From the IMG/VR virus record IMGVR_UViG_2974696732_000001: a DNA stretch of 64,000 nt. One strand, 5' to 3'. The DNA comes from a virus. Taxonomy: Duplodnaviria; Heunggongvirae; Uroviricota; Caudoviricetes. A program made the translations under genes and the position numbers. Position 1 is the stretch's first letter. Every line of letters begins with the position of its first letter. Below, one piece after another: positions 1 through 64,000 of this stretch. The notes beneath the pieces are model-generated. The model was not told the origin of the DNA and ran no database searches. It saw nothing but the letters and a program-made list of their open reading frames with translations.

Positions 1-2321
1 TGGAGGAAAAGGCCCGGCAGGGATTGAAGGACCGTGGCTTTGCAAACGACCCTAAGTATGTAGAGCGACTTGAAGAAGAACTCGACATCATCAAGTCAAA
101 GGACTTCTCTACGTACTTCCTCATCGTTGAGGACATGATTTCTTTCGCACGTCGAGAGGGAATCATGGTCGGTCCTGGTCGTGGCTCTGGCGCTGGCTCC
201 CTTGTGAACTATGCACTGAGAATCACTGAGATTGACCCGATTGCAGAGAATCTTCTGTTCTTCCGATTCATCAACCCTGAGCGAAACGACTTCCCTGACA
301 TTGACACTGACTTCGAGGATGCTCGTCGTGGTGAGGTCAAGGAATACCTTCGTAAGAAGTATGGTCATGTTGCATCTATTGCAACCTATGGCTACTTCAA
401 GGACAAGGCAGTAATCAAGGACGCAGCGCGTGTATTCTGTATCCCTGTGGGTGAGGTAAACCGAGCCCTCAAGTTTGTAGAAAAGTGGGAGCAGTTCCTT
501 ACTTCTCCTACGACTGAGGAATTTCGTAAGAAGTATCCAGAGGTCATCAAGCTGGCAGAGCGCCTTCGTGGTCGTATCCGTCAGTCTGGTATGCACGCGG
601 CCGGTGTGGTAATTGCGAATCAGCCTCTGGCCAACTTCGCACCCATCGAAACTGCAAAGGACCCTAACGACCCCAACGGTCCTAGGATTCCCCTTGTGGC
701 TATGGACATGGACCAGGCAGCAGACCTTGGCTTGGTAAAGCTTGACGCCCTTGGGCTTAAGGCTCTTTCCATTATCAAGGACACTCTTCGAATGATTGAG
801 CAGCGTCATGGCAAGGCCATCGACCTGAACACCATTCCTCTGACAGACAGTCGAGTGTACGCAATGCTCTCAGATGGATACACCAAGGGTGTTTTCCAGT
901 GTGAGGCGACCGCATATACAAAGCTGATTATCAAGATGGGTGGCGTCAAGAACTTCGATGAGCTTGCTGCTTCTAACGCTCTTGTCCGTCCTGGTGCCAT
1001 GAACACGATTGGTGCCGAGTACATTGCACGAAAGAACGGAAAGTCTCCTGTAAAGTACCACCACTTTGAGATGAAGCCATTCACCTCAGAGACCTATGGT
1101 GAGATTCTGTATCAGGAGCAGGTCATGCAGACGATGACTGAATTGGCCGGAATGAAGATGGCCACTGCCGATAAGGTACGTAAGATTATTGGTAAGAAGA
1201 AGGATGCCAGTGAGTTCGACGCCTATCGTGACGAATTCATGGAAGGTGCGAGTAAGAAGGTTCATCCTGCCGTTGCTGAAAAGCTCTGGCACGACTTTGA
1301 GGCTCACGCTGGCTACTCCTTCAACAAGTCTCACGCTGTGGCCTACTCACGACTCTCCTACTGGACTGCGTGGCTCAAGCGGCATTACCCACTTGAGTTC
1401 ATGTGTGCTACGCTCAGGAATGAGGGAGACAAGGACTCCCTTACGGAGTACCTGATTGAGACAAAGCGTATGGGTATCAAGATGCTTCTTCCACATGCTA
1501 ACGTCTCAGGTGTCAACTTCGAGATTGAGGGTGACGCCATTCGATTCGGCCTGTCAAACATCAAGTTCATTCGTGAGCCTGGTGCTCTGAGGCTAATCGA
1601 ATACCGTCCATTCACGTCCTACGCCGACCTTGAGTCTAAGGTCAAGGAGTCTGGTAACGGACTCAACGTGCGAGCACTTAATGCTATGAACCTCGTAGGG
1701 GCGGCAGCATTCGAGGACAATCCTCGTACAGGAAACGAACGAGAGAACTACTACGAATACCTTGGTATTCCTGCGTTTGAATTGAAGTTCATTCCACCAA
1801 AGGTCAGGGCACAGATGACTGACCTGGAAGACTACAAGGACAAGGGGGCGTTCTGCGTCCTTGCTATGGTCAAGGGAATCAAGCGTGGTGAGGGATGGGC
1901 ACGATTGGACTTGATTGATGAGACTGGCACCGCAGGTGTCTTTACGAATCCTGAGACTCCTATCGAGCCTGGCCAGATGTATGCTATCCTGGTATCTGAC
2001 AACCGTGTGGCGCGATACGCGACCATGGACGAACTGATTAACAGGATTCCTAACGGCTTCGTGGACTACCTCTACGCAAGTGAGTACGGTGACATTCCGG
2101 AAGGGATGTACAAGGTGCTTGCTTTCCAGAGGTACGTGACGAAGGCGAAGAAGACAATGGCGTACACGACTGTATGTGACTCTGAAAAGAATCTCTATCC
2201 AGTCATGGCCTTCCCAACCATGTTCCACAAGGCGTATGGCAAGTGCAAGGATGGCGCAGTAATCGATGCCATTCTCAAGCAGACACAGGAAGGTAGCTGG
2301 TTCTACGACAATATCCTGTGA
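1..2321 (+). CDS. dnaE: DNA polymerase III alpha subunit (DnaE-like), 5'-truncated at the window edge
   Basis: The frame is open from nt 3. It carries the GPGRGSGAGSLVNYAL motif and the FNKSHAVAY finger region typical of PolIIIalpha. Confidence 0.85.
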   Translation, partial: EEKARQGLKDRGFANDPKYVERLEEELDIIKSKDFSTYFLIVEDMISFARREGIMVGPGRGSGAGSLVNYALRITEIDPIAENLLFFRFINPERNDFPDIDTDFEDARRGEVKEYLRKKYGHVASIATYGYFKDKAVIKDAARVFCIPVGEVNRALKFVEKWEQFLTSPTTEEFRKKYPEVIKLAERLRGRIRQSGMHAAGVVIANQPLANFAPIETAKDPNDPNGPRIPLVAMDMDQAADLGLVKLDALGLKALSIIKDTLRMIEQRHGKAIDLNTIPLTDSRVYAMLSDGYTKGVFQCEATAYTKLIIKMGGVKNFDELAASNALVRPGAMNTIGAEYIARKNGKSPVKYHHFEMKPFTSETYGEILYQEQVMQTMTELAGMKMATADKVRKIIGKKKDASEFDAYRDEFMEGASKKVHPAVAEKLWHDFEAHAGYSFNKSHAVAYSRLSYWTAWLKRHYPLEFMCATLRNEGDKDSLTEYLIETKRMGIKMLLPHANVSGVNFEIEGDAIRFGLSNIKFIREPGALRLIEYRPFTSYADLESKVKESGNGLNVRALNAMNLVGAAAFEDNPRTGNERENYYEYLGIPAFELKFIPPKVRAQMTDLEDYKDKGAFCVLAMVKGIKRGEGWARLDLIDETGTAGVFTNPETPIEPGQMYAILVSDNRVARYATMDELINRIPNGFVDYLYASEYGDIPEGMYKVLAFQRYVTKAKKTMAYTTVCDSEKNLYPVMAFPTMFHKAYGKCKDGAVIDAILKQTQEGSWFYDNIL

Positions 2322-2509
2322 GGAGGATAATGGAAGAGGCAATCAGGCCAGAAGATATTCTGCGCCTGTTGCTTATCGCTAACGGCCCTGTCAAAATCTC
2401 TGCTGAGGAGATGGACAGGGCCCTTGGTGATGCAACACAGTATCAAGTAGCTGTAAGCTACGAACCATTCAAAGAAGAATTCACAATACACTTGGAGAGC
2501 AATGATTAG
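2318..2509 (+). CDS. hypothetical protein
   Basis: 63-aa ORF with an ATGA start/stop overlap onto dnaE, same orientation. Confidence 0.45.
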   Translation: MRRIMEEAIRPEDILRLLLIANGPVKISAEEMDRALGDATQYQVAVSYEPFKEEFTIHLESND

Positions 2510-2876
2510 CGGATTTGAAAACCTGGGCAATGACCTGAGCATCAACGACTACCAGCTCACGGCAAACGAGACTGCAATCTATCCTGACAATGGCGAGGCC
2601 AGTACAGCAGCAATCAATTACTGCGTGCTTGGACTGGTTGGTGAATCTGGTGAAATCGCAAACAGCTTCAAGAAGGCCATCCGTGACGAAAATGGCATCG
2701 TGACAGGAGAGAAGGCAAAGGCCCTGGCCGCAGAGCTTGGTGACGTGCTCTGGTACGCTGCAAATCTTGCCAGTGAGCTGGGCTATCCGCTCGAACTGAT
2801 TGCCAAGCAGAATCTACAGAAGCTCAAGTCTCGTCAGGCACGAGGCGTCATTGCTGGCAGTGGCGACAACCGCTGA
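2502..2876 (+). CDS. mazG: MazG-like nucleotide pyrophosphohydrolase
   Basis: Has the GESGEI..ELGDVLWY..NLQKLKSR motifs of the MazG/HisE fold. Confidence 0.7.
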   Translation: MISGFENLGNDLSINDYQLTANETAIYPDNGEASTAAINYCVLGLVGESGEIANSFKKAIRDENGIVTGEKAKALAAELGDVLWYAANLASELGYPLELIAKQNLQKLKSRQARGVIAGSGDNR

Positions 2877-2895
2877 CGCCTGATATACTGGGCCT

Positions 2896-3126
2896 ATGGC
2901 AACAGAAGCATATTTCCTCCGTGGAGTCGAAGACGAACACCTACTGGTATTCCGAGGCGACGATGCGGAGGAAATTTTGTTTATCATTAAGCGGTTGGCC
3001 GCCTGCCGCGACAAACAAATAAAGGCAATGGCACAAAAACTTGAAGAGGAATGGAACCAAAGAGAATATGGAAATCGAAGAGGAGATTCTAGCGAAGCTA
3101 AGCCCAAAGGTTCTGGCAAGAGCTAA
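2896..3126 (+). CDS. hypothetical protein
   Basis: 76-aa ORF whose tail overlaps the recA-like start. Confidence 0.3.
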   Translation: MATEAYFLRGVEDEHLLVFRGDDAEEILFIIKRLAACRDKQIKAMAQKLEEEWNQREYGNRRGDSSEAKPKGSGKS

Positions 3127-4072
3127 GATGGCTTCCGAAGTGCAATTGATGAAGCAGCCCACTCCAAGCACAGGGCTGAATTCTGCATTGCGTGGAGGCA
3201 TCGGATATGGCCGACAGACCCTTATCTGGGGTAGCAAGTCAGCAGGCAAGTCAACGTTCTGTCTGGGAACTCTCGGCATTGCACAAGCGGCCGGTAAGAA
3301 GGCGGCATTCATTGATGCAGAGCAGTCCTTTGACCCTGTATGGGCAGAGCGTCTAGGTGTAGACACAAGAAAGCTAGTCTATACCGATGTCAAAACAATC
3401 GAAGACATGGTAAGTGCAGGCGTAGAGTTCATGAAGGCTGGCATTGATATTGTCACCGTGGACTCAATTTCAGCACTTCTTTCATCAGCCTACTTTGAGA
3501 AGGACAAGAAGGGTGATGAACTAAAGGAACTCTCTGGCACAAAGCAGATTGGTTCCGAAGCACGAGAGCTTGCTAATGGCGTAAAGATGTTGAACTACGC
3601 TAACAAGCAGACTGCTCTGATTCTTATTTCTCAGGTGCGTAACAAGATTACCACCTATGGAGCCATGCACCAGGCAACTGGTGGACATGCGGTTGACTTC
3701 TTTAGCTCCACTGTTGTGAAGCTTTGGAGTTCTGCACGAGACGACGACCAGATTAAGGGAGAGGTCTACAACGGTGACCTTGTACTTAAGCAGCCAATTG
3801 GTCGTAAGGTCATCTGGAATGTTGACAAGAATAAGCTAGGTCCACCTAACAGGTCTGGTGAATACAGCCTGTTCTACGATGGCGACTTCATTGGAATTGA
3901 CAATGTTGGTGAGGCTGTAGACTTGGGTGTCGCCCTTGGCCTTGTTAACAAGTCTGGAAACTGGCTGACCTATGAAGACCTCAAGGTCAACGGTAAGGAC
4001 AGCTTTGCCATCCAGCTACGTCAGCGTCCTGAATTGGCCGAAAAGCTGGTGAAGGAGGTAGAGGCATCATGA
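3041..4072 (+). CDS. recA: RecA-like recombinase
   Basis: Walker A GSKSAGKST, plus FIDAEQSFDP, VDSISAL, LILISQVRNK and TGGHAV, which are RecA/UvsX-like. An alternative start is at 3128. Confidence 0.75.
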   Translation: MKRNGTKENMEIEEEILAKLSPKVLARAKMASEVQLMKQPTPSTGLNSALRGGIGYGRQTLIWGSKSAGKSTFCLGTLGIAQAAGKKAAFIDAEQSFDPVWAERLGVDTRKLVYTDVKTIEDMVSAGVEFMKAGIDIVTVDSISALLSSAYFEKDKKGDELKELSGTKQIGSEARELANGVKMLNYANKQTALILISQVRNKITTYGAMHQATGGHAVDFFSSTVVKLWSSARDDDQIKGEVYNGDLVLKQPIGRKVIWNVDKNKLGPPNRSGEYSLFYDGDFIGIDNVGEAVDLGVALGLVNKSGNWLTYEDLKVNGKDSFAIQLRQRPELAEKLVKEVEAS

Positions 4073-4269
4073 AAAACCCATTTCTAGAGCCTCCGAAGAA
4101 GCCTGTCGATGACCTTCCTGTGGGAATGGTCATCGATGGCACTTTCGTTTGCATGACATGTGGAGAGACTTGTGATGAGGCAGAGTATTTCCCAGTTGAG
4201 AAGATTCTCATCTGGTTCTGCTCTGCTGAGCACAGGTCAGCAATTGAAGGTTTCAGCCTAGGAGTATAA
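4069..4269 (+). CDS. small Cys-containing protein
   Basis: 66 aa with CMTCGETC and CSAEH motifs, ATGA overlap. Confidence 0.45.
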   Translation: MKNPFLEPPKKPVDDLPVGMVIDGTFVCMTCGETCDEAEYFPVEKILIWFCSAEHRSAIEGFSLGV

Positions 4270-4590
4270 ATGAGCGAACAGAACGAAATTAAAAGAGATG
4301 GTGGCAAGGCTCAGAAGAATTCTGGGCGAGGTCAGTATCAAAAAGGCGACGCAACGCTAGGTCCATTCTGTTATGACATCAAGGAGTACGCCAACTCTTT
4401 CAGTGTCAGCAAGACATCCTGGGGCAAAGTTTGCACAGATGCCTTCAAGTCTGGTAGGATGATACCTGCGCTAAAGCTAGTCCTAGGGGCTGGCAATCAG
4501 AAGGTGCGTCTCTGGGTTATTGGAGACGACATGTTCAGAGAAATGCTAGAAGCATGGGAGGAAAAGTATGGCAACGCTAGTGAGGATTGA
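4270..4590 (+). CDS. hypothetical protein
   Basis: 106-aa ORF. Confidence 0.45.
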   Translation: MSEQNEIKRDGGKAQKNSGRGQYQKGDATLGPFCYDIKEYANSFSVSKTSWGKVCTDAFKSGRMIPALKLVLGAGNQKVRLWVIGDDMFREMLEAWEEKYGNASED

Positions 4591-4762
4591 GTATATCCGT
4601 CGTGACAATGGCGGATGGCTGGCATATAAGAAGTATGACGATGGCAGCGAGTACGGTGGTCCAATTAGCAGGCAGGAAGTCGAGAACATGATTATGGAAA
4701 TGTTCGAAGACTTTGGTGGAGTTCAGATGCCTACCGATTTGGTTAAGGATGGCGATGACTGA
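4568..4762 (+). CDS. hypothetical protein
   Basis: 64-aa ORF. Confidence 0.4.
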   Translation: MATLVRIEYIRRDNGGWLAYKKYDDGSEYGGPISRQEVENMIMEMFEDFGGVQMPTDLVKDGDD

Positions 4763-5090
4763 CCAGACTCCTCTAGAGATGATTTCAAAGATTGGTGAAT
4801 TTCAGGACCTTCATGATTTCATGGAAGACCCGGAACTGGATGAGGCCCTTGCCATTATGGTACAGGTAATGGTTAATCCTAACCTCAAGCCAGAAACCAA
4901 TCAGCGACTCATCGTTCAGCTACAGGCGTATGCAGCCAAGTTCAGTATGCTTGCCTCAATCTATAGTACAATCAAGAAGGCACCTGCTGGCAGTCCAAAC
5001 AACTTCAAAAAGAATATCTATTACACAACAGCGGAGTCCCTGGACAAGTTGGTACAGGCATTGAAGTACACTTTCAAACTGCCTTACTGA
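4755..5090 (+). CDS. hypothetical protein
   Basis: ORF 4713..5090 trimmed to an ATG at 4755 that overlaps the upstream stop (ATGACTGA). Confidence 0.45.
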   Translation: MTDQTPLEMISKIGEFQDLHDFMEDPELDEALAIMVQVMVNPNLKPETNQRLIVQLQAYAAKFSMLASIYSTIKKAPAGSPNNFKKNIYYTTAESLDKLVQALKYTFKLPY

Positions 5091-5134
5091 TGTGATACAA
5101 TTATAGTCACTAAGAGAAACGGAAACCAACAACA

Positions 5135-5908
5135 ATGTCTGATGGACTACTAAAGATTGCTCGTCTGGGAAAGAAGGCGGACTTCGATATCAAGAAGCTG
5201 GTAACAGTTCTTGAGGAAGCCTACGTAAATTCCCGGCCGAAGGAAAGATATTCCAAGAAGGTCTCATTCAGTCCGTCCTCTCTTGGCTATGGTGCCGGTA
5301 CCTGTCCTAGGTACTGGTATCTGGCTTTTGAGGGCGGAACATTTGTCGATACCTTTGATGGACTGAGTGTCGCCAATATGGCAAACGGAACAGCAGCACA
5401 TACGCGCATCGAAAAGCTATTCGGAGATGCTGGAGTGCTTGACGAAGCAGAAAAGGAAATCACATACGCTAACCCGCCAATTCGTGGGTTCGTGGACGTA
5501 ATCGTAGACTTTGAGGGACGAAAGATTGTTGGTGAATTCAAGACTACTCGCCAGGAATCATATATCCATCGTGAGGTAAATGGAACTCCCATTGACTATC
5601 ACAAGGTGCAGGTTCTCATCTACATGAGAGTGCTCGGCCTGGACGATGGATTTGTCCTTTACGAGAACAAGAATACGCAGGAGCTATTCCTTGTCCCTAT
5701 CACAATGGACGAGGCAAATGGGGAATATACCGACTACCTGTTTGAGTGGATGCGTGAAACACGAAAGCTGTGGGAAGACCAGACTCTGCCTACCCGACCA
5801 TTTACCAAGAAGAGTCGAGCGTGCAAGTCATGTGCGCTATTCAATGTGTGTTGGAACGAATCTCCAGAAGGCGACATTACTAAGGCACCATTGGAGGTGA
5901 AGAAGTAA
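5135..5908 (+). CDS. Cas4/RecB-like PD-(D/E)XK exonuclease
   Basis: N-terminal Cys in GTCPRYWY and C-terminal CKSCALFNVC give a Cas4-like 4Cys cluster. Central D/E..K nuclease core. Confidence 0.65.
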   Translation: MSDGLLKIARLGKKADFDIKKLVTVLEEAYVNSRPKERYSKKVSFSPSSLGYGAGTCPRYWYLAFEGGTFVDTFDGLSVANMANGTAAHTRIEKLFGDAGVLDEAEKEITYANPPIRGFVDVIVDFEGRKIVGEFKTTRQESYIHREVNGTPIDYHKVQVLIYMRVLGLDDGFVLYENKNTQELFLVPITMDEANGEYTDYLFEWMRETRKLWEDQTLPTRPFTKKSRACKSCALFNVCWNESPEGDITKAPLEVKK

Positions 5909-6190
5909 TTGATTTGCGCCTATGGAGAATGCGGTAACATGTTTGAGCCCAAGACTCATAATCAGAAGTTTTGCAGCTCAGCATGTTGCCGTAAGGCGAC
6001 CAACGCAAGAATCATGGAGAAGTATTACGCTCGCCGTGCACGTCAGAAGGGAATTCAGAGGACGTGCAGCGAGTGCCCCACGGTACTATCCAGATACAAC
6101 AGCTCAGACAAGTGTGAGGGCTGTAAAGCGGAGCAGCGCCGTAGGGAACGAGTGGAACTATTGGAGTTGATTGGTAGTGCCTCTGTCTGA
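5909..6190 (+). CDS. zinc-ribbon protein
   Basis: Multiple CxxC pairs (CAYGEC..CSSACC..CSEC..CEGC) and a basic C-terminus. Confidence 0.5.
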   Translation: MICAYGECGNMFEPKTHNQKFCSSACCRKATNARIMEKYYARRARQKGIQRTCSECPTVLSRYNSSDKCEGCKAEQRRRERVELLELIGSASV

Positions 6191-6743
6191 TATACACAAG
6201 ACGAAGGCTCAGAGAGTCATGGGAATCGACTGCTCTACCAAATCCATAGCATTCACTATCTTTGACGGAGAAGATTTCTTGAAGTGTGGAGAAGTCTTTT
6301 TCAATGGAGCGACAGTGTTTGAAAGGGTGCATGATGCGAACGTAAAGACCCTAGCACTCTTCGAACATTTCTCTCCTGATTTTGTTGCAATTGAAGCGGC
6401 CATTATGGTTCGGAGTACATCAGTCGCTATTAAGATGGCTTATGTGTTCGGTGCCGTGATTGCCGCTCTCTTGAAAAAGGGAGCGACAGTAATTGAAGTA
6501 CCACCTATTTCATGGCAGTCATTCATTGGCAATAAGAACCTTACGAAGGCAGAGAAGGATGCTATAAAGGCAGAATTCCCCGGCAAGTCTGCGAGCTGGT
6601 ATCAGAACAAGGGCAGACTGATGAGGAAGCAGCGTACCATTGACTTTGCCAGACGAGAGTTTGGCGTAGAGCTTGAAAGCGATAACGTGGCAGATTCACT
6701 AGGCATTGCCTGGTGGGCTGTCAAGAATAAGACTAGGAGATAA
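6171..6743 (+). CDS. ruvC: RuvC-like Holliday junction resolvase
   Basis: MGIDCSTKSIAFTIF start motif (catalytic D in GIDxS) and a later acidic residue. A GTG start with a GGAG RBS is possible, or an ATG at 6219. Confidence 0.65.
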   Translation: MVVPLSDIHKTKAQRVMGIDCSTKSIAFTIFDGEDFLKCGEVFFNGATVFERVHDANVKTLALFEHFSPDFVAIEAAIMVRSTSVAIKMAYVFGAVIAALLKKGATVIEVPPISWQSFIGNKNLTKAEKDAIKAEFPGKSASWYQNKGRLMRKQRTIDFARREFGVELESDNVADSLGIAWWAVKNKTRR

Positions 6744-6745
6744 GC

Positions 6746-7207
6746 ATGATTGTTGCGGGAACGGGTCATAGAGATTTGAGGGACCGTGACTGGATTGCTG
6801 CCCAAACTGAGAAGGCCCTCATTGATATGGGGGCCTCTTTGGTTTATGTTGGCATGGCATCTGGTTTCGACCTACTATTGGCAAAAACAGCATGGGGTCT
6901 GGGGATTCCATTCATTGCTGCAAAGCCCTGGAGGGGTCATCAGCCACGTGTAGCAGACCAATATGACTACAACAGAGCACTACAGCTAGCGCAGGAAGTG
7001 GTTAATGTATTGCCAAATGACAGTTACCCTGGTGCGTGGGCTTATCAGAAGAGAAACGAATATATGGTTGACCAGGCAGAAGGTGTCCTAGCCCTGCTTG
7101 AGGCTGGAAAGACTGGTGGAACATATAATTGTTTGAAGTACGCCTCTGGTAAAATGCCTATAAGGATTATTGACCCACTTATGAGGGAGGTAAGAGATGT
7201 CGAATAA
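6746..7207 (+). CDS. Rossmann-like protein (SLOG/DprA-YpsA-like?)
   Basis: GTGHRD..YVGMASGFD..IAAKP pattern; tentative. Confidence 0.35.
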   Translation: MIVAGTGHRDLRDRDWIAAQTEKALIDMGASLVYVGMASGFDLLLAKTAWGLGIPFIAAKPWRGHQPRVADQYDYNRALQLAQEVVNVLPNDSYPGAWAYQKRNEYMVDQAEGVLALLEAGKTGGTYNCLKYASGKMPIRIIDPLMREVRDVE

Positions 7208-7349
7208 GCTGTACAAAAGCAAGGCGTGGCTCCAGTCAAAGTATCGAACAATGAATGCTGCCCAAATTGCTGAGGAATGTGGTGTATCAGAAATGACCAT
7301 CACGAGATACCTCAAGCTTTACAGAATAAAGATAAGGAGAAGCAGGTGA
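7197..7349 (+). CDS. small HTH DNA-binding protein (50 aa)
   Basis: Not in the ORF track. ATG overlaps the upstream stop. NAAQIAEECGVSEMTITRYLK is an HTH motif. Confidence 0.45.
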   Translation: MSNKLYKSKAWLQSKYRTMNAAQIAEECGVSEMTITRYLKLYRIKIRRSR

Positions 7350-8116
7350 AGTATTTCTCACGCGATGACGTGGAGAAAATCGGTAGGGCAGGCGCGATGT
7401 TCGAAGAGGACGAGCATGGAATAAGATTCCGTATGCTTGGAAGCTTCTGGATGTACGCTGAGGACGACGATGAGGCCATGACTCCTCACTTCAAGAATGG
7501 TCTGTGCTACTGGGAGAGCTGGGTTACAAAATACATTAGCGAGAGGGTTCCGACAGGAGCTGTATTCGTTGACGTAGGCGCAAACGTAGGCTACTATTCT
7601 TTGTGGGCTGCTGCCCACGGGTGTGAAGTGGTCGCATTTGAACCGAACAAGCATCTTGTTCAGATGATTGAGAATTCGGCAAAAGCAAATGGATTCTATA
7701 TAGAGGTCATGCCATGGGCTCTGTCTGACAAGAACGGCAAGATGAACTTGTATGTTCCAGAGCATCACTCAGGAGCTGCGAGTCTTCATCACAAGCTAGG
7801 TAAGAAGACTTCTGTAAGAGTCCAGAAGCTAGATGAGTCATATGGCTTCGAGCCTGGCAGCGATGTCTATATCAAGATTGATGCCGAAGGAGCAGAGCCT
7901 TTCATTTGGGCCGGAATGCAGAAGACATGGGAAACTTGTAATGTCGTGGTATTTATGGAATGGTCCAATGCAAGGTACTCAGACACCTTTGGCCATCGAC
8001 TGCTTGACGAAGCCAAGGTCAGTCTGATAGAGTACGATGGAACAGCTAGAGAACTGACCGAGCAGGAGTTGCTTGGCATCAGCGACGTAAGAATGATTGT
8101 TTTGGAGCGCAAGTGA
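7346..8116 (+). CDS. FkbM-family methyltransferase
   Basis: VFVDVGANVGYYSLWAA SAM-binding motif. GTG start with an AAGGAG RBS; the track ORF start 7277 overlaps the HTH ORF. Confidence 0.7.
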   Translation: MKYFSRDDVEKIGRAGAMFEEDEHGIRFRMLGSFWMYAEDDDEAMTPHFKNGLCYWESWVTKYISERVPTGAVFVDVGANVGYYSLWAAAHGCEVVAFEPNKHLVQMIENSAKANGFYIEVMPWALSDKNGKMNLYVPEHHSGAASLHHKLGKKTSVRVQKLDESYGFEPGSDVYIKIDAEGAEPFIWAGMQKTWETCNVVVFMEWSNARYSDTFGHRLLDEAKVSLIEYDGTARELTEQELLGISDVRMIVLERK

Positions 8117-8733
8117 TTAAGATTGGCATGATGGGCGCTCATGGAACAGGAAAGACTTCAATGGCAGAGGCTATGGTAAATAGCCCTGCCTTTAGTCTAT
8201 TTTCCCTCGTTCCATCAACGGCCCGGCAGATAAAAGCATATGGCTATCCCATCAATAGAGAGGCCACGGAGCTTAGCCAGATTCTTGTACCACTATTGCG
8301 TATGGTTGATGAGGGCGAAGCCTTCACAAATGGTCACAATCGACTCTACAAGCAAGGAATAATCTCAGACCGTACCCTGGTCGATTCACTTGCTTACACC
8401 ATGTATCAGAACGCTCATGTGTGGGAGAGCGGTGACCTTGTTGAGCATGTGACATTTCGTTTGACGCAAATGTACATGAATACCTACGCAGTCCTTCTCT
8501 ACTTCCCAATCTATTGGGGCAATGTGGATGATGGAGTAAGAGACCCTGACGAGAAGTATCGCAGGGCGATTGATTCAAATATCAAGACGATTCTGGACCT
8601 ACTTGGAGTCGAATATCTGACGGTACCAGATATCTCCCCGGAACTCAGAGTGTTTTGGCTTGCAGGTAAGATGCAAGAGTTCGATGACGAAGCGGCACGT
8701 TACTGGATGGAAGTTTTCCAGAACATGCTATAA
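8113..8733 (+). CDS. P-loop NTPase (AAA_28/NadR-kinase-like)
   Basis: Walker A GAHGTGKTS. Confidence 0.5.
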   Translation: MIKIGMMGAHGTGKTSMAEAMVNSPAFSLFSLVPSTARQIKAYGYPINREATELSQILVPLLRMVDEGEAFTNGHNRLYKQGIISDRTLVDSLAYTMYQNAHVWESGDLVEHVTFRLTQMYMNTYAVLLYFPIYWGNVDDGVRDPDEKYRRAIDSNIKTILDLLGVEYLTVPDISPELRVFWLAGKMQEFDDEAARYWMEVFQNML

Positions 8734-8757
8734 TTATCTTGAAAGTGAGGAGATACT

Positions 8758-9078
8758 ATGGGAACACCGACTAGACGACGCTCTAAGGAAAAGAATCCAG
8801 ATAGCTGGTGGCAAGGAGCGTACGCCGGAATCCCACACATCATCGCTTCATATGAGTTTGAAATTGATGGGGATACAGTGCTTCCAAAGGCTCTCATCAA
8901 GTTCAAAAATACCCGAGGCTCTTACAAGTTCCGATGTGTGGCAACCAATACAAAGACTGGAAAGACCTGGATTGACTGCATCAATGCAGACACAGGTGAA
9001 TGGAAGTCTTTCTATGTGGAGAAGCTTAAGGGACTGGTAAAGCCAAGGCGTCCACGTAGGAGAAGAAAGGTTGCCTAA
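8758..9078 (+). CDS. hypothetical protein with basic C-terminus
   Basis: 106 aa with a KPRRPRRRRK tail. Confidence 0.45.
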   Translation: MGTPTRRRSKEKNPDSWWQGAYAGIPHIIASYEFEIDGDTVLPKALIKFKNTRGSYKFRCVATNTKTGKTWIDCINADTGEWKSFYVEKLKGLVKPRRPRRRRKVA

Positions 9079-9595
9079 AGAAATAGATACGCTCGACCGC
9101 ATAGAACAAATGAACTCGGTCGTAGCGGCTCATCTAAAGGGCGACAATCCAACTGTCATTGCCCGGAACACGGGAATGAAGCGTGCTCAAGTCATTGAGT
9201 ATATCGATGAGTGGAAGCTGATAGCTCAGAACAGTAAAACAATTCAGGGTCGTGCCCAGGAAGCCTTGACAGGCATGGATGAGCACTACTCCATGATTAT
9301 CAGAGAACTCTGGGGAGTCCTAGAGGAAGCTGATATGAACAATGACCTCAAGACAAAGAACTCAGTTCTGAAAAACCTGGCTGACGTAGAAGGTAAGCGA
9401 GTTGACCTTTTGCAAAAGGCTGGTCTGCTGGACAATCAGCAGATGGGTGATGAGGTCGTGGAGATGGAGCGCAAGCACGAAATCCTGATTGGTATTCTGC
9501 GAGAAGTCACTTCCGAGTGTCCTCACTGTAAGGTAGAGGTCGCACGAAGGCTCAGTCGAGTAACCGGCGAAACAGAAACCATTGTCGTCAATTGA
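9071..9595 (+). CDS. putative terminase small subunit / HTH protein
   Basis: HTH-like N-terminus and a position immediately upstream of terL. TTG start with an AGGAGAAG RBS. Confidence 0.45.
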   Translation: MPKEIDTLDRIEQMNSVVAAHLKGDNPTVIARNTGMKRAQVIEYIDEWKLIAQNSKTIQGRAQEALTGMDEHYSMIIRELWGVLEEADMNNDLKTKNSVLKNLADVEGKRVDLLQKAGLLDNQQMGDEVVEMERKHEILIGILREVTSECPHCKVEVARRLSRVTGETETIVVN

Positions 9596-9597
9596 TT

Positions 9598-9637
9598 AAA
9601 TCCCTTCATGATATACTTTATATCAATGAAGGGATTT
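9598..9637 (+). terminator. long inverted repeat (12-bp stem) between terS-like and terL
   Basis: AAATCCCTTCAT..ATGAAGGGATTT, followed by TTTTG. Confidence 0.5.
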
Positions 9638-9641
9638 AGTT

Positions 9642-11462
9642 TTGTCTACTGATTTCACTGAGTTCTTCAATGCATTGTCTGACGATGACTTTGAGGAAAT
9701 TCCAGTTGATATTGAAGTCTTCGTGCAGAGCGAAGACTATCTTGGTATGCCTCATTTGTCTGAGTATCAGTACCAGCTTATTCGGGCATCAAGCCAGATT
9801 TACAAGCAGAGCACTCTGTACAACCTCTATGATGCCGAACGTGCAGAAAAGCGTTGGCGAGAAACATGCAATGAGGTAATTGCCTGTCTTGGTAAGGGAA
9901 GTGGTAAGGACTTTACTTCCACCATCGCTTGTGCGTATATCGTTTATCTCTTGCTGTGTCTACGTAATCCAGCAAAGTATTTTGGAAAGCCTGCTGGAGA
10001 CTCCATTGACATTCTCAACATTGCTATCAACGCAGCACAGGCTAACAACGTCTTCTTCAAGGGCTTCAAGAGCCGTATCGAAGGCTCTCCCTGGTTTGTA
10101 GGAAAATTCACCACGAAAGCAGGCCACATCGCTTTCGACAAAAACATCAACGTCTACTCAGGCCACTCAGAGCGTGAAGCTTGGGAAGGCTATAACCTCA
10201 TCTACTGCGTGCTTGACGAGATTTCTGGTTTTGCGCTAGACTCCACATCAGGTAACGAGCAGGCCAAGACCGCTGATGCTGTCTACAAGATGTATCGAGC
10301 ATCTGTTGACTCTCGATTCCCAGCAGAAGGAAAGGTAGTTCTTCTATCATTCCCTCGCTTCAAGAATGACTTTATCTCTCAGAGATATAACGCGGTAGTT
10401 GCAGAAAAGGAAGTAGTCGAGCGCAGCCATGTATTCAAGCTTGACCCTGAACTTCCTGACGAAATTGAGGAAAACAAGTTCACAATTAAGTGGGAAGAAG
10501 ACCATATCATCTCTTACCACGTTCCTCGCGTCTTTGCACTAAAGCGTCCTACTTGGGAAGTAAACCCAACAAGAGAGATTACAGACTTCACGACTGCATT
10601 CTTTACAGACCCAATCGACGCACTGTCACGATTTGCCTGTATGCCACCTGATGCAATTGACGCCTTCTTCAAGGACAAGGAGAAGGTTGAGGCGGCATTT
10701 GTAAAGCCAAATGGTGTAGACGAAGATGGCTCTTATCGTGCAGACTTTACACCAAAGGAAGGTGTGCGCTACTATGTACACGTAGACCTTGCGCAGAAGC
10801 ACGACCACTGTGCTGTAGCACTTGCGCATGTTGAAAAGTTTGTGCAGAAAAAAATTGGTGGTCAGCTTAATGAGGTGCTTCCTTATGTAGTCGTTGATGC
10901 TGTCCGATGGTGGACACCAAAGCCCGGCAAGGATGTTGACTTTGCCGATGTAAGAGACTATATTACAGGATTGAAGCGCAGAGGTTTTGACCTCCGCCTT
11001 GTTACCTTTGACCGCTGGAACTCTAATGACCAGATGAAGTATCTGCGAGGAGTCGGTATTAATTCCGAGGTTCTTTCAGTGGCAAAGAAACACTATGAAG
11101 ACTTGAGCTGGGTAGTTTATGACCAAAGACTTATTGGTCCAGATGTCCCACTTCTCAAGAAGGAGCTGTTGGCACTACGTATCATGCCAAATGACAAGAT
11201 TGACCACCCTAGAACGGGGTCAAAGGACTTGGCTGACGCTACGTGTGGAGCAGTTCACAATGCAATCACCTATACTCCACGAGATGACTTTGCTACCATT
11301 GAGGTACAAACATACGAGTCAATCCGAAGGGCTGAAATCCAGGCCCAGAAGGAGGAGCTTGACATGGCTCGTGAACGTGATAATGTGATTGAAGCACCAC
11401 GTGAGCAACGAGTGATGCCAGATGAGCTTCACGAATATCTCACGAAACTTGAAGTAATCTGA
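9642..11462 (+). CDS. terL: terminase large subunit
   Basis: Walker A LGKGSGKD, an ATPase followed by an RNaseH-like nuclease half, 606 aa. Confidence 0.8.
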   Translation: MSTDFTEFFNALSDDDFEEIPVDIEVFVQSEDYLGMPHLSEYQYQLIRASSQIYKQSTLYNLYDAERAEKRWRETCNEVIACLGKGSGKDFTSTIACAYIVYLLLCLRNPAKYFGKPAGDSIDILNIAINAAQANNVFFKGFKSRIEGSPWFVGKFTTKAGHIAFDKNINVYSGHSEREAWEGYNLIYCVLDEISGFALDSTSGNEQAKTADAVYKMYRASVDSRFPAEGKVVLLSFPRFKNDFISQRYNAVVAEKEVVERSHVFKLDPELPDEIEENKFTIKWEEDHIISYHVPRVFALKRPTWEVNPTREITDFTTAFFTDPIDALSRFACMPPDAIDAFFKDKEKVEAAFVKPNGVDEDGSYRADFTPKEGVRYYVHVDLAQKHDHCAVALAHVEKFVQKKIGGQLNEVLPYVVVDAVRWWTPKPGKDVDFADVRDYITGLKRRGFDLRLVTFDRWNSNDQMKYLRGVGINSEVLSVAKKHYEDLSWVVYDQRLIGPDVPLLKKELLALRIMPNDKIDHPRTGSKDLADATCGAVHNAITYTPRDDFATIEVQTYESIRRAEIQAQKEELDMARERDNVIEAPREQRVMPDELHEYLTKLEVI

Positions 11463-11470
11463 CAGAAAGG

Positions 11471-12013
11471 GTGTATGCCATGCCCGGTTTAAGGAAGCCA
11501 AAGAACATCTCTCGCAAGGAAATCGGTGATTTGCTTGCTGCACGAGATGGCTTCATTTGCCAGTACCCAGGCTGTGACCTTCCGTTCACGAAGGATAACG
11601 GACCTACCATCGACCACTGGATTCCATTGAGCGGTGGAGGTACATGGGACCTTGACAACTTGAAGTTGATGCACAAGAAGTGTAACTCTGCCAAGGGTGA
11701 CAAGCTGCCGCTTGACGACGGTACGTTGCCTGTGGTACCAAAGAAGGAGAGGGTCAGCCGAGCTGTAAAGCGGAGCGAGCGTCCCGAAGTTTGTGAGCGC
11801 TGTCAGTCTGGCAGAATGCTCGGACCAGACGAGGAATGTGACCAATGTGGTAGCGGTCCTATGCCACCACGTTATCCTCAATGGGCTAAGATGAAGCCGA
11901 ACGATTGTACGCACGAAGGCATCTGGTGGTGCTGGTGCTGCATGAGCGGTGTAGTTGACAGAGTGCCCGCTTCTAGGATAGTGTTTGATGGAGGAGAGCC
12001 GGGGATAGACTAG
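11471..12013 (+). CDS. HNH endonuclease
   Basis: DHWIPLSGGGTWDLDNLKLMHKKCN. Confidence 0.75.
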   Translation: MYAMPGLRKPKNISRKEIGDLLAARDGFICQYPGCDLPFTKDNGPTIDHWIPLSGGGTWDLDNLKLMHKKCNSAKGDKLPLDDGTLPVVPKKERVSRAVKRSERPEVCERCQSGRMLGPDEECDQCGSGPMPPRYPQWAKMKPNDCTHEGIWWCWCCMSGVVDRVPASRIVFDGGEPGID

Positions 12014-12038
12014 TCCCCGGCACGATAAAGGAGTCAGA

Positions 12039-12290
12039 ATGCGTTACGAGGGCATTATTGAAGAGTATGAAAACCTTCGTGAAAAGTGTTACAGAGCCAT
12101 CAAGCGTGGCGACAGAAAGTTGCTCGGTAGTGATTATTGGCTTCGGGCAGCGATTCAGGAAACTGATATCCAGATGATTGTCCACGACAACGGTATCGAG
12201 TGCTATGGCTCTTGTTATACCATGCAGACGATGGATACTGAACACTTCAGCATTCTGATTCCTTTCTCAGAATTGGAGAGTAATGACTGA
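12039..12290 (+). CDS. hypothetical protein
   Basis: 83-aa ORF. Confidence 0.45.
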   Translation: MRYEGIIEEYENLREKCYRAIKRGDRKLLGSDYWLRAAIQETDIQMIVHDNGIECYGSCYTMQTMDTEHFSILIPFSELESND

Positions 12291-12894
12291 CGTAGATGTA
12301 GATATCGTTCTTATCGTTGACCGCTCTGGTAGCATGTCACGCATCAAGGACGAGGCAGAAGGTGCCCTCAACAGGTTCCTTGAGGACCAGAAGAATGTTG
12401 AAGGCGACGTTTTTGTCACCTACGTGCAGTTTGATGATGTATATGAGACCAAGTTCGAGAAGGTTGGTCTTGCCAATGCGGCTGGTACAGTAAGTATTGA
12501 GCCACGCGGCATGACTGCCCTTCTCGACGCAATCGGTAAGACCGTAGTAAACTATGTACCACAGACAAAGAAGACAATCTATGTCATCATGACTGATGGC
12601 CTGGAAAATGCTTCAAAGGAGTGGACTGTAGAGACGGTCAACCGACTCATTACTGAGTCAAAGCAGCACGGTGACGAGTTTGTCTATCTTGGTGCCAATC
12701 AGGATGCTATTGCGGTAGGGTCTAAGCTGGGAATCCCTGTGGCTTCCAGCCTTACCTTCGCCGCAGACAAGGCAGGACTTGACGCGGTATCAAGAAGTAT
12801 GACAAGCTATGTAACAGCTACTCGCTCTGGTCTGGCCTACGAGTTCACGGACGAAGACCGCAAGAACGCAACGGGCTTGACAGACGGCGAGTGA
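12283..12894 (+). CDS. von Willebrand factor A domain protein
   Basis: MIDAS motif VDRSGSMS, then T and D sites later. Confidence 0.7.
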   Translation: MTDVDVDIVLIVDRSGSMSRIKDEAEGALNRFLEDQKNVEGDVFVTYVQFDDVYETKFEKVGLANAAGTVSIEPRGMTALLDAIGKTVVNYVPQTKKTIYVIMTDGLENASKEWTVETVNRLITESKQHGDEFVYLGANQDAIAVGSKLGIPVASSLTFAADKAGLDAVSRSMTSYVTATRSGLAYEFTDEDRKNATGLTDGE

Positions 12895-12912
12895 GCTGAT
12901 AAAGTAGTAAAT

Positions 12913-12999
12913 GTGGGTCGAAAGAGACATCGGTTATCTTTCAATAATGGTGAATACGCTCCGATAGGGGCTCTCCGATTCTCACCAACTTATCCACAC
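12913..12999 (+). ncRNA. noncanonical tRNA-like element (family A: GTGGGTCGAAAGAG..CGGTTATC..tail CTCACCAACTTATCCACAC)
   Basis: 5'/3' long-range complementarity TGTGG-GTCGAAAGAG with CTCTCCGA..CCACA. It does not fold as a tRNA. Sits directly upstream of tRNA-Gly. Confidence 0.3.
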
Positions 13000-13002
13000 T
13001 CT

Positions 13003-13073
13003 GCATCGGTAGTTTAATGGTAGAACGTCTGACTTCCAATCAGACAGCGCGGGTTCGATTCCCGCTCGGTGCT
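13003..13073 (+). tRNA. tRNA-Gly(TCC)
   Basis: Acceptor GCATCGG/TCGGTGC, anticodon loop CTTCCAA, T-arm GCGGGTTCGATTCCCGC. Confidence 0.8.
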
Positions 13074-13080
13074 CTCTCAT

Positions 13081-13154
13081 TCCCCCGTGGTCCGTGTGGC
13101 TGGCCACTGAGACTCTGAATCTCAGGTACGTAGGTTCGACTCCTGCCGGGGGAG
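13081..13154 (+). tRNA. tRNA-Gln(CTG)
   Basis: Acceptor TCCCCCG/CGGGGGA, anticodon loop CTCTGAA, T-arm GTAGGTTCGACTCCTGC. Confidence 0.7.
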
Positions 13155-13242
13155 CTGTGAAGGTGAGCAGGTCGCAATACTAGTTAGTGTAATCGCCCCC
13201 TGCGTAAATAAATGGGGTCGTTCATAATCTCCTTCACTTCAT

Positions 13243-13315
13243 GCATCCTTAGTGTAATGGTTTAGCACACGAGCTTCCAAACCTCTTAGAGTGGGTTCGA
13301 TTCCTACAGGATGTG
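13243..13315 (+). tRNA. tRNA (anticodon CCA, Trp?)
   Basis: Acceptor, D and T arms fold. The anticodon stem is weak, loop TTCCAAA. Confidence 0.5.
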
Positions 13316-13516
13316 CTTTGACGAATCTCGCCTTAGCAGATTGAAAAATGGTGGTCAGCATAAACCATTGAGTAAATCCGAGAGAACTATCAAAAGACAA
13401 AGGCCATGCTGAGGTCTGTCGAGTAGAGAAGTAGGGGATAAGGTCCCGAATGGCGTCAAAACCAATTAAAATAGCCCCCGGCAATGTCCGGGGGCACAAT
13501 CATATCTGGAGGAAAT

Positions 13517-13969
13517 GTGGGATACTACACTGACTTTACGCTAAGTGCTGAGGGTCGTGGCCCAATCTACGATAAGATGATGAAGCAGAAGGATAAGATT
13601 GTTTTCTCACAGGGAGACTACGATTTCATCCTCGGAGAGTGGCTTGACAGAGGCTACTCCCAGAACCTAAAGTGGTATGACTGGGAGAAGGACATGAAGC
13701 AGCTTTCCCGCGAATGGCCAAACGTTCTCTTTATCCTTGAGGGTGATGGAGAAGAGACCGGTGACCTCTGGAAGGCATGGTTCCGAAATGGAGAAATGCA
13801 CAAGCTAGAGGCCAAGATTGTCTTTGAGACAATCAAGCCTGACCTAGACAAGCACCTTCCATACGACAAAGACCTTGACAAGCGTCTGGGTGAACAGTAC
13901 AAGAAGGAACTTGCAGCCGAAATCGCCAAGCTACAGGCTCAGCTTGACGAACTAAGCCAGGAGGAGTAA
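13517..13969 (+). CDS. hypothetical protein
   Basis: ORF 13484.. trimmed to GTG 13517 with a GGAGGA RBS. The ATG at 13484 lies inside a hairpin. Confidence 0.45.
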   Translation: MGYYTDFTLSAEGRGPIYDKMMKQKDKIVFSQGDYDFILGEWLDRGYSQNLKWYDWEKDMKQLSREWPNVLFILEGDGEETGDLWKAWFRNGEMHKLEAKIVFETIKPDLDKHLPYDKDLDKRLGEQYKKELAAEIAKLQAQLDELSQEE

Positions 13970-14128
13970 AGTGGCTCTTACAGGCAACAAAGGACAGTGT
14001 TGGTTCCAAAGATGTTCTCGTAAGGCGACGACGACAATCAGGTACTACAACAAGTCAGTCGTTGTCTGTGATGGACACAAGAACCTTGATGGTGTAGGCT
14101 GTCCATCAAGTAGGCGGAGACCAAAGAG

Positions 14129-14157
14129 TTGACACTACTCAGAGGGTCTGCTAAGAT
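14129..14157 (+). promoter_or_regulatory. sigma70-like promoter TTGACA-N17-TAAGAT
   Basis: Upstream of the tRNA block at 14185. Confidence 0.5.
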
Positions 14158-14184
14158 TAAGTACAACGGCAGGGAAACCTGCTA

Positions 14185-14257
14185 TCAGGCACGGGGAAGA
14201 TGGTAATCCGTTGGCTTTGGAAGCCTAAGAAACTCGGTTCGATTCCGAGGTGCCTGA
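14185..14257 (+). tRNA. tRNA-like (TGG loop, imperfect stems; possible degenerate Pro copy)
   Basis: Acceptor TCAGGCA/TGCCTGA perfect, T-arm CTCGGTTCGATTCCGAG. The D and anticodon stems are imperfect. Confidence 0.45.
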
Positions 14258-14261
14258 CTTC

Positions 14262-14336
14262 CGGGATATAGCTCAGCTTGGTCAGAGCGCTGCATTTGGG
14301 ATGCAGAAGTCGCTGGTTCGAATCCAGTTATCCCGA
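14262..14336 (+). tRNA. tRNA-Pro(TGG)
   Basis: Acceptor CGGGATA/TATCCCG, anticodon stem CTGCA/TGCAG with loop TTTGGGA, T-loop TTCGAAT. Confidence 0.8.
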
Positions 14337-14338
14337 CT

Positions 14339-14416
14339 AGCCCCATAGGATAATGACTAATCCGCCTGTACGTGGAGTACAGGTAATACCGGTTAAATTC
14401 CGGACTAGGGGCTCCA
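14339..14416 (+). ncRNA. tRNA-like element with atypical T-loop (TTAAATT) and encoded CCA
   Basis: Acceptor-like AGCCCC/GGGGCT-CCA, hairpins CCTGTAC..GTACAGG and CCGG-TTAAATT-CCGG. Confidence 0.3.
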
Positions 14417-14421
14417 AACTT

Positions 14422-14485
14422 TTGGGTCGATTGAGACACGGTTATCTTACACAATGGATACTAGGTTCGATTCCTAGGGGTGCCG
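14422..14485 (+). ncRNA. noncanonical tRNA-like element (family member B)
   Basis: GGGTCGATTGAGACACGGTTATCTT plus a perfect T-arm CTAGGTTCGATTCCTAG, with no matching acceptor. A tail motif lies at 14546-14570. Confidence 0.3.
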
Positions 14486-14584
14486 TAAAAAGCGCTCTGT
14501 AAAGTCATCTCAGATGTGTGTGGTAGGATGACATAAGGTACTACACTCTCTCCGTTCTCGCCACTTACCTAAAGGAACTTTCTT

Positions 14585-15106
14585 ATGACGGTACTTCTAC
14601 GGACAATCCACGGAAGCCATCTGTATGGCCTTGCGCACGCAGGTTCAGACCGAGACATTTACGAAGTAATTGCCACGAAGCGAACCAAGCGAAAGCGCAA
14701 CATTAAGCAGACCATCGTGAATGGAGTTGACAAGACGGTCGTTGACCTCTCAACATTCATGCATATGGTTAATGAATGCGTACCTCAAGCACTTGAAGCG
14801 CTATGGACGCCGGTAGCGGAAGTTGATAAACTTCACGAATTCCGGACACAATATCGAGTGAATCGCGCCAAGATGAAGGAAGTATACATTCGAACCGCTC
14901 TGAACTTCGCCAAGAACGATGGAGTAAAGCAAAAGCGTCACGCTATTCGCCTGCTTCTCAATCTCGGTGCAGCTCTGGAGTATGGTAAATTCAATCCCCA
15001 GCTTTCCAATATGGACAAGTTCATCATAAACTCTTCCATGGGTGAAACTGGAGCATACGAGGATGTCTTCCTAGGCGTCCTTGATGAAGTACAAAAGTGG
15101 GTCTGA
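14585..15106 (+). CDS. putative minimal nucleotidyltransferase (Pol-beta superfamily-like)
   Basis: HGSHLYGLAHAGSDRDIY resembles the GS-x9-13-D-x-D NTase motif. Confidence 0.4.
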   Translation: MTVLLRTIHGSHLYGLAHAGSDRDIYEVIATKRTKRKRNIKQTIVNGVDKTVVDLSTFMHMVNECVPQALEALWTPVAEVDKLHEFRTQYRVNRAKMKEVYIRTALNFAKNDGVKQKRHAIRLLLNLGAALEYGKFNPQLSNMDKFIINSSMGETGAYEDVFLGVLDEVQKWV

Positions 15107-15200
15107 TGGCTCACGCCAATGGGGCGTATACCCTCACTCTGATAAAGTGTAGAAAGGTTAATCGGTTACATGTGGGTTCAATTCCCACCGTCCCAACTGG
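15097..15200 (+). ncRNA. noncanonical tRNA-like element (family member)
   Basis: GTGGGTCTGA..AATCGGTTACA..T-arm GTGGGTTCAATTCCCAC. Overlaps the stop of the upstream gene. Confidence 0.3.
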
Positions 15201-15235
15201 CTCTCATTGGAGGGCAATCCTAGAAACCTAAAACA

Positions 15236-17053
15236 ATGGTAGATTTCGACAAGAGACATTCCAAAGAACTTGTGAAACGCCCTGACACAGACCTGGATAC
15301 TTCCAGGTCTTTTCGGTCTTCCGGTCAGGGTGTATTTTCGCATGTCCGGAAGGGTGTCAAAATAACGAGTAAAGCCATTCTGGATTGGGTCTACCTGAAT
15401 GACTATAAGGAAGAGATTGCAAAGGCGCGAAGCGAAGGCAATCTAGAAAAGGCCCGGAAGTTGAAGATAGAGCAGGAAAAGCGTAGCGAACCAAGGCGCA
15501 AGCGCTTCTACTCTGTCCTTGCTGTACTGATTGCAATAACGGGATGGGCCTATGTCACCTGGCAGATTGTTCCAATAGCTGTCATCCTAGGCACGGTCCT
15601 TGTGGCCATGTGGTTCGTAGGCAGCGGCTTTAAGCCGAAGGACGCCTTCTCTGCCATTACTGGAAATGGTGATGAGCAGGATGACCCCATGGAACCTTTT
15701 CCTATTGCTGACGCTCGCAACAGAGACGAGGCTCAGGAGTGCTTGAGACGAGCACTACTGGCTGAGGGAATCACTCCCAGGGTTATCTTGGAACCAACTC
15801 GTTACAATTGGGGTTGGGAAATCCCAGTAGTATTGAGAAAGGGTACTCCTGATGATGTAATGGCTAAGGCCAAGAAGATGGAAACACTACTAAGACTTCC
15901 TACAGATGGAATGCTAGTAGCTGCTACCAGATTCCGGGCCGAAGTTGTTATCAGACTTATGCAGACTGACCCATTTGCTGATATGGCTCCAGAGCCAAGA
16001 GCAGAACCTTTGTCTCGTTCTATCAAGAACAAGTACAAGATTGCTCAGCGAATGGATGGTTCCCCTCTCGAAATCAGTTTGCTAAGAAATCACGCAGTTG
16101 TTATTGCTGCACCTGGTGGTGGAAAGTCTATGTTCATGCGTAAGCTTGCAGACATCACTACTAGCTGTAGAGACTGTGTAACTTGGGACATTGACCCTGG
16201 TGGCAATGGACTCGAAGTCTTCGGAAGGGCCATCGCAAGACGTGGTAGGACCGAAGAGGAAATTGAAGAAATGCTAACCGAGGCTCTGGAGTACACGAAA
16301 ATTCGTGCAAAGAAGCTGACGAAGCTAGGAATGGGTGACAATTGGCAGCCAACCAAGGACCACCCTGCCCTTATCATCTTCATTGACGAGTTCATTCAGC
16401 TCAACAAGAAGTGCAAGGATTTGGCAATCCAGATTATCCGCAATGGACGTAAGTCTGCTATTACTGTCGTGCTAGCTGCACAGCAGGCCACAAAGGACAC
16501 TCTTGGTGCCGCCATTGCAGATGCAGTCAGCATCAAGGTAATGTTTGCTTCTCGTCACGCTGACGTTCCTCTCGTGTTCGGAGAGGGCATGTTGTCACAG
16601 GGCTGGAGACCTGATAAGCTACATCCAGCATCAGGTGAGGACGTGGAAGACGCTGGTAAGTGCTACATTTTGGGCGGTGGCTCAAGAGAGCCTTACTTGT
16701 ACAAGGTCTTCCCAATCGAACCAGATGAGGCAATCGAGATGGGTGATGAGCGTGAAGCAGAGGGTATGCCCGAGCTTGACACAGACACCTACCTAGATGT
16801 TACAGTGACAGACACAACCGACAAGCGACTGCTTGAGGACGTGCTTGACATCTTTGAGAACTTTGACGAGCATGACTGGCTACCAGCCAGCATCTTGGTC
16901 AAGGAACTCAAGGGCTACGGCCACACCTTGACAGCTCGTCAGTTGCATGAGATTCTAGGGGATACCGGCCGAGAGAGCCGTATTTGGGAAGGGTCCAAGT
17001 ACAAGGTGGCTGGTTACTTCCGAAAGAACATCGAGAAGCAATTGGAGAAGTGA
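15236..17053 (+). CDS. FtsK/SpoIIIE-like membrane P-loop ATPase
   Basis: Two N-terminal TM helices, Walker A AAPGGGKSM and Walker B IIFIDEF. Confidence 0.6.
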   Translation: MVDFDKRHSKELVKRPDTDLDTSRSFRSSGQGVFSHVRKGVKITSKAILDWVYLNDYKEEIAKARSEGNLEKARKLKIEQEKRSEPRRKRFYSVLAVLIAITGWAYVTWQIVPIAVILGTVLVAMWFVGSGFKPKDAFSAITGNGDEQDDPMEPFPIADARNRDEAQECLRRALLAEGITPRVILEPTRYNWGWEIPVVLRKGTPDDVMAKAKKMETLLRLPTDGMLVAATRFRAEVVIRLMQTDPFADMAPEPRAEPLSRSIKNKYKIAQRMDGSPLEISLLRNHAVVIAAPGGGKSMFMRKLADITTSCRDCVTWDIDPGGNGLEVFGRAIARRGRTEEEIEEMLTEALEYTKIRAKKLTKLGMGDNWQPTKDHPALIIFIDEFIQLNKKCKDLAIQIIRNGRKSAITVVLAAQQATKDTLGAAIADAVSIKVMFASRHADVPLVFGEGMLSQGWRPDKLHPASGEDVEDAGKCYILGGGSREPYLYKVFPIEPDEAIEMGDEREAEGMPELDTDTYLDVTVTDTTDKRLLEDVLDIFENFDEHDWLPASILVKELKGYGHTLTARQLHEILGDTGRESRIWEGSKYKVAGYFRKNIEKQLEK

Positions 17054-17054
17054 C

Positions 17055-17273
17055 ATGTGGACAGCGGGTGTAATCTTTTACCTCGCAGTCTGTGCGTACC
17101 TTTGCAAGAAGAAGGGGTGGCAGATTCACTACCTTCTTTGGGGAGCAGTTGGCGGGCTTATGCTTGCTACGCTGGTTCCTAGCTTGCCAGCGCAGACGAA
17201 GCAGACAATGGAAAACATGGGTAACGCTGTGGTCTCCATTGTTCAGAGTGCAGACATCGGTGGGCAGGGTTGA
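17055..17273 (+). CDS. small membrane protein (two TM helices)
   Basis: 72-aa hydrophobic ORF. Confidence 0.45.
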   Translation: MWTAGVIFYLAVCAYLCKKKGWQIHYLLWGAVGGLMLATLVPSLPAQTKQTMENMGNAVVSIVQSADIGGQG

Positions 17274-17298
17274 CAGTAACCCTGCTCCGCTGTAAGAT
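17270..17298 (+). promoter_or_regulatory. sigma70-like promoter TTGACA-N17-TAAGAT
   Basis: Upstream of tRNA-Ile(TAT). Confidence 0.5.
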
Positions 17299-17330
17299 AG
17301 ACTTAAACCTACTCCTTCCGGGGTAGATGA

Positions 17331-17404
17331 GCGCCAGTAGCATAACGGTTCAATGCAGTAGGCTTATATCCTACCGAGAGAAGGTTCAATTCCTTCCTGG
17401 CGTA
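17331..17404 (+). tRNA. tRNA-Ile(TAT)
   Basis: Acceptor GCGCCAG/CTGGCGT, anticodon stem GTAGG/CCTAC with loop CTTATAT, T-arm GAAGGTTCAATTCCTTC. Confidence 0.75.
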
Positions 17405-17407
17405 CTT

Positions 17408-17471
17408 GTGGGTCGAAGATGATTGTTTATCTTCAAATCAGCGTGTTGGGGGTTCGAATCCTCCCTGGGGA
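17408..17471 (+). ncRNA. noncanonical tRNA-like element (family member C; tail to about 17553)
   Basis: GTGGGTCGAAGAT, a 6-bp hairpin GAAGAT/ATCTTC and T-arm GGGGGTTCGAATCCTCC. No acceptor partner. Confidence 0.3.
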
Positions 17472-17579
17472 CTTTATTGTCCTCGGTAACTCAATGGCAG
17501 AGTAGCTGACATTGCCCGAATGGGCTAAACGATTGTCACGCCATATCCACATCATATAACTACTACTTAAGGACAAATA

Positions 17580-17756
17580 GTGGCTGCGCTATCACACGCG
17601 GTTGGTACGAGGGTAAGGGTTACAAACGGTAGCTACCGTAACAAGACCGGCACTGTTGGAGTTCAGGATGGCCACAAGGTTATCTACATCGACAACAACA
17701 GTGGACAGAAGCCGGTTCTGTATGGAGCTAGCGATTCCATGGTTGAAAGGCTGTAA
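17580..17756 (+). CDS. small protein (58 aa), KOW/SH3-like
   Basis: Not in the track. GTG start. GTRVRVTNG..GTVGV pattern, one of several paralogous small ORFs. Confidence 0.35.
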   Translation: MAALSHAVGTRVRVTNGSYRNKTGTVGVQDGHKVIYIDNNSGQKPVLYGASDSMVERL

Positions 17757-17915
17757 ATGGCATACTTTGAGGGCCAGAAGGTTTGGGTAAACGGAGAGCC
17801 TGGTATCTATGTCAGGGATTCTGACAATCCAACCTTGGCAAAGGTAGAAGTACCAGAGGGCTCCGGAAACGTGATGCTCTGTGTAAAGAAGCAAATCAGC
17901 GTTCGGAATGACTGA
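17757..17915 (+). CDS. small protein (52 aa)
   Basis: Not in the track. Ends inside the terminator hairpin. Confidence 0.3.
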   Translation: MAYFEGQKVWVNGEPGIYVRDSDNPTLAKVEVPEGSGNVMLCVKKQISVRND

Positions 17916-17924
17916 ACGCTTTTT
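17898..17924 (+). terminator. rho-independent terminator
   Basis: AGCGTTC-loop-GAACGCT + TTTT. Confidence 0.6.
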
Positions 17925-18009
17925 GGAAAGTAAGCGATTGGCTAGCAGGTATCTTGGAACGGTACCAAGGGTGTTACAGCCCGGCTGGGTTCGATTCCCA
18001 GGCTTTCCG
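17925..18009 (+). tRNA. tRNA-Ser(GGA), type II
   Basis: Anticodon stem GTATC/GGTAC with loop TTGGAAC, long variable arm, T-arm CTGGGTTCGATTCCCAG. Confidence 0.6.
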
Positions 18010-18022
18010 CAGGAGGTGCAAT

Positions 18023-18241
18023 ATGATAATCTGTGGAGACACAGTTGAAGTAAAGCACGACCGTCCAAATGTTGACCCCGCCTATTACGGCAAGCGTGGT
18101 AGGATTCACAAGAGGACTCGTATTCTCGGAAAGCTCGGTGCTGGAGACTACGAAATTATGTTCTTCGAAAGAGAACTCAATCACCCTATCATGGGTGTAA
18201 TGGGTGGCTTCAACGAAGACGACCTGGAAGTTGTACGCTAA
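18023..18241 (+). CDS. small protein (72 aa), KOW-like
   Basis: Track ORF 17954.. overlaps the tRNA-Ser; trimmed to ATG 18023. Confidence 0.45.
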   Translation: MIICGDTVEVKHDRPNVDPAYYGKRGRIHKRTRILGKLGAGDYEIMFFERELNHPIMGVMGGFNEDDLEVVR

Positions 18242-18250
18242 CTTCCCCAT

Positions 18251-18336
18251 GGAGGCACGCATTGGTGGGCTTATCGGTCTTGAAAACCGTGATGGCGTAG
18301 TGATATGCCGTGGGAGTTCGAATCTCTCTGTCTCCG
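18251..18336 (+). tRNA. tRNA-Ser(TGA), type II
   Basis: Acceptor GGAGGCA/TGTCTCC, anticodon loop CTTGAAA, long variable arm, T-loop TTCGAAT. Confidence 0.65.
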
Positions 18337-18344
18337 CTCAAAGA

Positions 18345-18371
18345 CCCGGTACAAAAGTACCGGGCATTTTT
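18345..18371 (+). terminator. rho-independent terminator after tRNA-Ser
   Basis: CCCGGTAC-AAAA-GTACCGGG + CATTTTT. Confidence 0.65.
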
Positions 18372-18385
18372 GTATAGGAGGAAAA

Positions 18386-18598
18386 GTGAATCCAGAAGAG
18401 GAGCTTCGTTTCTACGAGAACTTGAAGCGTGACCTTCCAGACAAGGAGAGGCAGCTCAAGGAAATGGAGAAAAGTATGCGCGGCAAGAAGGGCGACGAAC
18501 TTCTTGCAATTAAGCGCAGGGCAGCTACTCTAGCGATGGAAATTGGTGGCATGAAAAACACCATTAAGGCCATCAAGGGCAAGCGTGGTCTTAAGTGA
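18386..18598 (+). CDS. hypothetical coiled-coil protein
   Basis: Track ORF 18305.. overlaps a tRNA; GTG 18386 with an AGGAGG RBS. Confidence 0.45.
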   Translation: MNPEEELRFYENLKRDLPDKERQLKEMEKSMRGKKGDELLAIKRRAATLAMEIGGMKNTIKAIKGKRGLK

Positions 18599-18987
18599 GC
18601 GCTGTTCTTCTCGGTGTGCTTATGCACTTCATCGGTGACTATCTGATTCAGACGGATTGGATGGCACAGTTGAAGACAAAGAAATGGCTGCCAGCCATCG
18701 TCCACGGTGTCACCTATGGTGTCCCGTTTGTCTTTGTCACCACGTCACTACCGGCTTTGTTTGTCATCATCGTGACACACATTGTCATTGACCATTACCG
18801 CCTAGCACGACATGTCGTCTGGGCAAAGAATCAACTGGCACCAAGGGAATGGCGCTATTCATGGTCTGAGGGAAACCTCACTGGATATCGCAATGACGCC
18901 CCACCTTGGTTGACAACTTGGTTGATGATTATTGCGGACAACACAATCCACATCATCATCAACACTCTGGCCATCCTCTATCTATGA
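18595..18987 (+). CDS. membrane protein
   Basis: 130 aa with several hydrophobic helices and conserved H/D residues. Confidence 0.45.
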   Translation: MSAVLLGVLMHFIGDYLIQTDWMAQLKTKKWLPAIVHGVTYGVPFVFVTTSLPALFVIIVTHIVIDHYRLARHVVWAKNQLAPREWRYSWSEGNLTGYRNDAPPWLTTWLMIIADNTIHIIINTLAILYL

Positions 18988-19024
18988 GGATGGCTTTTTG
19001 TGTTTTCAGTGATAAAATGAATGC

Positions 19025-20977
19025 ATGGCTAATTCAACACCCTTGCTAGGAGCAGGAAATGTCACCACAGCAAGCAATTCAAATGCGACGTCTGTAACCG
19101 TCAACAAGCCAGCTAATCTGGCAGACGGTCATTACATGTTTGCAGCTATCCTTCAAAGGAATGCAGCCGGTACGTGGACTGTTCCTTCCGGCTGGACAGA
19201 AGTTGGCGTAACTCAGCAAGATTACGTTGACTGCAAGGTGTACTACAAGGCAGTCCCATCAGCGGCAGCAGAGTCCGCTTCAAACTATACCTGGACGACC
19301 AACAAGACGGCTGAGAGAATTGTAGCAATCCTATGGCTACAAACTAGCGTCAACGCTTCTCCAATTGACGCGCTGGGCTCTGGAACGGCCACAGCACCTA
19401 ATCGTACAAGCATGAACTTTGCATCCGTGACGGCAGTAAGCTCTCACGCTACCCTGATGACTATTGGATACAGCACTATTGCAGGTGGCTCTACTGCACC
19501 AGTCGGCTCCACTCCAAGTGGAATGACGGAGATTGCCAACGTCAATATTGCCAACTCTGTTCCAAATGCATTGAATCTCAAGGTAAGTTATCAGGTTCTC
19601 AATGTAACAGGAGCTACTGGCACAAGGGCGACCACTTTCTCCCCGGCCGCTTCTGGTTCTGGTGGATTCACGTTCACTATCAATCCAGCAGGAGACCCAC
19701 CACCAACTGTCATTGCATTGAGACAAGGGCTATGTGACAGGGACAAGGTACGTGTCCTCAGCAGGACAAGCTTTGCGACATCTGTCCGCCTGGCTGTCTC
19801 ATTGTCCAGTGACATGTCTTCACCTGTGTATTCATCCCCAGTGACACCAGACAGTGATGGTTATTCTAAACTAACTGTCACTGGTTTGTCACCAGACACC
19901 AAGTATTACTTCGCCCTGGAGATGAATGGTGTCATCGACATGTCACTGACAGGACAGACAAGGACATTCCCTGTGACGGGCTCTTTCAGCTTTCTTGCTG
20001 CGTCATGTTCATTCACTGCATCCAATCATGCAGTATTCGACGCAATGCGAACTCGCGTTGGTCCAGATGGATTGCCTGCAAGATTCTTTGCTCATCTTGG
20101 AGACGTTCATTATGAACACGCTAGCTATCAGCCTCAGCCAATCGCTCCAAATGACCCGGCAGAGCATCGTACAAATTATGAAAATAGTTTGATGACGGCC
20201 AGACAGTCTGCTCTTTGGCGCAATATTCCTGTGAGCCATACGTACTCAGACAATGATTTCTGTGGTAGTAACTCTGATAGCACATATGCTGCTCGTCCAG
20301 CTATCATTGCTGTTAGGCATCAGGTCATGATTGACCCGCCTCTTCCTGACTCTCAGGGAAATGGTCTTTGGCGAAGTTGGGTGGTTGGTCGAGTTCGTTT
20401 TATACAAACGGACAGCCGAACCTACATGAGCGCAAAGGGGTCTACAGACAATAGCTCTAAGACTATGCTGGGGGCAGAACAGAAAGCATGGCTCAAGAGT
20501 CAGCTTCTACAACCAGAGATTCTTAAGGTGTGGCTACATGACCAAGCGTGGGGAGGAATAGCAACAAATCCCGGCACAAATGATACTTGGCAGGCATTCA
20601 ATACTGAAAGAGTAGAGATAGGAAACTTCATTTCTACTAACAAGGTGAAGGTGGTTTACATTCATGGCGACAGCCATCGCCTTTCTGCTGATAACGGAAT
20701 TCTTAACACAAGAGGGGGATTCCCAACAATCTCTTGTGCTCCTATGGACCAATCAGCTCAAGGAGGAGATTCGTCAGGAGAAGCAAATTCAGCAGGAGTT
20801 TATCCTGCCTATGGAATAACACAACAAGGTAATCACTACGGATGGTTTGATGTTAATGACAATGGGTATCAGCTCTCTTTGACATTCAAGGGATACGATT
20901 CTGGAGGAACGCAAAGAGTCACCATGACAGTTACTGTCAGTCCTGAAACATCTACAGGCTGGGGCTACCCTCTCTAA
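19025..20977 (+). CDS. PhoD-like metallophosphatase with N-terminal Ig/FN3-like region
   Basis: GDVHYE, SDNDF and HGDSHR metallophosphatase motifs, with an N-terminal beta-rich region of about 230 aa. Confidence 0.55.
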   Translation: MANSTPLLGAGNVTTASNSNATSVTVNKPANLADGHYMFAAILQRNAAGTWTVPSGWTEVGVTQQDYVDCKVYYKAVPSAAAESASNYTWTTNKTAERIVAILWLQTSVNASPIDALGSGTATAPNRTSMNFASVTAVSSHATLMTIGYSTIAGGSTAPVGSTPSGMTEIANVNIANSVPNALNLKVSYQVLNVTGATGTRATTFSPAASGSGGFTFTINPAGDPPPTVIALRQGLCDRDKVRVLSRTSFATSVRLAVSLSSDMSSPVYSSPVTPDSDGYSKLTVTGLSPDTKYYFALEMNGVIDMSLTGQTRTFPVTGSFSFLAASCSFTASNHAVFDAMRTRVGPDGLPARFFAHLGDVHYEHASYQPQPIAPNDPAEHRTNYENSLMTARQSALWRNIPVSHTYSDNDFCGSNSDSTYAARPAIIAVRHQVMIDPPLPDSQGNGLWRSWVVGRVRFIQTDSRTYMSAKGSTDNSSKTMLGAEQKAWLKSQLLQPEILKVWLHDQAWGGIATNPGTNDTWQAFNTERVEIGNFISTNKVKVVYIHGDSHRLSADNGILNTRGGFPTISCAPMDQSAQGGDSSGEANSAGVYPAYGITQQGNHYGWFDVNDNGYQLSLTFKGYDSGGTQRVTMTVTVSPETSTGWGYPL

Positions 20978-21095
20978 GTTGACAGGTCTCCTTGAAGCTG
21001 CTACCGTAGAATTACACTAGAAAATATAAAGAAAAAGATGTTGAAAAACATCTAGAATTGGTTAGAAACCGGATAGTAATTAATTAGAAGGAAGT

Positions 21096-21383
21096 ATGAG
21101 ACTCTTTGAACTCCATAGAGACATCGATGAATCTGGTGTCTCTGGAACAGGAAAGGTCACTCAGGGAGTACAGTTTGACGATGGTCAGGTCTGTATGCTA
21201 TGGTTGACCGCATTGAAGGGGTATCCTCAAGTCTATCCACACATCGAACGAGTCCTTGAGATTCATGGACATGATGGTAAGACTCGTGTAGTATGGCTTG
21301 ATGAGAAGCCCGGCAGGACTGTGAAGGTTGCTGGTAAGGAAGTTCCAGTCCACACAGTTGACAGGTTCTCTGAGAACCGCTAA
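21096..21383 (+). CDS. hypothetical protein
   Basis: 95-aa ORF. Confidence 0.45.
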   Translation: MRLFELHRDIDESGVSGTGKVTQGVQFDDGQVCMLWLTALKGYPQVYPHIERVLEIHGHDGKTRVVWLDEKPGRTVKVAGKEVPVHTVDRFSENR

Positions 21384-21464
21384 AGTAGAACGTAGAGCAG
21401 GTCGGCAAGCAGGTAAGTGAGGAACACAGGAGCTTGAGCCACAACCCCTCCGCCTAGCTCTCTT

Positions 21465-21540
21465 GCGTCTGTAGTATAGTCTGGTCCAATGCACCTGATT
21501 GTCAATCAGGAAATCGCGGGTTCAAATCCCGTCAGGCGCG
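21465..21540 (+). tRNA. tRNA-Asp(GTC)
   Basis: Anticodon stem CCTGA/TCAGG with loop TTGTCAA, T-arm GCGGGTTCAAATCCCGT. Confidence 0.75.
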
Positions 21541-21570
21541 CTCCCAACAATCTCTTAGGAGAACAAGTAA

Positions 21571-21801
21571 ATGAAGTGGTACCGAGTTGTCCTCCAGTCT
21601 TGGCGTGGAAACTACAGGTCTGCCTACCATGGTGACCAGCATGGAACGTCTCTTGCTGATGCCAAGCGTCGGGTAGAACTTTCTTTTCAGCGAAATGGCT
21701 GGCTGGACGATGAAGTCACGAAGTTCAGCATTGAGCTGGAATTCGATGAGAAGCGTACGAAGCACTTTGACGACAATGACCTTTGGGGGCCTTATATCTG
21801 A
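21571..21801 (+). CDS. hypothetical protein
   Basis: 76-aa ORF. Confidence 0.45.
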   Translation: MKWYRVVLQSWRGNYRSAYHGDQHGTSLADAKRRVELSFQRNGWLDDEVTKFSIELEFDEKRTKHFDDNDLWGPYI

Positions 21802-21965
21802 TGACCATCAGATTTTGTCCATCATGTATGCAAAACGTAGTTACTCTGGTGCAGAAGGCAAACTGTAAGCACTGTGGTACAGTAACTAAGCCAGTAGATG
21901 AGAAACTTCCTTTGCCTGATGAGGGTGAGAGGAACGACCTTACTGGCAAGCACAAAAAGAAGTAA
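21801..21965 (+). CDS. zinc-ribbon protein
   Basis: CPSC..CKHC; ATGA overlap. Confidence 0.45.
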   Translation: MTIRFCPSCMQNVVTLVQKANCKHCGTVTKPVDEKLPLPDEGERNDLTGKHKKK

Positions 21966-21980
21966 GCCCTTCGGGGTTAT

Positions 21981-22051
21981 CCCGGCGTGGTGTAATGGTA
22001 ACATACTGCGTTGTCAGCGCAATGTCGAGGGTTCGATTCCCTTCGTCGGGA
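21981..22051 (+). tRNA. tRNA-Asp(GTC), second copy
   Basis: Acceptor CCCGGCG/CGTCGGG, anticodon loop TTGTCAG, T-arm GAGGGTTCGATTCCCTT. Confidence 0.65.
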
Positions 22052-22055
22052 CAAA

Positions 22056-22167
22056 GTGGGTCGAAAGAGCAAGTCGGTTATCATCCCTTGAAATGAATGA
22101 ATAGTAGGTTCGACTCCTACATTGGCCAGGGCTAGGCCACCTCCGACTCTCACCAACATATCCACCA
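22056..22167 (+). ncRNA. noncanonical tRNA-like element (family member D with tail CTCTCACCAACATATCCACCA)
   Basis: GTGGGTCGAAAGAGCAAGTCGGTTATC and T-arm GTAGGTTCGACTCCTAC. The 3' ATTGGCC finds no 5' partner. Confidence 0.3.
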
Positions 22168-22170
22168 ATT

Positions 22171-22500
22171 ATGAACACAGAAGAAAGAATTGAGAAGCTA
22201 AAGGAACTCTGGAAAGACGGCTGGTATCTTGAGGATGCCATCGGAGAAATCGAAGACCATCTTTCTGAGGATGAGTTCAAGCCAAAGCTGGTAGACTCCG
22301 TAGAGGAGCATGAGTCACGATGGATGATTCACACTCTTGACATCGCTGAGATTGACGAAGGTGTATACGTTGGTGTACGCTGGGAGCGAGGTAAGACAGA
22401 GATGCAAGAGCACATCTTCGATGACAAGAACGTTTATCTTCTCGAAAGAGTCGAGAAGGTTGTCACTACAGTCGATTGGAATGACAAGAAAAAGCTATGA
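22171..22500 (+). CDS. hypothetical protein
   Basis: 109-aa acidic ORF. Confidence 0.45.
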   Translation: MNTEERIEKLKELWKDGWYLEDAIGEIEDHLSEDEFKPKLVDSVEEHESRWMIHTLDIAEIDEGVYVGVRWERGKTEMQEHIFDDKNVYLLERVEKVVTTVDWNDKKKL

Positions 22501-22919
22501 GAAACTGGCTCGGTCATGAAATCGAGGTTGGCGCAGTAGTCTTTCGCGGCGGAAAGCAGGGCACATCGTCCTCTTTCCGCGTCGGCGTTGTAGACGACAT
22601 TGACGAACAGAAGCAGAATGCCCGTGTTGTCTGGCATTGGGTTCCAAGTAATAGAACTATTTGGGATAAGGACCAGTATCAGTATTCACACATGGACGAC
22701 AATCGCTACTACGTCTCTGGACCTGCAAAGGCCAGCACTCAACGAACTCGCTACCCTATCAATGACCTTGCGAGGCTTGATGACGGTATGCTAGAGTACC
22801 TACAGAAGCGATACCAGCTCATCGAGGCTGCTATCCACTACAAGATTCGTGAAGAAGACTTTGCTCAATTCGAGCGAGACTTTGATATGGGACTAGTTCC
22901 CGAAATTCCTATGCCTTAG
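22497..22919 (+). CDS. hypothetical protein
   Basis: 140-aa ORF. Confidence 0.45.
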   Translation: MRNWLGHEIEVGAVVFRGGKQGTSSSFRVGVVDDIDEQKQNARVVWHWVPSNRTIWDKDQYQYSHMDDNRYYVSGPAKASTQRTRYPINDLARLDDGMLEYLQKRYQLIEAAIHYKIREEDFAQFERDFDMGLVPEIPMP

Positions 22920-22936
22920 AAAGGGCCGGTAGTAAA

Positions 22937-24580
22937 ATGTCTAATGCACTTAACAACGCAGCTAAGGGTCTCAACAAGACTCCTCAGTCTGTCAAGGCCA
23001 AGGCAGGACAGGTCAAGAACAACGCTGGTGGATTCGTCTTCCAGGTTTCTGACCAGGCTCGCCTTGAGCGATTCCTTATCCTTGGTGTTGATGGTGGAAC
23101 CTATTACGTAAAGGAAGCCGACCACGCGCGTTCCAACGTACAGTTCCTCAATGACATGATTGAGCGAGACGAAGCCTCTGTACTGAACACAATCGTTGAT
23201 GTATCTGTCAATGGTCGTGCGTACAAGCAGTCTCCAGTCCTGTTCGCACTAGCCTCTGTCATTGTCCACGGACGTGACAAGCAGTCCGTCAAGGCTGTAT
23301 TTAATCGTGTTGTTCGTACTGGTACACACCTCTACGAGGTTGTGAACTACCTGAACACCATGGGTGGATGGGGTCGAGCAAAGCGTGAAATCGTTGCTAG
23401 TTGGTTCGAGCGCGATGCCGATAAGCTTGCTTACCAGATGGTCAAGTACCGTTCTCGTGAGTTTGCTGGCAACCGTTGGACCATGCGTGACGTAATGCGC
23501 AAGGCTCACCCACAGAACATGAACACTTCCGCTGCTGACTTTGCCCTCGGCAAGGAGCACGATGCTGTTGATGACCTTCGGGTTATTGAGGGTTTCAAGC
23601 TCATGCAGAAAGCTCAGTCTGTTGAAGACGTGCACAATGTTCTTCGGGCGTACGAGATGCTTCCTTGGGAGACTATCCCAACTCAGTTCCTCAAGGATTT
23701 GAGTGTCTGGAAGCGAATCTTCGCCAACGGTCAGCTTCGTGGTCAGGCTCTTGTCCGAAACATCACCCGTCTCGCACGGCTTGGTGCTTTCCAGGACATG
23801 CGTTTTGCTGCTGCTTATGCAGGACAGCTCACGAATCAGGAGATGATTGCGCAGACTCGTCTGCACCCAATCAACTTCCTGAACGCGACTGTTGTGTATA
23901 ACGATGGTCAGCTAAAGCGTGCCAAGGACCGCTGGGGCTACGAGAGTGAGCAGCGCGTAAAGGATTGGACGACTGAAAGTGTCATTGTCGATGCTCTCGA
24001 TGAGGGTTTCCACAAGGCATTCAAGACCGTCCAGCCTGCCGGTAAGCGAACGATGCTTGCTATTGATGTGTCAGGTTCCATGAGTGCAAAGGCTAACGGT
24101 CTCGACCTTAGCTGTGCTCAGGTTTCTGCTGCAATGGCAATGACCATCGCTCGTACCGAGCCAGCTCACATCATCCGTGGATTCACGTCTGATGGCTATG
24201 GTTGGAGGAACAGTGGTCTGACTGACCTCGGCATCTCCGCTCGTACAAACCTTGCTACGGCAATGCGTAATGTACAGCGAAGCAACTGGGGCGGCACAGA
24301 TTGTTCCCTCCCAATGCGTTGGGCTCTTGAGAACAAGGTAGAGGTTGACACCTTCGTGGTTATCACTGATAACGACACGTGGGCTGGCGACGTTCACCCA
24401 TTCCAGGCGCTCAAGGAGTACCGTAAGAAGACCGGAATCGACGCTCGCATGGCAGTTCTGGGAGTTCAGGCAACTGAATTCACCATCGCTGACCCAAGCG
24501 ACCGTGGAATGATGGACTTCGTAGGGTTTGACAGCAATGCACCTCGTGTGCTCGCTGACTTCTCCGCAGGTCGCATCTGA
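22937..24580 (+). CDS. rsr: Ro60/Rsr-like ribonucleoprotein (TROVE domain + vWA)
   Basis: 547 aa with an N-terminal TROVE-like region and a C-terminal vWA MIDAS motif AIDVSGSMS, matching the Ro60 architecture. Confidence 0.65.
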   Translation: MSNALNNAAKGLNKTPQSVKAKAGQVKNNAGGFVFQVSDQARLERFLILGVDGGTYYVKEADHARSNVQFLNDMIERDEASVLNTIVDVSVNGRAYKQSPVLFALASVIVHGRDKQSVKAVFNRVVRTGTHLYEVVNYLNTMGGWGRAKREIVASWFERDADKLAYQMVKYRSREFAGNRWTMRDVMRKAHPQNMNTSAADFALGKEHDAVDDLRVIEGFKLMQKAQSVEDVHNVLRAYEMLPWETIPTQFLKDLSVWKRIFANGQLRGQALVRNITRLARLGAFQDMRFAAAYAGQLTNQEMIAQTRLHPINFLNATVVYNDGQLKRAKDRWGYESEQRVKDWTTESVIVDALDEGFHKAFKTVQPAGKRTMLAIDVSGSMSAKANGLDLSCAQVSAAMAMTIARTEPAHIIRGFTSDGYGWRNSGLTDLGISARTNLATAMRNVQRSNWGGTDCSLPMRWALENKVEVDTFVVITDNDTWAGDVHPFQALKEYRKKTGIDARMAVLGVQATEFTIADPSDRGMMDFVGFDSNAPRVLADFSAGRI

Positions 24581-24614
24581 CAACAACCCCTCTTCGGAGG
24601 GGTTTTGTTGTTTA
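24581..24614 (+). terminator. rho-independent terminator after the Ro60-like gene
   Basis: CAACAACCCCTC-TTCG-GAGGGGTTTTGTTG + TTTAT. Confidence 0.65.
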
Positions 24615-24766
24615 TGATACGATTAATAGATGATATCTAAAGAAGAAAGAAAACAACTAAAGCTAGCAAGGTCAAAAGCAGAACTAGTAAGAACCGTGGC
24701 AGCACTATTTCAAATGGTGATGGCTACCGCAACTCTCTGCATCCTAGTCTACGTAAACTTCATGCG

Positions 24767-24795
24767 TTGACAGGACGCTCGGCAGGGTGTAGAGT
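24767..24795 (+). promoter_or_regulatory. promoter TTGACA-N17-TAGAGT
   Basis: Consensus family member. The HNH gene ATG follows 8 nt after the -10, so the mRNA is near-leaderless. Confidence 0.55.
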
Positions 24796-24802
24796 CTTAC
24801 TC

Positions 24803-25183
24803 ATGGGAACGAAGATTTCTATCGAAGAACTGTACGAACGTGACAAGGGTATGTGCGGCATCTGTGGAAATCGCGTGACTCGCAAGCAGCTCATCAAGGG
24901 CCTTGCAAATCGTGACCACATCGTTCCAGCCTCTCTAGGCGGAACGAATCACCGCAGCAATCTACGTCTTGCTCACTATTGGTGCAATATTCGACGTGGC
25001 AATGACCTTCCTAATAATGGACAGCCTTCTCATGATGAAAAGATGCTGACGGCATTTGAGAATCAAGAGGGTTTGTGTCCTCTGTGTGACGAAGCCCTTG
25101 CTCTTGATAGGAAGGCAGAGGGTTTTATTCGCCAGAAGGATTTGGCTCATCGAGTCTGCATCCGTCGTGATAGAGGGATGTAA
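24803..25183 (+). CDS. HNH endonuclease
   Basis: DHIVPASLGGTNHRSNLRLAHYWCN. ATG 24803 lies just downstream of the promoter -10 at 24790. Confidence 0.7.
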   Translation: MGTKISIEELYERDKGMCGICGNRVTRKQLIKGLANRDHIVPASLGGTNHRSNLRLAHYWCNIRRGNDLPNNGQPSHDEKMLTAFENQEGLCPLCDEALALDRKAEGFIRQKDLAHRVCIRRDRGM

Positions 25184-25368
25184 TGAATAATGATGAGCCA
25201 GGCGTAACGATTCTCAGTTTGCTGAGAATGCTGAAACGTAAACGCAAAAATCGGCCGGTAGTCGAGATGTCTACTTGTGGCCATTGTAAGACCAAGTACG
25301 ATATCCACAAAGGACATATGTGTCCTTACATCAAGAAACTCTACGAGGGGTTGAAAGATAATGGCTGA
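25183..25368 (+). CDS. small Cys/His-rich protein
   Basis: CGHC..HKGHMCP. Confidence 0.4.
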   Translation: MNNDEPGVTILSLLRMLKRKRKNRPVVEMSTCGHCKTKYDIHKGHMCPYIKKLYEGLKDNG

Positions 25369-25576
25369 CTACGTAACTCGTCACTACACTTTCAAGGGCA
25401 GCAACAAGTTGGCTGATGAGATTGCCTATCTTGCTGTGAAGAATCACTGTCGAGTCTCCAACCGAACCACTACAGGCGTGTTCACAAAGGAGCACCGCTT
25501 TGAGGTTTTTGGTGACGTGACTGGCATGGACCGTTTCGAAACTGAAATGGCTGATGCCAAGCGGAGGCTTTCGTGA
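25361..25576 (+). CDS. hypothetical protein
   Basis: 71-aa ORF. Confidence 0.4.
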   Translation: MADYVTRHYTFKGSNKLADEIAYLAVKNHCRVSNRTTTGVFTKEHRFEVFGDVTGMDRFETEMADAKRRLS

Positions 25577-25965
25577 GCAATAGTTTTTACCATGCTCAAA
25601 GTTCAGCCCGGAAATGGGGAGGTGTGCCAGAGGACTACATTGCCATTCATGAATGGATTGATGGGTCCAAGGCACACTTTGGCGATGCTCGACACAGAGC
25701 CCTACGTCATCACACAGAGGGTTGTTGGGAGGCAGAGCGAGTTTTCGGTCTGACCATCACAGTAAAAAAGAAAAACGGCATGGGTGAAGTACGTGTTCCA
25801 GTTCGTGAAATTGCTGAACAGCACGTATTTGAAGACCTTGGGCACATTCCCAGTCTTGCTGATTGGCTTGAGAACATGACCCTCAAGACATGGATGGGCG
25901 GTAAGGTAAAGAAATTCGTAGGACGCGAGGACGTTCTTAACACTGTCAAGAAAGAAGCAAAGTGA
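25573..25965 (+). CDS. hypothetical protein
   Basis: 130-aa ORF. Confidence 0.45.
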   Translation: MSNSFYHAQSSARKWGGVPEDYIAIHEWIDGSKAHFGDARHRALRHHTEGCWEAERVFGLTITVKKKNGMGEVRVPVREIAEQHVFEDLGHIPSLADWLENMTLKTWMGGKVKKFVGREDVLNTVKKEAK

Positions 25966-26492
25966 CTAACGAAGTATTTGGTCGTCCAATCAAGGGTGAC
26001 ATCAATCACTATACTGGCGCTCTCCCTGAGCAAGAAGACCCTGCTAAGTTCATCGAAGCTCTGGATAAGCTACTTGACCACCCACAGGTTGCCAAGGTAC
26101 GCTGGACACAGTACACTCCATACTTCAATGATGGCGAAGCATGTGAATTCGAAACTCATGGGGCTGAGGTTTCTCTAGTCAATCTTACAACGGCCGACAC
26201 TGGCCTTGAAGTTGGTGAGGACCGGTGGTACGATGAGGGCGAAGAGGTATTTCTTGGTGAATACGACATGTACACCTACGAGTATGGTGATGATGGCCGT
26301 ATTGACTGGGACAAGGGTAAGCGCTATGTTGTAGGTGGAGTTGATACCGAAGACGTGGCTGTAGCCCTTGCTCAATTTGAGATGGCTCTCAATTCAAAGC
26401 ATTACGTATGGCTCAATGAGACATTTGGTGACCCGGCAGAAGTGACGGCAACCAAGGAGGGTTTCATGGTCGAGCACTACGAGCACGATTAA
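25962..26492 (+). CDS. hypothetical protein
   Basis: 176-aa acidic ORF. Confidence 0.45.
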   Translation: MTNEVFGRPIKGDINHYTGALPEQEDPAKFIEALDKLLDHPQVAKVRWTQYTPYFNDGEACEFETHGAEVSLVNLTTADTGLEVGEDRWYDEGEEVFLGEYDMYTYEYGDDGRIDWDKGKRYVVGGVDTEDVAVALAQFEMALNSKHYVWLNETFGDPAEVTATKEGFMVEHYEHD

Positions 26493-26500
26493 GGAGATAA

Positions 26501-26686
26501 ATGTCTTTGGAGCACATTGATGCCGAACGTATCCTTGACCTCATCTCTGGCACCATTGATGGTGGCTGGAATGATGGGATTGAGGCTTTCGTAGGTGCGT
26601 CTAATGATGGAGAAATTCTTCAAGTGGAAGTCGAAGATGACGATGGCCACAAGAAGAAGTTCTATCTGAGCATAGAGGAAGTATAG
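26501..26686 (+). CDS. hypothetical protein
   Basis: 61-aa ORF. Confidence 0.4.
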   Translation: MSLEHIDAERILDLISGTIDGGWNDGIEAFVGASNDGEILQVEVEDDDGHKKKFYLSIEEV

Positions 26687-26741
26687 GCCAAAGCCTTCAT
26701 AATCATTCGTCAGATATAATGATTGTGAAGGGAGGATAAAA

Positions 26742-27023
26742 ATGGCCTATTACCCAATCAACCAGTTCTTCTACGACTCAGAAACCAACAACATCATCGT
26801 TCAGTTCGCTGTATATACTGAAAAGACTTATGAAACAGCCGAAATGGACGACCCATATGATGTCATTGAGGCAGAACTCTTCCTGGATGCAGGTAAGTTC
26901 AAGATTGGTGAATACCGTCCAGCAGCGCTAGATGGTAGTGTAACTCAGGAGTTCATCGGTCGTGACCTTGGTCAGGCACCTAGCGTAACTCCACCAAACC
27001 CAGTCCCAGAAGAACCAGCTTGA
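26742..27023 (+). CDS. hypothetical protein
   Basis: 93-aa ORF. Confidence 0.45.
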   Translation: MAYYPINQFFYDSETNNIIVQFAVYTEKTYETAEMDDPYDVIEAELFLDAGKFKIGEYRPAALDGSVTQEFIGRDLGQAPSVTPPNPVPEEPA

Positions 27024-27048
27024 CAGACAAGTCTAGCCACGCTAGACT
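27020..27048 (+). promoter_or_regulatory. promoter TTGACA-N17-TAGACT
   Basis: Upstream of tRNA-Glu(CTC). Confidence 0.45.
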
Positions 27049-27089
27049 AGCACTACAGCGCAGGACGGAGCGCTAACAAATCCGTTCAA

Positions 27090-27160
27090 GCTCCTATAGT
27101 CTAAGGGTAGGATACAAGATTCTCAATCTTGTGGTCGGAGTTCAATTCTCCGTAGGAGTA
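27090..27160 (+). tRNA. tRNA-Glu(CTC)
   Basis: Anticodon stem CAAGA/TCTTG with loop TTCTCAA, T-arm CGGAGTTCAATTCTCCG. Confidence 0.75.
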
Positions 27161-27161
27161 C

Positions 27162-27410
27162 GTGCCACCAAAAATACCAACTCAAATCGAAGCTAGAATT
27201 GTTGTAGGTATCCTCTGTGGAATCATTGGATGCCTCTTCGCCAGCTTCATTATGGTAGGGTGTATCTCAGAAAGCAACGAGACAAGCAAGATGAAAGCCT
27301 GCGTCTCTAAGCAGATGGAATGGGTAAACGCGCCCGGTGGTCCAGAGTGCAGGAAGCCGCTTGACAGACTTCCTCAGCCAAGCTACAGTAGTAGTACAGA
27401 GAAACAGTAA
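27162..27410 (+). CDS. small membrane/lipoprotein-like protein
   Basis: GTG start. Hydrophobic N-terminus with an MVGC lipobox-like motif. Confidence 0.4.
   Translation: MPPKIPTQIEARIVVGILCGIIGCLFASFIMVGCISESNETSKMKACVSKQMEWVNAPGGPECRKPLDRLPQPSYSSSTEKQ
27361..27389 (+). promoter_or_regulatory. promoter TTGACA-N17-TACAGT
   Basis: Upstream of tRNA-Glu(TTC). Confidence 0.45.
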
Positions 27411-27414
27411 ACAT

Positions 27415-27488
27415 GCCCCGTTGGTCTAGCGGTTAGGATACCGGACTTTCAATCCGTGTGAACGTCGGTTCGAATCCGACACGGGGTA
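27415..27488 (+). tRNA. tRNA-Glu(TTC)
   Basis: Acceptor GCCCCGT/ACGGGGT, anticodon loop CTTTCAA, T-arm GTCGGTTCGAATCCGAC. Confidence 0.7.
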
Positions 27489-27520
27489 CTCCAAAAACAA
27501 CAAGCCGAAGGGCACAAGAA

Positions 27521-27727
27521 ATGTCTGCTCGTATTACTGTTCTCGTTCGTAACCATCCGAATGGTGGGATTCCGGTCGTCGCTCCTGGCGACCGAGATGA
27601 ATACCAGTCTCAGTTCACTAACGCCATCATGTCCAAGATGCCACTGGTCAGCGTTGTTGACGAGGATGGTGACCACTTCAACTTCGTGGTTGACGACATC
27701 CAGGGATTCATGGTAGAGTCTCTGTAA
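27521..27727 (+). CDS. hypothetical protein
   Basis: Track ORF 27458.. overlaps tRNA-Glu; trimmed to ATG 27521. Confidence 0.45.
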   Translation: MSARITVLVRNHPNGGIPVVAPGDRDEYQSQFTNAIMSKMPLVSVVDEDGDHFNFVVDDIQGFMVESL

Positions 27728-27747
27728 GAAGAGGCCGAAAGGCCCAA

Positions 27748-27818
27748 GCCCGGTTAGCTCAATGGGAGAGCGGCGGTTTTACACACCGTATACGGGGGTT
27801 CGATTCCCTCACTGGGTA
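27748..27818 (+). tRNA. tRNA-Val(TAC)
   Basis: Anticodon stem GCGGT/ACCGT with loop TTTACAC, T-loop TTCGATT. Confidence 0.75.
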
Positions 27819-27931
27819 CGTTGGAAGGTGTTAAGGTGAGAGAAAAGTTGGTCACTCAGTATCTCTGCTTATTGTGTAAGGTCTAACCAACCATCACACC
27901 GGGCACGAATCCGGCCCTTCCTCAGACTTAT

Positions 27932-27998
27932 GGGTTTGATTGGTATAAGGTCAGTGAAAGCCGACAATGGACCGCTGACTGTAGAGGGTTCGAATCCC
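27932..27998 (+). ncRNA. tRNA-like element (acceptor and T-arm present, no anticodon arm found)
   Basis: GGGTTTG/CAAATCC acceptor pairing and T-arm GAGGGTTCGAATCCCTC. The interior holds a GTCAG..CTGAC stem with a 20-nt loop. Confidence 0.3.
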
Positions 27999-28080
27999 TC
28001 CAAATCCACTTGGTGATAAAGCTCCCCAAGCTGATATTCCATATCAGCCGGACACTTGGCGGTGACGCCCTTCACCTTAT

Positions 28081-28154
28081 GCGCCGTTGACGGGAACTGG
28101 CATACCTAGTTGACTTAGAATCAACTGCTTGGGAGTTCGACTCTCCCACGGCGT
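28081..28154 (+). tRNA. tRNA with anticodon TAG (Leu-type anticodon, short variable arm)
   Basis: Acceptor GCGCCGT/ACGGCGT, anticodon stem GTTGA/TCAAC with loop CTTAGAA, T-arm GGGAGTTCGACTCTCCC. Confidence 0.6.
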
Positions 28155-28294
28155 ACTCCACAACTACAAACAAAGGATACACTTGAGCGTCTGTCCAAAG
28201 GGCGGTAAGCACGACTGGAAGATATGGTCTGGTAAGTATCGTTGTCGCAAGTGTGGTGAAACAAGTAAGATTCAGCCTACGTAGTAGGTGTTAT

Positions 28295-28368
28295 GCGTCG
28301 GTAGCCCAATGGCAGGAGGCACCAGTCTTAGGAACTGGACAGTGTGAGTTCGAGTCTCACCCGGCGTA
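28295..28368 (+). tRNA. tRNA with anticodon TAG (second, distinct sequence; type I)
   Basis: Anticodon stem CCAGT/ACTGG with loop CTTAGGA, T-arm GTGAGTTCGAGTCTCAC. Confidence 0.6.
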
Positions 28369-28421
28369 CTTTGACTAGCATCCGGAGTTAGTCAAATGCA
28401 TATCAGGTCGCTCCTGGTATG

Positions 28422-28549
28422 AGGAGTATAGTTTAATTGGCAAAACCGTGAAATGCGCTGTCGAACGAGAGATGCTGCCGAGCTAAAGGCGGGTTCTCTA
28501 CTAGTAGATATCAGAGTAACAGTTGTCGGTTCGAATCCGGCTGCTCCGC
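28422..28549 (+). ncRNA. tRNA-like element with an insertion of about 50 nt (about 128 nt)
   Basis: 5' AGGAGTA pairs 6/7 with 3' TGCTCCG. D-arm-like GTTT/AAAC. T-arm GTCGGTTCGAATCCGGC. Far too long for a tRNA. Confidence 0.3.
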
Positions 28550-28692
28550 TAGCCTGCGCTAGATGCAGGAATGTAAGTCGGCAAGGGAGTGTACAATCCC
28601 AAACCGCATTTCTCAACGGCCTTGCAAGGGGCATCGAAGCTACAAGGTGAGAGCGTCTTGGCTGTTCCGGCTCATAACAGGAACCTCCACAA

Positions 28693-28763
28693 TCCGTAGT
28701 GGTGTAGTGGTAACATACCTCCTTGCCAAGGAGGCGTTGCGAGTTCGATTCTCGTCTACGGGA
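28693..28763 (+). tRNA. tRNA-Gly(GCC)
   Basis: Anticodon stem CCTCC/GGAGG with loop TTGCCAA, T-arm GCGAGTTCGATTCTCGT. Confidence 0.8.
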
Positions 28764-28765
28764 CT

Positions 28766-28899
28766 GGTGAATAAACTGGGTGGTATGCTGGTTCGACTCC
28801 AGCCTAGGTGATGGTCACGTGCGGTTCGAGTCCGCGTAATAAAATATTGGGTCAAATAGGGTAGCTCCCGCCGCAAGGTTCGATTCCTTGATATTCACC
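28766..28899 (+). ncRNA. compound tRNA-like element: terminal 8-bp stem enclosing three T-arm-like hairpins
   Basis: GGTGAATA..TATTCACC closing stem. Internal hairpins GCTGGTTCGACTCCAGC, TGCGGTTCGAGTCCGCG and CAAGGTTCGATTCCTTG. Confidence 0.35.
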
Positions 28900-28904
28900 T
28901 TCAT

Positions 28905-28977
28905 GCCCTGGTAGCGTAGTGGATAACGCGGCTGTCTTCTAAACAGTTACAGGCAGGTTCGATTCCTGTCCAGGGTA
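28905..28977 (+). tRNA. tRNA-Arg(TCT)
   Basis: Acceptor GCCCTGG/CCAGGGT, anticodon loop CTTCTAA, T-loop TTCGATT. Confidence 0.75.
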
Positions 28978-29060
28978 CGTTATGAAAATGCTCGGTAGAA
29001 AAGTCTGGAGAGGCCAGACGTTCGAAGACTCTCCAGTCAAAAACAAAATTTGGAGGCGTC

Positions 29061-29252
29061 GTGAACGAAGAGAATGGCACCGAGAATGGGATAATGACAG
29101 AGCTGATTCTGCAAGGAATCCTACAGATTCAGGAAGTTGATGAGAATGGGGATGTTCTTCTCTCGCTAGACTGGGATGCTCTGTACGAATACAATCCAGA
29201 TGTTTACCTGTATCTCAAGACTGCTGAACTGAACGGTCAGATGATACAATAA
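29061..29252 (+). CDS. hypothetical protein
   Basis: 63-aa ORF. Confidence 0.4.
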   Translation: MNEENGTENGIMTELILQGILQIQEVDENGDVLLSLDWDALYEYNPDVYLYLKTAELNGQMIQ

Positions 29253-29256
29253 GGGC

Positions 29257-29412
29257 ATGAAGACATATACAATCGCAGTCAGCCTTCTGCTGTCGGTAGA
29301 AGCTCCCGACCAATCCGACGCTCTTGAAGCAGTCAAGGACACTTTCGGTGAAGGCGAAATCTGCGGAATAGATATCAAAGATGTCGAGGTTGAAGTAATC
29401 GATGAACTTTGA
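29257..29412 (+). CDS. small protein (51 aa)
   Basis: Not in the track. Confidence 0.3.
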   Translation: MKTYTIAVSLLLSVEAPDQSDALEAVKDTFGEGEICGIDIKDVEVEVIDEL

Positions 29413-29590
29413 TATGCTGTCTAATGTTCCTGGAGTTGAGTTCTTCCTCAAGTGCACATTTTGCCCGGAAGAAGCAGACGGAGACTTGACAGTAGAGCTT
29501 GAGCCTGGTATGTTTGTACCAATGCCGATATGTGAATCATGTCTGGCAGAGCAGGCTAAAAACTTCAATATGATTGAAGGCCCGGAATAA
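29402..29590 (+). CDS. hypothetical Cys-containing protein
   Basis: 62-aa ORF with CTFCPEE..CESC. Confidence 0.4.
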   Translation: MNFDMLSNVPGVEFFLKCTFCPEEADGDLTVELEPGMFVPMPICESCLAEQAKNFNMIEGPE

Positions 29591-29599
29591 ACGGGCTAT

Positions 29600-29671
29600 G
29601 GGCGATTAGTGTTAATGGTAGCACGTCAGTTTTGCACACTGATAGAGGGGGTTCGAGTCCCCCATTGTCCA
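29600..29671 (+). tRNA. tRNA-Ala(TGC)
   Basis: Anticodon stem TCAGT/ACTGA with loop TTTGCAC, T-arm GGGGGTTCGAGTCCCCC. Confidence 0.8.
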
Positions 29672-29697
29672 CAACTCCTGCGCAGGGAGGTGTTAAA

Positions 29698-29772
29698 ATG
29701 AGAGGCGATAGTGTAATTTGGACTATCGTGGGAATCCTGCTCATCGTGGCGCTAGTTCTATGGATTCTCTAA
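29698..29772 (+). CDS. tiny hydrophobic peptide (24 aa)
   Basis: MRGDSVIWTIVGILLIVALVLWIL, lying between tRNA-Ala and tRNA-Lys. Confidence 0.25.
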   Translation: MRGDSVIWTIVGILLIVALVLWIL

Positions 29773-29837
29773 GAAGTATTGGCTGGCCGATACGAACCCC
29801 ATCGTATCCTTTGCCCGAGGGTTAGGGACCAGCACTT

Positions 29838-29911
29838 GATTCAGTCGCAGAATTGGTACTGCAAAAGACTCTTAATCTTTGAGGATGTGGGTTCGAGTCC
29901 CACCTGAATCA
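29838..29911 (+). tRNA. tRNA-Lys(CTT)
   Basis: Acceptor GATTCAG/CTGAATC, anticodon stem AAAGA/TCTTT with loop CTCTTAA, T-arm GTGGGTTCGAGTCCCAC. Confidence 0.75.
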
Positions 29912-29968
29912 CGTTGGGTTAGGGGACGCACACCTGGCGAGGTGCCCGCCCAGCTCTACGCATAAACC

Positions 29969-29995
29969 ACCCCAGTCCTTGTGGCTGGGGTTTTT
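29969..29995 (+). terminator. rho-independent terminator
   Basis: CCCCAG..CTGGGG + TTTTTT. Confidence 0.65.
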
Positions 29996-30015
29996 TATAT
30001 GCTACAATTATTGAT

Positions 30016-30567
30016 ATGACTACACCAAAGAAGTACACCCCAAGACCAGGCGACATCGGACTAACCAGAATCGGGGGCCTCACAGGCGTCCTGGTGGGTC
30101 TAGGTCAATTCATCTTGAGGGATGCGAGCAGATACACTCACGTCTTTGTTGTTTTGGACAACGAGGAAGCCATAGAAGCTATGCCAGGTGGAGCAATCAT
30201 CAGCCCACTGGACAAGTATGCTGGAACTACCAAGTATGGAAGTCCACTGGCAGCTTATCTAGACATCAAGTTGACACAAGAGCAGCGAGACGCTATCGTA
30301 AGAGAAGCCCGGCAGCTAGAGGGAGTCCCATACAGCTTCCTTGACTACGTTGCCTTGGCACTAGAACGAGTAGGCTTGCATTGGAAGTGGATTGAGAATA
30401 GAGTCACTTCTAGCAAGCACATGATATGCTCTCAGCTAGCTGATGAGGCTTACAAGAGAGCTGGCGTCCATCTCTTTGAAGATGGTAGACTGTCCCAGAA
30501 GGTGACCCCAGGAGATTTGACTTATGTCGGGTTTGACCAGCGGTACGATGAAGTGTCTGGGCTGTAA
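30016..30567 (+). CDS. papain-like (permuted NlpC/P60-type) hydrolase
   Basis: His precedes Cys (HVFVV..CSQL), the circularly permuted papain-fold arrangement. Confidence 0.4.
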   Translation: MTTPKKYTPRPGDIGLTRIGGLTGVLVGLGQFILRDASRYTHVFVVLDNEEAIEAMPGGAIISPLDKYAGTTKYGSPLAAYLDIKLTQEQRDAIVREARQLEGVPYSFLDYVALALERVGLHWKWIENRVTSSKHMICSQLADEAYKRAGVHLFEDGRLSQKVTPGDLTYVGFDQRYDEVSGL

Positions 30568-30748
30568 CAAAGATAAGCCCAAGAGTGACTTCGGAACGAC
30601 AGGCAACGCGAGGGCCTTGTGCTCACGCTGTAGGTCTGGTAGAGTAATAAACACAAGCCGAGGAAGCGCCCGGAAGTCAAGTAGTGGCAACTGGGTTGGA
30701 GACCTCTTCGAAGGTATTGCTGACGCAATCGGAAGTATCTTCGACTAA
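30524..30748 (+). CDS. zinc-ribbon protein
   Basis: CLGC..CSRC. Confidence 0.4.
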   Translation: MSGLTSGTMKCLGCNKDKPKSDFGTTGNARALCSRCRSGRVINTSRGSARKSSSGNWVGDLFEGIADAIGSIFD

Positions 30749-30770
30749 GCAAGACGCCCGAAAGGGCTAT

Positions 30771-30846
30771 TCCGGTGGGGCTACTATTGGCAGTAGCGAC
30801 GAGCTGTTAACTCGTTTCCCTGTAGGTTCGATTCCTGCCTCCGGAG
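30771..30846 (+). tRNA. tRNA-Asn(GTT)
   Basis: Anticodon stem ACGAG/CTCGT with loop CTGTTAA, T-loop TTCGATT. One acceptor mismatch. Confidence 0.65.
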
Positions 30847-30893
30847 CCTAAGCGACAACTTGACACTCCAACAACATCTGCTAGGATGAACAC

Positions 30894-31064
30894 ATGACAG
30901 AGAACGAAGCGTGGTTGGTTACAGGAACAACTCTTCTCCACGGCAAGTACAGGGATGAAGTTGTGGTTCGAAATGGCCGACTGTGGGTATGGTTCAAGAG
31001 TGATTCTGGAAATGAATGGACTCTACAGTGTCCTAGCCAGATTGTAGTTGACGAGGAGCAGTAA
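30894..31064 (+). CDS. small protein (56 aa)
   Basis: Not in the track. Confidence 0.3.
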   Translation: MTENEAWLVTGTTLLHGKYRDEVVVRNGRLWVWFKSDSGNEWTLQCPSQIVVDEEQ

Positions 31065-31286
31065 ATGCCCTACGATGAAGAACTCGGATGCGTTCAAGAG
31101 ACAAAGAAGTTCAAAGTAACGCTTAAGGAAGCTGCTTGGGACAACAAGGAACACACTGGTCCTCAGCCTGGCCTTAAGGGTGAATGCTTCGAACAGAGGC
31201 TTATCGATGGAGACTGGTTCTACTACATCAAGTTTCCAGGATGGCCAGGTTTTCATATCGCATACGCTCATCAGGTGAGCAAATAA
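31065..31286 (+). CDS. hypothetical protein
   Basis: 73-aa ORF. Confidence 0.4.
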   Translation: MPYDEELGCVQETKKFKVTLKEAAWDNKEHTGPQPGLKGECFEQRLIDGDWFYYIKFPGWPGFHIAYAHQVSK

Positions 31287-31492
31287 GCTTTACTCACGAC
31301 ACGTAGATTCACTAGCTTGATGGGGTTTTACGTCTTTCCCAGCCCCGGCGGCGGTGATGAAGAAGGGTTTAGCGGCCCTACTTGTACAAGAGGAAGACGT
31401 TGAGTACAATCGTGTTAGAGTAAATAAGCGGATGTTGGGACCGCTTCAAGCAAGAGACACCGCTCAAAGGTGGAGTGCTGCATCCCTTCCTA

Positions 31493-31564
31493 TGGCCTAT
31501 AGCTTAACGGCAGAGCGATTGACTGTTAATCAATTAGGTGCTGGTTCGAATCCAGCTAGGTCAG
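31493..31564 (+). tRNA. tRNA-Asn(GTT), second copy
   Basis: Anticodon stem ATTGA/TCAAT with loop CTGTTAA, T-arm GCTGGTTCGAATCCAGC. Confidence 0.7.
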
Positions 31565-31597
31565 CTCCAAAGCACAACCCAACAACAAAGGAAAACA

Positions 31598-32467
31598 ATG
31601 ACATATCTTGTTATTGCAGGTCTCCTCCTGCTCGTTCTGCTCGTCGCAGTCGCTTTCAGCGTCGTAACTAAGCAGAAGGGTGGATACCTCGTTGCTGTTG
31701 GTGTCGGTCTGCTGCTTGCCGTGTTCACTCTCTTCAACTCAGTAACCTCTGTTGGAGCGCGTAACGTCGGTATTCAGACGGCCTTCGGTCGATACCAGGG
31801 AAACCTTGACAATGGCCTCCAGGTCATTGCTCCTTGGTCAGAGCATGAGGACTTCTCAACTCAGGTTCAGTACCTTGACCTTGATGGTGAGAAGTGGGAT
31901 GAAGGCGCAACGGTTACCTTCGATGGTGGCGGTCGTGGTGTGGTTTACGCTACTCCTCGCTGGCGCATCAATGAGGGTATGGCTGGTGAACTGTGGAAGA
32001 AGTACAAGAACTTCGACAATGTTCGTGACCAGCTCGTTAAGTCTTCTGCCAAGGATTCATTCCGTGCAGTTCTGACGGAGTACACTCCTAACGACGCTCG
32101 TACCAAGGTCCGTGAGGTGGCTGCTAAGGTTCAGAGTGACCTGGCCTCCAGCCTCAAGGATGATGGAATCATCATCGATTCCATCAGCATCAAGGACATC
32201 AAGCTGGACGACCGTACCCAGTCTTCACTTGACAAGATTGTTCAGGCCAACAACGACATCGAGCGTTCAAAGGCTGAGCAGGAGCGAGCGAAGATTGACG
32301 CCGAGACTGCCAAGATTCGTGAGAAGACTGGTGCTCTCAAGCCCGAGGCTCTACAGCGTTACTGCCTTGAGGTTGTCAACAACTGGGATGTGAAGAAGAA
32401 CGGTAGCCTGCCTGCTGGCTTCAACTGCAATGGGACTAACGTACCCTTCACGGTCACCAACAAGTAA
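31598..32467 (+). CDS. SPFH/band-7 (prohibitin-like) membrane protein
   Basis: N-terminal TM helix, an SPFH-like core and a C-terminal coiled coil. Start trimmed from 31538 to clear the tRNA-Asn. Confidence 0.55.
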   Translation: MTYLVIAGLLLLVLLVAVAFSVVTKQKGGYLVAVGVGLLLAVFTLFNSVTSVGARNVGIQTAFGRYQGNLDNGLQVIAPWSEHEDFSTQVQYLDLDGEKWDEGATVTFDGGGRGVVYATPRWRINEGMAGELWKKYKNFDNVRDQLVKSSAKDSFRAVLTEYTPNDARTKVREVAAKVQSDLASSLKDDGIIIDSISIKDIKLDDRTQSSLDKIVQANNDIERSKAEQERAKIDAETAKIREKTGALKPEALQRYCLEVVNNWDVKKNGSLPAGFNCNGTNVPFTVTNK

Positions 32468-32510
32468 TAAACACTTTGCAGTGAGATGACTTCAATCTGC
32501 TCTCGCCGTG

Positions 32511-32535
32511 CCCCCGACTTCGGTTGGGGGTTTTC
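32511..32535 (+). terminator. rho-independent terminator after the SPFH gene
   Basis: CCCCCGAC-TTCG-GTTGGGGG + TTTTC. Confidence 0.6.
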
Positions 32536-32562
32536 GGCGTTGAAGGGCCCGGTAGTGAGGGG

Positions 32563-32591
32563 TTGACACCACTCCTTGCTTCCAGTAGAGT
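32563..32591 (+). promoter_or_regulatory. promoter TTGACA-N17-TAGAGT
   Basis: GGTTGACACC..TAGAGTAGTAAC, nearly identical to the 35340 and 45093 copies. Confidence 0.6.
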
Positions 32592-32650
32592 AGTAACAAG
32601 CGAACAGCACAAAAGTATGCTATCCTATTGAAACAAATAGGAGGCAAACA

Positions 32651-32815
32651 ATGAGGTTCGCTTTTGGACTAAGACCAGGACATGTGACCAAGCATGGTAG
32701 GGTTGTAGCAGTGCAGAAGACCTTTGATGGTAAGCACATGCAGTTGACACTAGCTGGTCGGTCAGATAATGTAGTCATAAGCAAGTACACACTTCTACGA
32801 ACGCGGAGAAAATAA
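32651..32815 (+). CDS. small protein (54 aa), KOW-like
   Basis: Not in the track. GHVTKHGRVVAV pattern. Confidence 0.3.
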   Translation: MRFAFGLRPGHVTKHGRVVAVQKTFDGKHMQLTLAGRSDNVVISKYTLLRTRRK

Positions 32816-33211
32816 GTGTCTGAAAACGTTGGCGACAGCGAAGAGACTAAGGCTGAGGCTGAGGTAACCCAGGATGACCGTCCTATTAAGGAAATCATCA
32901 AGGACTCCGCCAAGGCATACGCTCGTGCCAAGGGCCGTCAGGCTTTCTTCTGGGCAGTGAAGAACATGAAGGCTCAGGCGAAGGACAAGGGCAAGGACCC
33001 TAAGTCTGTCAAGGTTCCTACGAAGAAGGCTTCTGCCCTTCGTATCGGTGACCTGACCGCAAAGGGTGAACTTAAGAACAGTCAGGTATCTCCTATCGAC
33101 CGAAAGAAGATGGAGCTGACATTCATCGGTGACTCTGGTGTTGTCTTCGAGACTGTTGACAAGAACACCTCCTACAAGGTAGTATCCCGTAGGGAAGTCA
33201 AGGAACGCTAA
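32816..33211 (+). CDS. hypothetical protein
   Basis: 131-aa lysine-rich ORF. Confidence 0.45.
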   Translation: MSENVGDSEETKAEAEVTQDDRPIKEIIKDSAKAYARAKGRQAFFWAVKNMKAQAKDKGKDPKSVKVPTKKASALRIGDLTAKGELKNSQVSPIDRKKMELTFIGDSGVVFETVDKNTSYKVVSRREVKER

Positions 33212-33230
33212 GCAAGGGCCTTCGGGCCAA

Positions 33231-33302
33231 GTCTCCATAGTTCAAGGGACAGAACAAGACTCTCCTAAAGTCTAGATGCAGGTTCGAATCCTGCTGGGGA
33301 TA
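33231..33302 (+). tRNA. tRNA-Arg(CCT)
   Basis: Anticodon stem AGACT/AGTCT with loop CTCCTAA, T-arm GCAGGTTCGAATCCTGC. Confidence 0.75.
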
Positions 33303-33305
33303 CGG

Positions 33306-33334
33306 TTGACGCGAAGCCCGGTAGGGTATAGAGT
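33306..33334 (+). promoter_or_regulatory. promoter TTGACG-N17-TAGAGT
   Basis: Upstream of tRNA-Ile(GAT). Confidence 0.5.
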
Positions 33335-33348
33335 AGTCAACAGAACGA

Positions 33349-33423
33349 GGGAGCGTAGCTCAGTCTGGTCGGAGCAATGCACTGATAATGCATCGGTCGC
33401 TGGTTCAAATCCAGCCGTTCCTA
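33349..33423 (+). tRNA. tRNA-Ile(GAT)
   Basis: GGGAGCGTAGCTCAGTCTGGTCGGAGC, anticodon stem ATGCA/TGCAT with loop CTGATAA, T-loop TTCAAAT. Confidence 0.8.
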
Positions 33424-33496
33424 CGTAGCAAGGAGTCCATCGCTGTAACCGATGGAATTAAATGCCCGCAATTCAGGAAGGGGCGTCCTAGCTTAT

Positions 33497-33568
33497 GGGG
33501 TCGTAGCATAACGGTAATGCACTTGTATGGCATACAAGCGATTGTGGGTTCAAATCCCATCGACTCCA
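33497..33568 (+). tRNA. tRNA-Ala(GGC)
   Basis: Acceptor GGGGTCG/CGACTCC, anticodon stem CTTGT/ACAAG with loop ATGGCAT. Confidence 0.65.
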
Positions 33569-33792
33569 CGCAGTTTTATCAGTTTCTGGCACAACATGAA
33601 ACTGAACGAGGCAGGTTCTAGCAGACCTTATTCGGATGCAAGGTATAGCCCGTATACCCCTTGCAGCGTACAGACCACATGTGCTAGCATGGTACGTAAT
33701 TGAGGGAGTGCGAGGCTGGTCACCAAACACTCCTATATCATATAAATGAAGAACAAATAATAAATAATGTCCCAGGATATCTTGGGACTCAT

Positions 33793-33865
33793 GCTCCGGT
33801 AGCTCAGTTGGCAGAGCAGGGGACTCTTAATCCTCGTGTCGCTGGTTCAAGTCCAGTTCGGAGTA
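33793..33865 (+). tRNA. tRNA-Lys(CTT), second copy
   Basis: GCTCCGGTAGCTCAGTTGGCAGAGC, anticodon loop CTCTTAA, T-loop TTCAAGT. Confidence 0.7.
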
Positions 33866-33921
33866 CAAAGCGTCATTGCAAGGGCGCTCAATCACATTGG
33901 GGTTCGATTCCCTCTGGTGAA
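33866..33921 (+). ncRNA. tRNA minihelix-like element (acceptor-like stem + T-arm only)
   Basis: TCAC..GTGA stem flanking TGGGGTTCGATTCCCTC, preceded by hairpin AGCG..CGCT. Confidence 0.3.
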
Positions 33922-33992
33922 ACAATGTGGTGTAATTGAGAGGAAAAGGCGGAGGCACATAACAAAGCCTTGCTGTCTAGCCGCTCTCTTAT

Positions 33993-34067
33993 GGTCCAGT
34001 CGCACAGTCTGGTAGTGCAATTGACTTTTAATCTTTGTGGACGTGGGTTCGAATCCCACCTGGACCA
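33993..34067 (+). tRNA. tRNA (anticodon unclear; TTT/Lys or TTA-like loop CTTTTAATC)
   Basis: Acceptor GGTCCAG/CTGGACC perfect, D-arm GCAC/GTGC, T-arm GTGGGTTCGAATCCCAC. The anticodon stem pairs poorly. Confidence 0.5.
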
Positions 34068-34068
34068 C

Positions 34069-34221
34069 ATGAAGCAATGGAATAAGGGCGAGCGAGTGAT
34101 TCGTAACAACAACACCGAGCCCGGAACTGTTGAAAAGCAAGAAGGCAAGAATGTCACTGTCAATCTAGACAGTGGTGGACAGAAGGTATTCGGAGCAAAC
34201 GACCTCAAGCGAAGGCGTTGA
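34069..34221 (+). CDS. small protein (50 aa)
   Basis: Track ORF 33970.. overlaps a tRNA; trimmed to ATG 34069. Confidence 0.35.
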   Translation: MKQWNKGERVIRNNNTEPGTVEKQEGKNVTVNLDSGGQKVFGANDLKRRR

Positions 34222-34391
34222 TGACAACCTACAAAACACATGATAGGGTAGTCGTAACGGCTGGCGTTCACAAGGACAAGCACGGTTCCATAGTCTTTGT
34301 GTCTGGTCAGACTGCCTCAGTAAAATTTGATGACAAGTACCATGGTGGTACCTACTACATTGGTCTTGACATCATACAGCCAGAGAAGTAA
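34221..34391 (+). CDS. small protein (56 aa), KOW-like
   Basis: Not in the track. HDRVVVTAGVHKDKHGSIVFV pattern. Confidence 0.3.
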   Translation: MTTYKTHDRVVVTAGVHKDKHGSIVFVSGQTASVKFDDKYHGGTYYIGLDIIQPEK

Positions 34392-34402
34392 GCTGGCTAC
34401 AT

Positions 34403-34475
34403 GCCCTTTTAGCTCACTGGATAGAGCGATGGTCTTCGAAGCCATGCGTAGGGAGTTCGATTCTCTCAAGGGGCA
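34403..34475 (+). tRNA. tRNA-Arg(TCG)
   Basis: Anticodon stem ATGGT/GCCAT with loop CTTCGAA, T-arm GGGAGTTCGATTCTCTC. Confidence 0.75.
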
Positions 34476-34677
34476 CTTGACATAGCCAAGATGGCATGTC
34501 ATTGTTAAGGACACAGCGGACAAGGCTTAGGCGGATGAAACAAGCCGGTGGGATGCGAGTGGCTGACCAGTCCTTGACACAAGCGGGGAACGTTGAGTAT
34601 GCTAACCTCATAGAGGAACGACGACTAACAAGTTCCCCGCTTTTTAATAAACAACTATAGTAACTAGGAGTTACACA

Positions 34678-35343
34678 ATGGGTCTTTTCGGTAAGAAGGA
34701 CAACAAGGGCACTACGTCTGACGGAGCATCTGCGACTCAGGCTGCGCCTGCGGTCTCTACCGGTAAGCTCAATCTGAGTAAGGGTGGCAGCTCTGCTTTC
34801 AGCCTGGAAAAGGGCACGCGAGTCACTGCTACTCTTGAGTGGGATGGCGGAAGTTCAGCCCGTCGTGCTCGTGGTGCAGACCTTGAGCTTTATGCCCTGT
34901 ATGTTACTAAGGGCAAGGCAAACAAGATGCGCAAGGATGCTGGTGGCGCAGTCTATTGGAACAACCTGGCAGCAGATGGCATCCGTCATCTTGGTGACTC
35001 CCTTGTTCCTGGCAAGGAGACTGTTGTCATTGAGCGTACTGACAACATTGCGTACGTTCTCATCGTTGCCTACTCTGCTGTAAGCAATGGTCCTGGTTCC
35101 TTCAAGTCTTTCGGGGCTAAGGCTGTTGTCACTGATGGCAAGGGTCAGACTGTGACGGCTCCTCTGTATAACGACAATCACGGCAGCTACTGGGTAGCCA
35201 TCGCGCTTGTTGATTTCACTGTAGAGGGACAGGTTGCCATCAAGCACGTTGAAGATTACTCTCGTGGTGGTGAGCGTCGTCCGGTTCTGTATTCTGACGG
35301 TTCTCACAAGATGGATGTTGGCCCGGTCGAGTTCAAGAGTTGA
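34678..35343 (+). CDS. TerD-like stress-response domain protein
   Basis: Diverged TerD-type pattern (ELYALYV..HLGDSL..ETVVIER); tentative. Confidence 0.4.
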   Translation: MGLFGKKDNKGTTSDGASATQAAPAVSTGKLNLSKGGSSAFSLEKGTRVTATLEWDGGSSARRARGADLELYALYVTKGKANKMRKDAGGAVYWNNLAADGIRHLGDSLVPGKETVVIERTDNIAYVLIVAYSAVSNGPGSFKSFGAKAVVTDGKGQTVTAPLYNDNHGSYWVAIALVDFTVEGQVAIKHVEDYSRGGERRPVLYSDGSHKMDVGPVEFKS

Positions 35344-35368
35344 CACACTCGACAGGATGATGTAGAGT
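35340..35368 (+). promoter_or_regulatory. promoter TTGACA-N17-TAGAGT
   Basis: GTTGACAC..TAGAGTAGTAAAC, upstream of the tRNA-Met pair. Confidence 0.6.
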
Positions 35369-35576
35369 AGTAAACATCAGGGAAACCCGCTCAAACTTGG
35401 CCTAAAAAGCCCGGTGGCGTTCAGGGAAGCGGGGATGTGTGGTAGAGTGAACGTACCCACACAACAGCAAAGACTAAAATCCCAGTCCGAGGCTGATTAT
35501 GATAGGGTAGTGCTACAGGTAAAGAGGTGGAGGCGAAAGCCAGAGAAGCTGATGACTTACCCTAAAGCACTATAAT

Positions 35577-35648
35577 GGCAGTGTGGTGAAACGGCTATCA
35601 CGTTCCCCTCATAAGGGAAAATCGAAGGTTCGATTCCTTCCATTGCTA
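35577..35648 (+). tRNA. tRNA-Met(CAT)
   Basis: Anticodon stem TTCCC/GGGAA with loop CTCATAA, T-arm GAAGGTTCGATTCCTTC. Confidence 0.75.
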
Positions 35649-35649
35649 C

Positions 35650-35719
35650 TTGCAGGTTAGTGAAACGGTATCACGTAGGGCTCATAATCCTAAATTCCTG
35701 TTCGAATCAGGGCCTGCCC
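35650..35719 (+). tRNA. tRNA with anticodon CAT (second; fMet, Met or Ile2)
   Basis: Anticodon stem TAGGG/TCCTA with loop CTCATAA, T-loop TTCGAAT. The acceptor is only partly paired. Confidence 0.55.
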
Positions 35720-35770
35720 CCACGTAACACAAACAAACAATCAAGCAGTACACAACAAGGAGAAAATAAC

Positions 35771-35902
35771 ATGCCTGGTCCTCTTTCTACCCCTGGTGCC
35801 GTCAAGCGTCCTACGGTTGCGGAGCAGATGAAGCGAGTTGCTGACCTCATGAAGGGTAAGACTCCTCGCACGGGTAAGACTGCGAAGAAGCGCGGTCACT
35901 GA
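35771..35902 (+). CDS. small basic protein (43 aa)
   Basis: Trimmed from track ORF 35660.., which overlaps two tRNAs. Confidence 0.3.
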   Translation: MPGPLSTPGAVKRPTVAEQMKRVADLMKGKTPRTGKTAKKRGH

Positions 35903-35917
35903 CCTCTCGGAGGTTAA

Positions 35918-36092
35918 ATGGCAAAGCGAGAACTTGTTGGAACGGCATTCACGACTGCTGAACGGGATAGAGTAAAGAAAAGTCTAGAAGGACTGCTAGA
36001 GGCTCGGAAAGCAAAGGGAAAGCTGGAAGTCAAGCACTTCACCAAAGGCAAGAACAGTCATCGGTGGGAATTCTGGTATGTGGAGGACTGAT
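35918..36092 (+). CDS. small protein (58 aa)
   Basis: Not in the track. Confidence 0.3.
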
Positions 36093-36330
36093 GGAATTCA
36101 CAATGGAAGAAGTTCTGGAAGCTATCGAAACTCTCGATGGTCTCCAGCCGAGCTACTACCGAGACATCCTGGAACTTGGTCCTGATGGAACCGAGGAATA
36201 CACAATCCATGGCGATGACCTTGGGAGCATGATTCATGCAATCCATGTTCTCAAGACTCACTTCGGCATTGTGGGGAACACTCCCCGAACTGGTCCGCTT
36301 GCTTCGCCCAATCGGACCGTGATAGACTAA
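36091..36330 (+). CDS. hypothetical protein
   Basis: ORF 36064.. trimmed to ATG 36091. Confidence 0.4.
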   Translation: MEFTMEEVLEAIETLDGLQPSYYRDILELGPDGTEEYTIHGDDLGSMIHAIHVLKTHFGIVGNTPRTGPLASPNRTVID

Positions 36331-36350
36331 GGCGAGCCCTTCGGGGCAAT

Positions 36351-36432
36351 GCATGAGCGGCGAAGTTGGAGAGTCGCGGCGGTCTGTAAAACCGTTCTCT
36401 AGGGTGAGTCAGTTCGAATCTGACCTCATGCA
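36351..36432 (+). tRNA. tRNA-Tyr(GTA), type II
   Basis: Acceptor GCATGAG/CTCATGC perfect, anticodon loop CTGTAAA, long variable arm, T-arm GTCAGTTCGAATCTGAC. Confidence 0.75.
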
Positions 36433-36488
36433 CGTACAGTATAATAGAAAGAAGAGGTTGTAGCAGCTCCTCTGGAAAAGCTGCCTAT

Positions 36489-36560
36489 GCATGTAAGCCA
36501 GGGATAAGCTAGGCGGGCCTGTAAAGCCCTACCTCGATGGTTCGAATCCGTCTACATGCA
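36489..36560 (+). tRNA. tRNA with anticodon GTA, type I (second Tyr-type)
   Basis: Acceptor GCATGTA/TACATGC perfect, anticodon loop CTGTAAA, short variable arm. Confidence 0.6.
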
Positions 36561-36592
36561 CTCGGGTTATATCCTACCTGAAAGCCTACAGC

Positions 36593-36621
36593 TTGACTTC
36601 TTGGCTATGGACGCATAGACT
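36593..36621 (+). promoter_or_regulatory. promoter TTGACT-N17-TAGACT
   Basis: Upstream of tRNA-His. Confidence 0.45.
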
Positions 36622-36758
36622 GAACAAGAAGCCCAGCCGAGGGGCAAAGGATATCCTATGGTGGCTGTATCATAAAAGTAATGTACTAGGCTGTGAACCT
36701 AGGTAAGAGGGGGCGGTACCCTCCAGTCACCCCAAGTAGGTCAAAACCTACATCGATG

Positions 36759-36833
36759 GGGTTGGTAGCTCAATTGGATTAGAGCGCTGCGTTGTGGTCG
36801 CAGTGGTTGAGGGTTCGAGTCCCTTCCTTCCCA
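36759..36833 (+). tRNA. tRNA-His(GTG)
   Basis: TAGCTCAATTGGATTAGAGC D-arm, anticodon stem CTGCG/CGCAG with loop TTGTGGT. Two acceptor mismatches. Confidence 0.55.
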
Positions 36834-37015
36834 CTTGTTAGTCACCTGTGCTGCTAGGGATAATGGGCAGCCTCGCATAGGGTGCAAGGATTGCAGGAAA
36901 CTCGGCGCGCAGAGACCAGCAATCTCGTAAAAAGCTATCCCGGAAACTTGGGTGGCTGTACGGCAAAAGGTCCGTATGGTGATATCTCTCCAAACTCCCT
37001 AAAGGTTTGGCGCAA

Positions 37016-37087
37016 GGGCATGTAGCTCAGTTGGTAGAGCTTCGGTGTGAAGTACCGAGTGCGAGGGTTCGATTCCCTACTTGCCCA
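37016..37087 (+). tRNA. tRNA-Phe(GAA)
   Basis: GCTCAGTTGGTAGAGC D-arm, anticodon stem TCGGT/ACCGA with loop GTGAAGT. Confidence 0.75.
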
Positions 37088-37088
37088 C

Positions 37089-37421
37089 ATGAATAGAATG
37101 AGAAAGGTGGCCAGTGTTGCTAGCCTTCTTCTCGTTCTTGTTGGTTGCGGTTCTAGTGAAGACGAAAACAAGCTTACAACAAAGGACAAGGCTTATATCA
37201 AAGTCGTACGAGAAGAGATTACTGGCGTTCAAGACATGAGTGACGAAAAGTTGGTAGCGCTAGCAATCACAGCTTGTGAAGTCTCCAGTAGCGGGGAAAA
37301 CTTCTTTGAAACTGTCAGGAAGATTAGTAATTACAACCTGACTGAAAGCGATGCCTCTTATCTGACAGGAGCCGCATTCGCAGCTTACTGTCCAGAAAAT
37401 CTAGAGAAACTTGACCAGTGA
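37089..37421 (+). CDS. lipoprotein
   Basis: Signal peptide with an LVGC lipobox. Trimmed from 37047 to clear tRNA-Phe. Confidence 0.5.
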   Translation: MNRMRKVASVASLLLVLVGCGSSEDENKLTTKDKAYIKVVREEITGVQDMSDEKLVALAITACEVSSSGENFFETVRKISNYNLTESDASYLTGAAFAAYCPENLEKLDQ

Positions 37422-37662
37422 CATGATGCAGATAGAGATACACTACTCCTTCGGAGAAGGTCCCTTCATAGTAGGAGGGGAGATTGACGAAATTCCCTTC
37501 GAACTTAAATACTACAATGGAGAGGCTGAACTCGTCGTTCTCACAAGCAGTTTTGTTCTCTACACTGGTGCAACGTACAATCCGTTGCTTGGCAAGCTTG
37601 ACCATCTTATGACTGGTCAGTTGATTTTCAATCTAGCCCGGCAACTTGACAGCGAGTTCTGA
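37411..37662 (+). CDS. hypothetical protein
   Basis: 83-aa ORF. Confidence 0.4.
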   Translation: MTSDMMQIEIHYSFGEGPFIVGGEIDEIPFELKYYNGEAELVVLTSSFVLYTGATYNPLLGKLDHLMTGQLIFNLARQLDSEF

Positions 37663-37674
37663 TTGCTGTAATGT
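37646..37674 (+). promoter_or_regulatory. promoter TTGACA-N17-TAATGT
   Basis: Upstream of tRNA-Cys/Thr; overlaps the end of an ORF. Confidence 0.4.
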
Positions 37675-37681
37675 AGTCATT

Positions 37682-37756
37682 GGGGTAGATGTAGCGGGTG
37701 CTGCCGACAGTCTGCAAAACTGTTCGTATATTGGAGTTCGACTCTCCTCTATCCCT
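37682..37756 (+). tRNA. tRNA-Cys(GCA)
   Basis: Acceptor GGGGTAG/CTATCCC, anticodon stem ACAGT/ACTGT with loop CTGCAAA. Confidence 0.75.
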
Positions 37757-37772
37757 CTGGTATAATAACAAT

Positions 37773-37847
37773 GCCACCTTAGCTCATTTGGTGTAGAGCG
37801 ACGCTCTTGTAAAGCGTAGGCGAAGAGTTCGAAACTCTTAGGTGGCT
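37773..37847 (+). tRNA. tRNA-Thr(TGT)
   Basis: Acceptor GCCACCT/AGGTGGC, anticodon stem ACGCT/AGCGT with loop CTTGTAA, T-loop TTCGAAA. Confidence 0.8.
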
Positions 37848-37888
37848 CTTGATTTGCATTGTAATACGAATGACTTTACAATACAGGT

Positions 37889-38332
37889 ATGAAGATATGC
37901 ACTGGTTGTAAAGAATCCAAGCCTCTCAATGAGTTTGGTAATTGGAAGCGTAGCAAGGACGGAAAGTATCCAAGATGCATTCTGTGTAAACGAGACTACG
38001 ACAAAGAGTATTACAAGACAAATAGCAATCGTGCTGGATATTTGAAGGTCGCTGCGAAAGCCTTGACTGACAGAAATCAGCAATGGGTATGGGATTATCT
38101 ACTCAGCCATCCATGTGTTGACTGTGGAGAGCCTGACCCAATCGTTCTAGAGTTTGACCATGTTCGAGGAGAAAAGCATAGCAATATCTCCAAGATGATT
38201 AGAGTCAACAGTCTAGAAATGATTCAGACGGAGATTGCGAAGTGTGAAGTAAGATGTGCCAACTGTCATCGTCGTGTAACGTATAAACGTGCGGGATGGT
38301 TCGTAGGCACAGCCACTAATATTGGAATGTAA
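37889..38332 (+). CDS. HNH endonuclease
   Basis: EFDHVRGEKHSN..CANCHRR, with an N-terminal zinc ribbon. Confidence 0.65.
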   Translation: MKICTGCKESKPLNEFGNWKRSKDGKYPRCILCKRDYDKEYYKTNSNRAGYLKVAAKALTDRNQQWVWDYLLSHPCVDCGEPDPIVLEFDHVRGEKHSNISKMIRVNSLEMIQTEIAKCEVRCANCHRRVTYKRAGWFVGTATNIGM

Positions 38333-38450
38333 AGCGGTTCGAAACCGACAGGTGGCTCAATGGAAAGATATGGTGGGGAGAATGCAACCGAACCATCCTC
38401 TATCAATTCAGGACGGTCTAGTAGCTAGTTGCAGGTGAACGGCCTTTAAT

Positions 38451-38522
38451 GCCCCCATAGTGCTAGTGGTAACACATATCCTTGGTACGGATATATCGTC
38501 AGTTCGATTCTGACTGGGGGAT
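38451..38522 (+). tRNA. tRNA-Thr(GGT)
   Basis: Anticodon stem TATCC/GGATA with loop TTGGTAC, T-arm GTCAGTTCGATTCTGAC. Confidence 0.7.
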
Positions 38523-38652
38523 TCGAAAGGATGTGTTGTTGTGAGTGCACTAACACTTAGGCTAAAGGCCCTGTTTCTAAAGGCTAAGCCATATATTCCA
38601 CTGGCCCTAGCTTGGTGGAAGTCACGCAAGAACAAGGCTCGTTAAGAGCTAT

Positions 38653-38725
38653 CTCTCCATAGGCTAATTGGACAAACCAGAGTGCTACGAACGCTCAATT
38701 GTGGGTTCGAGTCCCGCTGGAGAGA
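38653..38725 (+). tRNA. tRNA-Arg(ACG)
   Basis: Acceptor CTCTCCA/TGGAGAG, anticodon stem GAGTG/CGCTC with loop CTACGAA, T-arm GTGGGTTCGAGTCCCGC. Confidence 0.7.
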
Positions 38726-38727
38726 CT

Positions 38728-38756
38728 GGCCCAAGTCAATAAGACTTGGGCCTTAA
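38728..38756 (+). terminator. hairpin terminator after tRNA-Arg(ACG)
   Basis: GGCCCAAGTC-AATAA-GACTTGGGCC + TT. Confidence 0.5.
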
Positions 38757-38778
38757 TTCATGTTGAAGGTGATTTAAC

Positions 38779-39012
38779 ATGCACGAAATCGACCGGTGGG
38801 AAGGAGAGGGAGGCCACTTGCATTACGACCTAACTCATAGAGAGAGAATAATGAAAATTCTCAAAGAGGCCGGTATTCGTTTTGAAGAAGATACATTTGG
38901 AGAGGAAGGAACAGACCAAGATATCACTGTCTATCCCAACAACGATGAGAGAGTCTACTTCTCCTTTCATCCAGATGGGTTTCTAGACAATATCAACGTC
39001 TTTTATTCATGA
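38779..39012 (+). CDS. hypothetical protein
   Basis: 77-aa ORF. Confidence 0.4.
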   Translation: MHEIDRWEGEGGHLHYDLTHRERIMKILKEAGIRFEEDTFGEEGTDQDITVYPNNDERVYFSFHPDGFLDNINVFYS

Positions 39013-39566
39013 AGATTTTTTACGACACAGAGTTCTTTGAGTGTGGACCCAAGCACCCAATCAGATTCATCAGTCTTGGGGCAGTACGTGACGACGGCAA
39101 CGAGCTGTATCTCATCACGAACAACCTCTACACGCTCAACAGAGCAAACCAGAATCCATGGCTGGCCGAGAACGTCATCAAGCATTTGCCGGTAAAGCAG
39201 AACAAGGATGGAAGGCTTGCATGGGACATCCAGCATCCTGACTATGCTCGCGTTCTGCCGAACGAGGTGATTGCTGGACTATGGAGAGATTTCGTTCTGG
39301 ACTACGATGCCGAGTACGAGTTTGACAAGCCTGAGCTATGGGGCTACTATCCTTCATATGACCACGTAGTCATCAGCCAGCTCTTTGGCAGGATGATTGA
39401 CTTGCCAGAAGGCCATCCTATGTATACAATGGACATCAAGCAGCGCTGGCACAATGAAGGTCGGCCTGGCCTGCCTGTGCAAGAAGCCAATGCTCACAGA
39501 GCACTTGACGACGCACGATGGAACAAGGTAGCATATGAGTACCTTGATGAGTACGCCAATAAGTGA
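39009..39566 (+). CDS. DEDDh 3'-5' exonuclease (DnaQ/RNase T-like)
   Basis: Exo I IFYDTEF, Exo II YDHVVI, Exo III HRALDDA. Sits immediately upstream of the tmRNA. Confidence 0.65.
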   Translation: MKIFYDTEFFECGPKHPIRFISLGAVRDDGNELYLITNNLYTLNRANQNPWLAENVIKHLPVKQNKDGRLAWDIQHPDYARVLPNEVIAGLWRDFVLDYDAEYEFDKPELWGYYPSYDHVVISQLFGRMIDLPEGHPMYTMDIKQRWHNEGRPGLPVQEANAHRALDDARWNKVAYEYLDEYANK

Positions 39567-39576
39567 CTCATCGCCT

Positions 39577-39842
39577 GGGGATGCCTTGGTTTCGACTGGG
39601 GTGGATGACATTAGTTTGCAGCCCGACATTGAGGAGATGTCGTTAAAGAGCCTCAAACCCATAAATGCCAACTCTAAGTTCGCATTCGCTCTTGCTGCCT
39701 GACGGTAGCTGAGCGGGGCTAGTGGGCGGCCTGGCAACAGAATAGCCCACCACAAACTTTCTTGTAACACCCCTTGACACATGGCTGTGTATAGACTACT
39801 GTTTGAAGCATCAGGACGCGGGTTCGACTCCCGCCATCTCCA
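39577..39842 (+). ncRNA. ssrA: tmRNA (SsrA), tag peptide ANSKFAFALAA
   Basis: 5' end GGGGATGCCTTGGTTTCGACTGGGG resembles the bacterial tmRNA 5' end. Tag ORF GCC AAC TCT AAG TTC GCA TTC GCT CTT GCT GCC TGA at 39667-39702. 3' T-arm GACGCGGGTTCGACTCCCGCC. Acceptor pairing GGGGATG/CATCTCC. Confidence 0.8.
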
Positions 39843-39914
39843 CGTGGATTACGAAACACTAATGAACAAGTGGATGAAAGTAATCAGAGATAAGAAAGGT
39901 TCTGTTACAGAATC

Positions 39915-39943
39915 TTGACACAGAACACTCGATACAGTACAGT
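39915..39943 (+). promoter_or_regulatory. promoter TTGACA-N17-TACAGT
   Basis: Upstream of the NlpC/P60 gene. Confidence 0.45.
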
Positions 39944-40083
39944 TGAATGCACGTGAGCCTACCGACCTATTAGGAGGAATCTATTCCTCCAACAGAAAGA
40001 AAGCTCAAGCACAACTCAATAGGACAAAATTAGGATTCCCGATGAATACCTAGTTGCGTAGGCTCCACTAACATTGGAGTTAT

Positions 40084-40542
40084 ATGTATAAGTCAGCGAT
40101 AGCTGCGATACTGGTCGCCTCTGCTATTGTGGTGGCAACGCCCGGTCAGTCAGAGGCAGCAACATTGAAGTCAAAGGCCCTTGCTGTTGCTAAGGCGCAG
40201 AAGGGAGATAGATATCAATACGGTGCTGAGGGACCAAATGCTTTCGATTGTTCCGGACTCTCTTGGTATTCATACAAGAAGGCTGGCAAGACAGTCAAGC
40301 GCGTAGCTAATGACCAGTACAACGCTTCTAAGCACATCAGTGCAAGCGCTGCACAGCCAGGAGACCTTGTATTTTTCAAGTACAAGTCTGGTGGTAAGGT
40401 CTTTCACATGGGCATTGTGTCCAAGAAGGGGTACATGGTCCATGCAAATGCTGGTGGATACTATGGCAAAAAGGTAATTGAGGAGAAGATTGCTCCATAT
40501 TGGGGTAAGAATTACAGAGTCTACTACGGCTCTGTCAAGTAG
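40084..40542 (+). CDS. NlpC/P60 peptidoglycan endopeptidase (endolysin-like)
   Basis: Signal peptide, catalytic Cys in DCSGLSWY and downstream His residues. Confidence 0.7.
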   Translation: MYKSAIAAILVASAIVVATPGQSEAATLKSKALAVAKAQKGDRYQYGAEGPNAFDCSGLSWYSYKKAGKTVKRVANDQYNASKHISASAAQPGDLVFFKYKSGGKVFHMGIVSKKGYMVHANAGGYYGKKVIEEKIAPYWGKNYRVYYGSVK

Positions 40543-40544
40543 GA

Positions 40545-40874
40545 GTGAAAATGGCTCGTGAGTACAAGATTTGGGTTGACGATGAGCGACCCAAGCCTGA
40601 CGACAGTTGGACACCAATGAAGAACAGCACAGTTGCGATTCTTCTGTTGAAAGCCCTCAAGCGTCGTGGTATTGTACCACGGGCCATTTCGCTTGACCAT
40701 GACCTTGGATTGTCCAGGGTTACAGGGCTTGAGGACACGACTCGTTCCGTGGTACTGTGGATGTGCGAGAACGACTTCTGGCCGACAGAGGTCTACGTTC
40801 ACACTGCCAATCCTGTTGGTCGTGAGTGGCTTGAAGGCATGGTTGACAGATACGGACCTGGAGTGTCACGATGA
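40545..40874 (+). CDS. hypothetical protein
   Basis: 109-aa ORF. Confidence 0.45.
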   Translation: MKMAREYKIWVDDERPKPDDSWTPMKNSTVAILLLKALKRRGIVPRAISLDHDLGLSRVTGLEDTTRSVVLWMCENDFWPTEVYVHTANPVGREWLEGMVDRYGPGVSR

Positions 40875-41041
40875 GAGAGTACGAAGCGGACGAATGGACG
40901 CTTGAGATGGCTCTTGGACGGGCCATGGATAATGATGGCTTGACCTTCGGCGAAGTCTGTGCCATGATTCTTATCACAGAGGGACAAGTTCCCTGGAACA
41001 ACAACCCCGGTGTATTTGAGGGGTTTCAGCCCAAGGAGTAG
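40871..41041 (+). CDS. small protein (56 aa)
   Basis: Not in the track; ATGA overlap. Confidence 0.3.
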   Translation: MREYEADEWTLEMALGRAMDNDGLTFGEVCAMILITEGQVPWNNNPGVFEGFQPKE

Positions 41042-41042
41042 G

Positions 41043-41450
41043 ATGCGTACCAAAACAGTTATCAAACTGGTGCGTAATCTCACCCCGGCAGAATATCGCA
41101 AATGCTATAGCCTTAACCTAAGATGGGGTGGCTATATGCAGGAGGAGCTGATGTTCGCCCGGCGCGGTGAGAGAGGCGATGCAAAGGCCGTGTTGATTAT
41201 GGAGTCTGAGACTGATAGACTCATCGCATGGTCGCTGCTTCTTCCCAAGGATGAGCAAATGATTGCTCATTACTACACCAGGGCCTCTTGCAGACGGCAG
41301 GGCTTCGGTGATAGACTGATGAAGTCAGTGCAGAAGATTGCGCCAAAGCCAATCGTTGTACCTGGCGAAGATATTCAGAGTCAGCGTTTCTTTGGAAAGC
41401 ACAAGGAAAACCTGACCATCACAAACGTTTACTCACTCTACGAAAGTTGA
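41043..41450 (+). CDS. GNAT N-acetyltransferase
   Basis: RRQGFGDRLM motif A. Trimmed to ATG 41043 with an AAGGAG RBS. Confidence 0.55.
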   Translation: MRTKTVIKLVRNLTPAEYRKCYSLNLRWGGYMQEELMFARRGERGDAKAVLIMESETDRLIAWSLLLPKDEQMIAHYYTRASCRRQGFGDRLMKSVQKIAPKPIVVPGEDIQSQRFFGKHKENLTITNVYSLYES

Positions 41451-41677
41451 TAAAAACAATGGCTACTAAGACCAAGGCGTTCGAGCTTCGTTCCACCGAC
41501 AAGGCTGACACTTTCAACCTGTTCATCAAGGGCAAGTGGGTCGGTCTGGTCGAGACGAGCAAGGCTCCCAACCGTAAGACCAACTTCCGTCTGCACGGTG
41601 GACGTGGTAACTGGGAGGATGTTGTCGGCACGAAGAAGGACTTCGAGACCTTCGCTAAGGACAAGTTCTCCAAGTAA
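41447..41677 (+). CDS. hypothetical protein
   Basis: 76-aa ORF. Confidence 0.45.
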   Translation: MIKTMATKTKAFELRSTDKADTFNLFIKGKWVGLVETSKAPNRKTNFRLHGGRGNWEDVVGTKKDFETFAKDKFSK

Positions 41678-41699
41678 AAGCCCGGCCCGAAAGGGTCAT

Positions 41700-41773
41700 T
41701 GTCACGTAATTCAATTGGCAGAATCAATGCCCTTGGCCAGGGTAGGTTAGAGGTTCGAGTCCTCTCGTGACAG
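41700..41773 (+). tRNA. tRNA (anticodon undetermined; loop region CCTTGGCCA)
   Basis: Acceptor TGTCACG/CGTGACA perfect, D-stem ATTC/GAAT, T-arm AGAGGTTCGAGTCCTCT. Confidence 0.5.
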
Positions 41774-41851
41774 CAAGTCAATTAGACTTCATAACCTTCC
41801 TCCTGCTATACTAAGACTGCCTAATCCATCAGAGGCAGGAGGATTGAAAAT

Positions 41852-42310
41852 ATGGATTTTGTAGAACATTTGGGCTACCAATACCTAACTGACCTTCTGA
41901 CGGAAATCCGCGTAGGCCAGCAGGGATTGGAGGAACAAATGGCAGACCTAACAACCGAGGTTGCAAACCTCCGTGAGGCAGTAAGCGGTGTCAGTGCACG
42001 TGTTGACGCACTTGTTGGACCACTTACGGATGCCGTTAGAGAGGCACAGGATGCCCTTGCAGCAGAGCGTGAAGCAGCAGCTAATCTAGCAGCCGCAGAA
42101 GACGCTGAGGACGTTGAGCAGAACCGTCAGCTAGATGAGGCTAAGGCCGCTACTGACGCAGCTCTGGCAAATGCTCAGAGCGCAGCAGACGAAATCAGCA
42201 ATGAGACAGCACGTCTTAACTCTATTGCAAAGCCAGCCGAGGAGCCTACTCCAGAGCAGCCAACAGAGCCAACGCCAGATGAGCCATCTGGCCCATCAGT
42301 ACAGCTCTGA
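41852..42310 (+). CDS. Ala/Glu-rich coiled-coil protein
   Basis: 152-aa low-complexity coiled coil. Confidence 0.45.
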   Translation: MDFVEHLGYQYLTDLLTEIRVGQQGLEEQMADLTTEVANLREAVSGVSARVDALVGPLTDAVREAQDALAAEREAAANLAAAEDAEDVEQNRQLDEAKAATDAALANAQSAADEISNETARLNSIAKPAEEPTPEQPTEPTPDEPSGPSVQL

Positions 42311-42426
42311 GTTTGACCCCCCTTGACAACCAGCTTAGCCAAGTGTTAGGCTGGTTGTCTCATGCCGGGGAAGTTCTTTGGTAAGAACAGTCTCTCTATA
42401 GTGTTCATTTGATTGTGCACGGTCTC

Positions 42427-42455
42427 TTGACACCTCCTAGTAGCGCTGCTAGGAT
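42427..42455 (+). promoter_or_regulatory. promoter TTGACA-N17-TAGGAT
   Basis: Followed immediately by the minihelix at 42458. Confidence 0.45.
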
Positions 42456-42457
42456 GA

Positions 42458-42494
42458 CAGAGTAGAAAGGTTGGAGGTTCGATTCCTCCCTCTG
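42458..42494 (+). ncRNA. tRNA minihelix-like element directly downstream of a promoter
   Basis: CAGAG..CTCTG stem enclosing GGAGGTTCGATTCCTCC. Begins about 3 nt after the -10 at 42450-42455. Confidence 0.3.
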
Positions 42495-42590
42495 GCACTT
42501 AATGAAAACTATCAATTCGAAGAGTGGAAGGAGCGTAATGATTTACGACCCTGGTTAGTGTAGTCACTAACTTTGAAGGAGTGAATTATT

Positions 42591-42878
42591 ATGGCAACTG
42601 GCAAGGAGCGCGGCTACAAGGACTGGAAGCTTTCCAAGAACTTCAAGCGCAGCGCTCGAAACTACACTGAGTCCGACACCATTACTCGTGGTCGCAAGAA
42701 GAAAAACACGCGCAAGTGGTGCAAGGGCGTTGAGGGAAGGAAGCACACTCTCGCGCTTTACAACAAGTATTCCTGGAGCCACAGCCACAAGTGTGTTAAG
42801 TGTGGCAAGGAAATCTGGGGACCTGTTAATCGTGATGAGTTTGAGTTCGTTCCCATGCGTTGGGAAGACTTCCACTGA
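42591..42878 (+). CDS. small basic zinc-binding protein
   Basis: HKCVKCGKEIWG. Confidence 0.4.
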   Translation: MATGKERGYKDWKLSKNFKRSARNYTESDTITRGRKKKNTRKWCKGVEGRKHTLALYNKYSWSHSHKCVKCGKEIWGPVNRDEFEFVPMRWEDFH

Positions 42879-43063
42879 TGCAACTCAAGATGTACGCAAT
42901 TGCCTGTGACCAAGCAGAAGCTATCAAAAACTGCTACACAGGCAAGTACACAAATCAACCATTTTGGCCAGAGCACAAAACTCTGGTTCCATATCTAGAA
43001 AAGGCCAGGGAGGAAAACCCTGACCTTCCACTAAAAATCTTTGTCATTAAGGTGAGTGGATAA
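42860..43063 (+). CDS. hypothetical protein
   Basis: 67-aa ORF. Confidence 0.35.
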   Translation: MGRLPLMQLKMYAIACDQAEAIKNCYTGKYTNQPFWPEHKTLVPYLEKAREENPDLPLKIFVIKVSG

Positions 43064-43328
43064 ATTGGCCGGAAACAAGAACAGCCGTAAGAAGTGGCTT
43101 TGCCTTGACTGTGGTGTTGACACTGGCAAGATTGGCGAACACTTCTTTCTCGACATGAAGGTCTGGTCCTTGACAGGGCTTGGGCACGAAGGTATGCTTT
43201 GTGTAGAGCACGTTGAGGAGCGAATCGGCAGGCGTCTTGTTCCGGCCGATTTTACTTCTGCCTACATCAACCGCTTGAACTTCGGGTTCAAGTCTGATAG
43301 GCTCATCTCACGAATCAAGAACAACTAG
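43056..43328 (+). CDS. hypothetical zinc-ribbon protein
   Basis: CLDCGVDTGK..CVEH. Confidence 0.4.
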   Translation: MDKLAGNKNSRKKWLCLDCGVDTGKIGEHFFLDMKVWSLTGLGHEGMLCVEHVEERIGRRLVPADFTSAYINRLNFGFKSDRLISRIKNN

Positions 43329-43336
43329 GAGGACCG

Positions 43337-44434
43337 ATGAAGTTCACCAAGATTTTCTCTCAGGACTTGCTTGACCAGATGGTCAACGAGGGTTTTGTTC
43401 GGGTGCAGACTCATCCGGTTCTCCCTCTGCGAATTCTGAACTACTCTGAGAAGGCTCAGTTTGCGGGTCGATGGAACGCCTGCACGCTTGCGTGCCGTGG
43501 TCTCATCATCGACCAGGACGACAATGTAATTGCTCGTCCTTTCGAGAAGTTCTTCAACATGGGGGACTCTCACGCTGCTGACATCGACTGGGATGCTCCG
43601 GTTGAGGTGACGGACAAGAAGGATGGCTCCATGGGCATCCTTTACTCGATTCGTCCTTACAACCCTGACATGCCGCCTTACGGTCACGAGTACAGCTTTG
43701 CTACCCGTGGTAGTTTTGCTTCTGACCAGGCAATTCACGCTACTAAGCTTTGGCTTGAGCGTTACAAGAACACTGCCGTGCCTCATGACTGGACGTTCAT
43801 TTTCGAGATTGTCTACCCTGACAACCGAATCGTCCTGGATTACGGAGACATGGACGACCTTATCCTTCTGGGTGCGGTCAACAAGGAGCACGGTTACGTG
43901 TACGGTCCTCGTGAGGCTGCGGCTTTGCTGGATTGGCAGGGGCCGGTAACCGAGGTGTTCGATTACAAGAACATTCACGAGGCTGTTGGTGCACCTTACC
44001 GCAGCAACGCTGAGGGTCTTGTTATTCGTTCTGGTGGCAAGATGGTCAAGCTCAAGCAGGCTGATTACATTGAGCTTCATCGACTCATTTCAATGCTTTC
44101 AGAGCGCTCTGTATGGAGTCAGCTCACTGAGGGCAAGACGATTCTGGAGATTTGTGAGGCTCTGCCTGACGAGTTTCACCAGTTCGTCAAGGATGTCGGT
44201 GGCAAGTTGCTCAGTGACTTCGAGCGCATTGAGATTGAGGTGCGTGGAATCTTCCACAACCTTCTTTCTTCAATGGACGAGGGGTTCACTCGACGCGATT
44301 TCGCAATGAAGGCCAACGGAGTTGACCACTACCGCAGCCACATGTTCAACCTGCTTGACGGGAAGGACATCAGTGAGCTAATCTGGAAGCAGTTGAAGCC
44401 CGCAGCCAAGAGTGAGGATGGATACCCGCAGTGA
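43337..44434 (+). CDS. RNA ligase, T4 Rnl1-like
   Basis: ACRGLII and EKFFNMGD match the Rnl1 N-terminal region. Motif I is KKDGSMG (the KxDG lysine adenylylation site). Confidence 0.75.
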   Translation: MKFTKIFSQDLLDQMVNEGFVRVQTHPVLPLRILNYSEKAQFAGRWNACTLACRGLIIDQDDNVIARPFEKFFNMGDSHAADIDWDAPVEVTDKKDGSMGILYSIRPYNPDMPPYGHEYSFATRGSFASDQAIHATKLWLERYKNTAVPHDWTFIFEIVYPDNRIVLDYGDMDDLILLGAVNKEHGYVYGPREAAALLDWQGPVTEVFDYKNIHEAVGAPYRSNAEGLVIRSGGKMVKLKQADYIELHRLISMLSERSVWSQLTEGKTILEICEALPDEFHQFVKDVGGKLLSDFERIEIEVRGIFHNLLSSMDEGFTRRDFAMKANGVDHYRSHMFNLLDGKDISELIWKQLKPAAKSEDGYPQ

Positions 44435-44631
44435 AGCTTTACTTCGTAAGCATCGTTCTGGTAGACGAGCAGAGGCGGGAATACTCTTTCTCGATGACCA
44501 TTCCGGCTACCAGCCGTGAAGCAGCCAAGGCTGCCGTTATCGGAATCGGAATGGAAATCAACGAAGCTACTGGCCACAAGTTGAAGGTCAGTAATGAATC
44601 TCACGCGACAGACACAGGTCGCACAATCTAA
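44431..44631 (+). CDS. hypothetical protein
   Basis: 66-aa ORF. Confidence 0.4.
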   Translation: MKLYFVSIVLVDEQRREYSFSMTIPATSREAAKAAVIGIGMEINEATGHKLKVSNESHATDTGRTI

Positions 44632-44640
44632 GGTGGAAAA

Positions 44641-44778
44641 TTGTCTGACACTACTCGTACTGCCGATGAGGCCGTTTCCAACGCGAAGGTCATTGCGGTT
44701 GCTGTGTGGAGCTGGCTTGCCAGTCATCCTGCGGTGCTTGCCGTTGTGTTCTTCCTGCTTGGCTTCCTCATTGGCTAA
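44641..44778 (+). CDS. small membrane protein (45 aa)
   Basis: Not in the track. TTG start with an AAGGTGGA RBS. Confidence 0.3.
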   Translation: MSDTTRTADEAVSNAKVIAVAVWSWLASHPAVLAVVFFLLGFLIG

Positions 44779-44781
44779 GTC

Positions 44782-44973
44782 ATGAGGAATGTATTTCGGG
44801 CGGCAGCTCAAAAGGCTGTACGTGAAGGTATATGCACACCTGGTATAGGGTGTGGACAACCCATAAGAGAGGAAGACTTCACAGATGATGTTTCTCGTAG
44901 AGAGTCAAAAATCTCAGGTCTCTGCCAGTCCTGTCAAGATAGGGTCTACGCAGACGACCCCGAAGATGGGTGA
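44782..44973 (+). CDS. hypothetical protein
   Basis: 63-aa ORF. Confidence 0.35.
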   Translation: MRNVFRAAAQKAVREGICTPGIGCGQPIREEDFTDDVSRRESKISGLCQSCQDRVYADDPEDG

Positions 44974-45059
44974 AGAAGCATTCAGGTGTTCTGAGTGCCA
45001 GTACCAGTTTCCGTATCATGCGGACAACTGTTCGTACAATATGAACAACAAGTGACACT

Positions 45060-45080
45060 GGGCCCTCCGGGGCCCTTTGT
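45060..45080 (+). terminator. terminator hairpin
   Basis: GGGCCC-TCCG-GGGCCC + TTTGTTG. Confidence 0.5.
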
Positions 45081-45092
45081 TGCGTCTAGGGG

Positions 45093-45121
45093 TTGACACC
45101 ATCCTGGGCATCGACTAGAGT
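45093..45121 (+). promoter_or_regulatory. promoter TTGACA-N17-TAGAGT (pnk)
   Basis: GGGGTTGACACC..TAGAGTAGAGC, consensus family. Confidence 0.6.
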
Positions 45122-45149
45122 AGAGCTAACAACAACGAAGGGAAACAAG

Positions 45150-46055
45150 ATGGCTCAGCTTCTCATCCTCCGGGGCGTTCCTGGATGTGGAAAGTCCACT
45201 TTCGCTCACCAGTGGCTCAAGGAAGGTGAGCGGCGTGCTCGTGTAAACCGTGACGACATCCGTATGCAGTTCTTCGGTAAGGAGACTGGTGTGGATGAAG
45301 ACATGGTTACCAAGATTGAGCACCAGCAGGTAGACATGCTTCTCAAGTCTGGATACTCTGTGGTTGTCGATGACACCAACATCAGGTTCCAGTACATCAC
45401 AGCTTTCGTTAAGATTGCTGCGAAGCATGGCGTGCCTGTTGCAGTAAAGCAGTTCGATGTGGACCTCAAGACTGCCATTGAGCGCAATGCACACCGTGCT
45501 TCTCAGGGTGGTCGTGATGTCCCTACGCACGTCATCGAGAGGATGCACAAGTCTCTCAAGTCTTCTGGTCAGTACACTCGGAAGCACATCGAAGATGCTT
45601 GGGGAACTTCTCAGTCTGTGCAGCCTTACGTTCGGCCAGTAGGCAAGCGAAAGGTTTACCTCTTTGACATTGATGGCACTCTTGCCCAGATGTCTGACAG
45701 GTCTCCTTTTGAGTGGAACAAGGTTGGCAATGACGACCCCCGTCGTCAGGTTGTTCTGACTGCTCAGGCGCTTGCTGAGGCGGGCTACGAGATTGTTGTA
45801 ATGAGCGGTCGAGACTCTGTCTGCCGTGATGAGACAATTGCGTGGCTGGAGTTCTATGACATCCCCTTTGTTGACCTCTTCATGAGGGCAGAGGGTGACA
45901 TGCGTAAGGACAACATCGTTAAGCAGGAGCTGTTTGACAAGCACATTCGTGACTTCTACGATGTTGTGGCCGTCTTTGACGACCGGCAGCAAGTGGTTGA
46001 CATGTGGCGTGCGATGGGCGTAGACTGCTTCCAGGTCGCGCCTGGAGATTTCTGA
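45150..46055 (+). CDS. pnk: polynucleotide 5'-kinase/3'-phosphatase (T4 Pnk-like)
   Basis: P-loop GVPGCGKST kinase plus a HAD phosphatase DIDGTLA..SGR. Start trimmed to ATG 45150, downstream of the promoter at 45093-45121. Confidence 0.8.
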   Translation: MAQLLILRGVPGCGKSTFAHQWLKEGERRARVNRDDIRMQFFGKETGVDEDMVTKIEHQQVDMLLKSGYSVVVDDTNIRFQYITAFVKIAAKHGVPVAVKQFDVDLKTAIERNAHRASQGGRDVPTHVIERMHKSLKSSGQYTRKHIEDAWGTSQSVQPYVRPVGKRKVYLFDIDGTLAQMSDRSPFEWNKVGNDDPRRQVVLTAQALAEAGYEIVVMSGRDSVCRDETIAWLEFYDIPFVDLFMRAEGDMRKDNIVKQELFDKHIRDFYDVVAVFDDRQQVVDMWRAMGVDCFQVAPGDF

Positions 46056-46059
46056 GACT

Positions 46060-46086
46060 GGCGGACCTTCGGGTCCGCCCTTCTTG
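46060..46086 (+). terminator. terminator after pnk
   Basis: GCGGACC-TTCG-GGTCCGC + CCTTCTTG. Confidence 0.5.
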
Positions 46087-46097
46087 GGTAGAAGGGC

Positions 46098-46126
46098 TTG
46101 ACAGCACAGACTGAGCCCGATAGAGT
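46098..46126 (+). promoter_or_regulatory. promoter TTGACA-N17-TAGAGT
   Basis: Upstream of the lipoprotein gene at 46163. Confidence 0.6.
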
Positions 46127-46162
46127 AGTACCAACAACAACGACGAAGGGTCGAAACAAATA

Positions 46163-46639
46163 ATGCGTTCCAACATCCTGGTTCCGGTCGTCCTCGCTGG
46201 TTCAGTGGTTGGTGCTCTGGCACTGACTGGCTGTGCCAATGAGCCGAGTGACGGCTTCAAGGACCGATGCAAGAAGGCTGGCGGTACCATCGAGCGTGAG
46301 AACGACAATACGCTCGGAATGGCTCCTATGGCTTTCTCAAAGCCCGGTGTGCCTGCTCCGCCTAAGCCTGCGGCTCCTGCTGCTAAGGCTCCGACTGCGC
46401 CGAAGGCACCGAAGGTCGAGATTCCCAAGACTCCGAAGCTTCCGAAGAACGACGCTCCGAAGTCTGTGAAGACTCCTTCTGCTCCTCGCACGCCTTCAAA
46501 GGTGAACCCTACCTCTGGAAACGGCCTGGCGCTGGGAAGTGTCACAAAGGGAAAGACCAAGAAGAAGAAGTCAAAGCACGATGACAATGACTTCCTCTGC
46601 GTCAAGGACGGCGAGCTGCTGTTCGAAGAGGATGAGTGA
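46163..46639 (+). CDS. Pro/Ala/Lys-rich lipoprotein
   Basis: Signal peptide with an LTGC lipobox, then low-complexity PKxP repeats. Confidence 0.5.
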   Translation: MRSNILVPVVLAGSVVGALALTGCANEPSDGFKDRCKKAGGTIERENDNTLGMAPMAFSKPGVPAPPKPAAPAAKAPTAPKAPKVEIPKTPKLPKNDAPKSVKTPSAPRTPSKVNPTSGNGLALGSVTKGKTKKKKSKHDDNDFLCVKDGELLFEEDE

Positions 46640-46679
46640 TTGACAGAGTGCGTGCCTTAGTGATAAACTAAGTGCACAA

Positions 46680-46761
46680 GCGCCCATGGTGGAATGGTAG
46701 ACACACTGGACTGAGACTCCAGGCTCGAATGAGCGTCCGGGTTCGACTCCCGGTGGGCGTA
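46680..46761 (+). tRNA. tRNA-Leu(GAG), type II
   Basis: Anticodon stem CTGGA/TCCAG with loop CTGAGAC, variable-arm hairpin GCTCGAATGAGC, T-arm CCGGGTTCGACTCCCGG. Confidence 0.75.
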
Positions 46762-46768
46762 CGTGAAG

Positions 46769-46960
46769 ATGGGAAGCAGAATTCAGGTCAAATATTTCGT
46801 TGACACGAAGACCATGACCGACTATTCTGGCAAGAAAGGTCAGGCGCTCACAAGAGAGCGCGGTGGTAAGTGGGGAGTAAGGATTGATGGTCGAGAAGGG
46901 CCCAATCTAATCATCCCTGAAAGTCAGCTCAAGGAAGTTTCCTGGGAAGAAGGAGAATAA
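46769..46960 (+). CDS. hypothetical protein
   Basis: ORF 46763..; KOW-like. Confidence 0.4.
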   Translation: MGSRIQVKYFVDTKTMTDYSGKKGQALTRERGGKWGVRIDGREGPNLIIPESQLKEVSWEEGE

Positions 46961-46961
46961 A

Positions 46962-47192
46962 TTGCCTGACATGCCTTACATGGAACGAGTCGGACGACAG
47001 TTCGTCTCTGACATGACCGAGGTTCTGACTGGTATCGAACGAATAAATACTCTTCGAGCGGTGGCAAAGCCTACCAATCGAGAGAAGGCTGATAAGTATC
47101 TCAAGCTGTACACTGAGCAGAATCTTCCGCCAAAGACCATGGCGGAGTGGCGAGTGCTCCGTGACGGAATGATTAAAAGGCTTCGAGGCTGA
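46962..47192 (+). CDS. hypothetical protein
   Basis: 76-aa ORF. Confidence 0.4.
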   Translation: MPDMPYMERVGRQFVSDMTEVLTGIERINTLRAVAKPTNREKADKYLKLYTEQNLPPKTMAEWRVLRDGMIKRLRG

Positions 47193-47199
47193 GGCCCCA

Positions 47200-47270
47200 A
47201 CCCGCTTAGCTCAATGGTAGAGCGCTTGCTCGACACGCAAGAGACGTGAGTTCAATTCTCTCAGTGGGTA
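47200..47270 (+). tRNA. tRNA-Val(GAC)
   Basis: GCTCAATGGTAGAGC D-arm, anticodon stem CTTGC/GCAAG with loop TCGACAC. Confidence 0.7.
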
Positions 47271-47290
47271 CTCCCAAGGTAAGGAATGAA

Positions 47291-47491
47291 ATGGCTCTAG
47301 GTGATGCGGTGCAAATTGCGATGGCGAGCTACCAGCTTGTCTATCCTGATGCACCATATGAGTGGCTTGAGAAGGCTGCTAAGGAAACGCTCTATTGGAG
47401 CGCTCGGGTAACCAACCCGACTCTTGAGCAAATGGAAGCTCACGAGGCTCGTGTCCGTCACATGTGTACGACTGGAGAGTGGAATGTTTGA
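47291..47491 (+). CDS. hypothetical protein
   Basis: Trimmed from 47246 to clear tRNA-Val. Confidence 0.4.
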   Translation: MALGDAVQIAMASYQLVYPDAPYEWLEKAAKETLYWSARVTNPTLEQMEAHEARVRHMCTTGEWNV

Positions 47492-47687
47492 CAGTGATAG
47501 CGTCAAGGTTGGGATTCTGGTTCTGCTAGGATTCCTTGGCTTCGTCTTCGCCATCTCTGGCGGAATCGTTGCCAACACTTACCTTGAGAATCAGAAGGTA
47601 AGTAAGTGTATCTCTGCAAACAAGATTTGGGCAGAGGGTGCATGTGTGAACAACATCAACGAACTTCGGTACGTTGACAACGACTGA
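47484..47687 (+). CDS. small membrane protein
   Basis: Trimmed to the internal ATG; one TM helix. Confidence 0.35.
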   Translation: MFDSDSVKVGILVLLGFLGFVFAISGGIVANTYLENQKVSKCISANKIWAEGACVNNINELRYVDND

Positions 47688-47700
47688 CTTGTCAGTCCCT

Positions 47701-47776
47701 GGCTCTGTAGCAGAATTTGGTATATGCGCTGGTCTCAAAAACCGGGTCAATGCGGGTTCGAGTCCCGTCAGGGCTA
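47701..47776 (+). tRNA. tRNA with anticodon CAA (Leu-type anticodon, short variable arm)
   Basis: Acceptor GGCTCTG/CAGGGCT, anticodon stem CTGGT/ACCGG with loop CTCAAAA, T-arm GCGGGTTCGAGTCCCGT. Confidence 0.55.
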
Positions 47777-47777
47777 C

Positions 47778-48002
47778 ATGGAATATCAACTATCAGAGGC
47801 TCCAGAAGGTTATACCTGGGAGCTACAGACGACAGATGGTCCGTTCATGGGCACAGAAGGCGTGAACTACGAGCTGAACCTTTCAAAGAATGGAAGGGTC
47901 GTAGATACACGAGGAGTGTTTGTTCCAAAGGCGAAAGAGGCAGATACAGTCTCTTTCATCAAGGCTATGGAGCAGAGCATTCGAATGAGCCTCGATAACT
48001 GA
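47778..48002 (+). CDS. hypothetical protein
   Basis: Trimmed from 47724 to clear a tRNA. Confidence 0.4.
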   Translation: MEYQLSEAPEGYTWELQTTDGPFMGTEGVNYELNLSKNGRVVDTRGVFVPKAKEADTVSFIKAMEQSIRMSLDN

Positions 48003-48010
48003 GGCTTTAT

Positions 48011-48093
48011 GGAAGGTGAGCGAGAGGTCTCGCAGGTAGTTTGCTAAACTGCTGGGCTGTAAAAGGTTCGGGGTTCGAATCCTCCTCCTTCCG
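48011..48093 (+). tRNA. tRNA-Ser(GCT), type II
   Basis: D-stem GCG/CGC, anticodon stem GTAGT/ACTGC with loop TTGCTAA, long variable arm, T-loop TTCGAAT. Confidence 0.7.
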
Positions 48094-48110
48094 CATAGTA
48101 TAATAACCAT

Positions 48111-48419
48111 ATGGAAATCAATAAGCACAGAAAAGAGGGGAGCTTCGTCAGGCGTCACAGCTTGTCGCTAGCTCTCCTCTTTGTTTTTCTGGTTCAATGT
48201 GTCATTGTATGGTTCACTGGTTATTCAGACTGGAGAGCCGACCAACTGATACAGCACGCATCTGTTGCCATCTGGCCAGACTACCTGATACACTGGGTCT
48301 ACGAGATGGCAGTAAGCTTGGTTGCAGACACCTATGGTGCATTGCTTCTAGTGCTGTTTGCCAAATGGTTTTATGAAAAGGGTAGCCCAGAGAGCGGAGA
48401 TGAAAATGACTCTGATTAA
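48111..48419 (+). CDS. membrane protein
   Basis: 102 aa, hydrophobic. Confidence 0.45.
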   Translation: MEINKHRKEGSFVRRHSLSLALLFVFLVQCVIVWFTGYSDWRADQLIQHASVAIWPDYLIHWVYEMAVSLVADTYGALLLVLFAKWFYEKGSPESGDENDSD

Positions 48420-48606
48420 TTGTTCTCAGTGTGGCGCTCGAATGGCAGAGGACGACTACATGGAAGATGGTGTATGCGGCCTCTGCCTTCTTGTTGCTAT
48501 TACTGAGGAGCTGGGACTTTATGACGACCGAGGAGGTGTAAATGAAGAAGAAGTGGATTTCGCCCGGAACCAGACTGATGGACCGAGCGTACATGAGGGA
48601 CCGTAG
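48406..48606 (+). CDS. zinc-ribbon protein
   Basis: CSQCG..CGLC. Confidence 0.35.
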   Translation: MTLINCSQCGARMAEDDYMEDGVCGLCLLVAITEELGLYDDRGGVNEEEVDFARNQTDGPSVHEGP

Positions 48607-48740
48607 TGGAAATGTACATACGGGAGAAGCCCTCCTGCTAGCCCTGCTACTACATGCAAAGGGCAAGACGAAGCGTAGTCAGGATGAACTGACTGACGTT
48701 AGCAAGATTATGAAGGACAGAAACCTACCAAAGGAGAAGC

Positions 48741-49100
48741 GTGGCAACGGGCGAAGGGCCAGTCGAGGTAACCAGGCTTGAGTGGCATTACCTTGAACTG
48801 CAAGAGTTTGTAAAGAATCTCTGGGGCGTAGAATGGGAGGGTGGAGCTGCAATGGGCTTCCCTGCTCAAGATACGTATTACGATGTCGAAGTAGACTATG
48901 GCGTCCAAGAAGGTGACGAACTCAAACTATGGATTGATGACTACACCTTCGAAGAAGCCAAGGCAGCTATTGAAAAGTTCAAGGCTGAGGGTATGCCTCG
49001 TGAAGAGTATGCCGAGCCTGGCGCTCAACTTCTGCTTAATTGGCTAAGCTACGAGGGGCACATTCCTGCTGGCAATTACCGCATTTTGGTGTGGTGGTAA
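48741..49100 (+). CDS. hypothetical protein
   Basis: 119-aa ORF. Confidence 0.45.
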   Translation: MATGEGPVEVTRLEWHYLELQEFVKNLWGVEWEGGAAMGFPAQDTYYDVEVDYGVQEGDELKLWIDDYTFEEAKAAIEKFKAEGMPREEYAEPGAQLLLNWLSYEGHIPAGNYRILVWW

Positions 49101-49357
49101 TGGGCTGGGCAGGAGGAACAAGCTACTTTGACGGACCTCTAGACCTCATGCTAGAGTATGTCCCAGAAGACAAGCGCAAGGAAGTCATTGAGAAGCTGTA
49201 CCGCACCATCAGAGATGGTGACTGGGATACAGTGGATGAGTCTTCCTACTTCAACTTGCTTGTGAAGTATGATATTGATGGGTATGGTGAATACAAAACC
49301 GACCCTGACTATCTTGCTGAACTCACAGAAGAAGAATTGGCAGAGCTAAATGACTAA
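49100..49357 (+). CDS. hypothetical protein
   Basis: Trimmed from 49040. Confidence 0.4.
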   Translation: MGWAGGTSYFDGPLDLMLEYVPEDKRKEVIEKLYRTIRDGDWDTVDESSYFNLLVKYDIDGYGEYKTDPDYLAELTEEELAELND

Positions 49358-49661
49358 CTATGTACAGCAGATTAAGGACGCTCTCAAAGAGTTGCATCCA
49401 CGGATGGACTCAGAGCTGCTTGACGTGTATGCTTTGCTTGTGCTGGTAAAAGGAGAGGACGTTACTCTTAAGGACGTTCACGATGCGTGGTCAGTCTGGA
49501 AGAATAACACCCGTCCAGACCACCGTTCATTGATTGAATTCGATGAATTGACTCCAGAAGTACAGGCTCTTGACCAGAAGTATGCTGACAGCATCAGACT
49601 GGTTGCAAAAATCAAGGAGGCTGTGAGTGCGTACAAGGCAAAGGAATCTGGCACGCTGTAG
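49350..49661 (+). CDS. hypothetical protein
   Basis: 103-aa ORF. Confidence 0.45.
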   Translation: MTNYVQQIKDALKELHPRMDSELLDVYALLVLVKGEDVTLKDVHDAWSVWKNNTRPDHRSLIEFDELTPEVQALDQKYADSIRLVAKIKEAVSAYKAKESGTL

Positions 49662-50029
49662 ATGTGGGAGGCCAATTCTTATTGGCCACCTGCGCAAGTA
49701 CAACGGCAATGACATCAAACTTTGCCCGGCATGTAATGCTGAGGCCATGATTGAGGAGATTAGGAATCGTGACAGGTCCGAGGGCCTTGACAGCACTGAT
49801 TCTGACGGGTACGATTCTTAACATAGTGTTCCTCGCACTCGCTGCACAGGCAATTAATAGCACGATAGAAGAAATCGGCAATGACATACAGCGAAATGCG
49901 TGTAGACATGCGAATCCGGAACTTGAAGACTGGTCTCAAAGCGACTATTGCAACCCTTGAAAAGGGTAAGTTTCGGATTGTAGATGAGAACGGTCATGTA
50001 GAAGATTTCGACCGGTACGATGCCGGAGA

Positions 50030-50437
50030 ATGGGAAAAGATACAGTAATGGGATTCTGGTCAGCAGTCAAGGATATCAAGACCATCGTGGCTCTTGAGGA
50101 GGCTGCCAAGAAGAATGACAGTGCTGCTCGCTACCTGGTGAATGTTCAGGAGTGGGACTGTTTCGAAGACCTCGTTCAGGAGTGGAAGCGTTATTTCGAG
50201 CAGTATGCTCGTAAGAACAAGGTGAAGCCTGCCGACCTCCAATTCGGAGGAAGTGTATTCGATTCAGCAATGAATCTGGATGGCTCTACTCCACCTGCCA
50301 AGCGAAGTGGTGGAAACGCAACCGCTCGTGCAAAGTATCTTTGTGATAAGTACGGTCGTGGTGATGGGCCTTCCTTCGGTGCCGCAATGGCTGAGGGCCT
50401 GCACCTTGCCAAGGGTGGCCGTAGCAACTACAGGTGA
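50030..50437 (+). CDS. hypothetical protein
   Basis: 135-aa ORF. Confidence 0.45.
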   Translation: MGKDTVMGFWSAVKDIKTIVALEEAAKKNDSAARYLVNVQEWDCFEDLVQEWKRYFEQYARKNKVKPADLQFGGSVFDSAMNLDGSTPPAKRSGGNATARAKYLCDKYGRGDGPSFGAAMAEGLHLAKGGRSNYR

Positions 50438-50443
50438 GTTGAC

Positions 50444-50683
50444 ATGACTGACATGAAGCGATACGATGTGATGGTTCGGGTTGAGTTCACCTGGGAAAAT
50501 GAATACGGTGATGAACGAACAACCTGGGCCACAAACATCGGTCAGTATACGTCAAACAATCCTGACTCACTGCCTGAGTACGTGGCAGCACACCACATAA
50601 AGTTTGAACCTCCTGGAGGGGAAAACGTAAGGCGAGTGCTGTTCTCAGAAATCACACAATATACTCTCAACGAGGTGGACTAA
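50444..50683 (+). CDS. hypothetical protein
   Basis: 79-aa ORF. Confidence 0.45.
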   Translation: MTDMKRYDVMVRVEFTWENEYGDERTTWATNIGQYTSNNPDSLPEYVAAHHIKFEPPGGENVRRVLFSEITQYTLNEVD

Positions 50684-50702
50684 TGTTCAAAGGAGAAGCT
50701 TA

Positions 50703-50733
50703 CCGGTCTTTCTAACAAAGACCGGGCTTTTCT
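50703..50733 (+). terminator. rho-independent terminator
   Basis: CCGGTCTTT-CTAAC-AAAGACCGG + GCTTTTCTG. Confidence 0.6.
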
Positions 50734-50743
50734 GTCTCTAGCC

Positions 50744-51058
50744 ATGGAACTTAGTTTGAAGAGTAACATGAAGCAGAGGCATGGAGCTGTCGTAGTAAAG
50801 GGAGGTCGAGTCCTCTCACGTGGCTGGAACATATTGAAGAATGACCCGAACAACGTGAGCCACGAACACATTACCCGTTTTTGCTCGGTACATGCTGAGC
50901 GCATGGCGCTGGCACGCTGCAAGAACGCTGTTGGTGCTACTGTTTACGTGGCACGAAACAAGTCCGGCAGAGCATGTCACTCCAAGCCTTGTGATGCATG
51001 TCATGCTGCTCTCGAAGCGGCCGGTGTTGCAAGGGTTGTGTACACGACTGGGCTCTGA
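50744..51058 (+). CDS. cytidine/deoxycytidylate deaminase-like zinc enzyme
   Basis: HAERMAL and PCDACHAAL form the CDA-fold zinc ligand pattern H(A/C)E...PCxxC. Confidence 0.6.
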   Translation: MELSLKSNMKQRHGAVVVKGGRVLSRGWNILKNDPNNVSHEHITRFCSVHAERMALARCKNAVGATVYVARNKSGRACHSKPCDACHAALEAAGVARVVYTTGL

Positions 51059-51104
51059 TAGACTCAACTACGTAAGCGGCTCACAACTACCAAGGAGATG
51101 AATC

Positions 51105-53015
51105 ATGGAGCCTACTGCTATTTACGCCGAGCGCAAGGGTAACCTTGCTGGTGAGACCGTCGCAATGAGCGTTGATGCTGCAAGCATGGCGCACGTCATG
51201 AGCATCCTGACCGACCTCTATTCAGACCCTGTTCTGGCTGTCATTCGGGAATACAGCACCAATGCCTTTGACTCTCACGTTGAGGCTGGTGTCAGTAAGC
51301 CCATCGAGGTCTCTCTTCCCAATGCAATGTCTCCCTTCTTCAAGGTTCGAGACTACGGTGTTGGACTGTCTGTTGAAGACATTCGCAATGTCTATTCCAA
51401 GTACGGTGCTTCCACCAAGCGTTCCACCAATGAGCAGGTTGGTATGCTTGGCCTGGGATGCAAGTCTGCATTGACCTACACTCAGCAGTTCACTGTTCGT
51501 TCTGTCAAGGATGGGCAGATGGCTCACGTTGCCATTTCTCGTACTGAGGATGGCTCTGGTGTCATGCAGGTTGTTCACACTCAGGAGGTGGACGAGCCGA
51601 ATGGTGTGGAGATTTCTGTTCCTGTCCACCGTCAGAACGATTTCGAATGGAAGGCCAAGGAATTCTTCAAGTTCTGGGAGCCTGGCACCGTTCTGATTGA
51701 TGGTGTTGAGCCTGCCCGATTTGATGGTCTCAAGCTGAGCGAGAACATCACCCTTGTTGAAGGCAGCAATACGGATTACATTGTCATGGGCAATGTTGGC
51801 TATCGAGTCAGCAATGAACATACTCTGTATCGACCCCAGAATGGCTATTACTACAGCCGTAACTTTGGCATCATTGCCAAGGTTGCCATTGGTTCTGTGA
51901 ACTTCACGCCTTCTCGTGAAGACCTTCACTACACCGAGCACACTTTGAAGACGCTTGAGGGTGTTCGTGAGGAAATCAAGAATGCTTTCGTTGACACCAT
52001 TCAGGCTGCCGTTGATGCAAAGCCTGACCACCCTTCTGCTCGTGCTGAGTGGGAGAAGTGGCGTCAGCTTTCTGGCCTCAATCAGGATGCCATCACCTAC
52101 AAGGGTGAGCGCATTCCGACTGAAATTTCTCAGCCTCACATTCGGTACCGACAGGACTACGGCCGGAATTCTGTGAATTTTCATCACAGCATTCGTTTCA
52201 ATGAGGTCAGTCGATACGTCCTTATTAGCGGATATGAAGGAGAGCCCTCTACTGCTCACCGTGCCAAGATGCGTCTGTGGGCAGAGCAGAACAATGTAAG
52301 GCTTGGTGGCTTCATCATTACCAAGTCTGTCATTGAGCAGAAGTGGTTTAAGGCCGAGCACTCTGTCACGTGGGAAGAGGTTTTTGCTACAAAGAAGCCT
52401 CGTGTTCCTCGTACAGAGTCTGTTGAAACTTTCTCTGTCCTGTCTTCTGGTCAGCGCTATGCGCAGATGCAGCGAATCGCTGACCTTGACAAGACGAAGA
52501 CCATCATCGTATGGTCTAATGGTGACGACAGGTACGAGGACGTGATTGGCCAGATTGTCAGGCTTCACGGCAATGCACATGCTGTTCGTCTTCCCAAGAA
52601 TCGCTGGGACAAGTTCCTGCGTGAGAACGCAAATGCGGTAAAGGTTGATGACGCAGTTTCCTCCATGGTTAAGAAGGCTTTTGACAAGCTCTCTGACGAT
52701 GAAAAGCTGAGCATGAGCATCGACTACTACGACCGTGGTACGCTGATGCGACTCGATGCCAAGCGCATTGACGACCCTGAGCTTGCGCGGTACACTAGGG
52801 TGGTACAGAGCATCCGCAAGTCAGACGCTATCGACAACTTCAACGAGATTGTCGGCGTCTGCTCTCGACTGCACATCGACCGTCCTACGGTTGACAAGGT
52901 GGAGAGTCCCAAGGTAAAGTATCCTCTACTGGCTGCGGTTGACAGCGCGCTTGGTCTTGCGGCCGAGCATTTCTACCTCTACGCAAACACTCTCTACTCC
53001 AAGGAGAACAACTAA
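51105..53015 (+). CDS. rIIA: rIIA-like protein (N-terminal GHKL ATPase)
   Basis: Bergerat-fold N box EYSTNAFDS and G1 box DYGVGL. 636 aa, immediately followed by a gene of about 320 aa, as in T4 rIIA-rIIB. Confidence 0.5.
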   Translation: MEPTAIYAERKGNLAGETVAMSVDAASMAHVMSILTDLYSDPVLAVIREYSTNAFDSHVEAGVSKPIEVSLPNAMSPFFKVRDYGVGLSVEDIRNVYSKYGASTKRSTNEQVGMLGLGCKSALTYTQQFTVRSVKDGQMAHVAISRTEDGSGVMQVVHTQEVDEPNGVEISVPVHRQNDFEWKAKEFFKFWEPGTVLIDGVEPARFDGLKLSENITLVEGSNTDYIVMGNVGYRVSNEHTLYRPQNGYYYSRNFGIIAKVAIGSVNFTPSREDLHYTEHTLKTLEGVREEIKNAFVDTIQAAVDAKPDHPSARAEWEKWRQLSGLNQDAITYKGERIPTEISQPHIRYRQDYGRNSVNFHHSIRFNEVSRYVLISGYEGEPSTAHRAKMRLWAEQNNVRLGGFIITKSVIEQKWFKAEHSVTWEEVFATKKPRVPRTESVETFSVLSSGQRYAQMQRIADLDKTKTIIVWSNGDDRYEDVIGQIVRLHGNAHAVRLPKNRWDKFLRENANAVKVDDAVSSMVKKAFDKLSDDEKLSMSIDYYDRGTLMRLDAKRIDDPELARYTRVVQSIRKSDAIDNFNEIVGVCSRLHIDRPTVDKVESPKVKYPLLAAVDSALGLAAEHFYLYANTLYSKENN

Positions 53016-53981
53016 ATGTCCAACCTCCAGTACAGCCTGATTCGCAACTCTGGTGGAGAGGTCATCACCGTTTTCGCAAACGGCGAGATGTACTCTGCAC
53101 TGGATACTCACCCGAACTGGGCTGGCATCAAGGCTGGTGCCGAGGCTGATGACCCTACGGTCATTGACCTTTTCGACATCGGCCGTACTGCTCAGATTCG
53201 CTTCGAGCGTCTTTCTGAGCGAGTCACTGTTCGAAATGGCAAGGTTCACTGGGACAACGTTCCTGTGCATTCTGCCCTGACCGAGCAGGTTGTCCGATTC
53301 ATCGAGAATGGCCAGGAAGACTTCGGTCCTCTCGTCGCCTTCTTCGAGAAGATTCAGACGAACGAGAACGAGCATAGCCGTGAGCAGCTTTTCGACTGGC
53401 TCAAGATTCATGACTTCACGATTCTTCCCAACGGTAACTTCATTGGTTACAAGGGTGTTCGTGTAGTTGGTGACTCTTACGAGAGCATCAGCCACGGTAC
53501 TGCAATCAGCAATGATGTGGAGTACACTGGTGCCATTCCTAACCCGATTGGTGCTGTCGTGGAGATGCCTCGTGACCAGGTTCAGCATGACCCTGCCGTG
53601 GGGTGCCACGCTGGTCTGCATGTTGGTACCTGGGAGTACGCCTCTGGGTTCGCTCAGGGTGCTGTGCTCAAGGTCGAGGTGAATCCTCGTGACGTTGTTT
53701 CTGTTCCTACCGATTGCGGTTGGCAGAAGCTTCGTACCTGCCGATACACTGTTCTTGAGGTCATTGACGCTCCTGTTGATGGTCCTCTGGACATGGACCC
53801 TGCGATTGCCGATGATGGCGGTCAGGCTCTTTGGGCGGAAGCTGAGGAGCACTACGCTGACATGGCTGCGCAGAGCACCAATCCCATCGTGAAGACGATG
53901 GCTGGAGTGGTCGATACCCGTTTCAACCACCTTCGTCAGAAGCGTGATGCAAACGGCCGATTCATTCCTAAGAGCAAGTGA
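53016..53981 (+). CDS. rIIB: rIIB-like protein
   Basis: Called from size and position after the rIIA-like gene; no motif. Confidence 0.4.
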   Translation: MSNLQYSLIRNSGGEVITVFANGEMYSALDTHPNWAGIKAGAEADDPTVIDLFDIGRTAQIRFERLSERVTVRNGKVHWDNVPVHSALTEQVVRFIENGQEDFGPLVAFFEKIQTNENEHSREQLFDWLKIHDFTILPNGNFIGYKGVRVVGDSYESISHGTAISNDVEYTGAIPNPIGAVVEMPRDQVQHDPAVGCHAGLHVGTWEYASGFAQGAVLKVEVNPRDVVSVPTDCGWQKLRTCRYTVLEVIDAPVDGPLDMDPAIADDGGQALWAEAEEHYADMAAQSTNPIVKTMAGVVDTRFNHLRQKRDANGRFIPKSK

Positions 53982-53985
53982 TGTT

Positions 53986-54005
53986 GGGCCCCTTCGGGGG
54001 CCTTT
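53986..54005 (+). terminator. terminator after the rIIB-like gene
   Basis: GGGCCCC-TTCG-GGGGCC + TTTCG. Confidence 0.5.
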
Positions 54006-54014
54006 CGTCGTCTC

Positions 54015-54044
54015 TTGACATGGTGCTCTACAAGATGTTAGAGT
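54015..54044 (+). promoter_or_regulatory. promoter TTGACA-N18-TAGAGT
   Basis: Upstream of the metallophosphoesterase gene. Confidence 0.5.
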
Positions 54045-54075
54045 TAGTACAACGACGAACGAAAGGAAGGGCGTC

Positions 54076-54843
54076 ATGAAGATTGTCATCGCAGGTGACT
54101 GGCATGGTGACACGAATCACGCTCGAAAGGTTGTCCGTCTCGCTGCTGAAAATGGCGTAAAGGTCATCATGCAGGTTGGTGACTTTGGCTACTGGGAGCA
54201 CGAAGTTGACGGATTCAACTATCTTGACGCTCTGAATGATGAGTGTCGTAAGCATGGTGTCAAGGTCTACTTCGTGGCCGGAAACCATGAGAACTGGGAC
54301 CGTCTAGACTGGATGGAGAAGAATAACCCAAAGACCTATGCAGGACTGACGGTTATCCGTTCCCACATTCGCTACACAGGGCGTGTGAAGCGCTGGAGCG
54401 TAGACGGAAAGTGGTTCCAGGCTGTTGGTGGTGCAGTCAGCATTGACAAGGCACATCGAAAGCTTGGTAAGTCTTGGTGGGCTCAGGAGGCTGTTCCTGA
54501 GCGTGTGGTAAAGGGTCTGGAGAATGCAGGTCGTCAGTCTGACTACCTTCTGACTCATGATGCTCCCACATGTGCGCCGTTTCGATTCCGGCTCAAGAAT
54601 GACCCTGACTCTCAGATGCATCGAGAATTGATGAATCGAATCGGCCGAGTCGTGAAGCCAAAGATTTGGTTCCACGGACACTACCACACATGGATGGAGA
54701 ACTACTCTTTCATGCACCAGACAGGCTACAGCAGCGTGTACGGTCTTGAAATGAATGGTGACTTCTACCACTGTGTTGTCCTTGACACCGAGAACGATTC
54801 GGTGCAGACTAGGACTGGTAAGGTCATCGAGCTTGAGCAGTAA
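54076..54843 (+). CDS. calcineurin-like metallophosphoesterase
   Basis: GDWHGD, GDFGYW, GNHEN and GHYH motifs. Confidence 0.75.
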   Translation: MKIVIAGDWHGDTNHARKVVRLAAENGVKVIMQVGDFGYWEHEVDGFNYLDALNDECRKHGVKVYFVAGNHENWDRLDWMEKNNPKTYAGLTVIRSHIRYTGRVKRWSVDGKWFQAVGGAVSIDKAHRKLGKSWWAQEAVPERVVKGLENAGRQSDYLLTHDAPTCAPFRFRLKNDPDSQMHRELMNRIGRVVKPKIWFHGHYHTWMENYSFMHQTGYSSVYGLEMNGDFYHCVVLDTENDSVQTRTGKVIELEQ

Positions 54844-54931
54844 CCTCCGCTTCATAATCAAGTCTGTGTTACTCTTTTAGAGAATTCTTCAAGAATGCGC
54901 AGACTTGAGGAGAAGGAGGTGAAATCAAAAA

Positions 54932-55288
54932 ATGGCAGAATACAAGTACGAGCCAAAGACTTCTCAGGACGTTGTTGCTCCACACCTTGACCCACTAGCG
55001 GACGAGGATGCAAAGCGTGCTGAGGATGCAGGCGTAAAGGACTCAGCTTTTGTTGACTATGAGGCTGCTCTAGAGAATTACCAGAGCCGTTCAGACGTAG
55101 AGACTCTAGCTGCCCGTCGTGCCCGTGAGGGTGGATGGAAGTTCGAAGACGCTGCATTCCGTCGTTCTGCAAAGGACGATGAGCTAACCGGTGGTGGTGT
55201 TGTCACCTCTGACCAGGCAACCGATAAGGCACCTGAACAGCAGAAGGAAGTAAAGGACACCGCAACCGCACGCAAGTCAAGCAAGTAA
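54932..55288 (+). CDS. hypothetical acidic protein
   Basis: 118-aa ORF. Confidence 0.45.
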   Translation: MAEYKYEPKTSQDVVAPHLDPLADEDAKRAEDAGVKDSAFVDYEAALENYQSRSDVETLAARRAREGGWKFEDAAFRRSAKDDELTGGGVVTSDQATDKAPEQQKEVKDTATARKSSK

Positions 55289-55307
55289 GCATAGACTTAA
55301 TAATTGA

Positions 55308-55337
55308 ACAGGGAGGTTAATAGCCTCCCTGTTCTGT
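55308..55337 (+). terminator. rho-independent terminator
   Basis: ACAGGGAGG-TTAATAG-CCTCCCTGT + TCTG. Confidence 0.6.
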
Positions 55338-55368
55338 CATCAGCAAAACAAGAAAAGAGAAAGCGATT

Positions 55369-55608
55369 ATGTCTGTTGTTCTAGACTACAACTCAGTGGA
55401 CCAGTTCGTTGAATCTCAGCAGAAGGCTGGGAATGATGTACGCTGGGAGGGCTGGGACCTGGTGTTTTTCCGTAAGAGCAAGAATCAGTCCGGTTGGTCA
55501 AAGCGTGACGGTGCTTACCGTAACGCCAACTGGGGATTCCAGACTCGCATTGCGGTTGGCAACGATGGAAAGTGGAGGGTTCCTAACCGTAATGTCAAGC
55601 ATTCTTGA
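55369..55608 (+). CDS. hypothetical protein
   Basis: 79-aa ORF. Confidence 0.4.
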   Translation: MSVVLDYNSVDQFVESQQKAGNDVRWEGWDLVFFRKSKNQSGWSKRDGAYRNANWGFQTRIAVGNDGKWRVPNRNVKHS

Positions 55609-55900
55609 GCAAAGGGGCATAAGTCCAGAGGAAGTGGAGTGGGAAGACCTGGCTTTGTGTCGTGGTCTTCCCACTTCTTTCTTCTTTGAGACTTACGAGC
55701 AGGACAAAATTTCTGCTCGGTATGTAGATGAGATGTGCCTTCGCTGTCCTGTCATGAAGCAGTGTGCAATGGCAGCCAAGGATAACAATGGCTTTGGAGT
55801 ATGGGGCGGCGTTTATTGGAATGGCGCTAAGGTAGATACCTACCGCAATGCTCATAAAACTCCAGAGGTATGGAAGAGAATCAAGGAGAGATTGTCGTGA
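55592..55900 (+). CDS. whiB: WhiB-like (Wbl) Fe-S transcription factor
   Basis: Cys pattern LALCRG..CLRCPVMKQC plus GVWGG, the actinobacterial WhiB signature. Trimmed from track ORF 55409... Confidence 0.7.
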   Translation: MSSILEQRGISPEEVEWEDLALCRGLPTSFFFETYEQDKISARYVDEMCLRCPVMKQCAMAAKDNNGFGVWGGVYWNGAKVDTYRNAHKTPEVWKRIKERLS

Positions 55901-56205
55901 GTGTAGAGAACGCATACGCTCTCTTGCAGGTAGAGAACGTCAGGAAGGCGTTCAGGGAATTCAAGTTTGAACCTGGTACAGGATTCACCTGCGACCTTGT
56001 ACAATACCCTGCAACGCAGCACGACGTTCCCAACTTCGCACTATGGGCATACAAGAACACCTTCGACAATCTTACTGAGCACCAAAAGCTGCTCATCACT
56101 GAACAGATAAGTCGTCTGATTCAATTGATTCGTTCCCTTGGTGTAAACTGTATATTGGAGGTCCATGATGCACCGGGAAAGTCAGGTAGTACGAGTAGAA
56201 ACTGA
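55897..56205 (+). CDS. hypothetical protein
   Basis: GTG start overlapping the whiB stop. Confidence 0.4.
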   Translation: MSVENAYALLQVENVRKAFREFKFEPGTGFTCDLVQYPATQHDVPNFALWAYKNTFDNLTEHQKLLITEQISRLIQLIRSLGVNCILEVHDAPGKSGSTSRN

Positions 56206-56350
56206 CGAAGGTCTTGCCTTTGGAATAATCAAAGAAGTCCTGGCGTTCCATTGTAAGGTTGATTACTTCATCAATGGAAGCTGGGACAGTGATTATTTCG
56301 AGCATGATGATGTCGAAGTCATTGGCGAAATAGGATATGAGGTAGAGTGA
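56165..56350 (+). CDS. hypothetical protein
   Basis: 61-aa ORF. Confidence 0.35.
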   Translation: MMHRESQVVRVETDEGLAFGIIKEVLAFHCKVDYFINGSWDSDYFEHDDVEVIGEIGYEVE

Positions 56351-56577
56351 GAGAACTAGTTTGTGATAGCTGTGGGGGTCAGAGGTTCAGCCTAACCTCT
56401 GTGCAGTCAAAACTACTCGAAACCATGACCTTCAATCTATGTAATGATTGTAAGGATGATGGCAAGGAGCCGCGTTGGCTCATCGTTTTGGCGGCTCGGA
56501 ACGGTCAGGATGTGAATCACTGGCTTTCAAACCAGCTATACGAGGGAACAGAAATCAAGCAGGAGGATTTGAATTAA
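56347..56577 (+). CDS. zinc-ribbon protein
   Basis: CDSCGG..CNDC. Confidence 0.4.
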   Translation: MRELVCDSCGGQRFSLTSVQSKLLETMTFNLCNDCKDDGKEPRWLIVLAARNGQDVNHWLSNQLYEGTEIKQEDLN

Positions 56578-56583
56578 GCCTCC

Positions 56584-56651
56584 AGGCCGGGTATACTAGG
56601 CACATCTAGGGAACTATGGGGTTCGAATCCCTACCGGCCGCAATAAATCCC
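56584..56651 (+). ncRNA. armless tRNA-like element (acceptor + one hairpin + T-arm)
   Basis: GGCCGG/CCGGCC stem, CTAG..CTAG hairpin and T-arm TGGGGTTCGAATCCCTA. 32 nt precede the T-stem, too few for a tRNA. Confidence 0.3.
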
Positions 56652-56668
56652 CTTGAGGGGAGGATAGG

Positions 56669-56917
56669 TTGTACGTTGAGAACGACACAGAAGTATCGCA
56701 CTGCATCAAAGAATTGACGAGAGAGATATGGGTGACCATTAAAATGGTCTTGAGGTCCGAGGCTACAGTAGAGCAAATTTACGATGCAGCTTCTAGGGCC
56801 AAGTTTCTGCGTCTCTATATTGATAGATACCGTGTCAAGGAATTCACTTCCCTCACAGAAACCGAGCTATGGCTAGCTCAGGAAGTAGCAGATGCAGTAG
56901 AAGACTTGATTGATTGA
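56669..56917 (+). CDS. hypothetical protein
   Basis: 82-aa ORF with a TTG start. Confidence 0.35.
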   Translation: MYVENDTEVSHCIKELTREIWVTIKMVLRSEATVEQIYDAASRAKFLRLYIDRYRVKEFTSLTETELWLAQEVADAVEDLID

Positions 56918-56948
56918 CTTTTAACTCATCTGTGATTACAATTCAGGT

Positions 56949-57350
56949 ATGTCCAGGATATCAACAGCTCTAGTCAAATTGTTCAAGCACCCTCTAGTGG
57001 TTGTAGAGGTGATTATTGCTGTCGGTTTGCTGGTCTCAGGATTGTACACAGTAGGCCCATGGTATGTTACTAACGCAACGACTCCTATCGGTCAGGCGAT
57101 TGACTCCACACTCGTCAGAATGGCAATAGGAGCTTTTTATACACTCAGCGCTTTGACTTCACTATGGGGAGGATTTAAGGATTGGGACGAAAGCAGGTCA
57201 ATTGGTCTGTTCATGATGTTCCTCTCCTACTCATTCATCACTATTCTTAGATGGATGGCGATTGGCTTTGTTCCTCTGACTTGGGTATTCAGCCTTACCT
57301 TGGCCCTTATTGTGGCATTCCTATACTTTAGGATAAGGTTGCTGAAATAA
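56949..57350 (+). CDS. membrane protein (4 TM helices)
   Basis: 133-aa hydrophobic ORF. Confidence 0.45.
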   Translation: MSRISTALVKLFKHPLVVVEVIIAVGLLVSGLYTVGPWYVTNATTPIGQAIDSTLVRMAIGAFYTLSALTSLWGGFKDWDESRSIGLFMMFLSYSFITILRWMAIGFVPLTWVFSLTLALIVAFLYFRIRLLK

Positions 57351-57656
57351 ATGCCCGAGATTACTACGGCTTGGATAGCCTTGATTGGTACAGTGCTGGG
57401 TGGGGTTGGACTAAAGTTTGTCGAACACTGGCTCAGCCGTAGCAAGGTTCGGGATGACACAGCCGCTCAGCTCAGAAATGAATTGAGAACTGAAATTCAG
57501 GGACTCAAGCAAGAGCTGAACAATGTTGAAACCGACCTAGACAAGTGGCGTGGAAAGTATTACGAATTGATGGACAACTTTATCAAAGTCAAGAGTGAGC
57601 TTGAGACGGCCATGCGGCAGCTACAAAATCAACAGAACAACAACACAAACCCCTAG
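57351..57656 (+). CDS. membrane-anchored coiled-coil protein
   Basis: N-terminal TM helix plus a coiled coil. Confidence 0.45.
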   Translation: MPEITTAWIALIGTVLGGVGLKFVEHWLSRSKVRDDTAAQLRNELRTEIQGLKQELNNVETDLDKWRGKYYELMDNFIKVKSELETAMRQLQNQQNNNTNP

Positions 57657-57673
57657 CCGATGCTAGGGGTTCT
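57650..57673 (+). terminator. terminator
   Basis: CCCCTAGC-CGAT-GCTAGGGG + TTCT. Confidence 0.55.
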
Positions 57674-57690
57674 GTGCTAGAGTAAGGAGC

Positions 57691-57888
57691 ATGACGATGG
57701 AAGCAGTGATGGAACGTCCTCTTCGTAAGACTGAGGACAGATGTGACAGATGCAACGCTCAGGCGTTTGTGATTGCAGAGAAGGGTGACATGGCCCTGCT
57801 ATTCTGTGGACATCATGGCAAGCAGTACAAGCAAGCACTTGAGATGCAGGGCTGGGGACTGCTTGACTTCACCGACGAGATTGGCTAG
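57691..57888 (+). CDS. small zinc-binding protein
   Basis: CDRC..CGHH. Confidence 0.4.
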   Translation: MTMEAVMERPLRKTEDRCDRCNAQAFVIAEKGDMALLFCGHHGKQYKQALEMQGWGLLDFTDEIG

Positions 57889-57897
57889 AGTAGAGAC

Positions 57898-58131
57898 ATG
57901 GACACAGAGAAGCGGTTCTTCGTAGGAGACGTTGTTCGTATCACTGCCTCTGAAAGTGGGCGTAGTGAATGGATTGACTTCCTTGCCATGGTTGAACCGT
58001 GGCCGGAAGGTGAGGAGCAGTGGGTGGATGGGATGCTGCACAACTGGCTTCTTCCTCTTTATCGGCGTCCTGACGGGTTTGAGTACAGCCCGTTCATGTG
58101 GCCCACTCGCAATCTCGAAAAGGTCAGCTAG
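57898..58131 (+). CDS. hypothetical protein
   Basis: 77-aa ORF. Confidence 0.4.
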   Translation: MDTEKRFFVGDVVRITASESGRSEWIDFLAMVEPWPEGEEQWVDGMLHNWLLPLYRRPDGFEYSPFMWPTRNLEKVS

Positions 58132-58141
58132 TCTGACCCAT

Positions 58142-58221
58142 TCCCCAGTTGCTCTGTTTGGTAGGGGCCGCCTGACTTTGAATCAGGACTAGCGACGTAG
58201 GTTCGAATCCTGCCTGGGGAG
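58142..58221 (+). tRNA. tRNA-Gln(TTG)
   Basis: Acceptor TCCCCAG/CTGGGGA perfect, anticodon stem CCTGA/TCAGG with loop CTTTGAA, 9-nt variable loop. Confidence 0.6.
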
Positions 58222-58222
58222 C

Positions 58223-58459
58223 ATGTTTAATGAAGAGAACAACATCGAGTACGACAACGTAGACGTTTCGGCTGAGAACGGTATGCTTGTTCTCATCTAC
58301 AAGAAGGGCAGTAAAGCTGTCTTTCGTACTCGTATCGACGGGCCCAATCGAGGTAAGCTCATCTGGGCAATGTGGAAGAAGCACAGGGAGGCCAAGAAGT
58401 GGCGGATTATTCCTTCACTGACCACCGAGGGCGACGGGTCAACAAAGGAGACCGAGTAA
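58223..58459 (+). CDS. hypothetical protein
   Basis: 78-aa ORF after tRNA-Gln. Confidence 0.4.
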   Translation: MFNEENNIEYDNVDVSAENGMLVLIYKKGSKAVFRTRIDGPNRGKLIWAMWKKHREAKKWRIIPSLTTEGDGSTKETE

Positions 58460-58671
58460 AGGTATTCCGAGCCCCACAGGGCAAGGAAGACTGGATTGGC
58501 TGTACAGCCACGGTAACCAGCGTTGTTCTGCCTTACAAAAGTCTGGTCCAATTGATGGACCTAAAGGACCAGCCCTCAAGCTACAAAGACCGATTCGTGT
58601 ATCATCCTCACGAATATTTGGAGAAGGCATAGCCAGGACCAGTTCCTGGCTATTGCCATGTAAGGAGACAA

Positions 58672-59271
58672 ATGAAGTTTGAAGAACTGAATAATTCTAT
58701 TCCATACGTAATTGGAGGGAAGAAGCATATTCTTTCTACCAGTCCTTACGATGGAGTGACACTGCGAATGCCTGGCAGGCATGAGAATGACACTGAAAAG
58801 CCTGGTGGAGATTTCGTAGTAGAAATCACGGATGACACCACAAGCTGGGAGTCAAAGCAGTTCACTCACCAGCACATCTTCGATGACTTCCAAGACAAGC
58901 TAGAACTTGACGAGGAAGCCACCAAGAAGCTTATGAGCCTTTACGCAAAGGTAGTGCTGGGCGAGGACCCAGACGATTTCTTCAAATATGGATACCCCAA
59001 GTCTGAGGCTTGGGAGGGCACCGTTAAGGTTGACACCCTACTTGCTGCGTTGCAGTGTCTTGCGGTTGCTGAGCACAGACGCTATGCTAGGTATGAAGCA
59101 AAGATGGGTGGACGATTCCTTCCTGCTCGCTTCACTGCTGGCATCGTCTATGGACTTTGGACCGCTGATGATGCTAAGATGGTTGTACGAAAGGGAAGGC
59201 CCGGTGTTGAGATGCTTGAGCGTCTTAATGGCAAGCCTCCCACACTACAAGAACTAGCCGACATCGAATAG
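58672..59271 (+). CDS. hypothetical protein
   Basis: 199-aa ORF. Confidence 0.45.
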   Translation: MKFEELNNSIPYVIGGKKHILSTSPYDGVTLRMPGRHENDTEKPGGDFVVEITDDTTSWESKQFTHQHIFDDFQDKLELDEEATKKLMSLYAKVVLGEDPDDFFKYGYPKSEAWEGTVKVDTLLAALQCLAVAEHRRYARYEAKMGGRFLPARFTAGIVYGLWTADDAKMVVRKGRPGVEMLERLNGKPPTLQELADIE

Positions 59272-59279
59272 GAGGAACG

Positions 59280-59468
59280 GTGGCTGAACCACGTAGGCCA
59301 CGAGTGGACTTCACTGCGAACGAGCGTCGAACAGAAATCAATCTGTTGAACGACCTCAAGACTGCAAAGAGGTTCAAGGACGTGTATCCTGCACGTCTTG
59401 CGGAAGCTGAGCAGAACCTTGCTGAACTTTACGCTCTCGTTGAAGCACGGTATCGCGCCGAAAAGTAA
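59280..59468 (+). CDS. hypothetical protein
   Basis: 62-aa ORF. Confidence 0.35.
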   Translation: MAEPRRPRVDFTANERRTEINLLNDLKTAKRFKDVYPARLAEAEQNLAELYALVEARYRAEK

Positions 59469-59710
59469 TGGAAGAAAGAGAGTCTTTTGTACTGACGACT
59501 GATTCTGCAATCATTGATTCCGTTGAGGAAGCTGTGAGAAATGTAAATATTTCAGTCTCACTTCTATCAGCGATTCTTCAAGAGGCTTTGGCTAAGGCAA
59601 AGATTCCTCTGGATGATGACACGATAGATGCTTTTGGAATCATTGAGCAGAGTACAGCGTCAGTCAATATGTACCTTGAGAGGCTAGGTCTGTGGAATTC
59701 AAAGAACTAG
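59468..59710 (+). CDS. hypothetical protein
   Basis: 80-aa ORF. Confidence 0.4.
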   Translation: MEERESFVLTTDSAIIDSVEEAVRNVNISVSLLSAILQEALAKAKIPLDDDTIDAFGIIEQSTASVNMYLERLGLWNSKN

Positions 59711-59964
59711 CCAAAGAAATCAAGGAAGTCTTTGATGCTAAGGGATACACGTGGAAGGTTGCGGAGGTCTCGACTGTCCCAACCGAACATGATATCCTTG
59801 AGACGATGCAGCAGATGGCCAAGCGACTTGACCAAGAGCCTGATGGTTCGTGGCTTGAGCTTGGTCGGCTCATCTTTATCAAGACTGGAAGTCTCATTGA
59901 TGTATACGTACTTCATGGGACGGTAAGGAACAATGAACAACCCACTCAGGAGCCTGTACTTTAG
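59692..59964 (+). CDS. hypothetical protein
   Basis: 90-aa ORF. Confidence 0.4.
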   Translation: MEFKELAKEIKEVFDAKGYTWKVAEVSTVPTEHDILETMQQMAKRLDQEPDGSWLELGRLIFIKTGSLIDVYVLHGTVRNNEQPTQEPVL

Positions 59965-60005
59965 GCTTCGCAAAGCAATTTACAATCACTTGTGAGGAAT
60001 CATCC

Positions 60006-60422
60006 ATGGACTTCATTTACAGCAATTCTATCGCCACGAATTCCAGTGCCCTACAGGGTGTATACTGGAACAAGAACTCTGAGGAACTGGTCGTTCAGTT
60101 CTGGGGCGGAAGTGTCATCAAGTACATTGGCTTCAATGAGGACGACTATCGTGCCTTTGCCAGTGCGCTGAGCAAGGGTCGCTTCTACTCTCAGTACGTG
60201 AAGGGTAACTTCCGTGGTGAGAAGATGGACAACGAAACCAACTTCGTTCACGAGCAGGACGTAGTTACTCCGTTCTCTCAGGTTCAGGAGCTTGAGGCTG
60301 AGGTCGGTCCTTCTGTCCAGGTGACCGTAAACATTTATGTAAACGGTGACCCCGAGCAGATTGCCAAGGCTGTCGAGCGTCTTGCTCCGAGCATTCGCGC
60401 GGTACAGAATTGGAGGGGATGA
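60006..60422 (+). CDS. hypothetical protein
   Basis: 138-aa ORF. Confidence 0.45.
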   Translation: MDFIYSNSIATNSSALQGVYWNKNSEELVVQFWGGSVIKYIGFNEDDYRAFASALSKGRFYSQYVKGNFRGEKMDNETNFVHEQDVVTPFSQVQELEAEVGPSVQVTVNIYVNGDPEQIAKAVERLAPSIRAVQNWRG

Positions 60423-60727
60423 GAATCCTAGTAAAGGTAGATGAACTCAAGGATTTTGAGTCATACACCGAACGTAAGGCAGTCGTTGTTTTCTCTGCAC
60501 CTGAATGGTGCGTGCCTTGTCAGAGACTACAGCCACACATCGAGAAGCTAGCTGACAAGCTAGACTATCCTGTCGTGTATGTGGATATCGATAAGGCAGA
60601 GGAAATCAAGAATACACAGCAGGTCATGTCTGTTCCACAGGTTTACGAATTTGTGGAGGGCAAGCCTGTTCGTGCTCTTGGTGGACGCACTGTCCTTGCG
60701 CTTGAACGGGAACTAGCCGCTGAGTAA
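60410..60727 (+). CDS. thioredoxin
   Basis: WCVPC active-site motif in a thioredoxin-sized protein. Confidence 0.7.
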   Translation: MEGMRILVKVDELKDFESYTERKAVVVFSAPEWCVPCQRLQPHIEKLADKLDYPVVYVDIDKAEEIKNTQQVMSVPQVYEFVEGKPVRALGGRTVLALERELAAE

Positions 60728-60739
60728 TCAGCGGCTTTT
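60716..60739 (+). terminator. rho-independent terminator after the thioredoxin gene
   Basis: GCCGCTGA-GTAA-TCAGCGGC + TTTT. Confidence 0.65.
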
Positions 60740-60857
60740 GCCGTATCACTTGACTTTGATAAGTGATGAGCGTAACATGGCACCATGGAAACGGTGCTGA
60801 TGTACGCAGTAGGATTGCTGCTAGGTCTCATAGGGATAGGTCTGGCAGAGCTGTCTT

Positions 60858-61043
60858 ATGTTTTCATCAAGCGCTACGATATCCCTGGCTTCTATTGGCC
60901 AGATACCGAAGAGGATGAGGAACGTGACGTGTGAACAGTGTGGTTCGACGTGCGATGACAGCGTAAGCTTCGATACGCTCGTAAAGAGAGTATTCTTCTG
61001 CTGCCTATCACACCGGGCAGCCTGGTTTTTCGGATGGCTGTGA
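60858..61043 (+). CDS. hypothetical Cys-containing protein
   Basis: 61-aa ORF. Confidence 0.3.
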   Translation: MFSSSATISLASIGQIPKRMRNVTCEQCGSTCDDSVSFDTLVKRVFFCCLSHRAAWFFGWL

Positions 61044-61117
61044 AATGTTGTTTTTGATTGGAGGGCTCCTGTGGGTCCTCCTCATTCTTTTTATTTGTCG
61101 ATGGTTCTACGTAATCA

Positions 61118-61612
61118 GTGAAAGGCGAGAACATGACACCAGTACAACCAATCGTAAGGTTTGATGGCGAACACAGATGGCTGTCAAACTTCTATGAGAT
61201 TCCTGTACGAGTAGGCAACCTGACGTTTGCGAATAACGAGGCGGCGTTCCAGGGTGCCAAGTACAAAGCTGCAAAGTGTGACCAGGCAGAGCAGTACAGG
61301 TACCTTGAGAAAATGGTACAGGCCGACCCACAGACTGCTAAGAACATGGGCAGACGCATCCCCATAGACCTTGACAAGTGGGAGTCCATCAAGGTAACGT
61401 GTATGAGAGAGGTAGTCAAGGCGAAGTTCGACCAACACGAAGACCTCAGAATCAAGCTTATTGAAACTGGCGCTGCCCTGCTTGTTGAGGGCAATCATTG
61501 GGGAGATAAGTTTTGGGGCCGGTGTGATGGAAAGGGACTGAACGTCCTTGGCTCTATTCTCATGGAACTTAGAGGCTATTACTTCTGGAAGGAATACCAG
61601 AGCATATGGTAA
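61118..61612 (+). CDS. NADAR (YbiA-like, DUF1768) domain protein
   Basis: FDGEHRWLSNFY and FANNEAAFQGAKY conserved NADAR motifs. Confidence 0.65.
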   Translation: MKGENMTPVQPIVRFDGEHRWLSNFYEIPVRVGNLTFANNEAAFQGAKYKAAKCDQAEQYRYLEKMVQADPQTAKNMGRRIPIDLDKWESIKVTCMREVVKAKFDQHEDLRIKLIETGAALLVEGNHWGDKFWGRCDGKGLNVLGSILMELRGYYFWKEYQSIW

Positions 61613-61770
61613 AGAAGATTCGAGTTCATTACGTTGGTGGCAGCTCTCAAGAAATCACCTTCGTAAAGCAGACTCCCATTCCTCGGAACAAGGAACTCAT
61701 TTACACCAAGCCTGACGGCAAGAAGGTGCATGTGAACCTTGACAACGTTCTGAGCGTGGAGGAGCTGTGA
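61606..61770 (+). CDS. small protein (54 aa)
   Basis: Not in the track. ATG overlaps the NADAR stop. Confidence 0.3.
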   Translation: MVKKIRVHYVGGSSQEITFVKQTPIPRNKELIYTKPDGKKVHVNLDNVLSVEEL

Positions 61771-62264
61771 CGGTAATCAGCGATATCAGGCGTATGCGTG
61801 ATTTGCCTGATGCAGAGGTGTCATCCAAGTTCAAGGGACTTGTTGATGGCTACGTAAAGGACTTGACCAAGAGCAAGTCAAAGGGCAATCCTGGTGCTGG
61901 CTCAATCCCTTCTGTGCGCGTCGGTAAGATTCGCAGAAAGAAGGGGCAGCTCATTCCCTCAGAGATTCTTTTCGCAATGCGTCAGAGCCTCTGGAAGATG
62001 GGCTGGACACAGGGCGTACTGCAAAACGCAGAAGGTCACATGTGTTTGCGTGGTGCCATGGTTTATATCAATCTCAAGGGTCACGCTCACAACGATGACT
62101 TGCAGATTGCTGCCCAATACCTACATGATGAGGTGAGGCGAAAGAATGGTGATGCTCGCCAGTACAATTTCATTTACTGGAACAACGAGCCTCGTCGCAC
62201 TCTCGCTGAAATCCTCAAGATTCTAGAGGATTGTGGTAATCGTGCCAAACTCGCAGGAGAATGA
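61767..62264 (+). CDS. hypothetical protein
   Basis: 165-aa ORF. Confidence 0.45.
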   Translation: MTVISDIRRMRDLPDAEVSSKFKGLVDGYVKDLTKSKSKGNPGAGSIPSVRVGKIRRKKGQLIPSEILFAMRQSLWKMGWTQGVLQNAEGHMCLRGAMVYINLKGHAHNDDLQIAAQYLHDEVRRKNGDARQYNFIYWNNEPRRTLAEILKILEDCGNRAKLAGE

Positions 62265-62694
62265 GTGGCAGGACGTTGGTCATACGACCGATGAAGGACT
62301 CAGTGTAAACATCCCAGAGATTGACTGGGAAGCAATGGCTGAGGCTCTTAGAGACCTTACTGAGGCATTCAGGGCAATTCGTCCACAGATGGAAGAGAAC
62401 TTCCGACGAATCGACCCGGAATTCAGTGGGGTTCATCCTCTCCATTATGAAAACCAAGTAAGGCGAATCAGAGAGACAGAAGACATGGCAGTTGATATCA
62501 GGCATGGCGAATACCCTCGTCGTGATGGTGATGGAACCTATTGGTATGACCCATCAACCTTGCACACTGATGAGCCGGGTGTTTGCTTTATGTGTAAGAC
62601 GCCAACCCACCGCCTTGACATTGACTATCATGGTCACTTCTGTGGCTCTGATGAATGCAATGAGGCAATCCGTCGAGACCTTGAGGCTCTGTGA
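62233..62694 (+). CDS. hypothetical Cys/His-rich protein
   Basis: CFMC..HFCGSDEC. Confidence 0.45.
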   Translation: MVIVPNSQENEWQDVGHTTDEGLSVNIPEIDWEAMAEALRDLTEAFRAIRPQMEENFRRIDPEFSGVHPLHYENQVRRIRETEDMAVDIRHGEYPRRDGDGTYWYDPSTLHTDEPGVCFMCKTPTHRLDIDYHGHFCGSDECNEAIRRDLEAL

Positions 62695-62915
62695 TGAAGA
62701 GATATCGAATTCACATCAGCCTCATGTCTGGCAAACTCATTTACTCCGACCCACTTGATGTGGGAAGTATGGACCATGATGAGATTGTCAGTCATCTTGA
62801 CCAGATTGTAGAAATTGTCAGCACTGGAGGTAGCCTCACTCTTTTGCTCAATGGGCAGAAGAAGACGTATCTCAATCACGCCATTGAATCTATTTGGTGG
62901 ACTGACGGTAGTTGA
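62691..62915 (+). CDS. hypothetical protein
   Basis: 74-aa ORF. Confidence 0.4.
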   Translation: MMKRYRIHISLMSGKLIYSDPLDVGSMDHDEIVSHLDQIVEIVSTGGSLTLLLNGQKKTYLNHAIESIWWTDGS

Positions 62916-62950
62916 CAATCTCGTAATCCATGCTTTAGCATGAGAGCATT

Positions 62951-63187
62951 ATGAGATATACAATCGTAAAGGAACCCCTCAAACGGGGACGGATTGTGGA
63001 GGGCTACAACTGGGCAATTACTGATACCAAAGTAAACAAGGTTGTAGTCCGCTACGGCAATGAATTCAAGGCTGAGTTCGTCAAGGACTCCTTCAATGAA
63101 GCAAACGTAAGCAGCAGATTCGAATTTGAAATCCCTGGCGACGAGACCATTGAAGACCTCGATGAGTCAGCATTCAAAGGGGAGTAA
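62951..63187 (+). CDS. hypothetical protein
   Basis: 78-aa ORF. Confidence 0.4.
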   Translation: MRYTIVKEPLKRGRIVEGYNWAITDTKVNKVVVRYGNEFKAEFVKDSFNEANVSSRFEFEIPGDETIEDLDESAFKGE

Positions 63188-63466
63188 GTGCTAGAGAAAT
63201 GGGCGTGGTGGATTCTCGCCCGGCAGATGGAGAAGCATCGTAAAGCCAAGAGACACCACTGTGCAGACCACATTAGAGCAGCGCTAGCAACAAGGCCACA
63301 AAAGCAATGTGCCCTCTGCTGTATCCTTGAGAATACAGACTGGCTAGCATGGGCGACACGGTTCGACCCAACGTCCGATATGGACAAGGATAGTGAGCTA
63401 TATGCAGGTGTTATTGAAGATGAATCCCGGTTTGGAGATGTGGTTCGGAGAACCGGTCTGGACTGA
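63188..63466 (+). CDS. hypothetical protein
   Basis: 92-aa ORF. Confidence 0.4.
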   Translation: MLEKWAWWILARQMEKHRKAKRHHCADHIRAALATRPQKQCALCCILENTDWLAWATRFDPTSDMDKDSELYAGVIEDESRFGDVVRRTGLD

Positions 63467-63549
63467 CGAAGACTGGGAAGAGTGGGAAGACGATGAGGAC
63501 TGGCCAGATGACGGCTGGTCCTTTTCGTTTTTGGTAGGTGGTATCTGGA

Positions 63550-63650
63550 GTTCGGATTTTTTAGTCGCAATTGCCTAGGCCGATTTTTTTAGTCAGCAGA
63601 TGGTTGTCTGACTTTTTAGTCGGCAGAGCCGACTGCCAGCGCAGCGAAAA
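63550..63650. repeat. three direct repeats of T5-7-AGTC(R)GCA with a period of about 28 nt, each followed by a short palindrome
   Basis: TTTTTTAGTCGCAATTGC, TTTTTTTAGTCAGCAGATGGTTGTCTGAC and TTTTTAGTCGGCAGAGCCGACTGCC. Confidence 0.5.
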
Positions 63651-63908
63651 AGGCCCGGCAGTAATAAGCCCATCATCCCCATATACATTAACCACTACTA
63701 CCATATACACCTACTACATATACCCAATAGACAGAAGGGCATGTAGCCTATGTCTTGAGCATAGCAAGCAAGGAGTATCCATTGAGGATGAGATGCAGTG
63801 AAGGTGGTGGTGCAATCCGTCTTGCATATCGTAAGACAGAGGCTTATCAGCCTGTCAGACATGTCCTTGAGTGTGCTCATGCAGGAAAGTTATTGTCTAC
63901 TGCGTAGA

Positions 63909-63939
63909 CTATCCACATGTTGATGTTGCCTGTGGATAA
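63909..63939. repeat. inverted pair of DnaA-box-like 9-mers (CTATCCACA ... TGTGGATAA) with a 13-nt spacer
   Basis: The second 9-mer is the exact reverse complement of the TTATCCACA consensus. A TTGTGCACAA palindrome lies at 63964-63973. Confidence 0.4.
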
Positions 63940-64000
63940 CTATTGTGTATAAAGCATATTAGGTTGTGCACAATATAGTAGTGCATGATAGGTGTGTAAT

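Follow-up and report, generated by a model that had tools for sequence, protein, structure and literature searches.

The window, 64,000 nucleotides, corresponds to positions 58708-122707 of the record of Streptomyces phage Paradiddles (cluster BE1). The preliminary description reported a repeated TTGACA-17-TAGAGT family here, and this is confirmed: exact copies of TTGACA-N17-TAGAGT occur at 24767, 32563, 35340, 45093 and 46098, all on the + strand (0.01 expected). A weight matrix (PWM) identifies 55 sites on the gene strand of the window and none on the opposite (-) strand. TTGACA itself occurs 72 times on the + strand versus 20 on the - strand, and 38 of the 72 are followed at 17 or 18 nt by TANNNT (expected 2.3%, p=5e-43). 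The relaxed pattern TTGAC-N18-TANNNT gives 39 matches, 37 of them on the + strand (1.8 expected). Spacing is sharply peaked (17 >> 18 >> others), and the same pattern is seen in three relatives belonging to two genera. The initial count of at least 14 copies thus holds but is an undercount, given 38 exact TTGACA sites with TANNNT and 55 weight-matrix sites.

The family extends across the whole 72-kb right arm, the structural genes being nearly free of sites. Several lie outside the range first noted (14129-54044): 8004, 11955 and 12877 are among those upstream of it, and 57863 is one on the downstream side.

Sites upstream of protein and RNA genes

About two-thirds of the promoters, across the whole right arm, precede protein genes. 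Conservation was assessed in Sushi23, Mildred21 and StarPlatinum ('all three' below); names in the lists are those retaining the site, and distances are to the downstream gene.

8004-8033, +, TTGACG-18-TAGAGT, PWM 21.5; methyltransferase CDS 3' end, thymidylate kinase gene 128 nt
11359-11386, +, TTGACA-16-TAATGT, PWM 17.0; HNH gene (11480) 94 nt; all three
11955-11984, +, TTGACA-18-TAGTGT, PWM 20.4; gene 94 55 nt; Sushi23, Mildred21
20979-21007, +, TTGACA-17-TACCGT, PWM 23.2; intergenic; Sushi23 and Mildred21, spacing still 17-18 nt despite spacer indels
24767-24795, +, TTGACA-17-TAGAGT, exact consensus, PWM 22.3; gene 122 80 nt; about 160 nt 3' of the terminator after the Ro gene; Mildred21
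30860-30887, +, TTGACA-16-TAGGAT, PWM 16.0; intergenic; Sushi23, StarPlatinum
32563-32591, +, GGGTTGACACC-...-TAGAGTAGTAAC, the archetype of the preliminary description, exact consensus, PWM 24.8; gene 149 60 nt; all three
32744-32772, +, TTGACA-17-TAATGT, PWM 20.7; gene 150 44 nt; Sushi23, Mildred21
34574-34603, +, TTGACA-18-TATGCT, PWM 17.2; gene 157 75 nt; all three
39915-39943, +, TTGACA-17-TACAGT, PWM 20.8; intergenic, hydrolase gene 176 141 nt; Sushi23, spacer diverged
43170-43198, +, TTGACA-17-TATGCT, PWM 19.7; RNA ligase gene 139 nt; all three
44355-44384, +, TTGACG-18-TAATCT, PWM 19.8; gene 187 47 nt; all three
45093-45121, +, GGGTTGACACC-...-TAGAGT, exact consensus, PWM 22.5; polynucleotide kinase gene (pnk) 29 nt; Sushi23 and Mildred21 (spacer alignment gapped; 17 nt by eye in Sushi23), StarPlatinum scored as retaining the motif
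46098-46126, +, TTGACA-17-TAGAGT(AGTA), exact consensus, top-scoring copy, PWM 26.5; gene 191 37 nt; Mildred21 and StarPlatinum, 17-nt spacer diverged
49787-49815, +, TTGACA-17-TACGAT, PWM 20.6; intergenic, gene 206 66 nt; Sushi23, Mildred21
52891-52920, +, TTGACA-18-TAAAGT, PWM 22.2; rIIB 96 nt; Sushi23, Mildred21
54015-54044, +, TTGACA-18-TAGAGT, PWM 17.6; phosphoesterase gene 32 nt; Sushi23 and Mildred21, spacer diverged

At the 30860 site, 7 nt separate the end of the -10 from the start codon of gene 145; a transcript from this promoter may therefore be leaderless.

Some 16 sites stand directly upstream of RNA genes, as had been proposed for tRNA blocks.

12877-12905, +, TTGACA-17-TAAAGT(AGTA), PWM 25.7; tRNA-Gly/Gln/Trp block, tRNA-Gly 98 nt; all three, spacer variable
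14129-14157, +, TTGACA-17-TAAGAT, PWM 17.7; intergenic, two tRNA-Pro genes, tRNA-Pro 29 nt; hexamers in all three, spacer diverged
17270-17298, +, TTGACA-17-TAAGAT, PWM 19.5; intergenic, tRNA-Ile(tat) (33 nt) and YrlA-like RNA; Sushi23, Mildred21; TTGACA-18-TAAGCT at that place in StarPlatinum
21358-21386, +, TTGACA-17-TAAAGT, PWM 24.8; tRNA-Asp block, tRNA-Asp 79 nt; Sushi23 (as TAGAGT), Mildred21
27020-27048, +, TTGACA-17-TAGACT, PWM 25.4; tRNA-Glu(ctc) 42 nt; retained in comparators
27361-27389, +, TTGACA-17-TACAGT(AGTA), PWM 25.6; tRNA-Glu(ttc) 26 nt; within small annotated ORF 129; all three
27690-27719, +, TTGACG-18-TAGAGT, PWM 20.5; tRNA-Val(tac)-to-Arg(tct) block, tRNA-Val 29 nt; absent from the orthologous place in comparators
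29486-29514, +, TTGACA-17-TATGTT, PWM 18.5; tRNA-Ala(tgc)/Lys(ctt), tRNA-Ala 86 nt; all three
33156-33185, +, TTGACA-18-TAGTAT, PWM 16.4; tRNA-Arg(cct) 46 nt; Sushi23 only
33306-33334, +, TTGACG-17-TAGAGT, PWM 20.8; tRNA-Ile(gat)/Ala/Lys/Lys block, -10 end to tRNA-Ile 15 nt; promoter-plus-tRNA unit also in Mildred21, with different upstream context
34366-34394, +, TTGACA-17-TAAGCT, PWM 17.3; -10 end to 5' end of tRNA-Arg(tcg) 9 nt; not present in Sushi23 or StarPlatinum
35340-35368, +, TTGACA-17-TAGAGT(AGTA), exact consensus, PWM 23.6; tRNA-Met-to-Phe block, tRNA-Met 209 nt; retained in comparators
37646-37674, +, TTGACA-17-TAATGT, PWM 22.2; abuts tRNA-Cys, -10 to tRNA 5' G (37682) 7 nt; also 7 nt in Mildred21, 10 nt in StarPlatinum (annotated tRNA start); TATAATG in Sushi23, 6-8 nt ahead of the tRNA 5' end according to which hexamer counts as the -10
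39505-39534, +, TTGACG-18-TAGCAT, PWM 18.2; tmRNA 43 nt; Sushi23 arranged alike
46640-46669, +, TTGACA-18-TAAACT, PWM 16.8; -10 end to tRNA-Leu(gag) 11 nt; Sushi23; counterpart in Mildred21 and StarPlatinum TTGACC/T-18-TATACT, about 40 nt 5' of the tRNA
57863-57891, +, TTGACT-17-TAGAGT(AG), PWM 18.7; intergenic, gene 223 and tRNA-Gln(ttg); all three

The remaining matches are only promoter-like, and several are of low confidence (LC).

7569-7597, +, TTGACG-17-TACTAT, PWM 16.8, LC; within methyltransferase CDS, next start 564 nt away; outside the comparator loci
10213-10242, +, TTGACG-18-TAGACT, PWM 18.5, LC; deep in terminase CDS; Mildred21, StarPlatinum
13644-13673, +, TTGACA-18-TAAAGT, PWM 21.3; within gene 99; Sushi23 only
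13944-13972, +, TTGACG-17-TAAAGT, PWM 19.9; gene 99 end, tRNA-Pro 214 nt; Sushi23
21175-21204, +, TTGACG-18-TATGGT, PWM 16.2, LC; intergenic; not retained in comparators
30271-30299, +, TTGACA-17-TATCGT, PWM 20.1; within gene 142; all three, but coding and promoter constraint cannot be separated
34221-34249, +, ATGACA-17-TAGGGT, PWM 17.2, LC; imperfect -35
39322-39350, +, TTGACA-17-TACTAT, PWM 17.9; within DnaQ-like CDS; all three, coding sequence
39774-39802, +, TTGACA-17-TACTGT, PWM 19.9; within tmRNA 3' part; conserved, but part of the tmRNA gene
40647-40675, +, TTGAAA-17-TATTGT, PWM 16.0, LC; within CDS; not retained in comparators
45934-45962, +, in pnk, PWM 17.0, LC; -35 lost in StarPlatinum (TTCGAT), altered in Sushi23 (TTGACC)
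45997-46026, +, TTGACA-18-TAGACT, PWM 17.8; pnk 3' end; all three, coding sequence
46800-46828, +, TTGACA-17-TATTCT, PWM 19.2; within gene 193; Sushi23 only
49128-49157, +, TTGACG-18-TAGAGT, PWM 19.5; within gene 204; all three
50439-50467, +, TTGACA-17-TACGAT, PWM 18.5; junction of genes 207/208; hexamers in Sushi23 and Mildred21, spacer diverged
52486-52515, +, in rIIA, PWM 18.1, LC; -10 lost in Mildred21
52768-52796, +, TTGACG-17-TACACT, PWM 16.5; in rIIA; Sushi23, Mildred21
54782-54810, +, TTGACA-17-CAGACT, PWM 18.9, LC; -10 without T1; not retained in comparators
59030-59058, +, TTGACA-17-CAGTGT, PWM 16.4, LC; -10 without T1; not retained in comparators
61371-61400, +, TTGACA-18-TAACGT, PWM 19.4; within gene 233; similar sequence in StarPlatinum

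Terminator-like hairpins and transcription layout

Hairpins resembling intrinsic terminators follow several genes or closely precede a promoter.

18345-18364, +, after tRNA-Ser(tga), CCCGGTACAAAAGTACCGGG then CATTTTTG
18969-18995, +, after gene 112, 10-pair stem then TTTTTGTGTTT
24585-24604, +, after the Ro-like gene, AACCCCTCTTCGGAGGGGTT then TTGTTGTTT
29969-29991, +, after tRNA-Lys(ctt), 9-pair stem then TTTTTATATG
32511-32530, +, CCCCCGACTTCGGTTGGGGG then TTTT, read from sequence; after the band-7 gene, about 30 nt 5' of the 32563 promoter
45060-45075, +, GGGCCCTCCGGGGCCC then TTTG; 18 nt 5' of the 45093 promoter
46060-46079, +, GGCGGACCTTCGGGTCCGCC; about 19 nt 5' of the 46098 promoter; -23 kcal/mol for the surrounding 38 nt (46051-46088)
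50703-50725, +, after gene 208, 9-pair stem then GCTTTTCTGT
53986-54002, +, GGGCCCCTTCGGGGGCC then TTTCG; about 12 nt 5' of the 54015 promoter; -22.3 kcal/mol for the surrounding 40 nt (53980-54019)

Such hairpins number about 10, versus about 55 promoters; the transcription units are consequently best read as nested, with read-through, rather than insulated. Some blocks of five to seven tRNAs have one promoter in common. The proposal of modular transcription of each tRNA block therefore stands in part: promoters do precede RNA genes at about 16 places, but they are not tRNA-specific and the units appear nested. Placement before pnk was correctly described. For the HNH gene at 37889 the relation is indirect only, the 37646 promoter leading first into tRNA-Cys and tRNA-Thr; the other HNH gene, at 11480, has the 11359 site 94 nt upstream.

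tRNA-like RNA B and the copy at 42427

One copy had been described as feeding straight into a T-arm minihelix, with a suggested role as a processing signal. It lies inside a previously unannotated RNA.

42323-42352, +, promoter-like TTGACA-18-TAGGCT for RNA B, PWM 20.4; -10 end to 42364 12 nt
42364-42497, +, tRNA-like RNA 'B', 134 nt; Rfam tRNA 32.8 bits (gathering score 29)
42427-42455, +, TTGACA-17-TAGGAT within RNA B, PWM 21.2

RNA B has acceptor, D and T arms, the anticodon arm being replaced by a domain of about 72 nt. Covariation supports this RNA: across eight phages of four genera, 95.7% of cells are paired and both sides change in 14 of 26 pairs, a result matched by none of 500 shuffles. 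Its core motif is confined to BE-type phages. The site at 42323 is retained in Sushi23, LilMartin, Wofford, Yaboi and Riptide, and its place is taken by TTGACA-18-TAGACT in Jay2Jay and Naboo.

It is doubtful that the 42427 copy functions as a promoter. Its 17-nt 'spacer' is almost invariant over four genera, whereas other spacers of the family diverge by about 15%, and a 14-nt core, TAGTAGCGCTGCTA, continues into the -10. In Jay2Jay, Naboo and Coruscant, TTGCGG or TTGCGA stands in place of the -35. An invariant 8-bp hairpin with two compensatory pairs has the '-10' as its 3' strand. The T-arm (GGAGGTTCGATTCCTCC, 42471-42487) is indeed present downstream of the copy, as part of the larger tRNA-like gene, and its acceptor partner strand lies 5' of 42427 within RNA B. 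Since the '-10' is a hairpin strand and the partner of the T-arm is upstream, the idea of a minihelix processing signal is not supported.

Selection on the hexamers and the host-type reading

In the intergenic sites no substitution was found among 153 positions of the -35 hexamer and T1, A2 and T6 of the -10; the spacer and upstream flank carry 60 in 439. The conserved flanks originally described were overstated: GGGTTGACACC occurs at 32560 and 45090 only, TAGAGTAGTAAC at 32586 only and TAGAGTAGTA at three sites. What remains is a weak preference for G/C immediately 5' of the -35 and for 'AGTA' 3' of the -10.

No sigma factor encoded by the phage was found. The evidence strongly supports the view that the family represents about 55 ordinary host-type (sigma-70/HrdB) promoters in the non-structural half of the Paradiddles genome. 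The host sigma70-driven transcription originally proposed is thereby strongly supported at the sequence level, by the strict spacing of the hexamers, their full co-orientation with the genes, the purifying selection acting on them and the match to the HrdB consensus. A large lytic phage can be expected to carry such a host-type family, whose consensus, TTGACA-N17-TAGAGT, agrees with that of Streptomyces HrdB.

A co-oriented family of promoter-like sites

The family of TTGACA-N17-TAGAGT sites recognized in the preliminary description of the window is real and was understated. With 100% identity, the window corresponds to positions 58708–122707 in the record of Streptomyces phage Paradiddles (MF347637.1; cluster BE1, genus Samistivirus), which infects S. 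griseus. The exact motif occurs five times, on the + strand only, against 0.01 copies expected, and 37 of the 39 matches to the relaxed form TTGAC-N18-TANNNT (1.8 expected) are also on the + strand. TTGACA by itself is found 72 times on the + strand and 20 times on the − strand, the median for permuted hexamers of the same composition being 13. In 38 of the 72 + strand copies it is followed by TANNNT at a distance of 17 or 18 nt (2.3% expected, p = 5e-43), and none of the composition-matched permuted hexamers tested displayed such a coupling. Over the whole genome, + strand spacers of 17 nt were counted 30 times and those of 18 nt 12 times, while spacers of 15, 16, 19 and 20 nt do not exceed two; in four phages, spacers of 15, 19 and 20 nt are at background level.

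A weight matrix that was iterated and trained on the window itself, with the opposite strand as null, lists 55 sites on the + strand and none on the − strand at a score of at least 14; since its training set is the same sequence, we used it for listing the sites and not as an independent proof. Among the 55 sites the −35 hexamer is TTGACA in 41, TTGACG in 11 and TTGACT in one, and has one other mismatch in two. The −10 hexamer (consensus TAGAGT) keeps A2 and T6 in all 55 sites and T1 in 53, and this TA...T frame encloses three more variable positions, which are in order G (23), A (14), C (10) or T (8), then A (24), G (15), T (12) or C (4), and finally G (31), C (12), A (11) or T (1). The spacer measures 17 nt in 35 sites, 18 nt in 18 and 16 nt in two. 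The DNA carrying the family is 49% G+C, with about one site per 1.3 kb. The claim that the flanks are often conserved was overstated: GGGTTGACACC occurs twice and TAGAGTAGTAAC once, and only a mild preference for G/C 5′ of the −35 and for AGTA 3′ of the −10 is apparent. The idea that the four archetype copies, whose −35 hexamers start at 32563, 35340, 45093 and 46098, are recent duplicates was rejected, as their spacers are unrelated. A 6-mer enrichment of intergenic over coding DNA, used as a stand-in for MEME, contains TAGAGT, AGAGTA and GAGTAG; its top words are mostly ones with stop codons, which are depleted in CDSs, and as this approach is far weaker than the two-hexamer test, no conclusion was drawn from it.

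The sites follow the orientation of the genes. All annotated genes of the window are on the + strand, and all 63 genome-wide hits of the matrix run in the direction of the genes around them. The right arm, the non-structural part of the genome (record 50.1–122.7 kb), carries 56 sites on the gene strand and none on the opposite one, and the structural and lysis block of 33.7 kb has a single site. The leftward-transcribed region and the terminal repeats have two sites each, all on the − strand, which is there the gene strand. When the comparison of intergenic and coding DNA proposed in the preliminary description was carried out, intergenic DNA of the window was found to be 3.2-fold richer in sites (1.42 against 0.44 per kb in CDSs). 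Measured from the −10, the next gene start lies at a median of 98 nt, compared with 202 nt for random positions (p = 2e-5).

The GenBank record of Paradiddles contains no regulatory features, the genome announcement covering this phage does not mention promoters (PMC5764925), and no transcription-start, RNA-seq or binding data for BE-cluster phages were found in the searchable literature. ARAGORN predicts 42 tRNAs and a tmRNA in the window, and the GenBank record has a few more tRNAs. As had been proposed, sites precede tRNA blocks as well as pnk: about 16 lie directly 5′ of RNA genes, and the remaining ones are 5′ of protein genes, including many small ORFs.

Family sites (first nucleotide of the −35, strand) and the genes that follow them
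12877, + strand, precedes tRNA-Gly/Gln/Trp
14129, + strand, precedes two tRNA-Pro genes
17270, + strand, precedes tRNA-Ile
21358, + strand, precedes tRNA-Asp
27020 and 27361, + strand, precede two tRNA-Glu genes
27690, + strand, precedes tRNA-Val and the following block
29486, + strand, precedes tRNA-Ala/Lys
33156, + strand, precedes tRNA-Arg
33306, + strand, precedes tRNA-Ile/Ala/Lys/Lys
34366, + strand, precedes tRNA-Arg(tcg)
35340, + strand, precedes tRNA-Met through tRNA-Phe
37646, + strand, precedes tRNA-Cys/Thr
39505, + strand, precedes the tmRNA gene
42323, + strand, precedes the tRNA-like RNA B
46640, + strand, precedes tRNA-Leu(gag)
45093, + strand, 29 nt upstream of pnk
43170, + strand, 139 nt upstream of the RNA ligase gene
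52891, + strand, precedes rIIB
54015, + strand, precedes a phosphoesterase gene
8004, + strand, precedes the thymidylate kinase gene

The farthest that any RNA gene lies from an upstream family member on the same strand is 1.65 kb, and in some blocks one promoter is common to five to seven tRNAs. Convincing terminator-like hairpins number only about 10; a sliding-window scan returned 299 regions, mostly in CDSs and noisy, from which only the clear GC-rich intergenic hairpins were used. At the strongest promoters such a hairpin lies about 10–35 nt upstream of the −35, giving terminator–promoter junctions at 32511/32563, 45060/45093, 46060/46098 and 53986/54015. The combination of many promoters with few terminators suggests that the transcription units are nested and read through rather than insulated. 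The preliminary proposal of modular, host sigma70-driven transcription of each tRNA block is thus retained in one part only: consensus, spacing, orientation and conservation footprint speak for promoters of the host type, while the family also serves protein genes and, with some 10 terminator-like hairpins, does not define insulated modules specific to tRNAs.

Genes of RNA maintenance are found among the tRNA genes: a nucleotidyltransferase (14585–15106), likely the CCA-adding enzyme, a Ro60-like protein (22937–24580), RNA ligase (43337–44434) and polynucleotide kinase (45150–46055). For the first two, the family site on the same strand is further upstream than for pnk and RNA ligase.

The family is conserved in related phages, as seen in the equivalent 50-kb regions of Sushi23 and Mildred21, which belong to Samistivirus like Paradiddles, and of StarPlatinum (cluster BE2, Karimacvirus). 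Each of them has 23–28 sites with a spacer of 17 nt and 6–13 with a spacer of 18 nt, the other spacings being almost empty, and no site with a spacer of 16–18 nt occurs on the opposite strand. In ungapped alignments of the Paradiddles sites with their orthologues, the intergenic copies have no substitution at 153 positions of the −35 hexamer and of T1, A2 and T6 of the −10, compared with 60 substitutions at 439 positions of the spacer and upstream flank (Fisher p = 8e-9); for copies embedded in CDSs the figures are 10/306 in the core and 139/920 in spacer and flank. At 20979 and 45093 the comparator phages have indels in the spacer, yet the spacing, counted by eye, remains 17–18 nt. A looser scan, which gives some false negatives where indels move the coordinates, finds the motif kept in all three comparators for 20 of the 55 sites and in two of three for 16.

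Taken as a whole, the sequence evidence makes it highly probable that the motif represents about 55 promoters of the primary sigma (HrdB) type, read by the host polymerase and driving the non-structural right arm. Part of the site list is probably non-functional, since several copies in CDSs (10213, 45934, 52486, 54782 and 59030) are far from gene starts or poorly conserved. Two further copies, 39774 and 42427, are located inside structured RNA genes, and RNA constraints explain their conservation.

Short promoter–gene gaps and the tRNA-like RNA B

Some sites are placed very close to the gene that they precede. At tRNA-Cys (37646–37682) a gap of 7 nt separates the end of the −10 from the mature 5′ G, so that the predicted start is on or near the 5′ end of the tRNA. 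The gap is identical in Mildred21; Sushi23 has TATAATG with the tRNA 6–8 nt downstream, and in StarPlatinum the gap is 10 nt by the annotated start. The corresponding distances are 8 nt for tRNA-Arg(tcg) (34366–34403), 10 nt for tRNA-Leu(gag) (46640–46680) and about 11 nt for RNA B, and at 30860–30894 the −10 ends 6 nt before the ATG of gene 145. Such short gaps predict tRNA transcripts with little or no leader and, for gene 145, a leaderless mRNA. If the tRNA starts do sit at the mature ends, little or no processing by RNase P would be needed.

The copy at 42427 (TTGACA-17-TAGGAT) had been described as feeding straight into a T-arm minihelix and as a possible processing signal, an account that is not supported. 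The T-arm is the 3′ part of RNA B, a 134-nt tRNA-like RNA at 42364–42497, whose acceptor stem has its partner strand 5′ of 42427. The Rfam tRNA model matches this interval with 32.8 bits (gathering score 29), about 72 nt standing in place of the anticodon arm. RNA B lacks a canonical 17-nt anticodon stem-loop with an anticodon, and ARAGORN makes no local call at 42364–42497 even in intron mode; we therefore call it tRNA-like and not a tRNA. A 763-nt ‘tRNA-Pro with intron’ returned by ARAGORN in intron mode was judged spurious. Assignment to YrlA or another Rfam family was rejected, the tRNA model being the only one to match 42300–42600 at E ≤ 1. The ends of RNA B are within the acceptor stem, and a separate promoter-like family site at 42323–42352 ends some 11–12 nt before its 5′ end.

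Homologous sequence is present in 62 phage records, and the locus is unannotated in nearly all of the records listed. An alignment of eight phages from four genera (Paradiddles, LilMartin, Riptide, Jay2Jay, Wofford, Yaboi, Naboo and Coruscant) has 95.7% of its cells paired, compared with about 50% in slid controls, and both sides are changed in 14 of the 26 pairs; none of 500 shuffles was as good. Pairs altered on both sides are distributed over the acceptor stem (6/7), the T arm (3/5) and the D arm (3/6). Within the central domain of about 30 nt, GTGCAC and TAGTAGCGCTGCTA are invariant in the eight phages, which makes the 17-nt ‘spacer’ of 42427 almost invariant across genera. Its ‘−35’ is TTGACA, TTGACG, TTGCGG or TTGCGA and varies even inside Samistivirus. 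Its ‘−10’ (TAGGAT, TAGAAT or TAAGAT) forms the 3′ side of a hairpin of 8 bp, which is 100% paired and has two compensatory pairs. A fixed spacer and a variable −35 are the opposite of the family footprint, and are what constraints on an RNA would explain. We therefore lean towards the view that 42427 is conserved as part of a structured tRNA-like RNA and that its likeness to a promoter is secondary, the copy being neither the source of a minihelix product nor a processing signal. Against this view, the Paradiddles copy is a perfect TTGACA-17-TAGGAT (matrix score 21.2) to which polymerase may well bind, and T1, A2 and T6 of the −10 together with the 17-nt spacing are kept in all eight phages. 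Moreover, Paradiddles has no other family promoter between RNA B and genes 183–185, where StarPlatinum and Wofford have one just upstream. On these sequence features, 42427 may have a second role as a promoter besides its role in the RNA.

The core motif of RNA B has no match in 185,579 bacterial and archaeal genomes, which argues against its being a copy of a host RNA; it is present in nine IMG/VR contigs of 121–136 kb, the usual size of BE-type phages, and was found only in such phages. Its neighbourhood includes the Ro, RNA ligase and pnk genes. At the same locus, Mildred21 annotates a different ‘tRNA-OTHER’ of 129 nt, and Sushi23 appears to hold both types in tandem. A more ambitious reading would take some family members beyond ordinary polycistronic starts, with tRNA transcripts beginning near their mature ends and RNA B representing a new class of tRNA mimic with an internal promoter for the RNA ligase operon; we regard it as tentative and rather doubtful.

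Several other RNA candidates were noted in the array. At 17422–17536 the Rfam YrlA model gives a full-length match that stays below threshold, with 34.8 bits (gathering score 69; local E = 2.3e-6); this unannotated element lies just 3′ of tRNA-Ile(tat) and 5.4 kb 5′ of the Ro60-like gene. Judged by its sequence, it is probably a phage Y RNA, which fits the presence of a phage Ro gene and the YrlA RNAs published for phages (PMC4201824). A second long tRNA-like element at 28422–28549 (Rfam tRNA 29.1 bits, 71-nt insert) is called by ARAGORN in intron mode as tRNA-Arg(gcg) with a 34-nt intron, and its orthologues carry conflicting annotations, a 127-nt ‘tRNA-Thr’ in Sushi23 and a 107-nt ‘tRNA-Tyr’ in Mildred21. 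Unannotated elements also include an acceptor plus T-arm element of about 80 nt at ~27931–28008, matching the tmRNA model with 34.7 bits, and a 55-nt mini-tRNA-like element at 56585–56639 followed by a hairpin. There is an Rfam tRNA match of 30.8 bits at 15120–15196, between the nucleotidyltransferase and FtsK genes, and two isolated T-arm hairpins of the form GGTTCGAnTCC are located at 14460–14480 and 33899–33920.

Within the 24 nt upstream of RNA genes, a stable GC-rich tetraloop hairpin ending 2–5 nt 5′ of the mature end is found in 46% of cases, compared with 11% at random positions (p = 2e-4). Examples are 14168–14183, 29579–29597, 33769–33788 and 47988–48008; the hairpin is often followed by (C/T)AT and is present in related phages too. 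The hairpins may protect the 3′ end of the upstream transcript once RNase P has cut, or they may terminate transcription without needing a U-tract.

Reading of the promoter-like sites

Transcription-start maps of S. coelicolor give TANNNT as the −10 and NTGACC as the −35 (PMC4895711), and synthetic promoter libraries have been built on the HrdB consensus TTGACN/TASVDT (PMC12809767), which TAGAGT fits. The annotation of the phage genome names neither a sigma factor nor an RNA polymerase. Nor was any Pfam domain of this kind, sigma-70 regions 2 and 4 included, present among the 25 families listed, of 29 matched, in 50 larger proteins, mostly annotated as hypothetical, in a scan confined to proteins of about 100 aa or more and to homologues that are not remote. 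In the same scan of proteins from the whole genome, individual proteins matched a cyclic-phosphate processing receiver domain (cREC_REC), a ribosomal L7/L12 C-terminal domain and NADAR.

The match to the primary sigma consensus, together with the failure of these searches to reveal a phage sigma factor or polymerase, points to the host HrdB holoenzyme as the direct reader. It would contact the −35 and −10 directly and start about 7 nt after the −10. Each tRNA block or small gene group would have its own entry point, with transcripts continuing into the next block and the tRNAs being excised from the longer transcripts. The output of the right arm would comprise replication and recombination genes, the tRNA/tmRNA array, RNA repair functions (CCA-adding enzyme, Ro, RNA ligase and pnk), rII and many small ORFs. 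The timing is probably early or middle, because the structural genes are nearly devoid of the motif. What the sequence itself shows is the statistics of the motif, its rules of strand and spacing, its conservation footprint, its agreement with the host consensus and its distribution over the genome; that transcription does start at the sites, which sigma factor is used, when the promoters are active and how strong they are is inferred.

Reprogramming of the host polymerase is frequent in large lytic phages, and the sites could be promoters that depend not on the unmodified HrdB holoenzyme but on a sigma or specificity factor encoded or modified by the phage. Paradiddles encodes a WhiB-family regulator (55592–55900; Pfam Whib, E = 3.3e-11) and, in the terminal repeat, an Lsr2-like protein, and no function has been assigned to about 80% of the genes (PMC5764925). 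Nevertheless, the canonical primary-sigma consensus and the optimal 17-nt spacing, in agreement with host promoter surveys, as well as the absence of sigma and polymerase domains from the families listed and from the annotation, make a phage-specific reader unlikely. Proteins such as WhiB and Lsr2 could still alter the use of promoters recognized by HrdB.

It is very improbable that the motif is not a promoter at all but a repeated site bound by a phage regulator, a signal by which tRNA cassettes recombine or move, or a side effect of codon usage on the coding strand. In favour of such readings, 22 of the 38 exact copies, more than half, lie in annotated CDSs, the density of TTGACA alone is only about 1.6 times higher in intergenic than in coding DNA, and some promoter-plus-tRNA units, such as 33306 with tRNA-Ile, appear to travel jointly between phages. 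Against them, other hexamers of the same composition are not coupled to TANNNT, the two hexamers are fixed while the spacer drifts, and the 17/18-nt rule, full co-orientation with genes and nearness to starts are the signature of RNA polymerase, not expected from a dimeric regulator site or a codon artefact.

A family of host-type promoters is well supported and of a thoroughly known kind. It provides a usable map of transcription for 130-kb Streptomyces phages of a family that has been little studied, with probable entry points of the host polymerase and tRNA blocks that have their own promoters. Being compact, near-consensus and conserved, these promoters are candidate strong constitutive parts for engineering Streptomyces. 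One ‘promoter’ is part of an unannotated tRNA-like RNA supported by covariation, and several more unannotated RNAs are present in the array; they are more unusual than the promoters, RNA B and the possible leaderless tRNAs standing out.

For the structural genes and the terminal repeat, expression must be achieved by other means. Most intergenic gaps of the terminal repeat (outside the window, record 1–10.8 kb) carry on the − strand a GC-rich hairpin, one to three copies of (C)CGGACA, a weak −35 (TTGnnn or TAGACA) and then (G)TGTAGACT. By its sequence, we regard this module as a second promoter family, distinct from that of the window, perhaps of an immediate-early class or controlled by a regulator.

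Comparison with known systems

For Streptomyces promoters, the form TTGACPu-N16–18-TAGPuPuT was reportedly described by Strohl in 1992. Streptomyces HrdB promoters and the phage sites share the −35 TTGACN, the −10 TANNNT and a spacer of 16–18 nt with an optimum at 17 (PMC4895711, PMC12809767). They differ in the −35, which is poorly conserved in the host (NTGACC in 59% of start sites) and a near-perfect TTGACA in 41 of the 55 phage copies. The phage sites are also embedded in DNA of 49% G+C, compared with about 72% in the host.

The large lytic phages T5 and SPO1, which have long terminal repeats, and phage T4 carry many near-consensus early promoters for the host sigma factor, all running in the direction of blocks of small early and tRNA genes, together with few terminators. 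The Paradiddles family is likewise numerous, co-oriented and accompanied by few terminators, and the BE1 genome announcement likens the repeats of about 11 kb to those of T5 and SPO1 (PMC5764925). As a difference, the genes of the Paradiddles terminal repeat have another promoter architecture, in which the −35 is weak, the −10 is TGTAGACT, GGACA repeats lie upstream and each gene is preceded by a hairpin, and TTGACA-N17-TAGAGT sites are concentrated in the right arm and scarce in the repeat.

YrlA RNAs are tRNA-like non-coding RNAs of genomes with a Ro60 orthologue, including those of phages (PMC4201824). Paradiddles does carry a Ro gene (22937–24580), but RNA B differs from YrlA in ending in the acceptor stem and in matching the tRNA model only.

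In Cluster O mycobacteriophages, SigA-like promoters were predicted from the sequence, are conserved within the cluster and are in some cases placed so as to produce leaderless transcripts (PMC4351075). These genomes have 8–9 such promoters each, whereas the number in Paradiddles is about 60, and many of these are reserved for tRNA genes.

Follow-up and report, generated by a model that had tools for sequence, protein, structure and literature searches.

Short-armed leucine tRNAs of Streptomyces phage Paradiddles and the type I tRNA-Leu family

The window, the whole stretch of 64,000 nucleotides that was analysed, belongs to Streptomyces phage Paradiddles (cluster BE1, MF347637.1) and contains three type I tRNAs with leucine anticodons, at 28081, 28295 and 47701. 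By sequence and covariation these are members of a large type I tRNA-Leu family, and very probably they are genuine, functional phage-encoded leucine tRNAs that compensate codon usage; by analogy we infer that they would be charged and used in translation. The phage was isolated on S. griseus, not on S. coelicolor, has a G+C content of 49% and carries an array of about 45 tRNAs. The GenBank record already annotates the three genes, and a fourth at 46680, as tRNA-Leu, and the anticodons fit plain codon-usage compensation, so that for the window itself the consequence is small.

Architecture of the leucine tRNAs

The four genes, listed in the table, were identified with ARAGORN and with Rfam model RF00005, whose gathering score of 29 is exceeded by all of them. 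The anticodon register was taken from alignments to the Rfam tRNA model and to our own covariance model of type I tRNA-Leu (R1). In ARAGORN, Rfam and R1 alike the three type I anticodons lie in a standard 7-nt loop, between U33 and a purine at position 37. Refolding gave neither another register nor a hidden long arm in any of the three (ARAGORN, Rfam and R1 alignments), and the type I reading of the initial annotation, short variable arms combined with the anticodons UAG (twice) and CAA (once), therefore stands. A long stemmed variable arm (more than 10 nt) is absent from these genes and present in the tRNA-Leu(GAG), which had rightly been called type II.

Table. Leucine tRNA genes of the window; R1 ranks are among the approximately 46 tRNAs of the window
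tRNA	Coordinates	Strand	Length (nt)	Anticodon	Variable region	Rfam (bits)	R1 (bits; rank)	Evidence
tRNA-Leu(UAG), type I, irregular D arm	28081..28156	+	76	28116-28118	UGCUU, 5 nt, stemless	41.2 (lax filters)	59.3; 4	ARAGORN; Rfam
tRNA-Leu(UAG), type I, canonical family member	28295..28369	+	75	28329-28331	ACAGU, 5 nt, stemless	55.2	76.3; 1	ARAGORN; Rfam
tRNA-Leu(CAA), type I	47701..47777	+	77	47736-47738	GUCAAU, 6 nt, stemless	52.4	61.8; 2	ARAGORN; Rfam
tRNA-Leu(GAG), conventional type II	46680..46762	+	83	46713-46715	GCUCGAAUGAGCG, 13 nt, 4-bp stem	56.4		ARAGORN; Rfam; sequence and fold

All four tRNAs have the discriminator A73, confirmed from the sequence for the short-armed ones, followed by an encoded C74; C75 and A76 are unencoded in the three type I genes. 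The pair G1.U72 was identified in 28295, 47701 and 46680. A 3-bp D stem and a Leu-like D loop are common to the three type I genes. The D arm is GCCC-AAUGGCAGGA-GGC in 28295 and GUG-GAAUGGUAGA-CAC in 46680, while in 47701 the D stem is formed by G10-C25, C11-G24 and A12-U23 and encloses a Leu-like loop, G-AAUUUGGUAU-A. The two UAG species are distinct, as had been stated, and differ along the whole sequence.

The tRNA at 28295 clearly belongs to the family by its D stem and loop, U48, A73 and model score, the next non-Leu tRNA of the window reaching 60.2 bits against R1. With the anticodon masked, its nearest neighbours are type I leucine tRNAs in 25 of 25 cases, and its homologues in Mycobacterium, Gordonia, Escherichia and Salmonella phages are annotated as tRNA-Leu. 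The tRNA at 47701 keeps A14, A15, G18G19, U48 and A73, with a D stem that departs from the family consensus. Its orthologues in nine phages are 99.4% paired, with compensatory changes in 9 of the 20 pairs; all five pairs of the anticodon stem covary, the anticodon CAA is invariant and the variable loop has 6-7 nt throughout. Similar DNA was found in 77 Streptomyces phage records.

The tRNA at 28081 (A73 at 28155, C74 at 28156) is the irregular one. Its D stem has 3 bp and one extra nucleotide: either C11 bulges out, or the connector has 3 nt and the stem a C10xA25 mismatch. Its Rfam score is the lowest of the four, the gene having been missed by the default filters and recovered with relaxed speed filters. 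The other Leu(UAG) gene follows 139 nt further downstream, and degenerate tRNA-like sequences occur elsewhere in the window, at 36489, 42364 and 15120. These features would suit a reading in which one or more of the genes, especially 28081, are decaying duplicates without translational function. However, the acceptor, anticodon and T helices of 28081 are perfect, and U8, A14, A15, G18G19, U48, A73 and C74 are retained in spite of the departure of its D stem from the consensus. Paradiddles, Tribute, Larnav and Evy share its sequence with 100% identity, whereas over the 301-nt stretch with both UAG tRNAs the identity to Tribute, Larnav and Evy is 84-93%; in Larnav a strongly diverged tRNA of the 28295 type stands next to the unchanged 28081 copy. 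The other two genes have canonical folds, and 47701 covaries across phages. Decay is thus improbable, and the candidate class of tRNA pseudogene was rejected on the intact helices, the identity of 28081 in four phages and the compensatory changes of 47701, with some doubt left by the D arm of 28081.

Members of the family in chromosomes and in other phages

The wider family (alignment A1, model R1) is defined by a 3-bp D stem, the D loop N-A14-A15-Y-U-G18-G19-Y-A-G-A, U48 and A73, with an R1 score above that of other isotypes. The D-arm motif TAGCCCAAYTGGYAGAGGY was identified only in tRNAs of 74-78 nt with leucine anticodons (231 of 231; 113 in bacterial genomes and 118 in IMG/VR contigs). 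In an alignment of 146 diverse members, pairing of the cloverleaf reaches 98.3% and compensatory changes occur in 20 of 20 pairs, with a covariation score of 0.94 against 0.22 in shuffles and about 0.14 in slid controls. A73 and U8 are invariant in these members, and A14, A15, G18, G19, U48 and C74 are each conserved in at least 90%. The R1 scores, from a model whose training set was partly chosen by the D-arm motif, place the other tRNAs of the window at 54.4 bits or less with the exception of Ile(UAU) at 17331 (60.2 bits), so that the margin of 47701 and 28081 over other isotypes is small.

Lone type I tRNA-Leu genes were identified in our own scan in Nocardia, Mycobacterium, Gordonia, Corynebacterium, Arthrobacter, Amycolatopsis and others. 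Their flanks mostly align across genera, and they are probably native in many Actinomycetota chromosomes; at the one locus examined the flanks include an alpha/beta hydrolase, a POT transporter and a Ppx/GppA phosphatase. These genes share with the phage copies the architecture, the D-arm motif, a variable loop NNAGU or similar and an invariant A73. They differ in their anticodons, mostly UAA or CAA with some UAG, in mostly having G1-C72 and often an encoded CCA, and in standing alone, whereas the phage copies sit in a tRNA array. The scans also located type I tRNA-Leu in cyanobacteria, planctomycetes and myxobacteria, there within tRNA arrays.

Among phages, type I copies annotated simply as tRNA-Leu were identified in Bixzunavirus mycobacteriophages (CAG, GAG and CAA in Roots515), in the cluster L mycobacteriophages Faith1 and Snenia (UAG), in Gordonia phage Forza and in Felixounavirus of E. 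coli and Salmonella (UAG). All have a length of 74-77 nt, the same D-arm motif, A73 and a short loop ending in U48, and are 77-87% identical to 28295; the exception is the 75-nt tRNA-Leu(tag) of Snenia, which resembles 28081 and is its closest outside relative. The differences are the hosts and, in Felixounavirus, an encoded full CCA. No type I tRNA-Leu gene was found in 5,426 complete E. coli genomes, and, given the failure of E. coli LeuRS on the type I tRNA of S. coelicolor, the enterobacterial phage copies pose a real charging question. In close relatives of Paradiddles (Bmoc, LukeCage and Enygma) the slot of the type I gene is occupied by a type II Leu(UAG), whose anticodon loop in Bmoc is unchanged and whose acceptor stem there is almost the same.

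Type I tRNA-Leu is thus, on these scans, no oddity of Streptomyces but a large family of Actinomycetota chromosomes and of actinobacterial and enterobacterial phages. This bears on the isotype scoring of phage and actinobacterial tRNAs and on the design of orthogonal Leu tRNA/synthetase pairs. In the literature searched, the term 'type I tRNALeu' appeared only in Fan et al. 2019, and phage type I tRNA-Leu was nowhere described as such.

Host precedent and leucine identity

Among bacteria, charging of a type I tRNA-Leu has been demonstrated for the host genus alone. A native type I tRNALeu(CAA), apparently essential, is present in S. coelicolor (Fan, Huang, Ji and Wang 2019, NAR 47:6369; PMC6614811), whose single LeuRS charges both types in vitro, with a kcat/Km of 6.25 per s per uM for type I tRNALeu(CAA) against 14.2 for type II. 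The enzyme takes as identity elements the U8-A14 pair, C74 and a variable loop that has 5 nt or more and includes nucleotide 48; the anticodon is not read and the long arm is not needed. The charging tested there is that of the CAA isoacceptor with a 5-nt loop only, the UAG isoacceptor of S. coelicolor being type II. The LeuRS of a Streptomyces strain without type I tRNA also charges type I tRNALeu(CAA). E. coli LeuRS did not leucylate the type I tRNA of S. coelicolor, and human mt-tRNALeu(UUR) was not charged by the S. coelicolor enzyme (all PMC6614811). A contact of Arg921 with the long arm has been proposed for M. tuberculosis LeuRS (PMC3561953); tolerance of type I may thus not extend to all actinobacterial LeuRS.

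The initial annotation started from type II as the form of bacterial tRNA-Leu; for the host genus this premise fails in view of the S. coelicolor gene (PMC6614811) and of the lone actinobacterial genes of our scan. A 2023 review has tRNA-Leu long-armed everywhere except in animal mitochondria (PMC9976931). The animal mitochondrial tRNAs share the short variable loop and the A73 and A14 determinants (PMC9976931), and differ in their unrelated lineage and floppy structure.

U8, A14, A73, C74 and a variable loop of at least 5 nt including nucleotide 48 were identified in 28081, 28295 and 47701. Together with the precedent, and with the R1 ranks, they leave the aminoacylation identity, which had been called ambiguous, not really so. 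The S. coelicolor tRNALeu(CAA) shares with the phage tRNAs a Leu anticodon (CAA, the same as in 47701), a 5-nt stemless loop (ACAGC, against ACAGU in 28295), U8-A14, A73 and C74. The differences are that two of the three phage tRNAs carry UAG, that the phage tRNA with CAA departs from it in its 6-nt loop and in its D arm, and that the phage genes have G1.U72, U48 (C48 in the host) and only C74 encoded. Since the host genus has both a type I tRNA-Leu and a LeuRS that charges it, the phage tRNAs are most likely ordinary leucine tRNAs.

The initial annotation had offered unusual Leu isoacceptors or mischarging/recoding tRNAs; architecture and family bear out the former, and the latter does not agree with a motif that occurs only with Leu anticodons nor with the type I/type II swap. 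Under mischarging, the type I body would be loaded by a synthetase other than LeuRS and another amino acid placed at CUA, CUG or UUG. The textbook expectation of type II bacterial tRNA-Leu, still present in the review (PMC9976931), speaks for it, and Ile(UAU) nearly equals two of the three in R1, by which measure the body is not wholly isotype-exclusive. Against it, the host genus leucylates its native type I tRNA-Leu (PMC6614811), A73 is invariant in the family, and in close relatives a single locus holds Leu(UAG) now as type I, now as type II. The body of these tRNAs matches the Leu determinants published for E. coli, A15-U48, G18G19, A14 and A73 (PMC9976931), and the anticodons all read sense leucine codons, on which grounds the candidate suppressor or recoding tRNA was rejected. 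Neither G3:U70 (Ala) nor a long arm (Ser) occurs in the three tRNAs. Anticodon-reading synthetases would reject UAG or CAA. Moreover, CUA and UUG make up about 27% of the leucine codons in the phage ORFs, and recoding would therefore alter proteins proteome-wide. Mischarging is accordingly very hard to credit.

Codon usage and defence

Of the 1337 leucine codons in the ORFs of the window, a mechanical and uncurated set, 14.0% are CTA, 13.5% TTG and 29.5% CTT. The host, with a G+C content of about 72%, uses CUA, CUU and UUG rarely. In the proposed role as leucine tRNAs, the genes would be transcribed within the phage array of about 45 tRNAs and, because only C74 is encoded, the 3' end would be completed by the host CCA-adding enzyme. 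The Streptomyces LeuRS would then load leucine through U8-A14, C74 and the variable loop of at least 5 nt, and the charged tRNAs would decode CUA (probably also CUG) and UUG. With Leu(GAG) serving CUU and CUC, the set would cover the Leu codons frequent in the phage.

The short arm may alternatively have its main role in defence, the type I shape escaping host nucleases that deplete or cleave type II tRNA-Leu while charging with leucine is unchanged. The authors of the BE1 genomes suggest that the tRNA set may counter tRNA-degrading defences (PMC5764925), and the UAG isoacceptor of S. coelicolor is type II (PMC6614811), so that the phage version has the other shape. An RNA ligase and a polynucleotide kinase, which together could repair tRNA, are encoded in the window, and the swap of types at one locus also fits. 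Human SLFN11 targets type II tRNAs, an analogy only (PMC11615386). However, no Streptomyces nuclease with specificity for type II tRNA-Leu is known, codon usage alone accounts for the anticodon set, the same phage retains a type II Leu(GAG), and type I is native in many Actinomycetota, where evasion is not needed. Evasion as the main role is thus unlikely, and it is equally doubtful that phages deliberately carry the type I form of host type II isoacceptors (here UAG) and so escape an anti-type II defence. If they did, the type I/type II swaps among Stanwilliamsviridae would record an arms race. The homologous Felixounavirus type I Leu(UAG) would reflect the same strategy, since E. coli is without such a gene and its LeuRS failed on the Streptomyces type I tRNA.

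Codon-usage compensation, the preferred role, is that of the phage tRNA sets of T4 and of cluster C mycobacteriophages such as Bxz1. The Paradiddles set resembles them in its arrayed tRNA genes, in a large lytic phage with a G+C content far from that of the host, and in anticodons that match codons which the phage uses often and the host seldom, and differs from them in nothing of principle.

Leucine tRNA genes of the Paradiddles array

The window matched Streptomyces phage Paradiddles (MF347637.1) with 100% identity over a 12-kb stretch, a window coordinate being the MF347637.1 coordinate minus 58707. This phage belongs to cluster BE1, genus Samistivirus, family Stanwilliamsviridae, and its isolation host is S. 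griseus. ARAGORN identified 43 tRNA genes and one tmRNA in the window, all on the + strand, and the Rfam scan contributed a few extra, weaker tRNA-like matches. The genome announcement of the BE1 phages reports 43-48 tRNAs in each, suggests codon usage or the countering of tRNA-degrading defences as their function, and is silent on tRNA-Leu architecture (PMC5764925).

Coordinates of the leucine tRNA genes and of other features discussed in the text
Feature	Record	Coordinates	Strand	ARAGORN	Rfam	Equivalent coordinates
tRNA-Leu(UAG)	window	28081-28156	+	76 nt	RF00005, 41.2 bits with lax filters
tRNA-Leu(UAG)	window	28295-28369	+	75 nt	RF00005, 55.2 bits
tRNA-Leu(CAA)	window	47701-47777	+	77 nt	RF00005, 52.4 bits
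tRNA-Leu(GAG)	window	46680-46762	+	83 nt	RF00005, 56.4 bits
RNA ligase gene (annotated)	window	43337-44434	+			MF347637.1 102044-103141
Polynucleotide kinase gene (annotated)	window	45150-46055	+			MF347637.1 103857-104762
Weak tRNA-like match	window	42364-42497	+	no default call	32.8 bits
Weak tRNA-like match	window	15120-15196	+	no default call	30.8 bits
Type I tRNA-Leu(UAG), Escherichia typing phage 1	L006	294-370				KP869100 13033-13109

All four tRNA-Leu genes are already annotated as such in GenBank. The initial annotation had assigned variable loops of 5-6 nt, A73 and the anticodons UAG, UAG and CAA to the genes at 28081, 28295 and 47701, and this was borne out by ARAGORN and by alignment to Rfam and to R1, a covariance model of the type I tRNA-Leu family built from 146 aligned members. 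The two alignments fixed the anticodon register of the three genes and gave stemless loops in all of them, UGCUU (28081), ACAGU (28295) and GUCAAU (47701), with no overlooked long arm. The accompanying tRNA-Leu(GAG) is a conventional type II gene, as had also been noted, with a 13-nt variable arm containing a 4-bp stem. G1.U72, A73 and an encoded C74 without C75 and A76 are common to the four. The D stem of 47701 has 3 bp (G10-C25, C11-G24, A12-U23), next to a Leu-like D loop and the 6-nt variable loop. The D arm of 28081 has one extra nucleotide, either a bulged C or a 3-nt connector with a C10xA25 mismatch. This gene was invisible to Rfam at the gathering threshold (29 bits) with the standard speed filters, which is a filter effect given its score under lax filters. 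Minimum free energy folding of single sequences did not return a cloverleaf for 47701 and 46680.

In an R1 scan of the entire window with filters off, 28295 ranked first (76.3 bits) and is thus an unambiguous member of the family. It was followed by 47701 (61.8 bits), tRNA-Ile(UAU) at 17331-17405 on the + strand (60.2 bits) and 28081 (59.3 bits), the remaining tRNAs scoring at most 54.4 bits. Both 47701 and 28081 are divergent type I Leu members with small margins. With the anticodon masked, the 25 nearest neighbours of 28295 were all type I Leu, in a set of 1,366 tRNAs from the fetched loci that was 25% Leu by construction and in which Gln and Lys controls also drew many Leu neighbours. This classing was weak for 28081 and 47701, for which the covariance model was used in its place. 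The nearest relative of 28081 is a tRNA-Leu(UAG) of phage Snenia.

The acceptor stem of tRNA-Ile(UAU) 17331 (GCGCCAG...CUGGCGU followed by A and C) resembles the stems of Leu(UAG) 28081 and Leu(GAG) 46680, and this gene may derive from a Leu tRNA through a change at anticodon position 36. An origin of the Leu tRNAs from tRNA-Gln, which has a similar D arm and an anticodon differing at base 35, was weighed and discarded: U1-A72 and G73 are found in the phage Gln tRNAs, against G1.U72 and A73 in Leu.

Host precedent, probable leucine identity and conservation

The initial annotation started from the premise that bacterial tRNA-Leu is type II, which is wrong for the host genus. S. coelicolor has five Leu isoacceptors, where UAA (bldA), GAG, CAG and UAG are type II and tRNALeu(CAA) is type I, with the variable loop A44-C45-A46-G47-C48, and attempts to delete the gene of the latter were unsuccessful (PMC6614811). 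A lone leucyl-tRNA synthetase (ScoLeuRS) leucylates both types (kcat/Km 6.25 for type I and 14.2 per s per uM for type II), charging of type I being conferred by its leucine-specific domain; type I tRNALeu is also charged by the LeuRS of a Streptomyces strain without any type I tRNA (PMC6614811). The enzyme relies on U8-A14, C74 and at least 5 variable-loop nucleotides including nt 48, C74 being the key 3'-end determinant and A73 dispensable (PMC6614811). One study proposed a contact between M. tuberculosis LeuRS and the long arm (PMC3561953).

The three phage type I tRNAs all have U8, A14 and C74, as well as a loop of 5 nt or more whose last base is nt 48, and the loop of 28295 differs from that of S. 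coelicolor tRNALeu(CAA) at one position. The three Paradiddles genes are classed, from sequence, as putative further members of an already known type I tRNA-Leu. Their aminoacylation identity, initially regarded as ambiguous, is largely settled by the published work on the host genus (PMC6614811) in favour of Leu isoacceptors. The other possibility then raised, mischarging or recoding tRNAs, finds no support: among the matches listed the type I body is tied solely to Leu anticodons, A73 is invariant, G3:U70 and a long arm are both lacking, and type I and type II forms are freely swapped.

This swapping was identified in related phages. The 28295 slot contains near-identical type I genes in most of them and a strongly diverged type I gene with compensatory changes in Larnav, but a type II Leu(UAG) in Bmoc (80 nt, locus L251 546-625), LukeCage (L254 591-672) and Enygma (L257 473-554), the last two of 82 nt. 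Type I and type II are thus interchanged for one anticodon within one phage family. In Bmoc the acceptor stem is still near-identical to that of the type I gene and the anticodon loop is unchanged, as if the D arm and variable region alone had been exchanged. The 28081 gene recurs with 100% identity in Tribute, Larnav and Evy, where identity over the 301-nt stretch holding both UAG tRNAs is just 84-93%. Angela, Bmoc and Daubenski have another type I Leu(UAG), of canonical form, in its slot. In nine phages the orthologues of 47701 retain CAA, an invariant G1.U72 and a loop of 6-7 nt; pairing among them is 99.4%, with compensatory changes in 9 of 20 pairs and covariation in all five anticodon-stem pairs. 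This pattern argues that the three type I genes are under selection and not pseudogenes, a small probability of a pseudogene being retained for 28081 alone because of its irregular D arm.

The wider type I tRNA-Leu family

A 301-nt query holding both UAG tRNAs matched 334 phage records. Short genes (74-77 nt) annotated as tRNA-Leu and resembling 28295 were identified in Bixzunavirus and cluster L mycobacteriophages, Gordonia phage Forza and Felixounavirus of E. coli and Salmonella, and share the D-arm motif TAGCCCAAYTGGYAGAGGY. Scans with this motif covered IMG/VR and one genome per GTDB species, with at least 120 loci each. Among the matches listed, 118 viral and 113 genomic tRNAs carried the motif, all of 74-78 nt and all with Leu anticodons (UAA, CAA, UAG, CAG, GAG and AAG). 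The viral loci listed comprise 176 type I and 25 type II Leu, a ratio biased by the search pattern.

Of 112 bacterial loci among the matches listed, 88 had a single tRNA by ARAGORN, which was a motif-bearing type I Leu in 87. In Nocardia, Mycobacterium, Gordonia, Rhodococcus and Arthrobacter its anticodon was mostly UAA; Corynebacterium had CAA, and UAG occurred in Amycolatopsis, Kutzneria and Ilumatobacteraceae. For 61 of the 88 lone-tRNA loci, 1 kb or more of the flanks aligned to another such locus, often across genera, and the neighbours in one Nocardia locus examined were an alpha/beta hydrolase, a POT transporter and a Ppx/GppA phosphatase. These flanks and neighbours point to native chromosomal genes in Actinomycetota, where the lone type I tRNA-Leu appears to be widespread. 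The other bacterial loci were tRNA arrays of cyanobacteria, planctomycetes, myxobacteria and others. No Streptomyces genome was found with the type I D-arm pattern among the at least 120 GTDB-species loci listed, and a plasmid search matched Gordonia, Mycobacterium and Tsukamurella and no Streptomyces.

The family alignment comprises 146 diverse type I Leu tRNAs, including array neighbours without the D-arm motif. U8, A35, A73 and two bases of the T loop never vary, and conservation is 90% or more at each of G1, A14, A15, G18, G19, U48 and C74; G1.U72 is present in 63 members. The published E. coli leucine determinants are A73, A14, A15-U48 and G18G19 (PMC9976931). The type I cloverleaf is 98.3% paired with compensatory changes in 20 of 20 pairs, and its covariation score is 0.94, against 0.22 in shuffles and ~0.14 in slid controls. 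A review states that tRNA-Leu is long-armed everywhere but in animal mitochondria (PMC9976931), which the wide bacterial occurrence of the type I form contradicts. In the literature searched, the term type I tRNALeu was found solely in Fan et al. 2019 (PMC6614811), and no paper describing the phage form was found. That the family is so broad is of modest general interest.

A homologous type I tRNA-Leu(UAG) whose gene encodes CCA is present in Felixounavirus phages infecting E. coli, Salmonella and Shigella, as in Escherichia typing phage 1, and about 90 other enterobacterial phage records contain a similar gene. No similar sequence was found in 5,426 complete E. coli genomes. In the published assays, E. 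coli LeuRS failed to leucylate S. coelicolor type I tRNALeu (PMC6614811).

Codon usage and other elements of the array

Codons were counted in 116 non-overlapping + strand ORFs that were chosen greedily and take up 81% of the window, which has ~49% G+C. The 1,337 Leu codons were CTT (29.5%), CTG (22.8%), CTC (19.3%), CTA (14.0%), TTG (13.5%) and TTA (0.9%). Streptomyces genomes have ~72% G+C, with CUA, CUU and UUA very rare. The S. coelicolor genome contains 6,706 UUG and 145 UUA codons (PMC6614811). The phage Leu set (two UAG, CAA and GAG) would serve codons frequent in the phage and seldom used by its host, and its role, judged from codon usage, is probably the usual compensation by tRNA sets of large lytic phages. 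TTA is nearly absent (12 of 1,337) despite the 49% G+C of the DNA, and no tRNA-Leu(UAA) was identified in the window; both fit avoidance of a codon whose reading depends on bldA, a host tRNA under developmental regulation.

By virtue of their type I shape, these tRNAs might also escape a nuclease aimed at type II tRNA-Leu. The window encodes an RNA ligase and a polynucleotide kinase, which speaks for such evasion, but positive evidence for it was not found, and if true it would be additional to Leu decoding and not a substitute. Both genes lie inside the array, a short distance upstream of Leu(GAG), and could be a tRNA-repair pair.

C74 is encoded, and C75 and A76 are not, in nearly all tRNA genes of the window (13003-58222). 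The G1.U72 wobble followed by A73 is frequent and was identified in both Glu, Val(UAC), Arg(UCU), Ile(UAU), Ile(GAU), Lys(CUU)-2, Met-1 and all Leu genes.

A Tyr(GUA)-like gene of 72-73 nt with a short variable loop (36489-36561, + strand) lies 55 nt downstream of a type II tRNA-Tyr(GUA) of 83 nt (36351-36433), and both have the acceptor ends GCAUG...CAUGC-A. It is the second short tRNA here of a kind that bacteria normally make as type II, and it may be degenerate. It has A8 in place of U8, a D stem of just 2-3 bp and an Rfam score of 32 bits, and ARAGORN called it only at a relaxed threshold; it is annotated in GenBank. The two weak tRNA-like matches are probably degenerate or interrupted sequences. 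With introns permitted, ARAGORN reported the one at 42364-42497 as His(atg), its anticodon loop interrupted by 56 nt, and at coordinates overlapping 15120-15196 it reported a Phe(aaa) that contains a 10-nt insertion and whose acceptor stem is imperfect.
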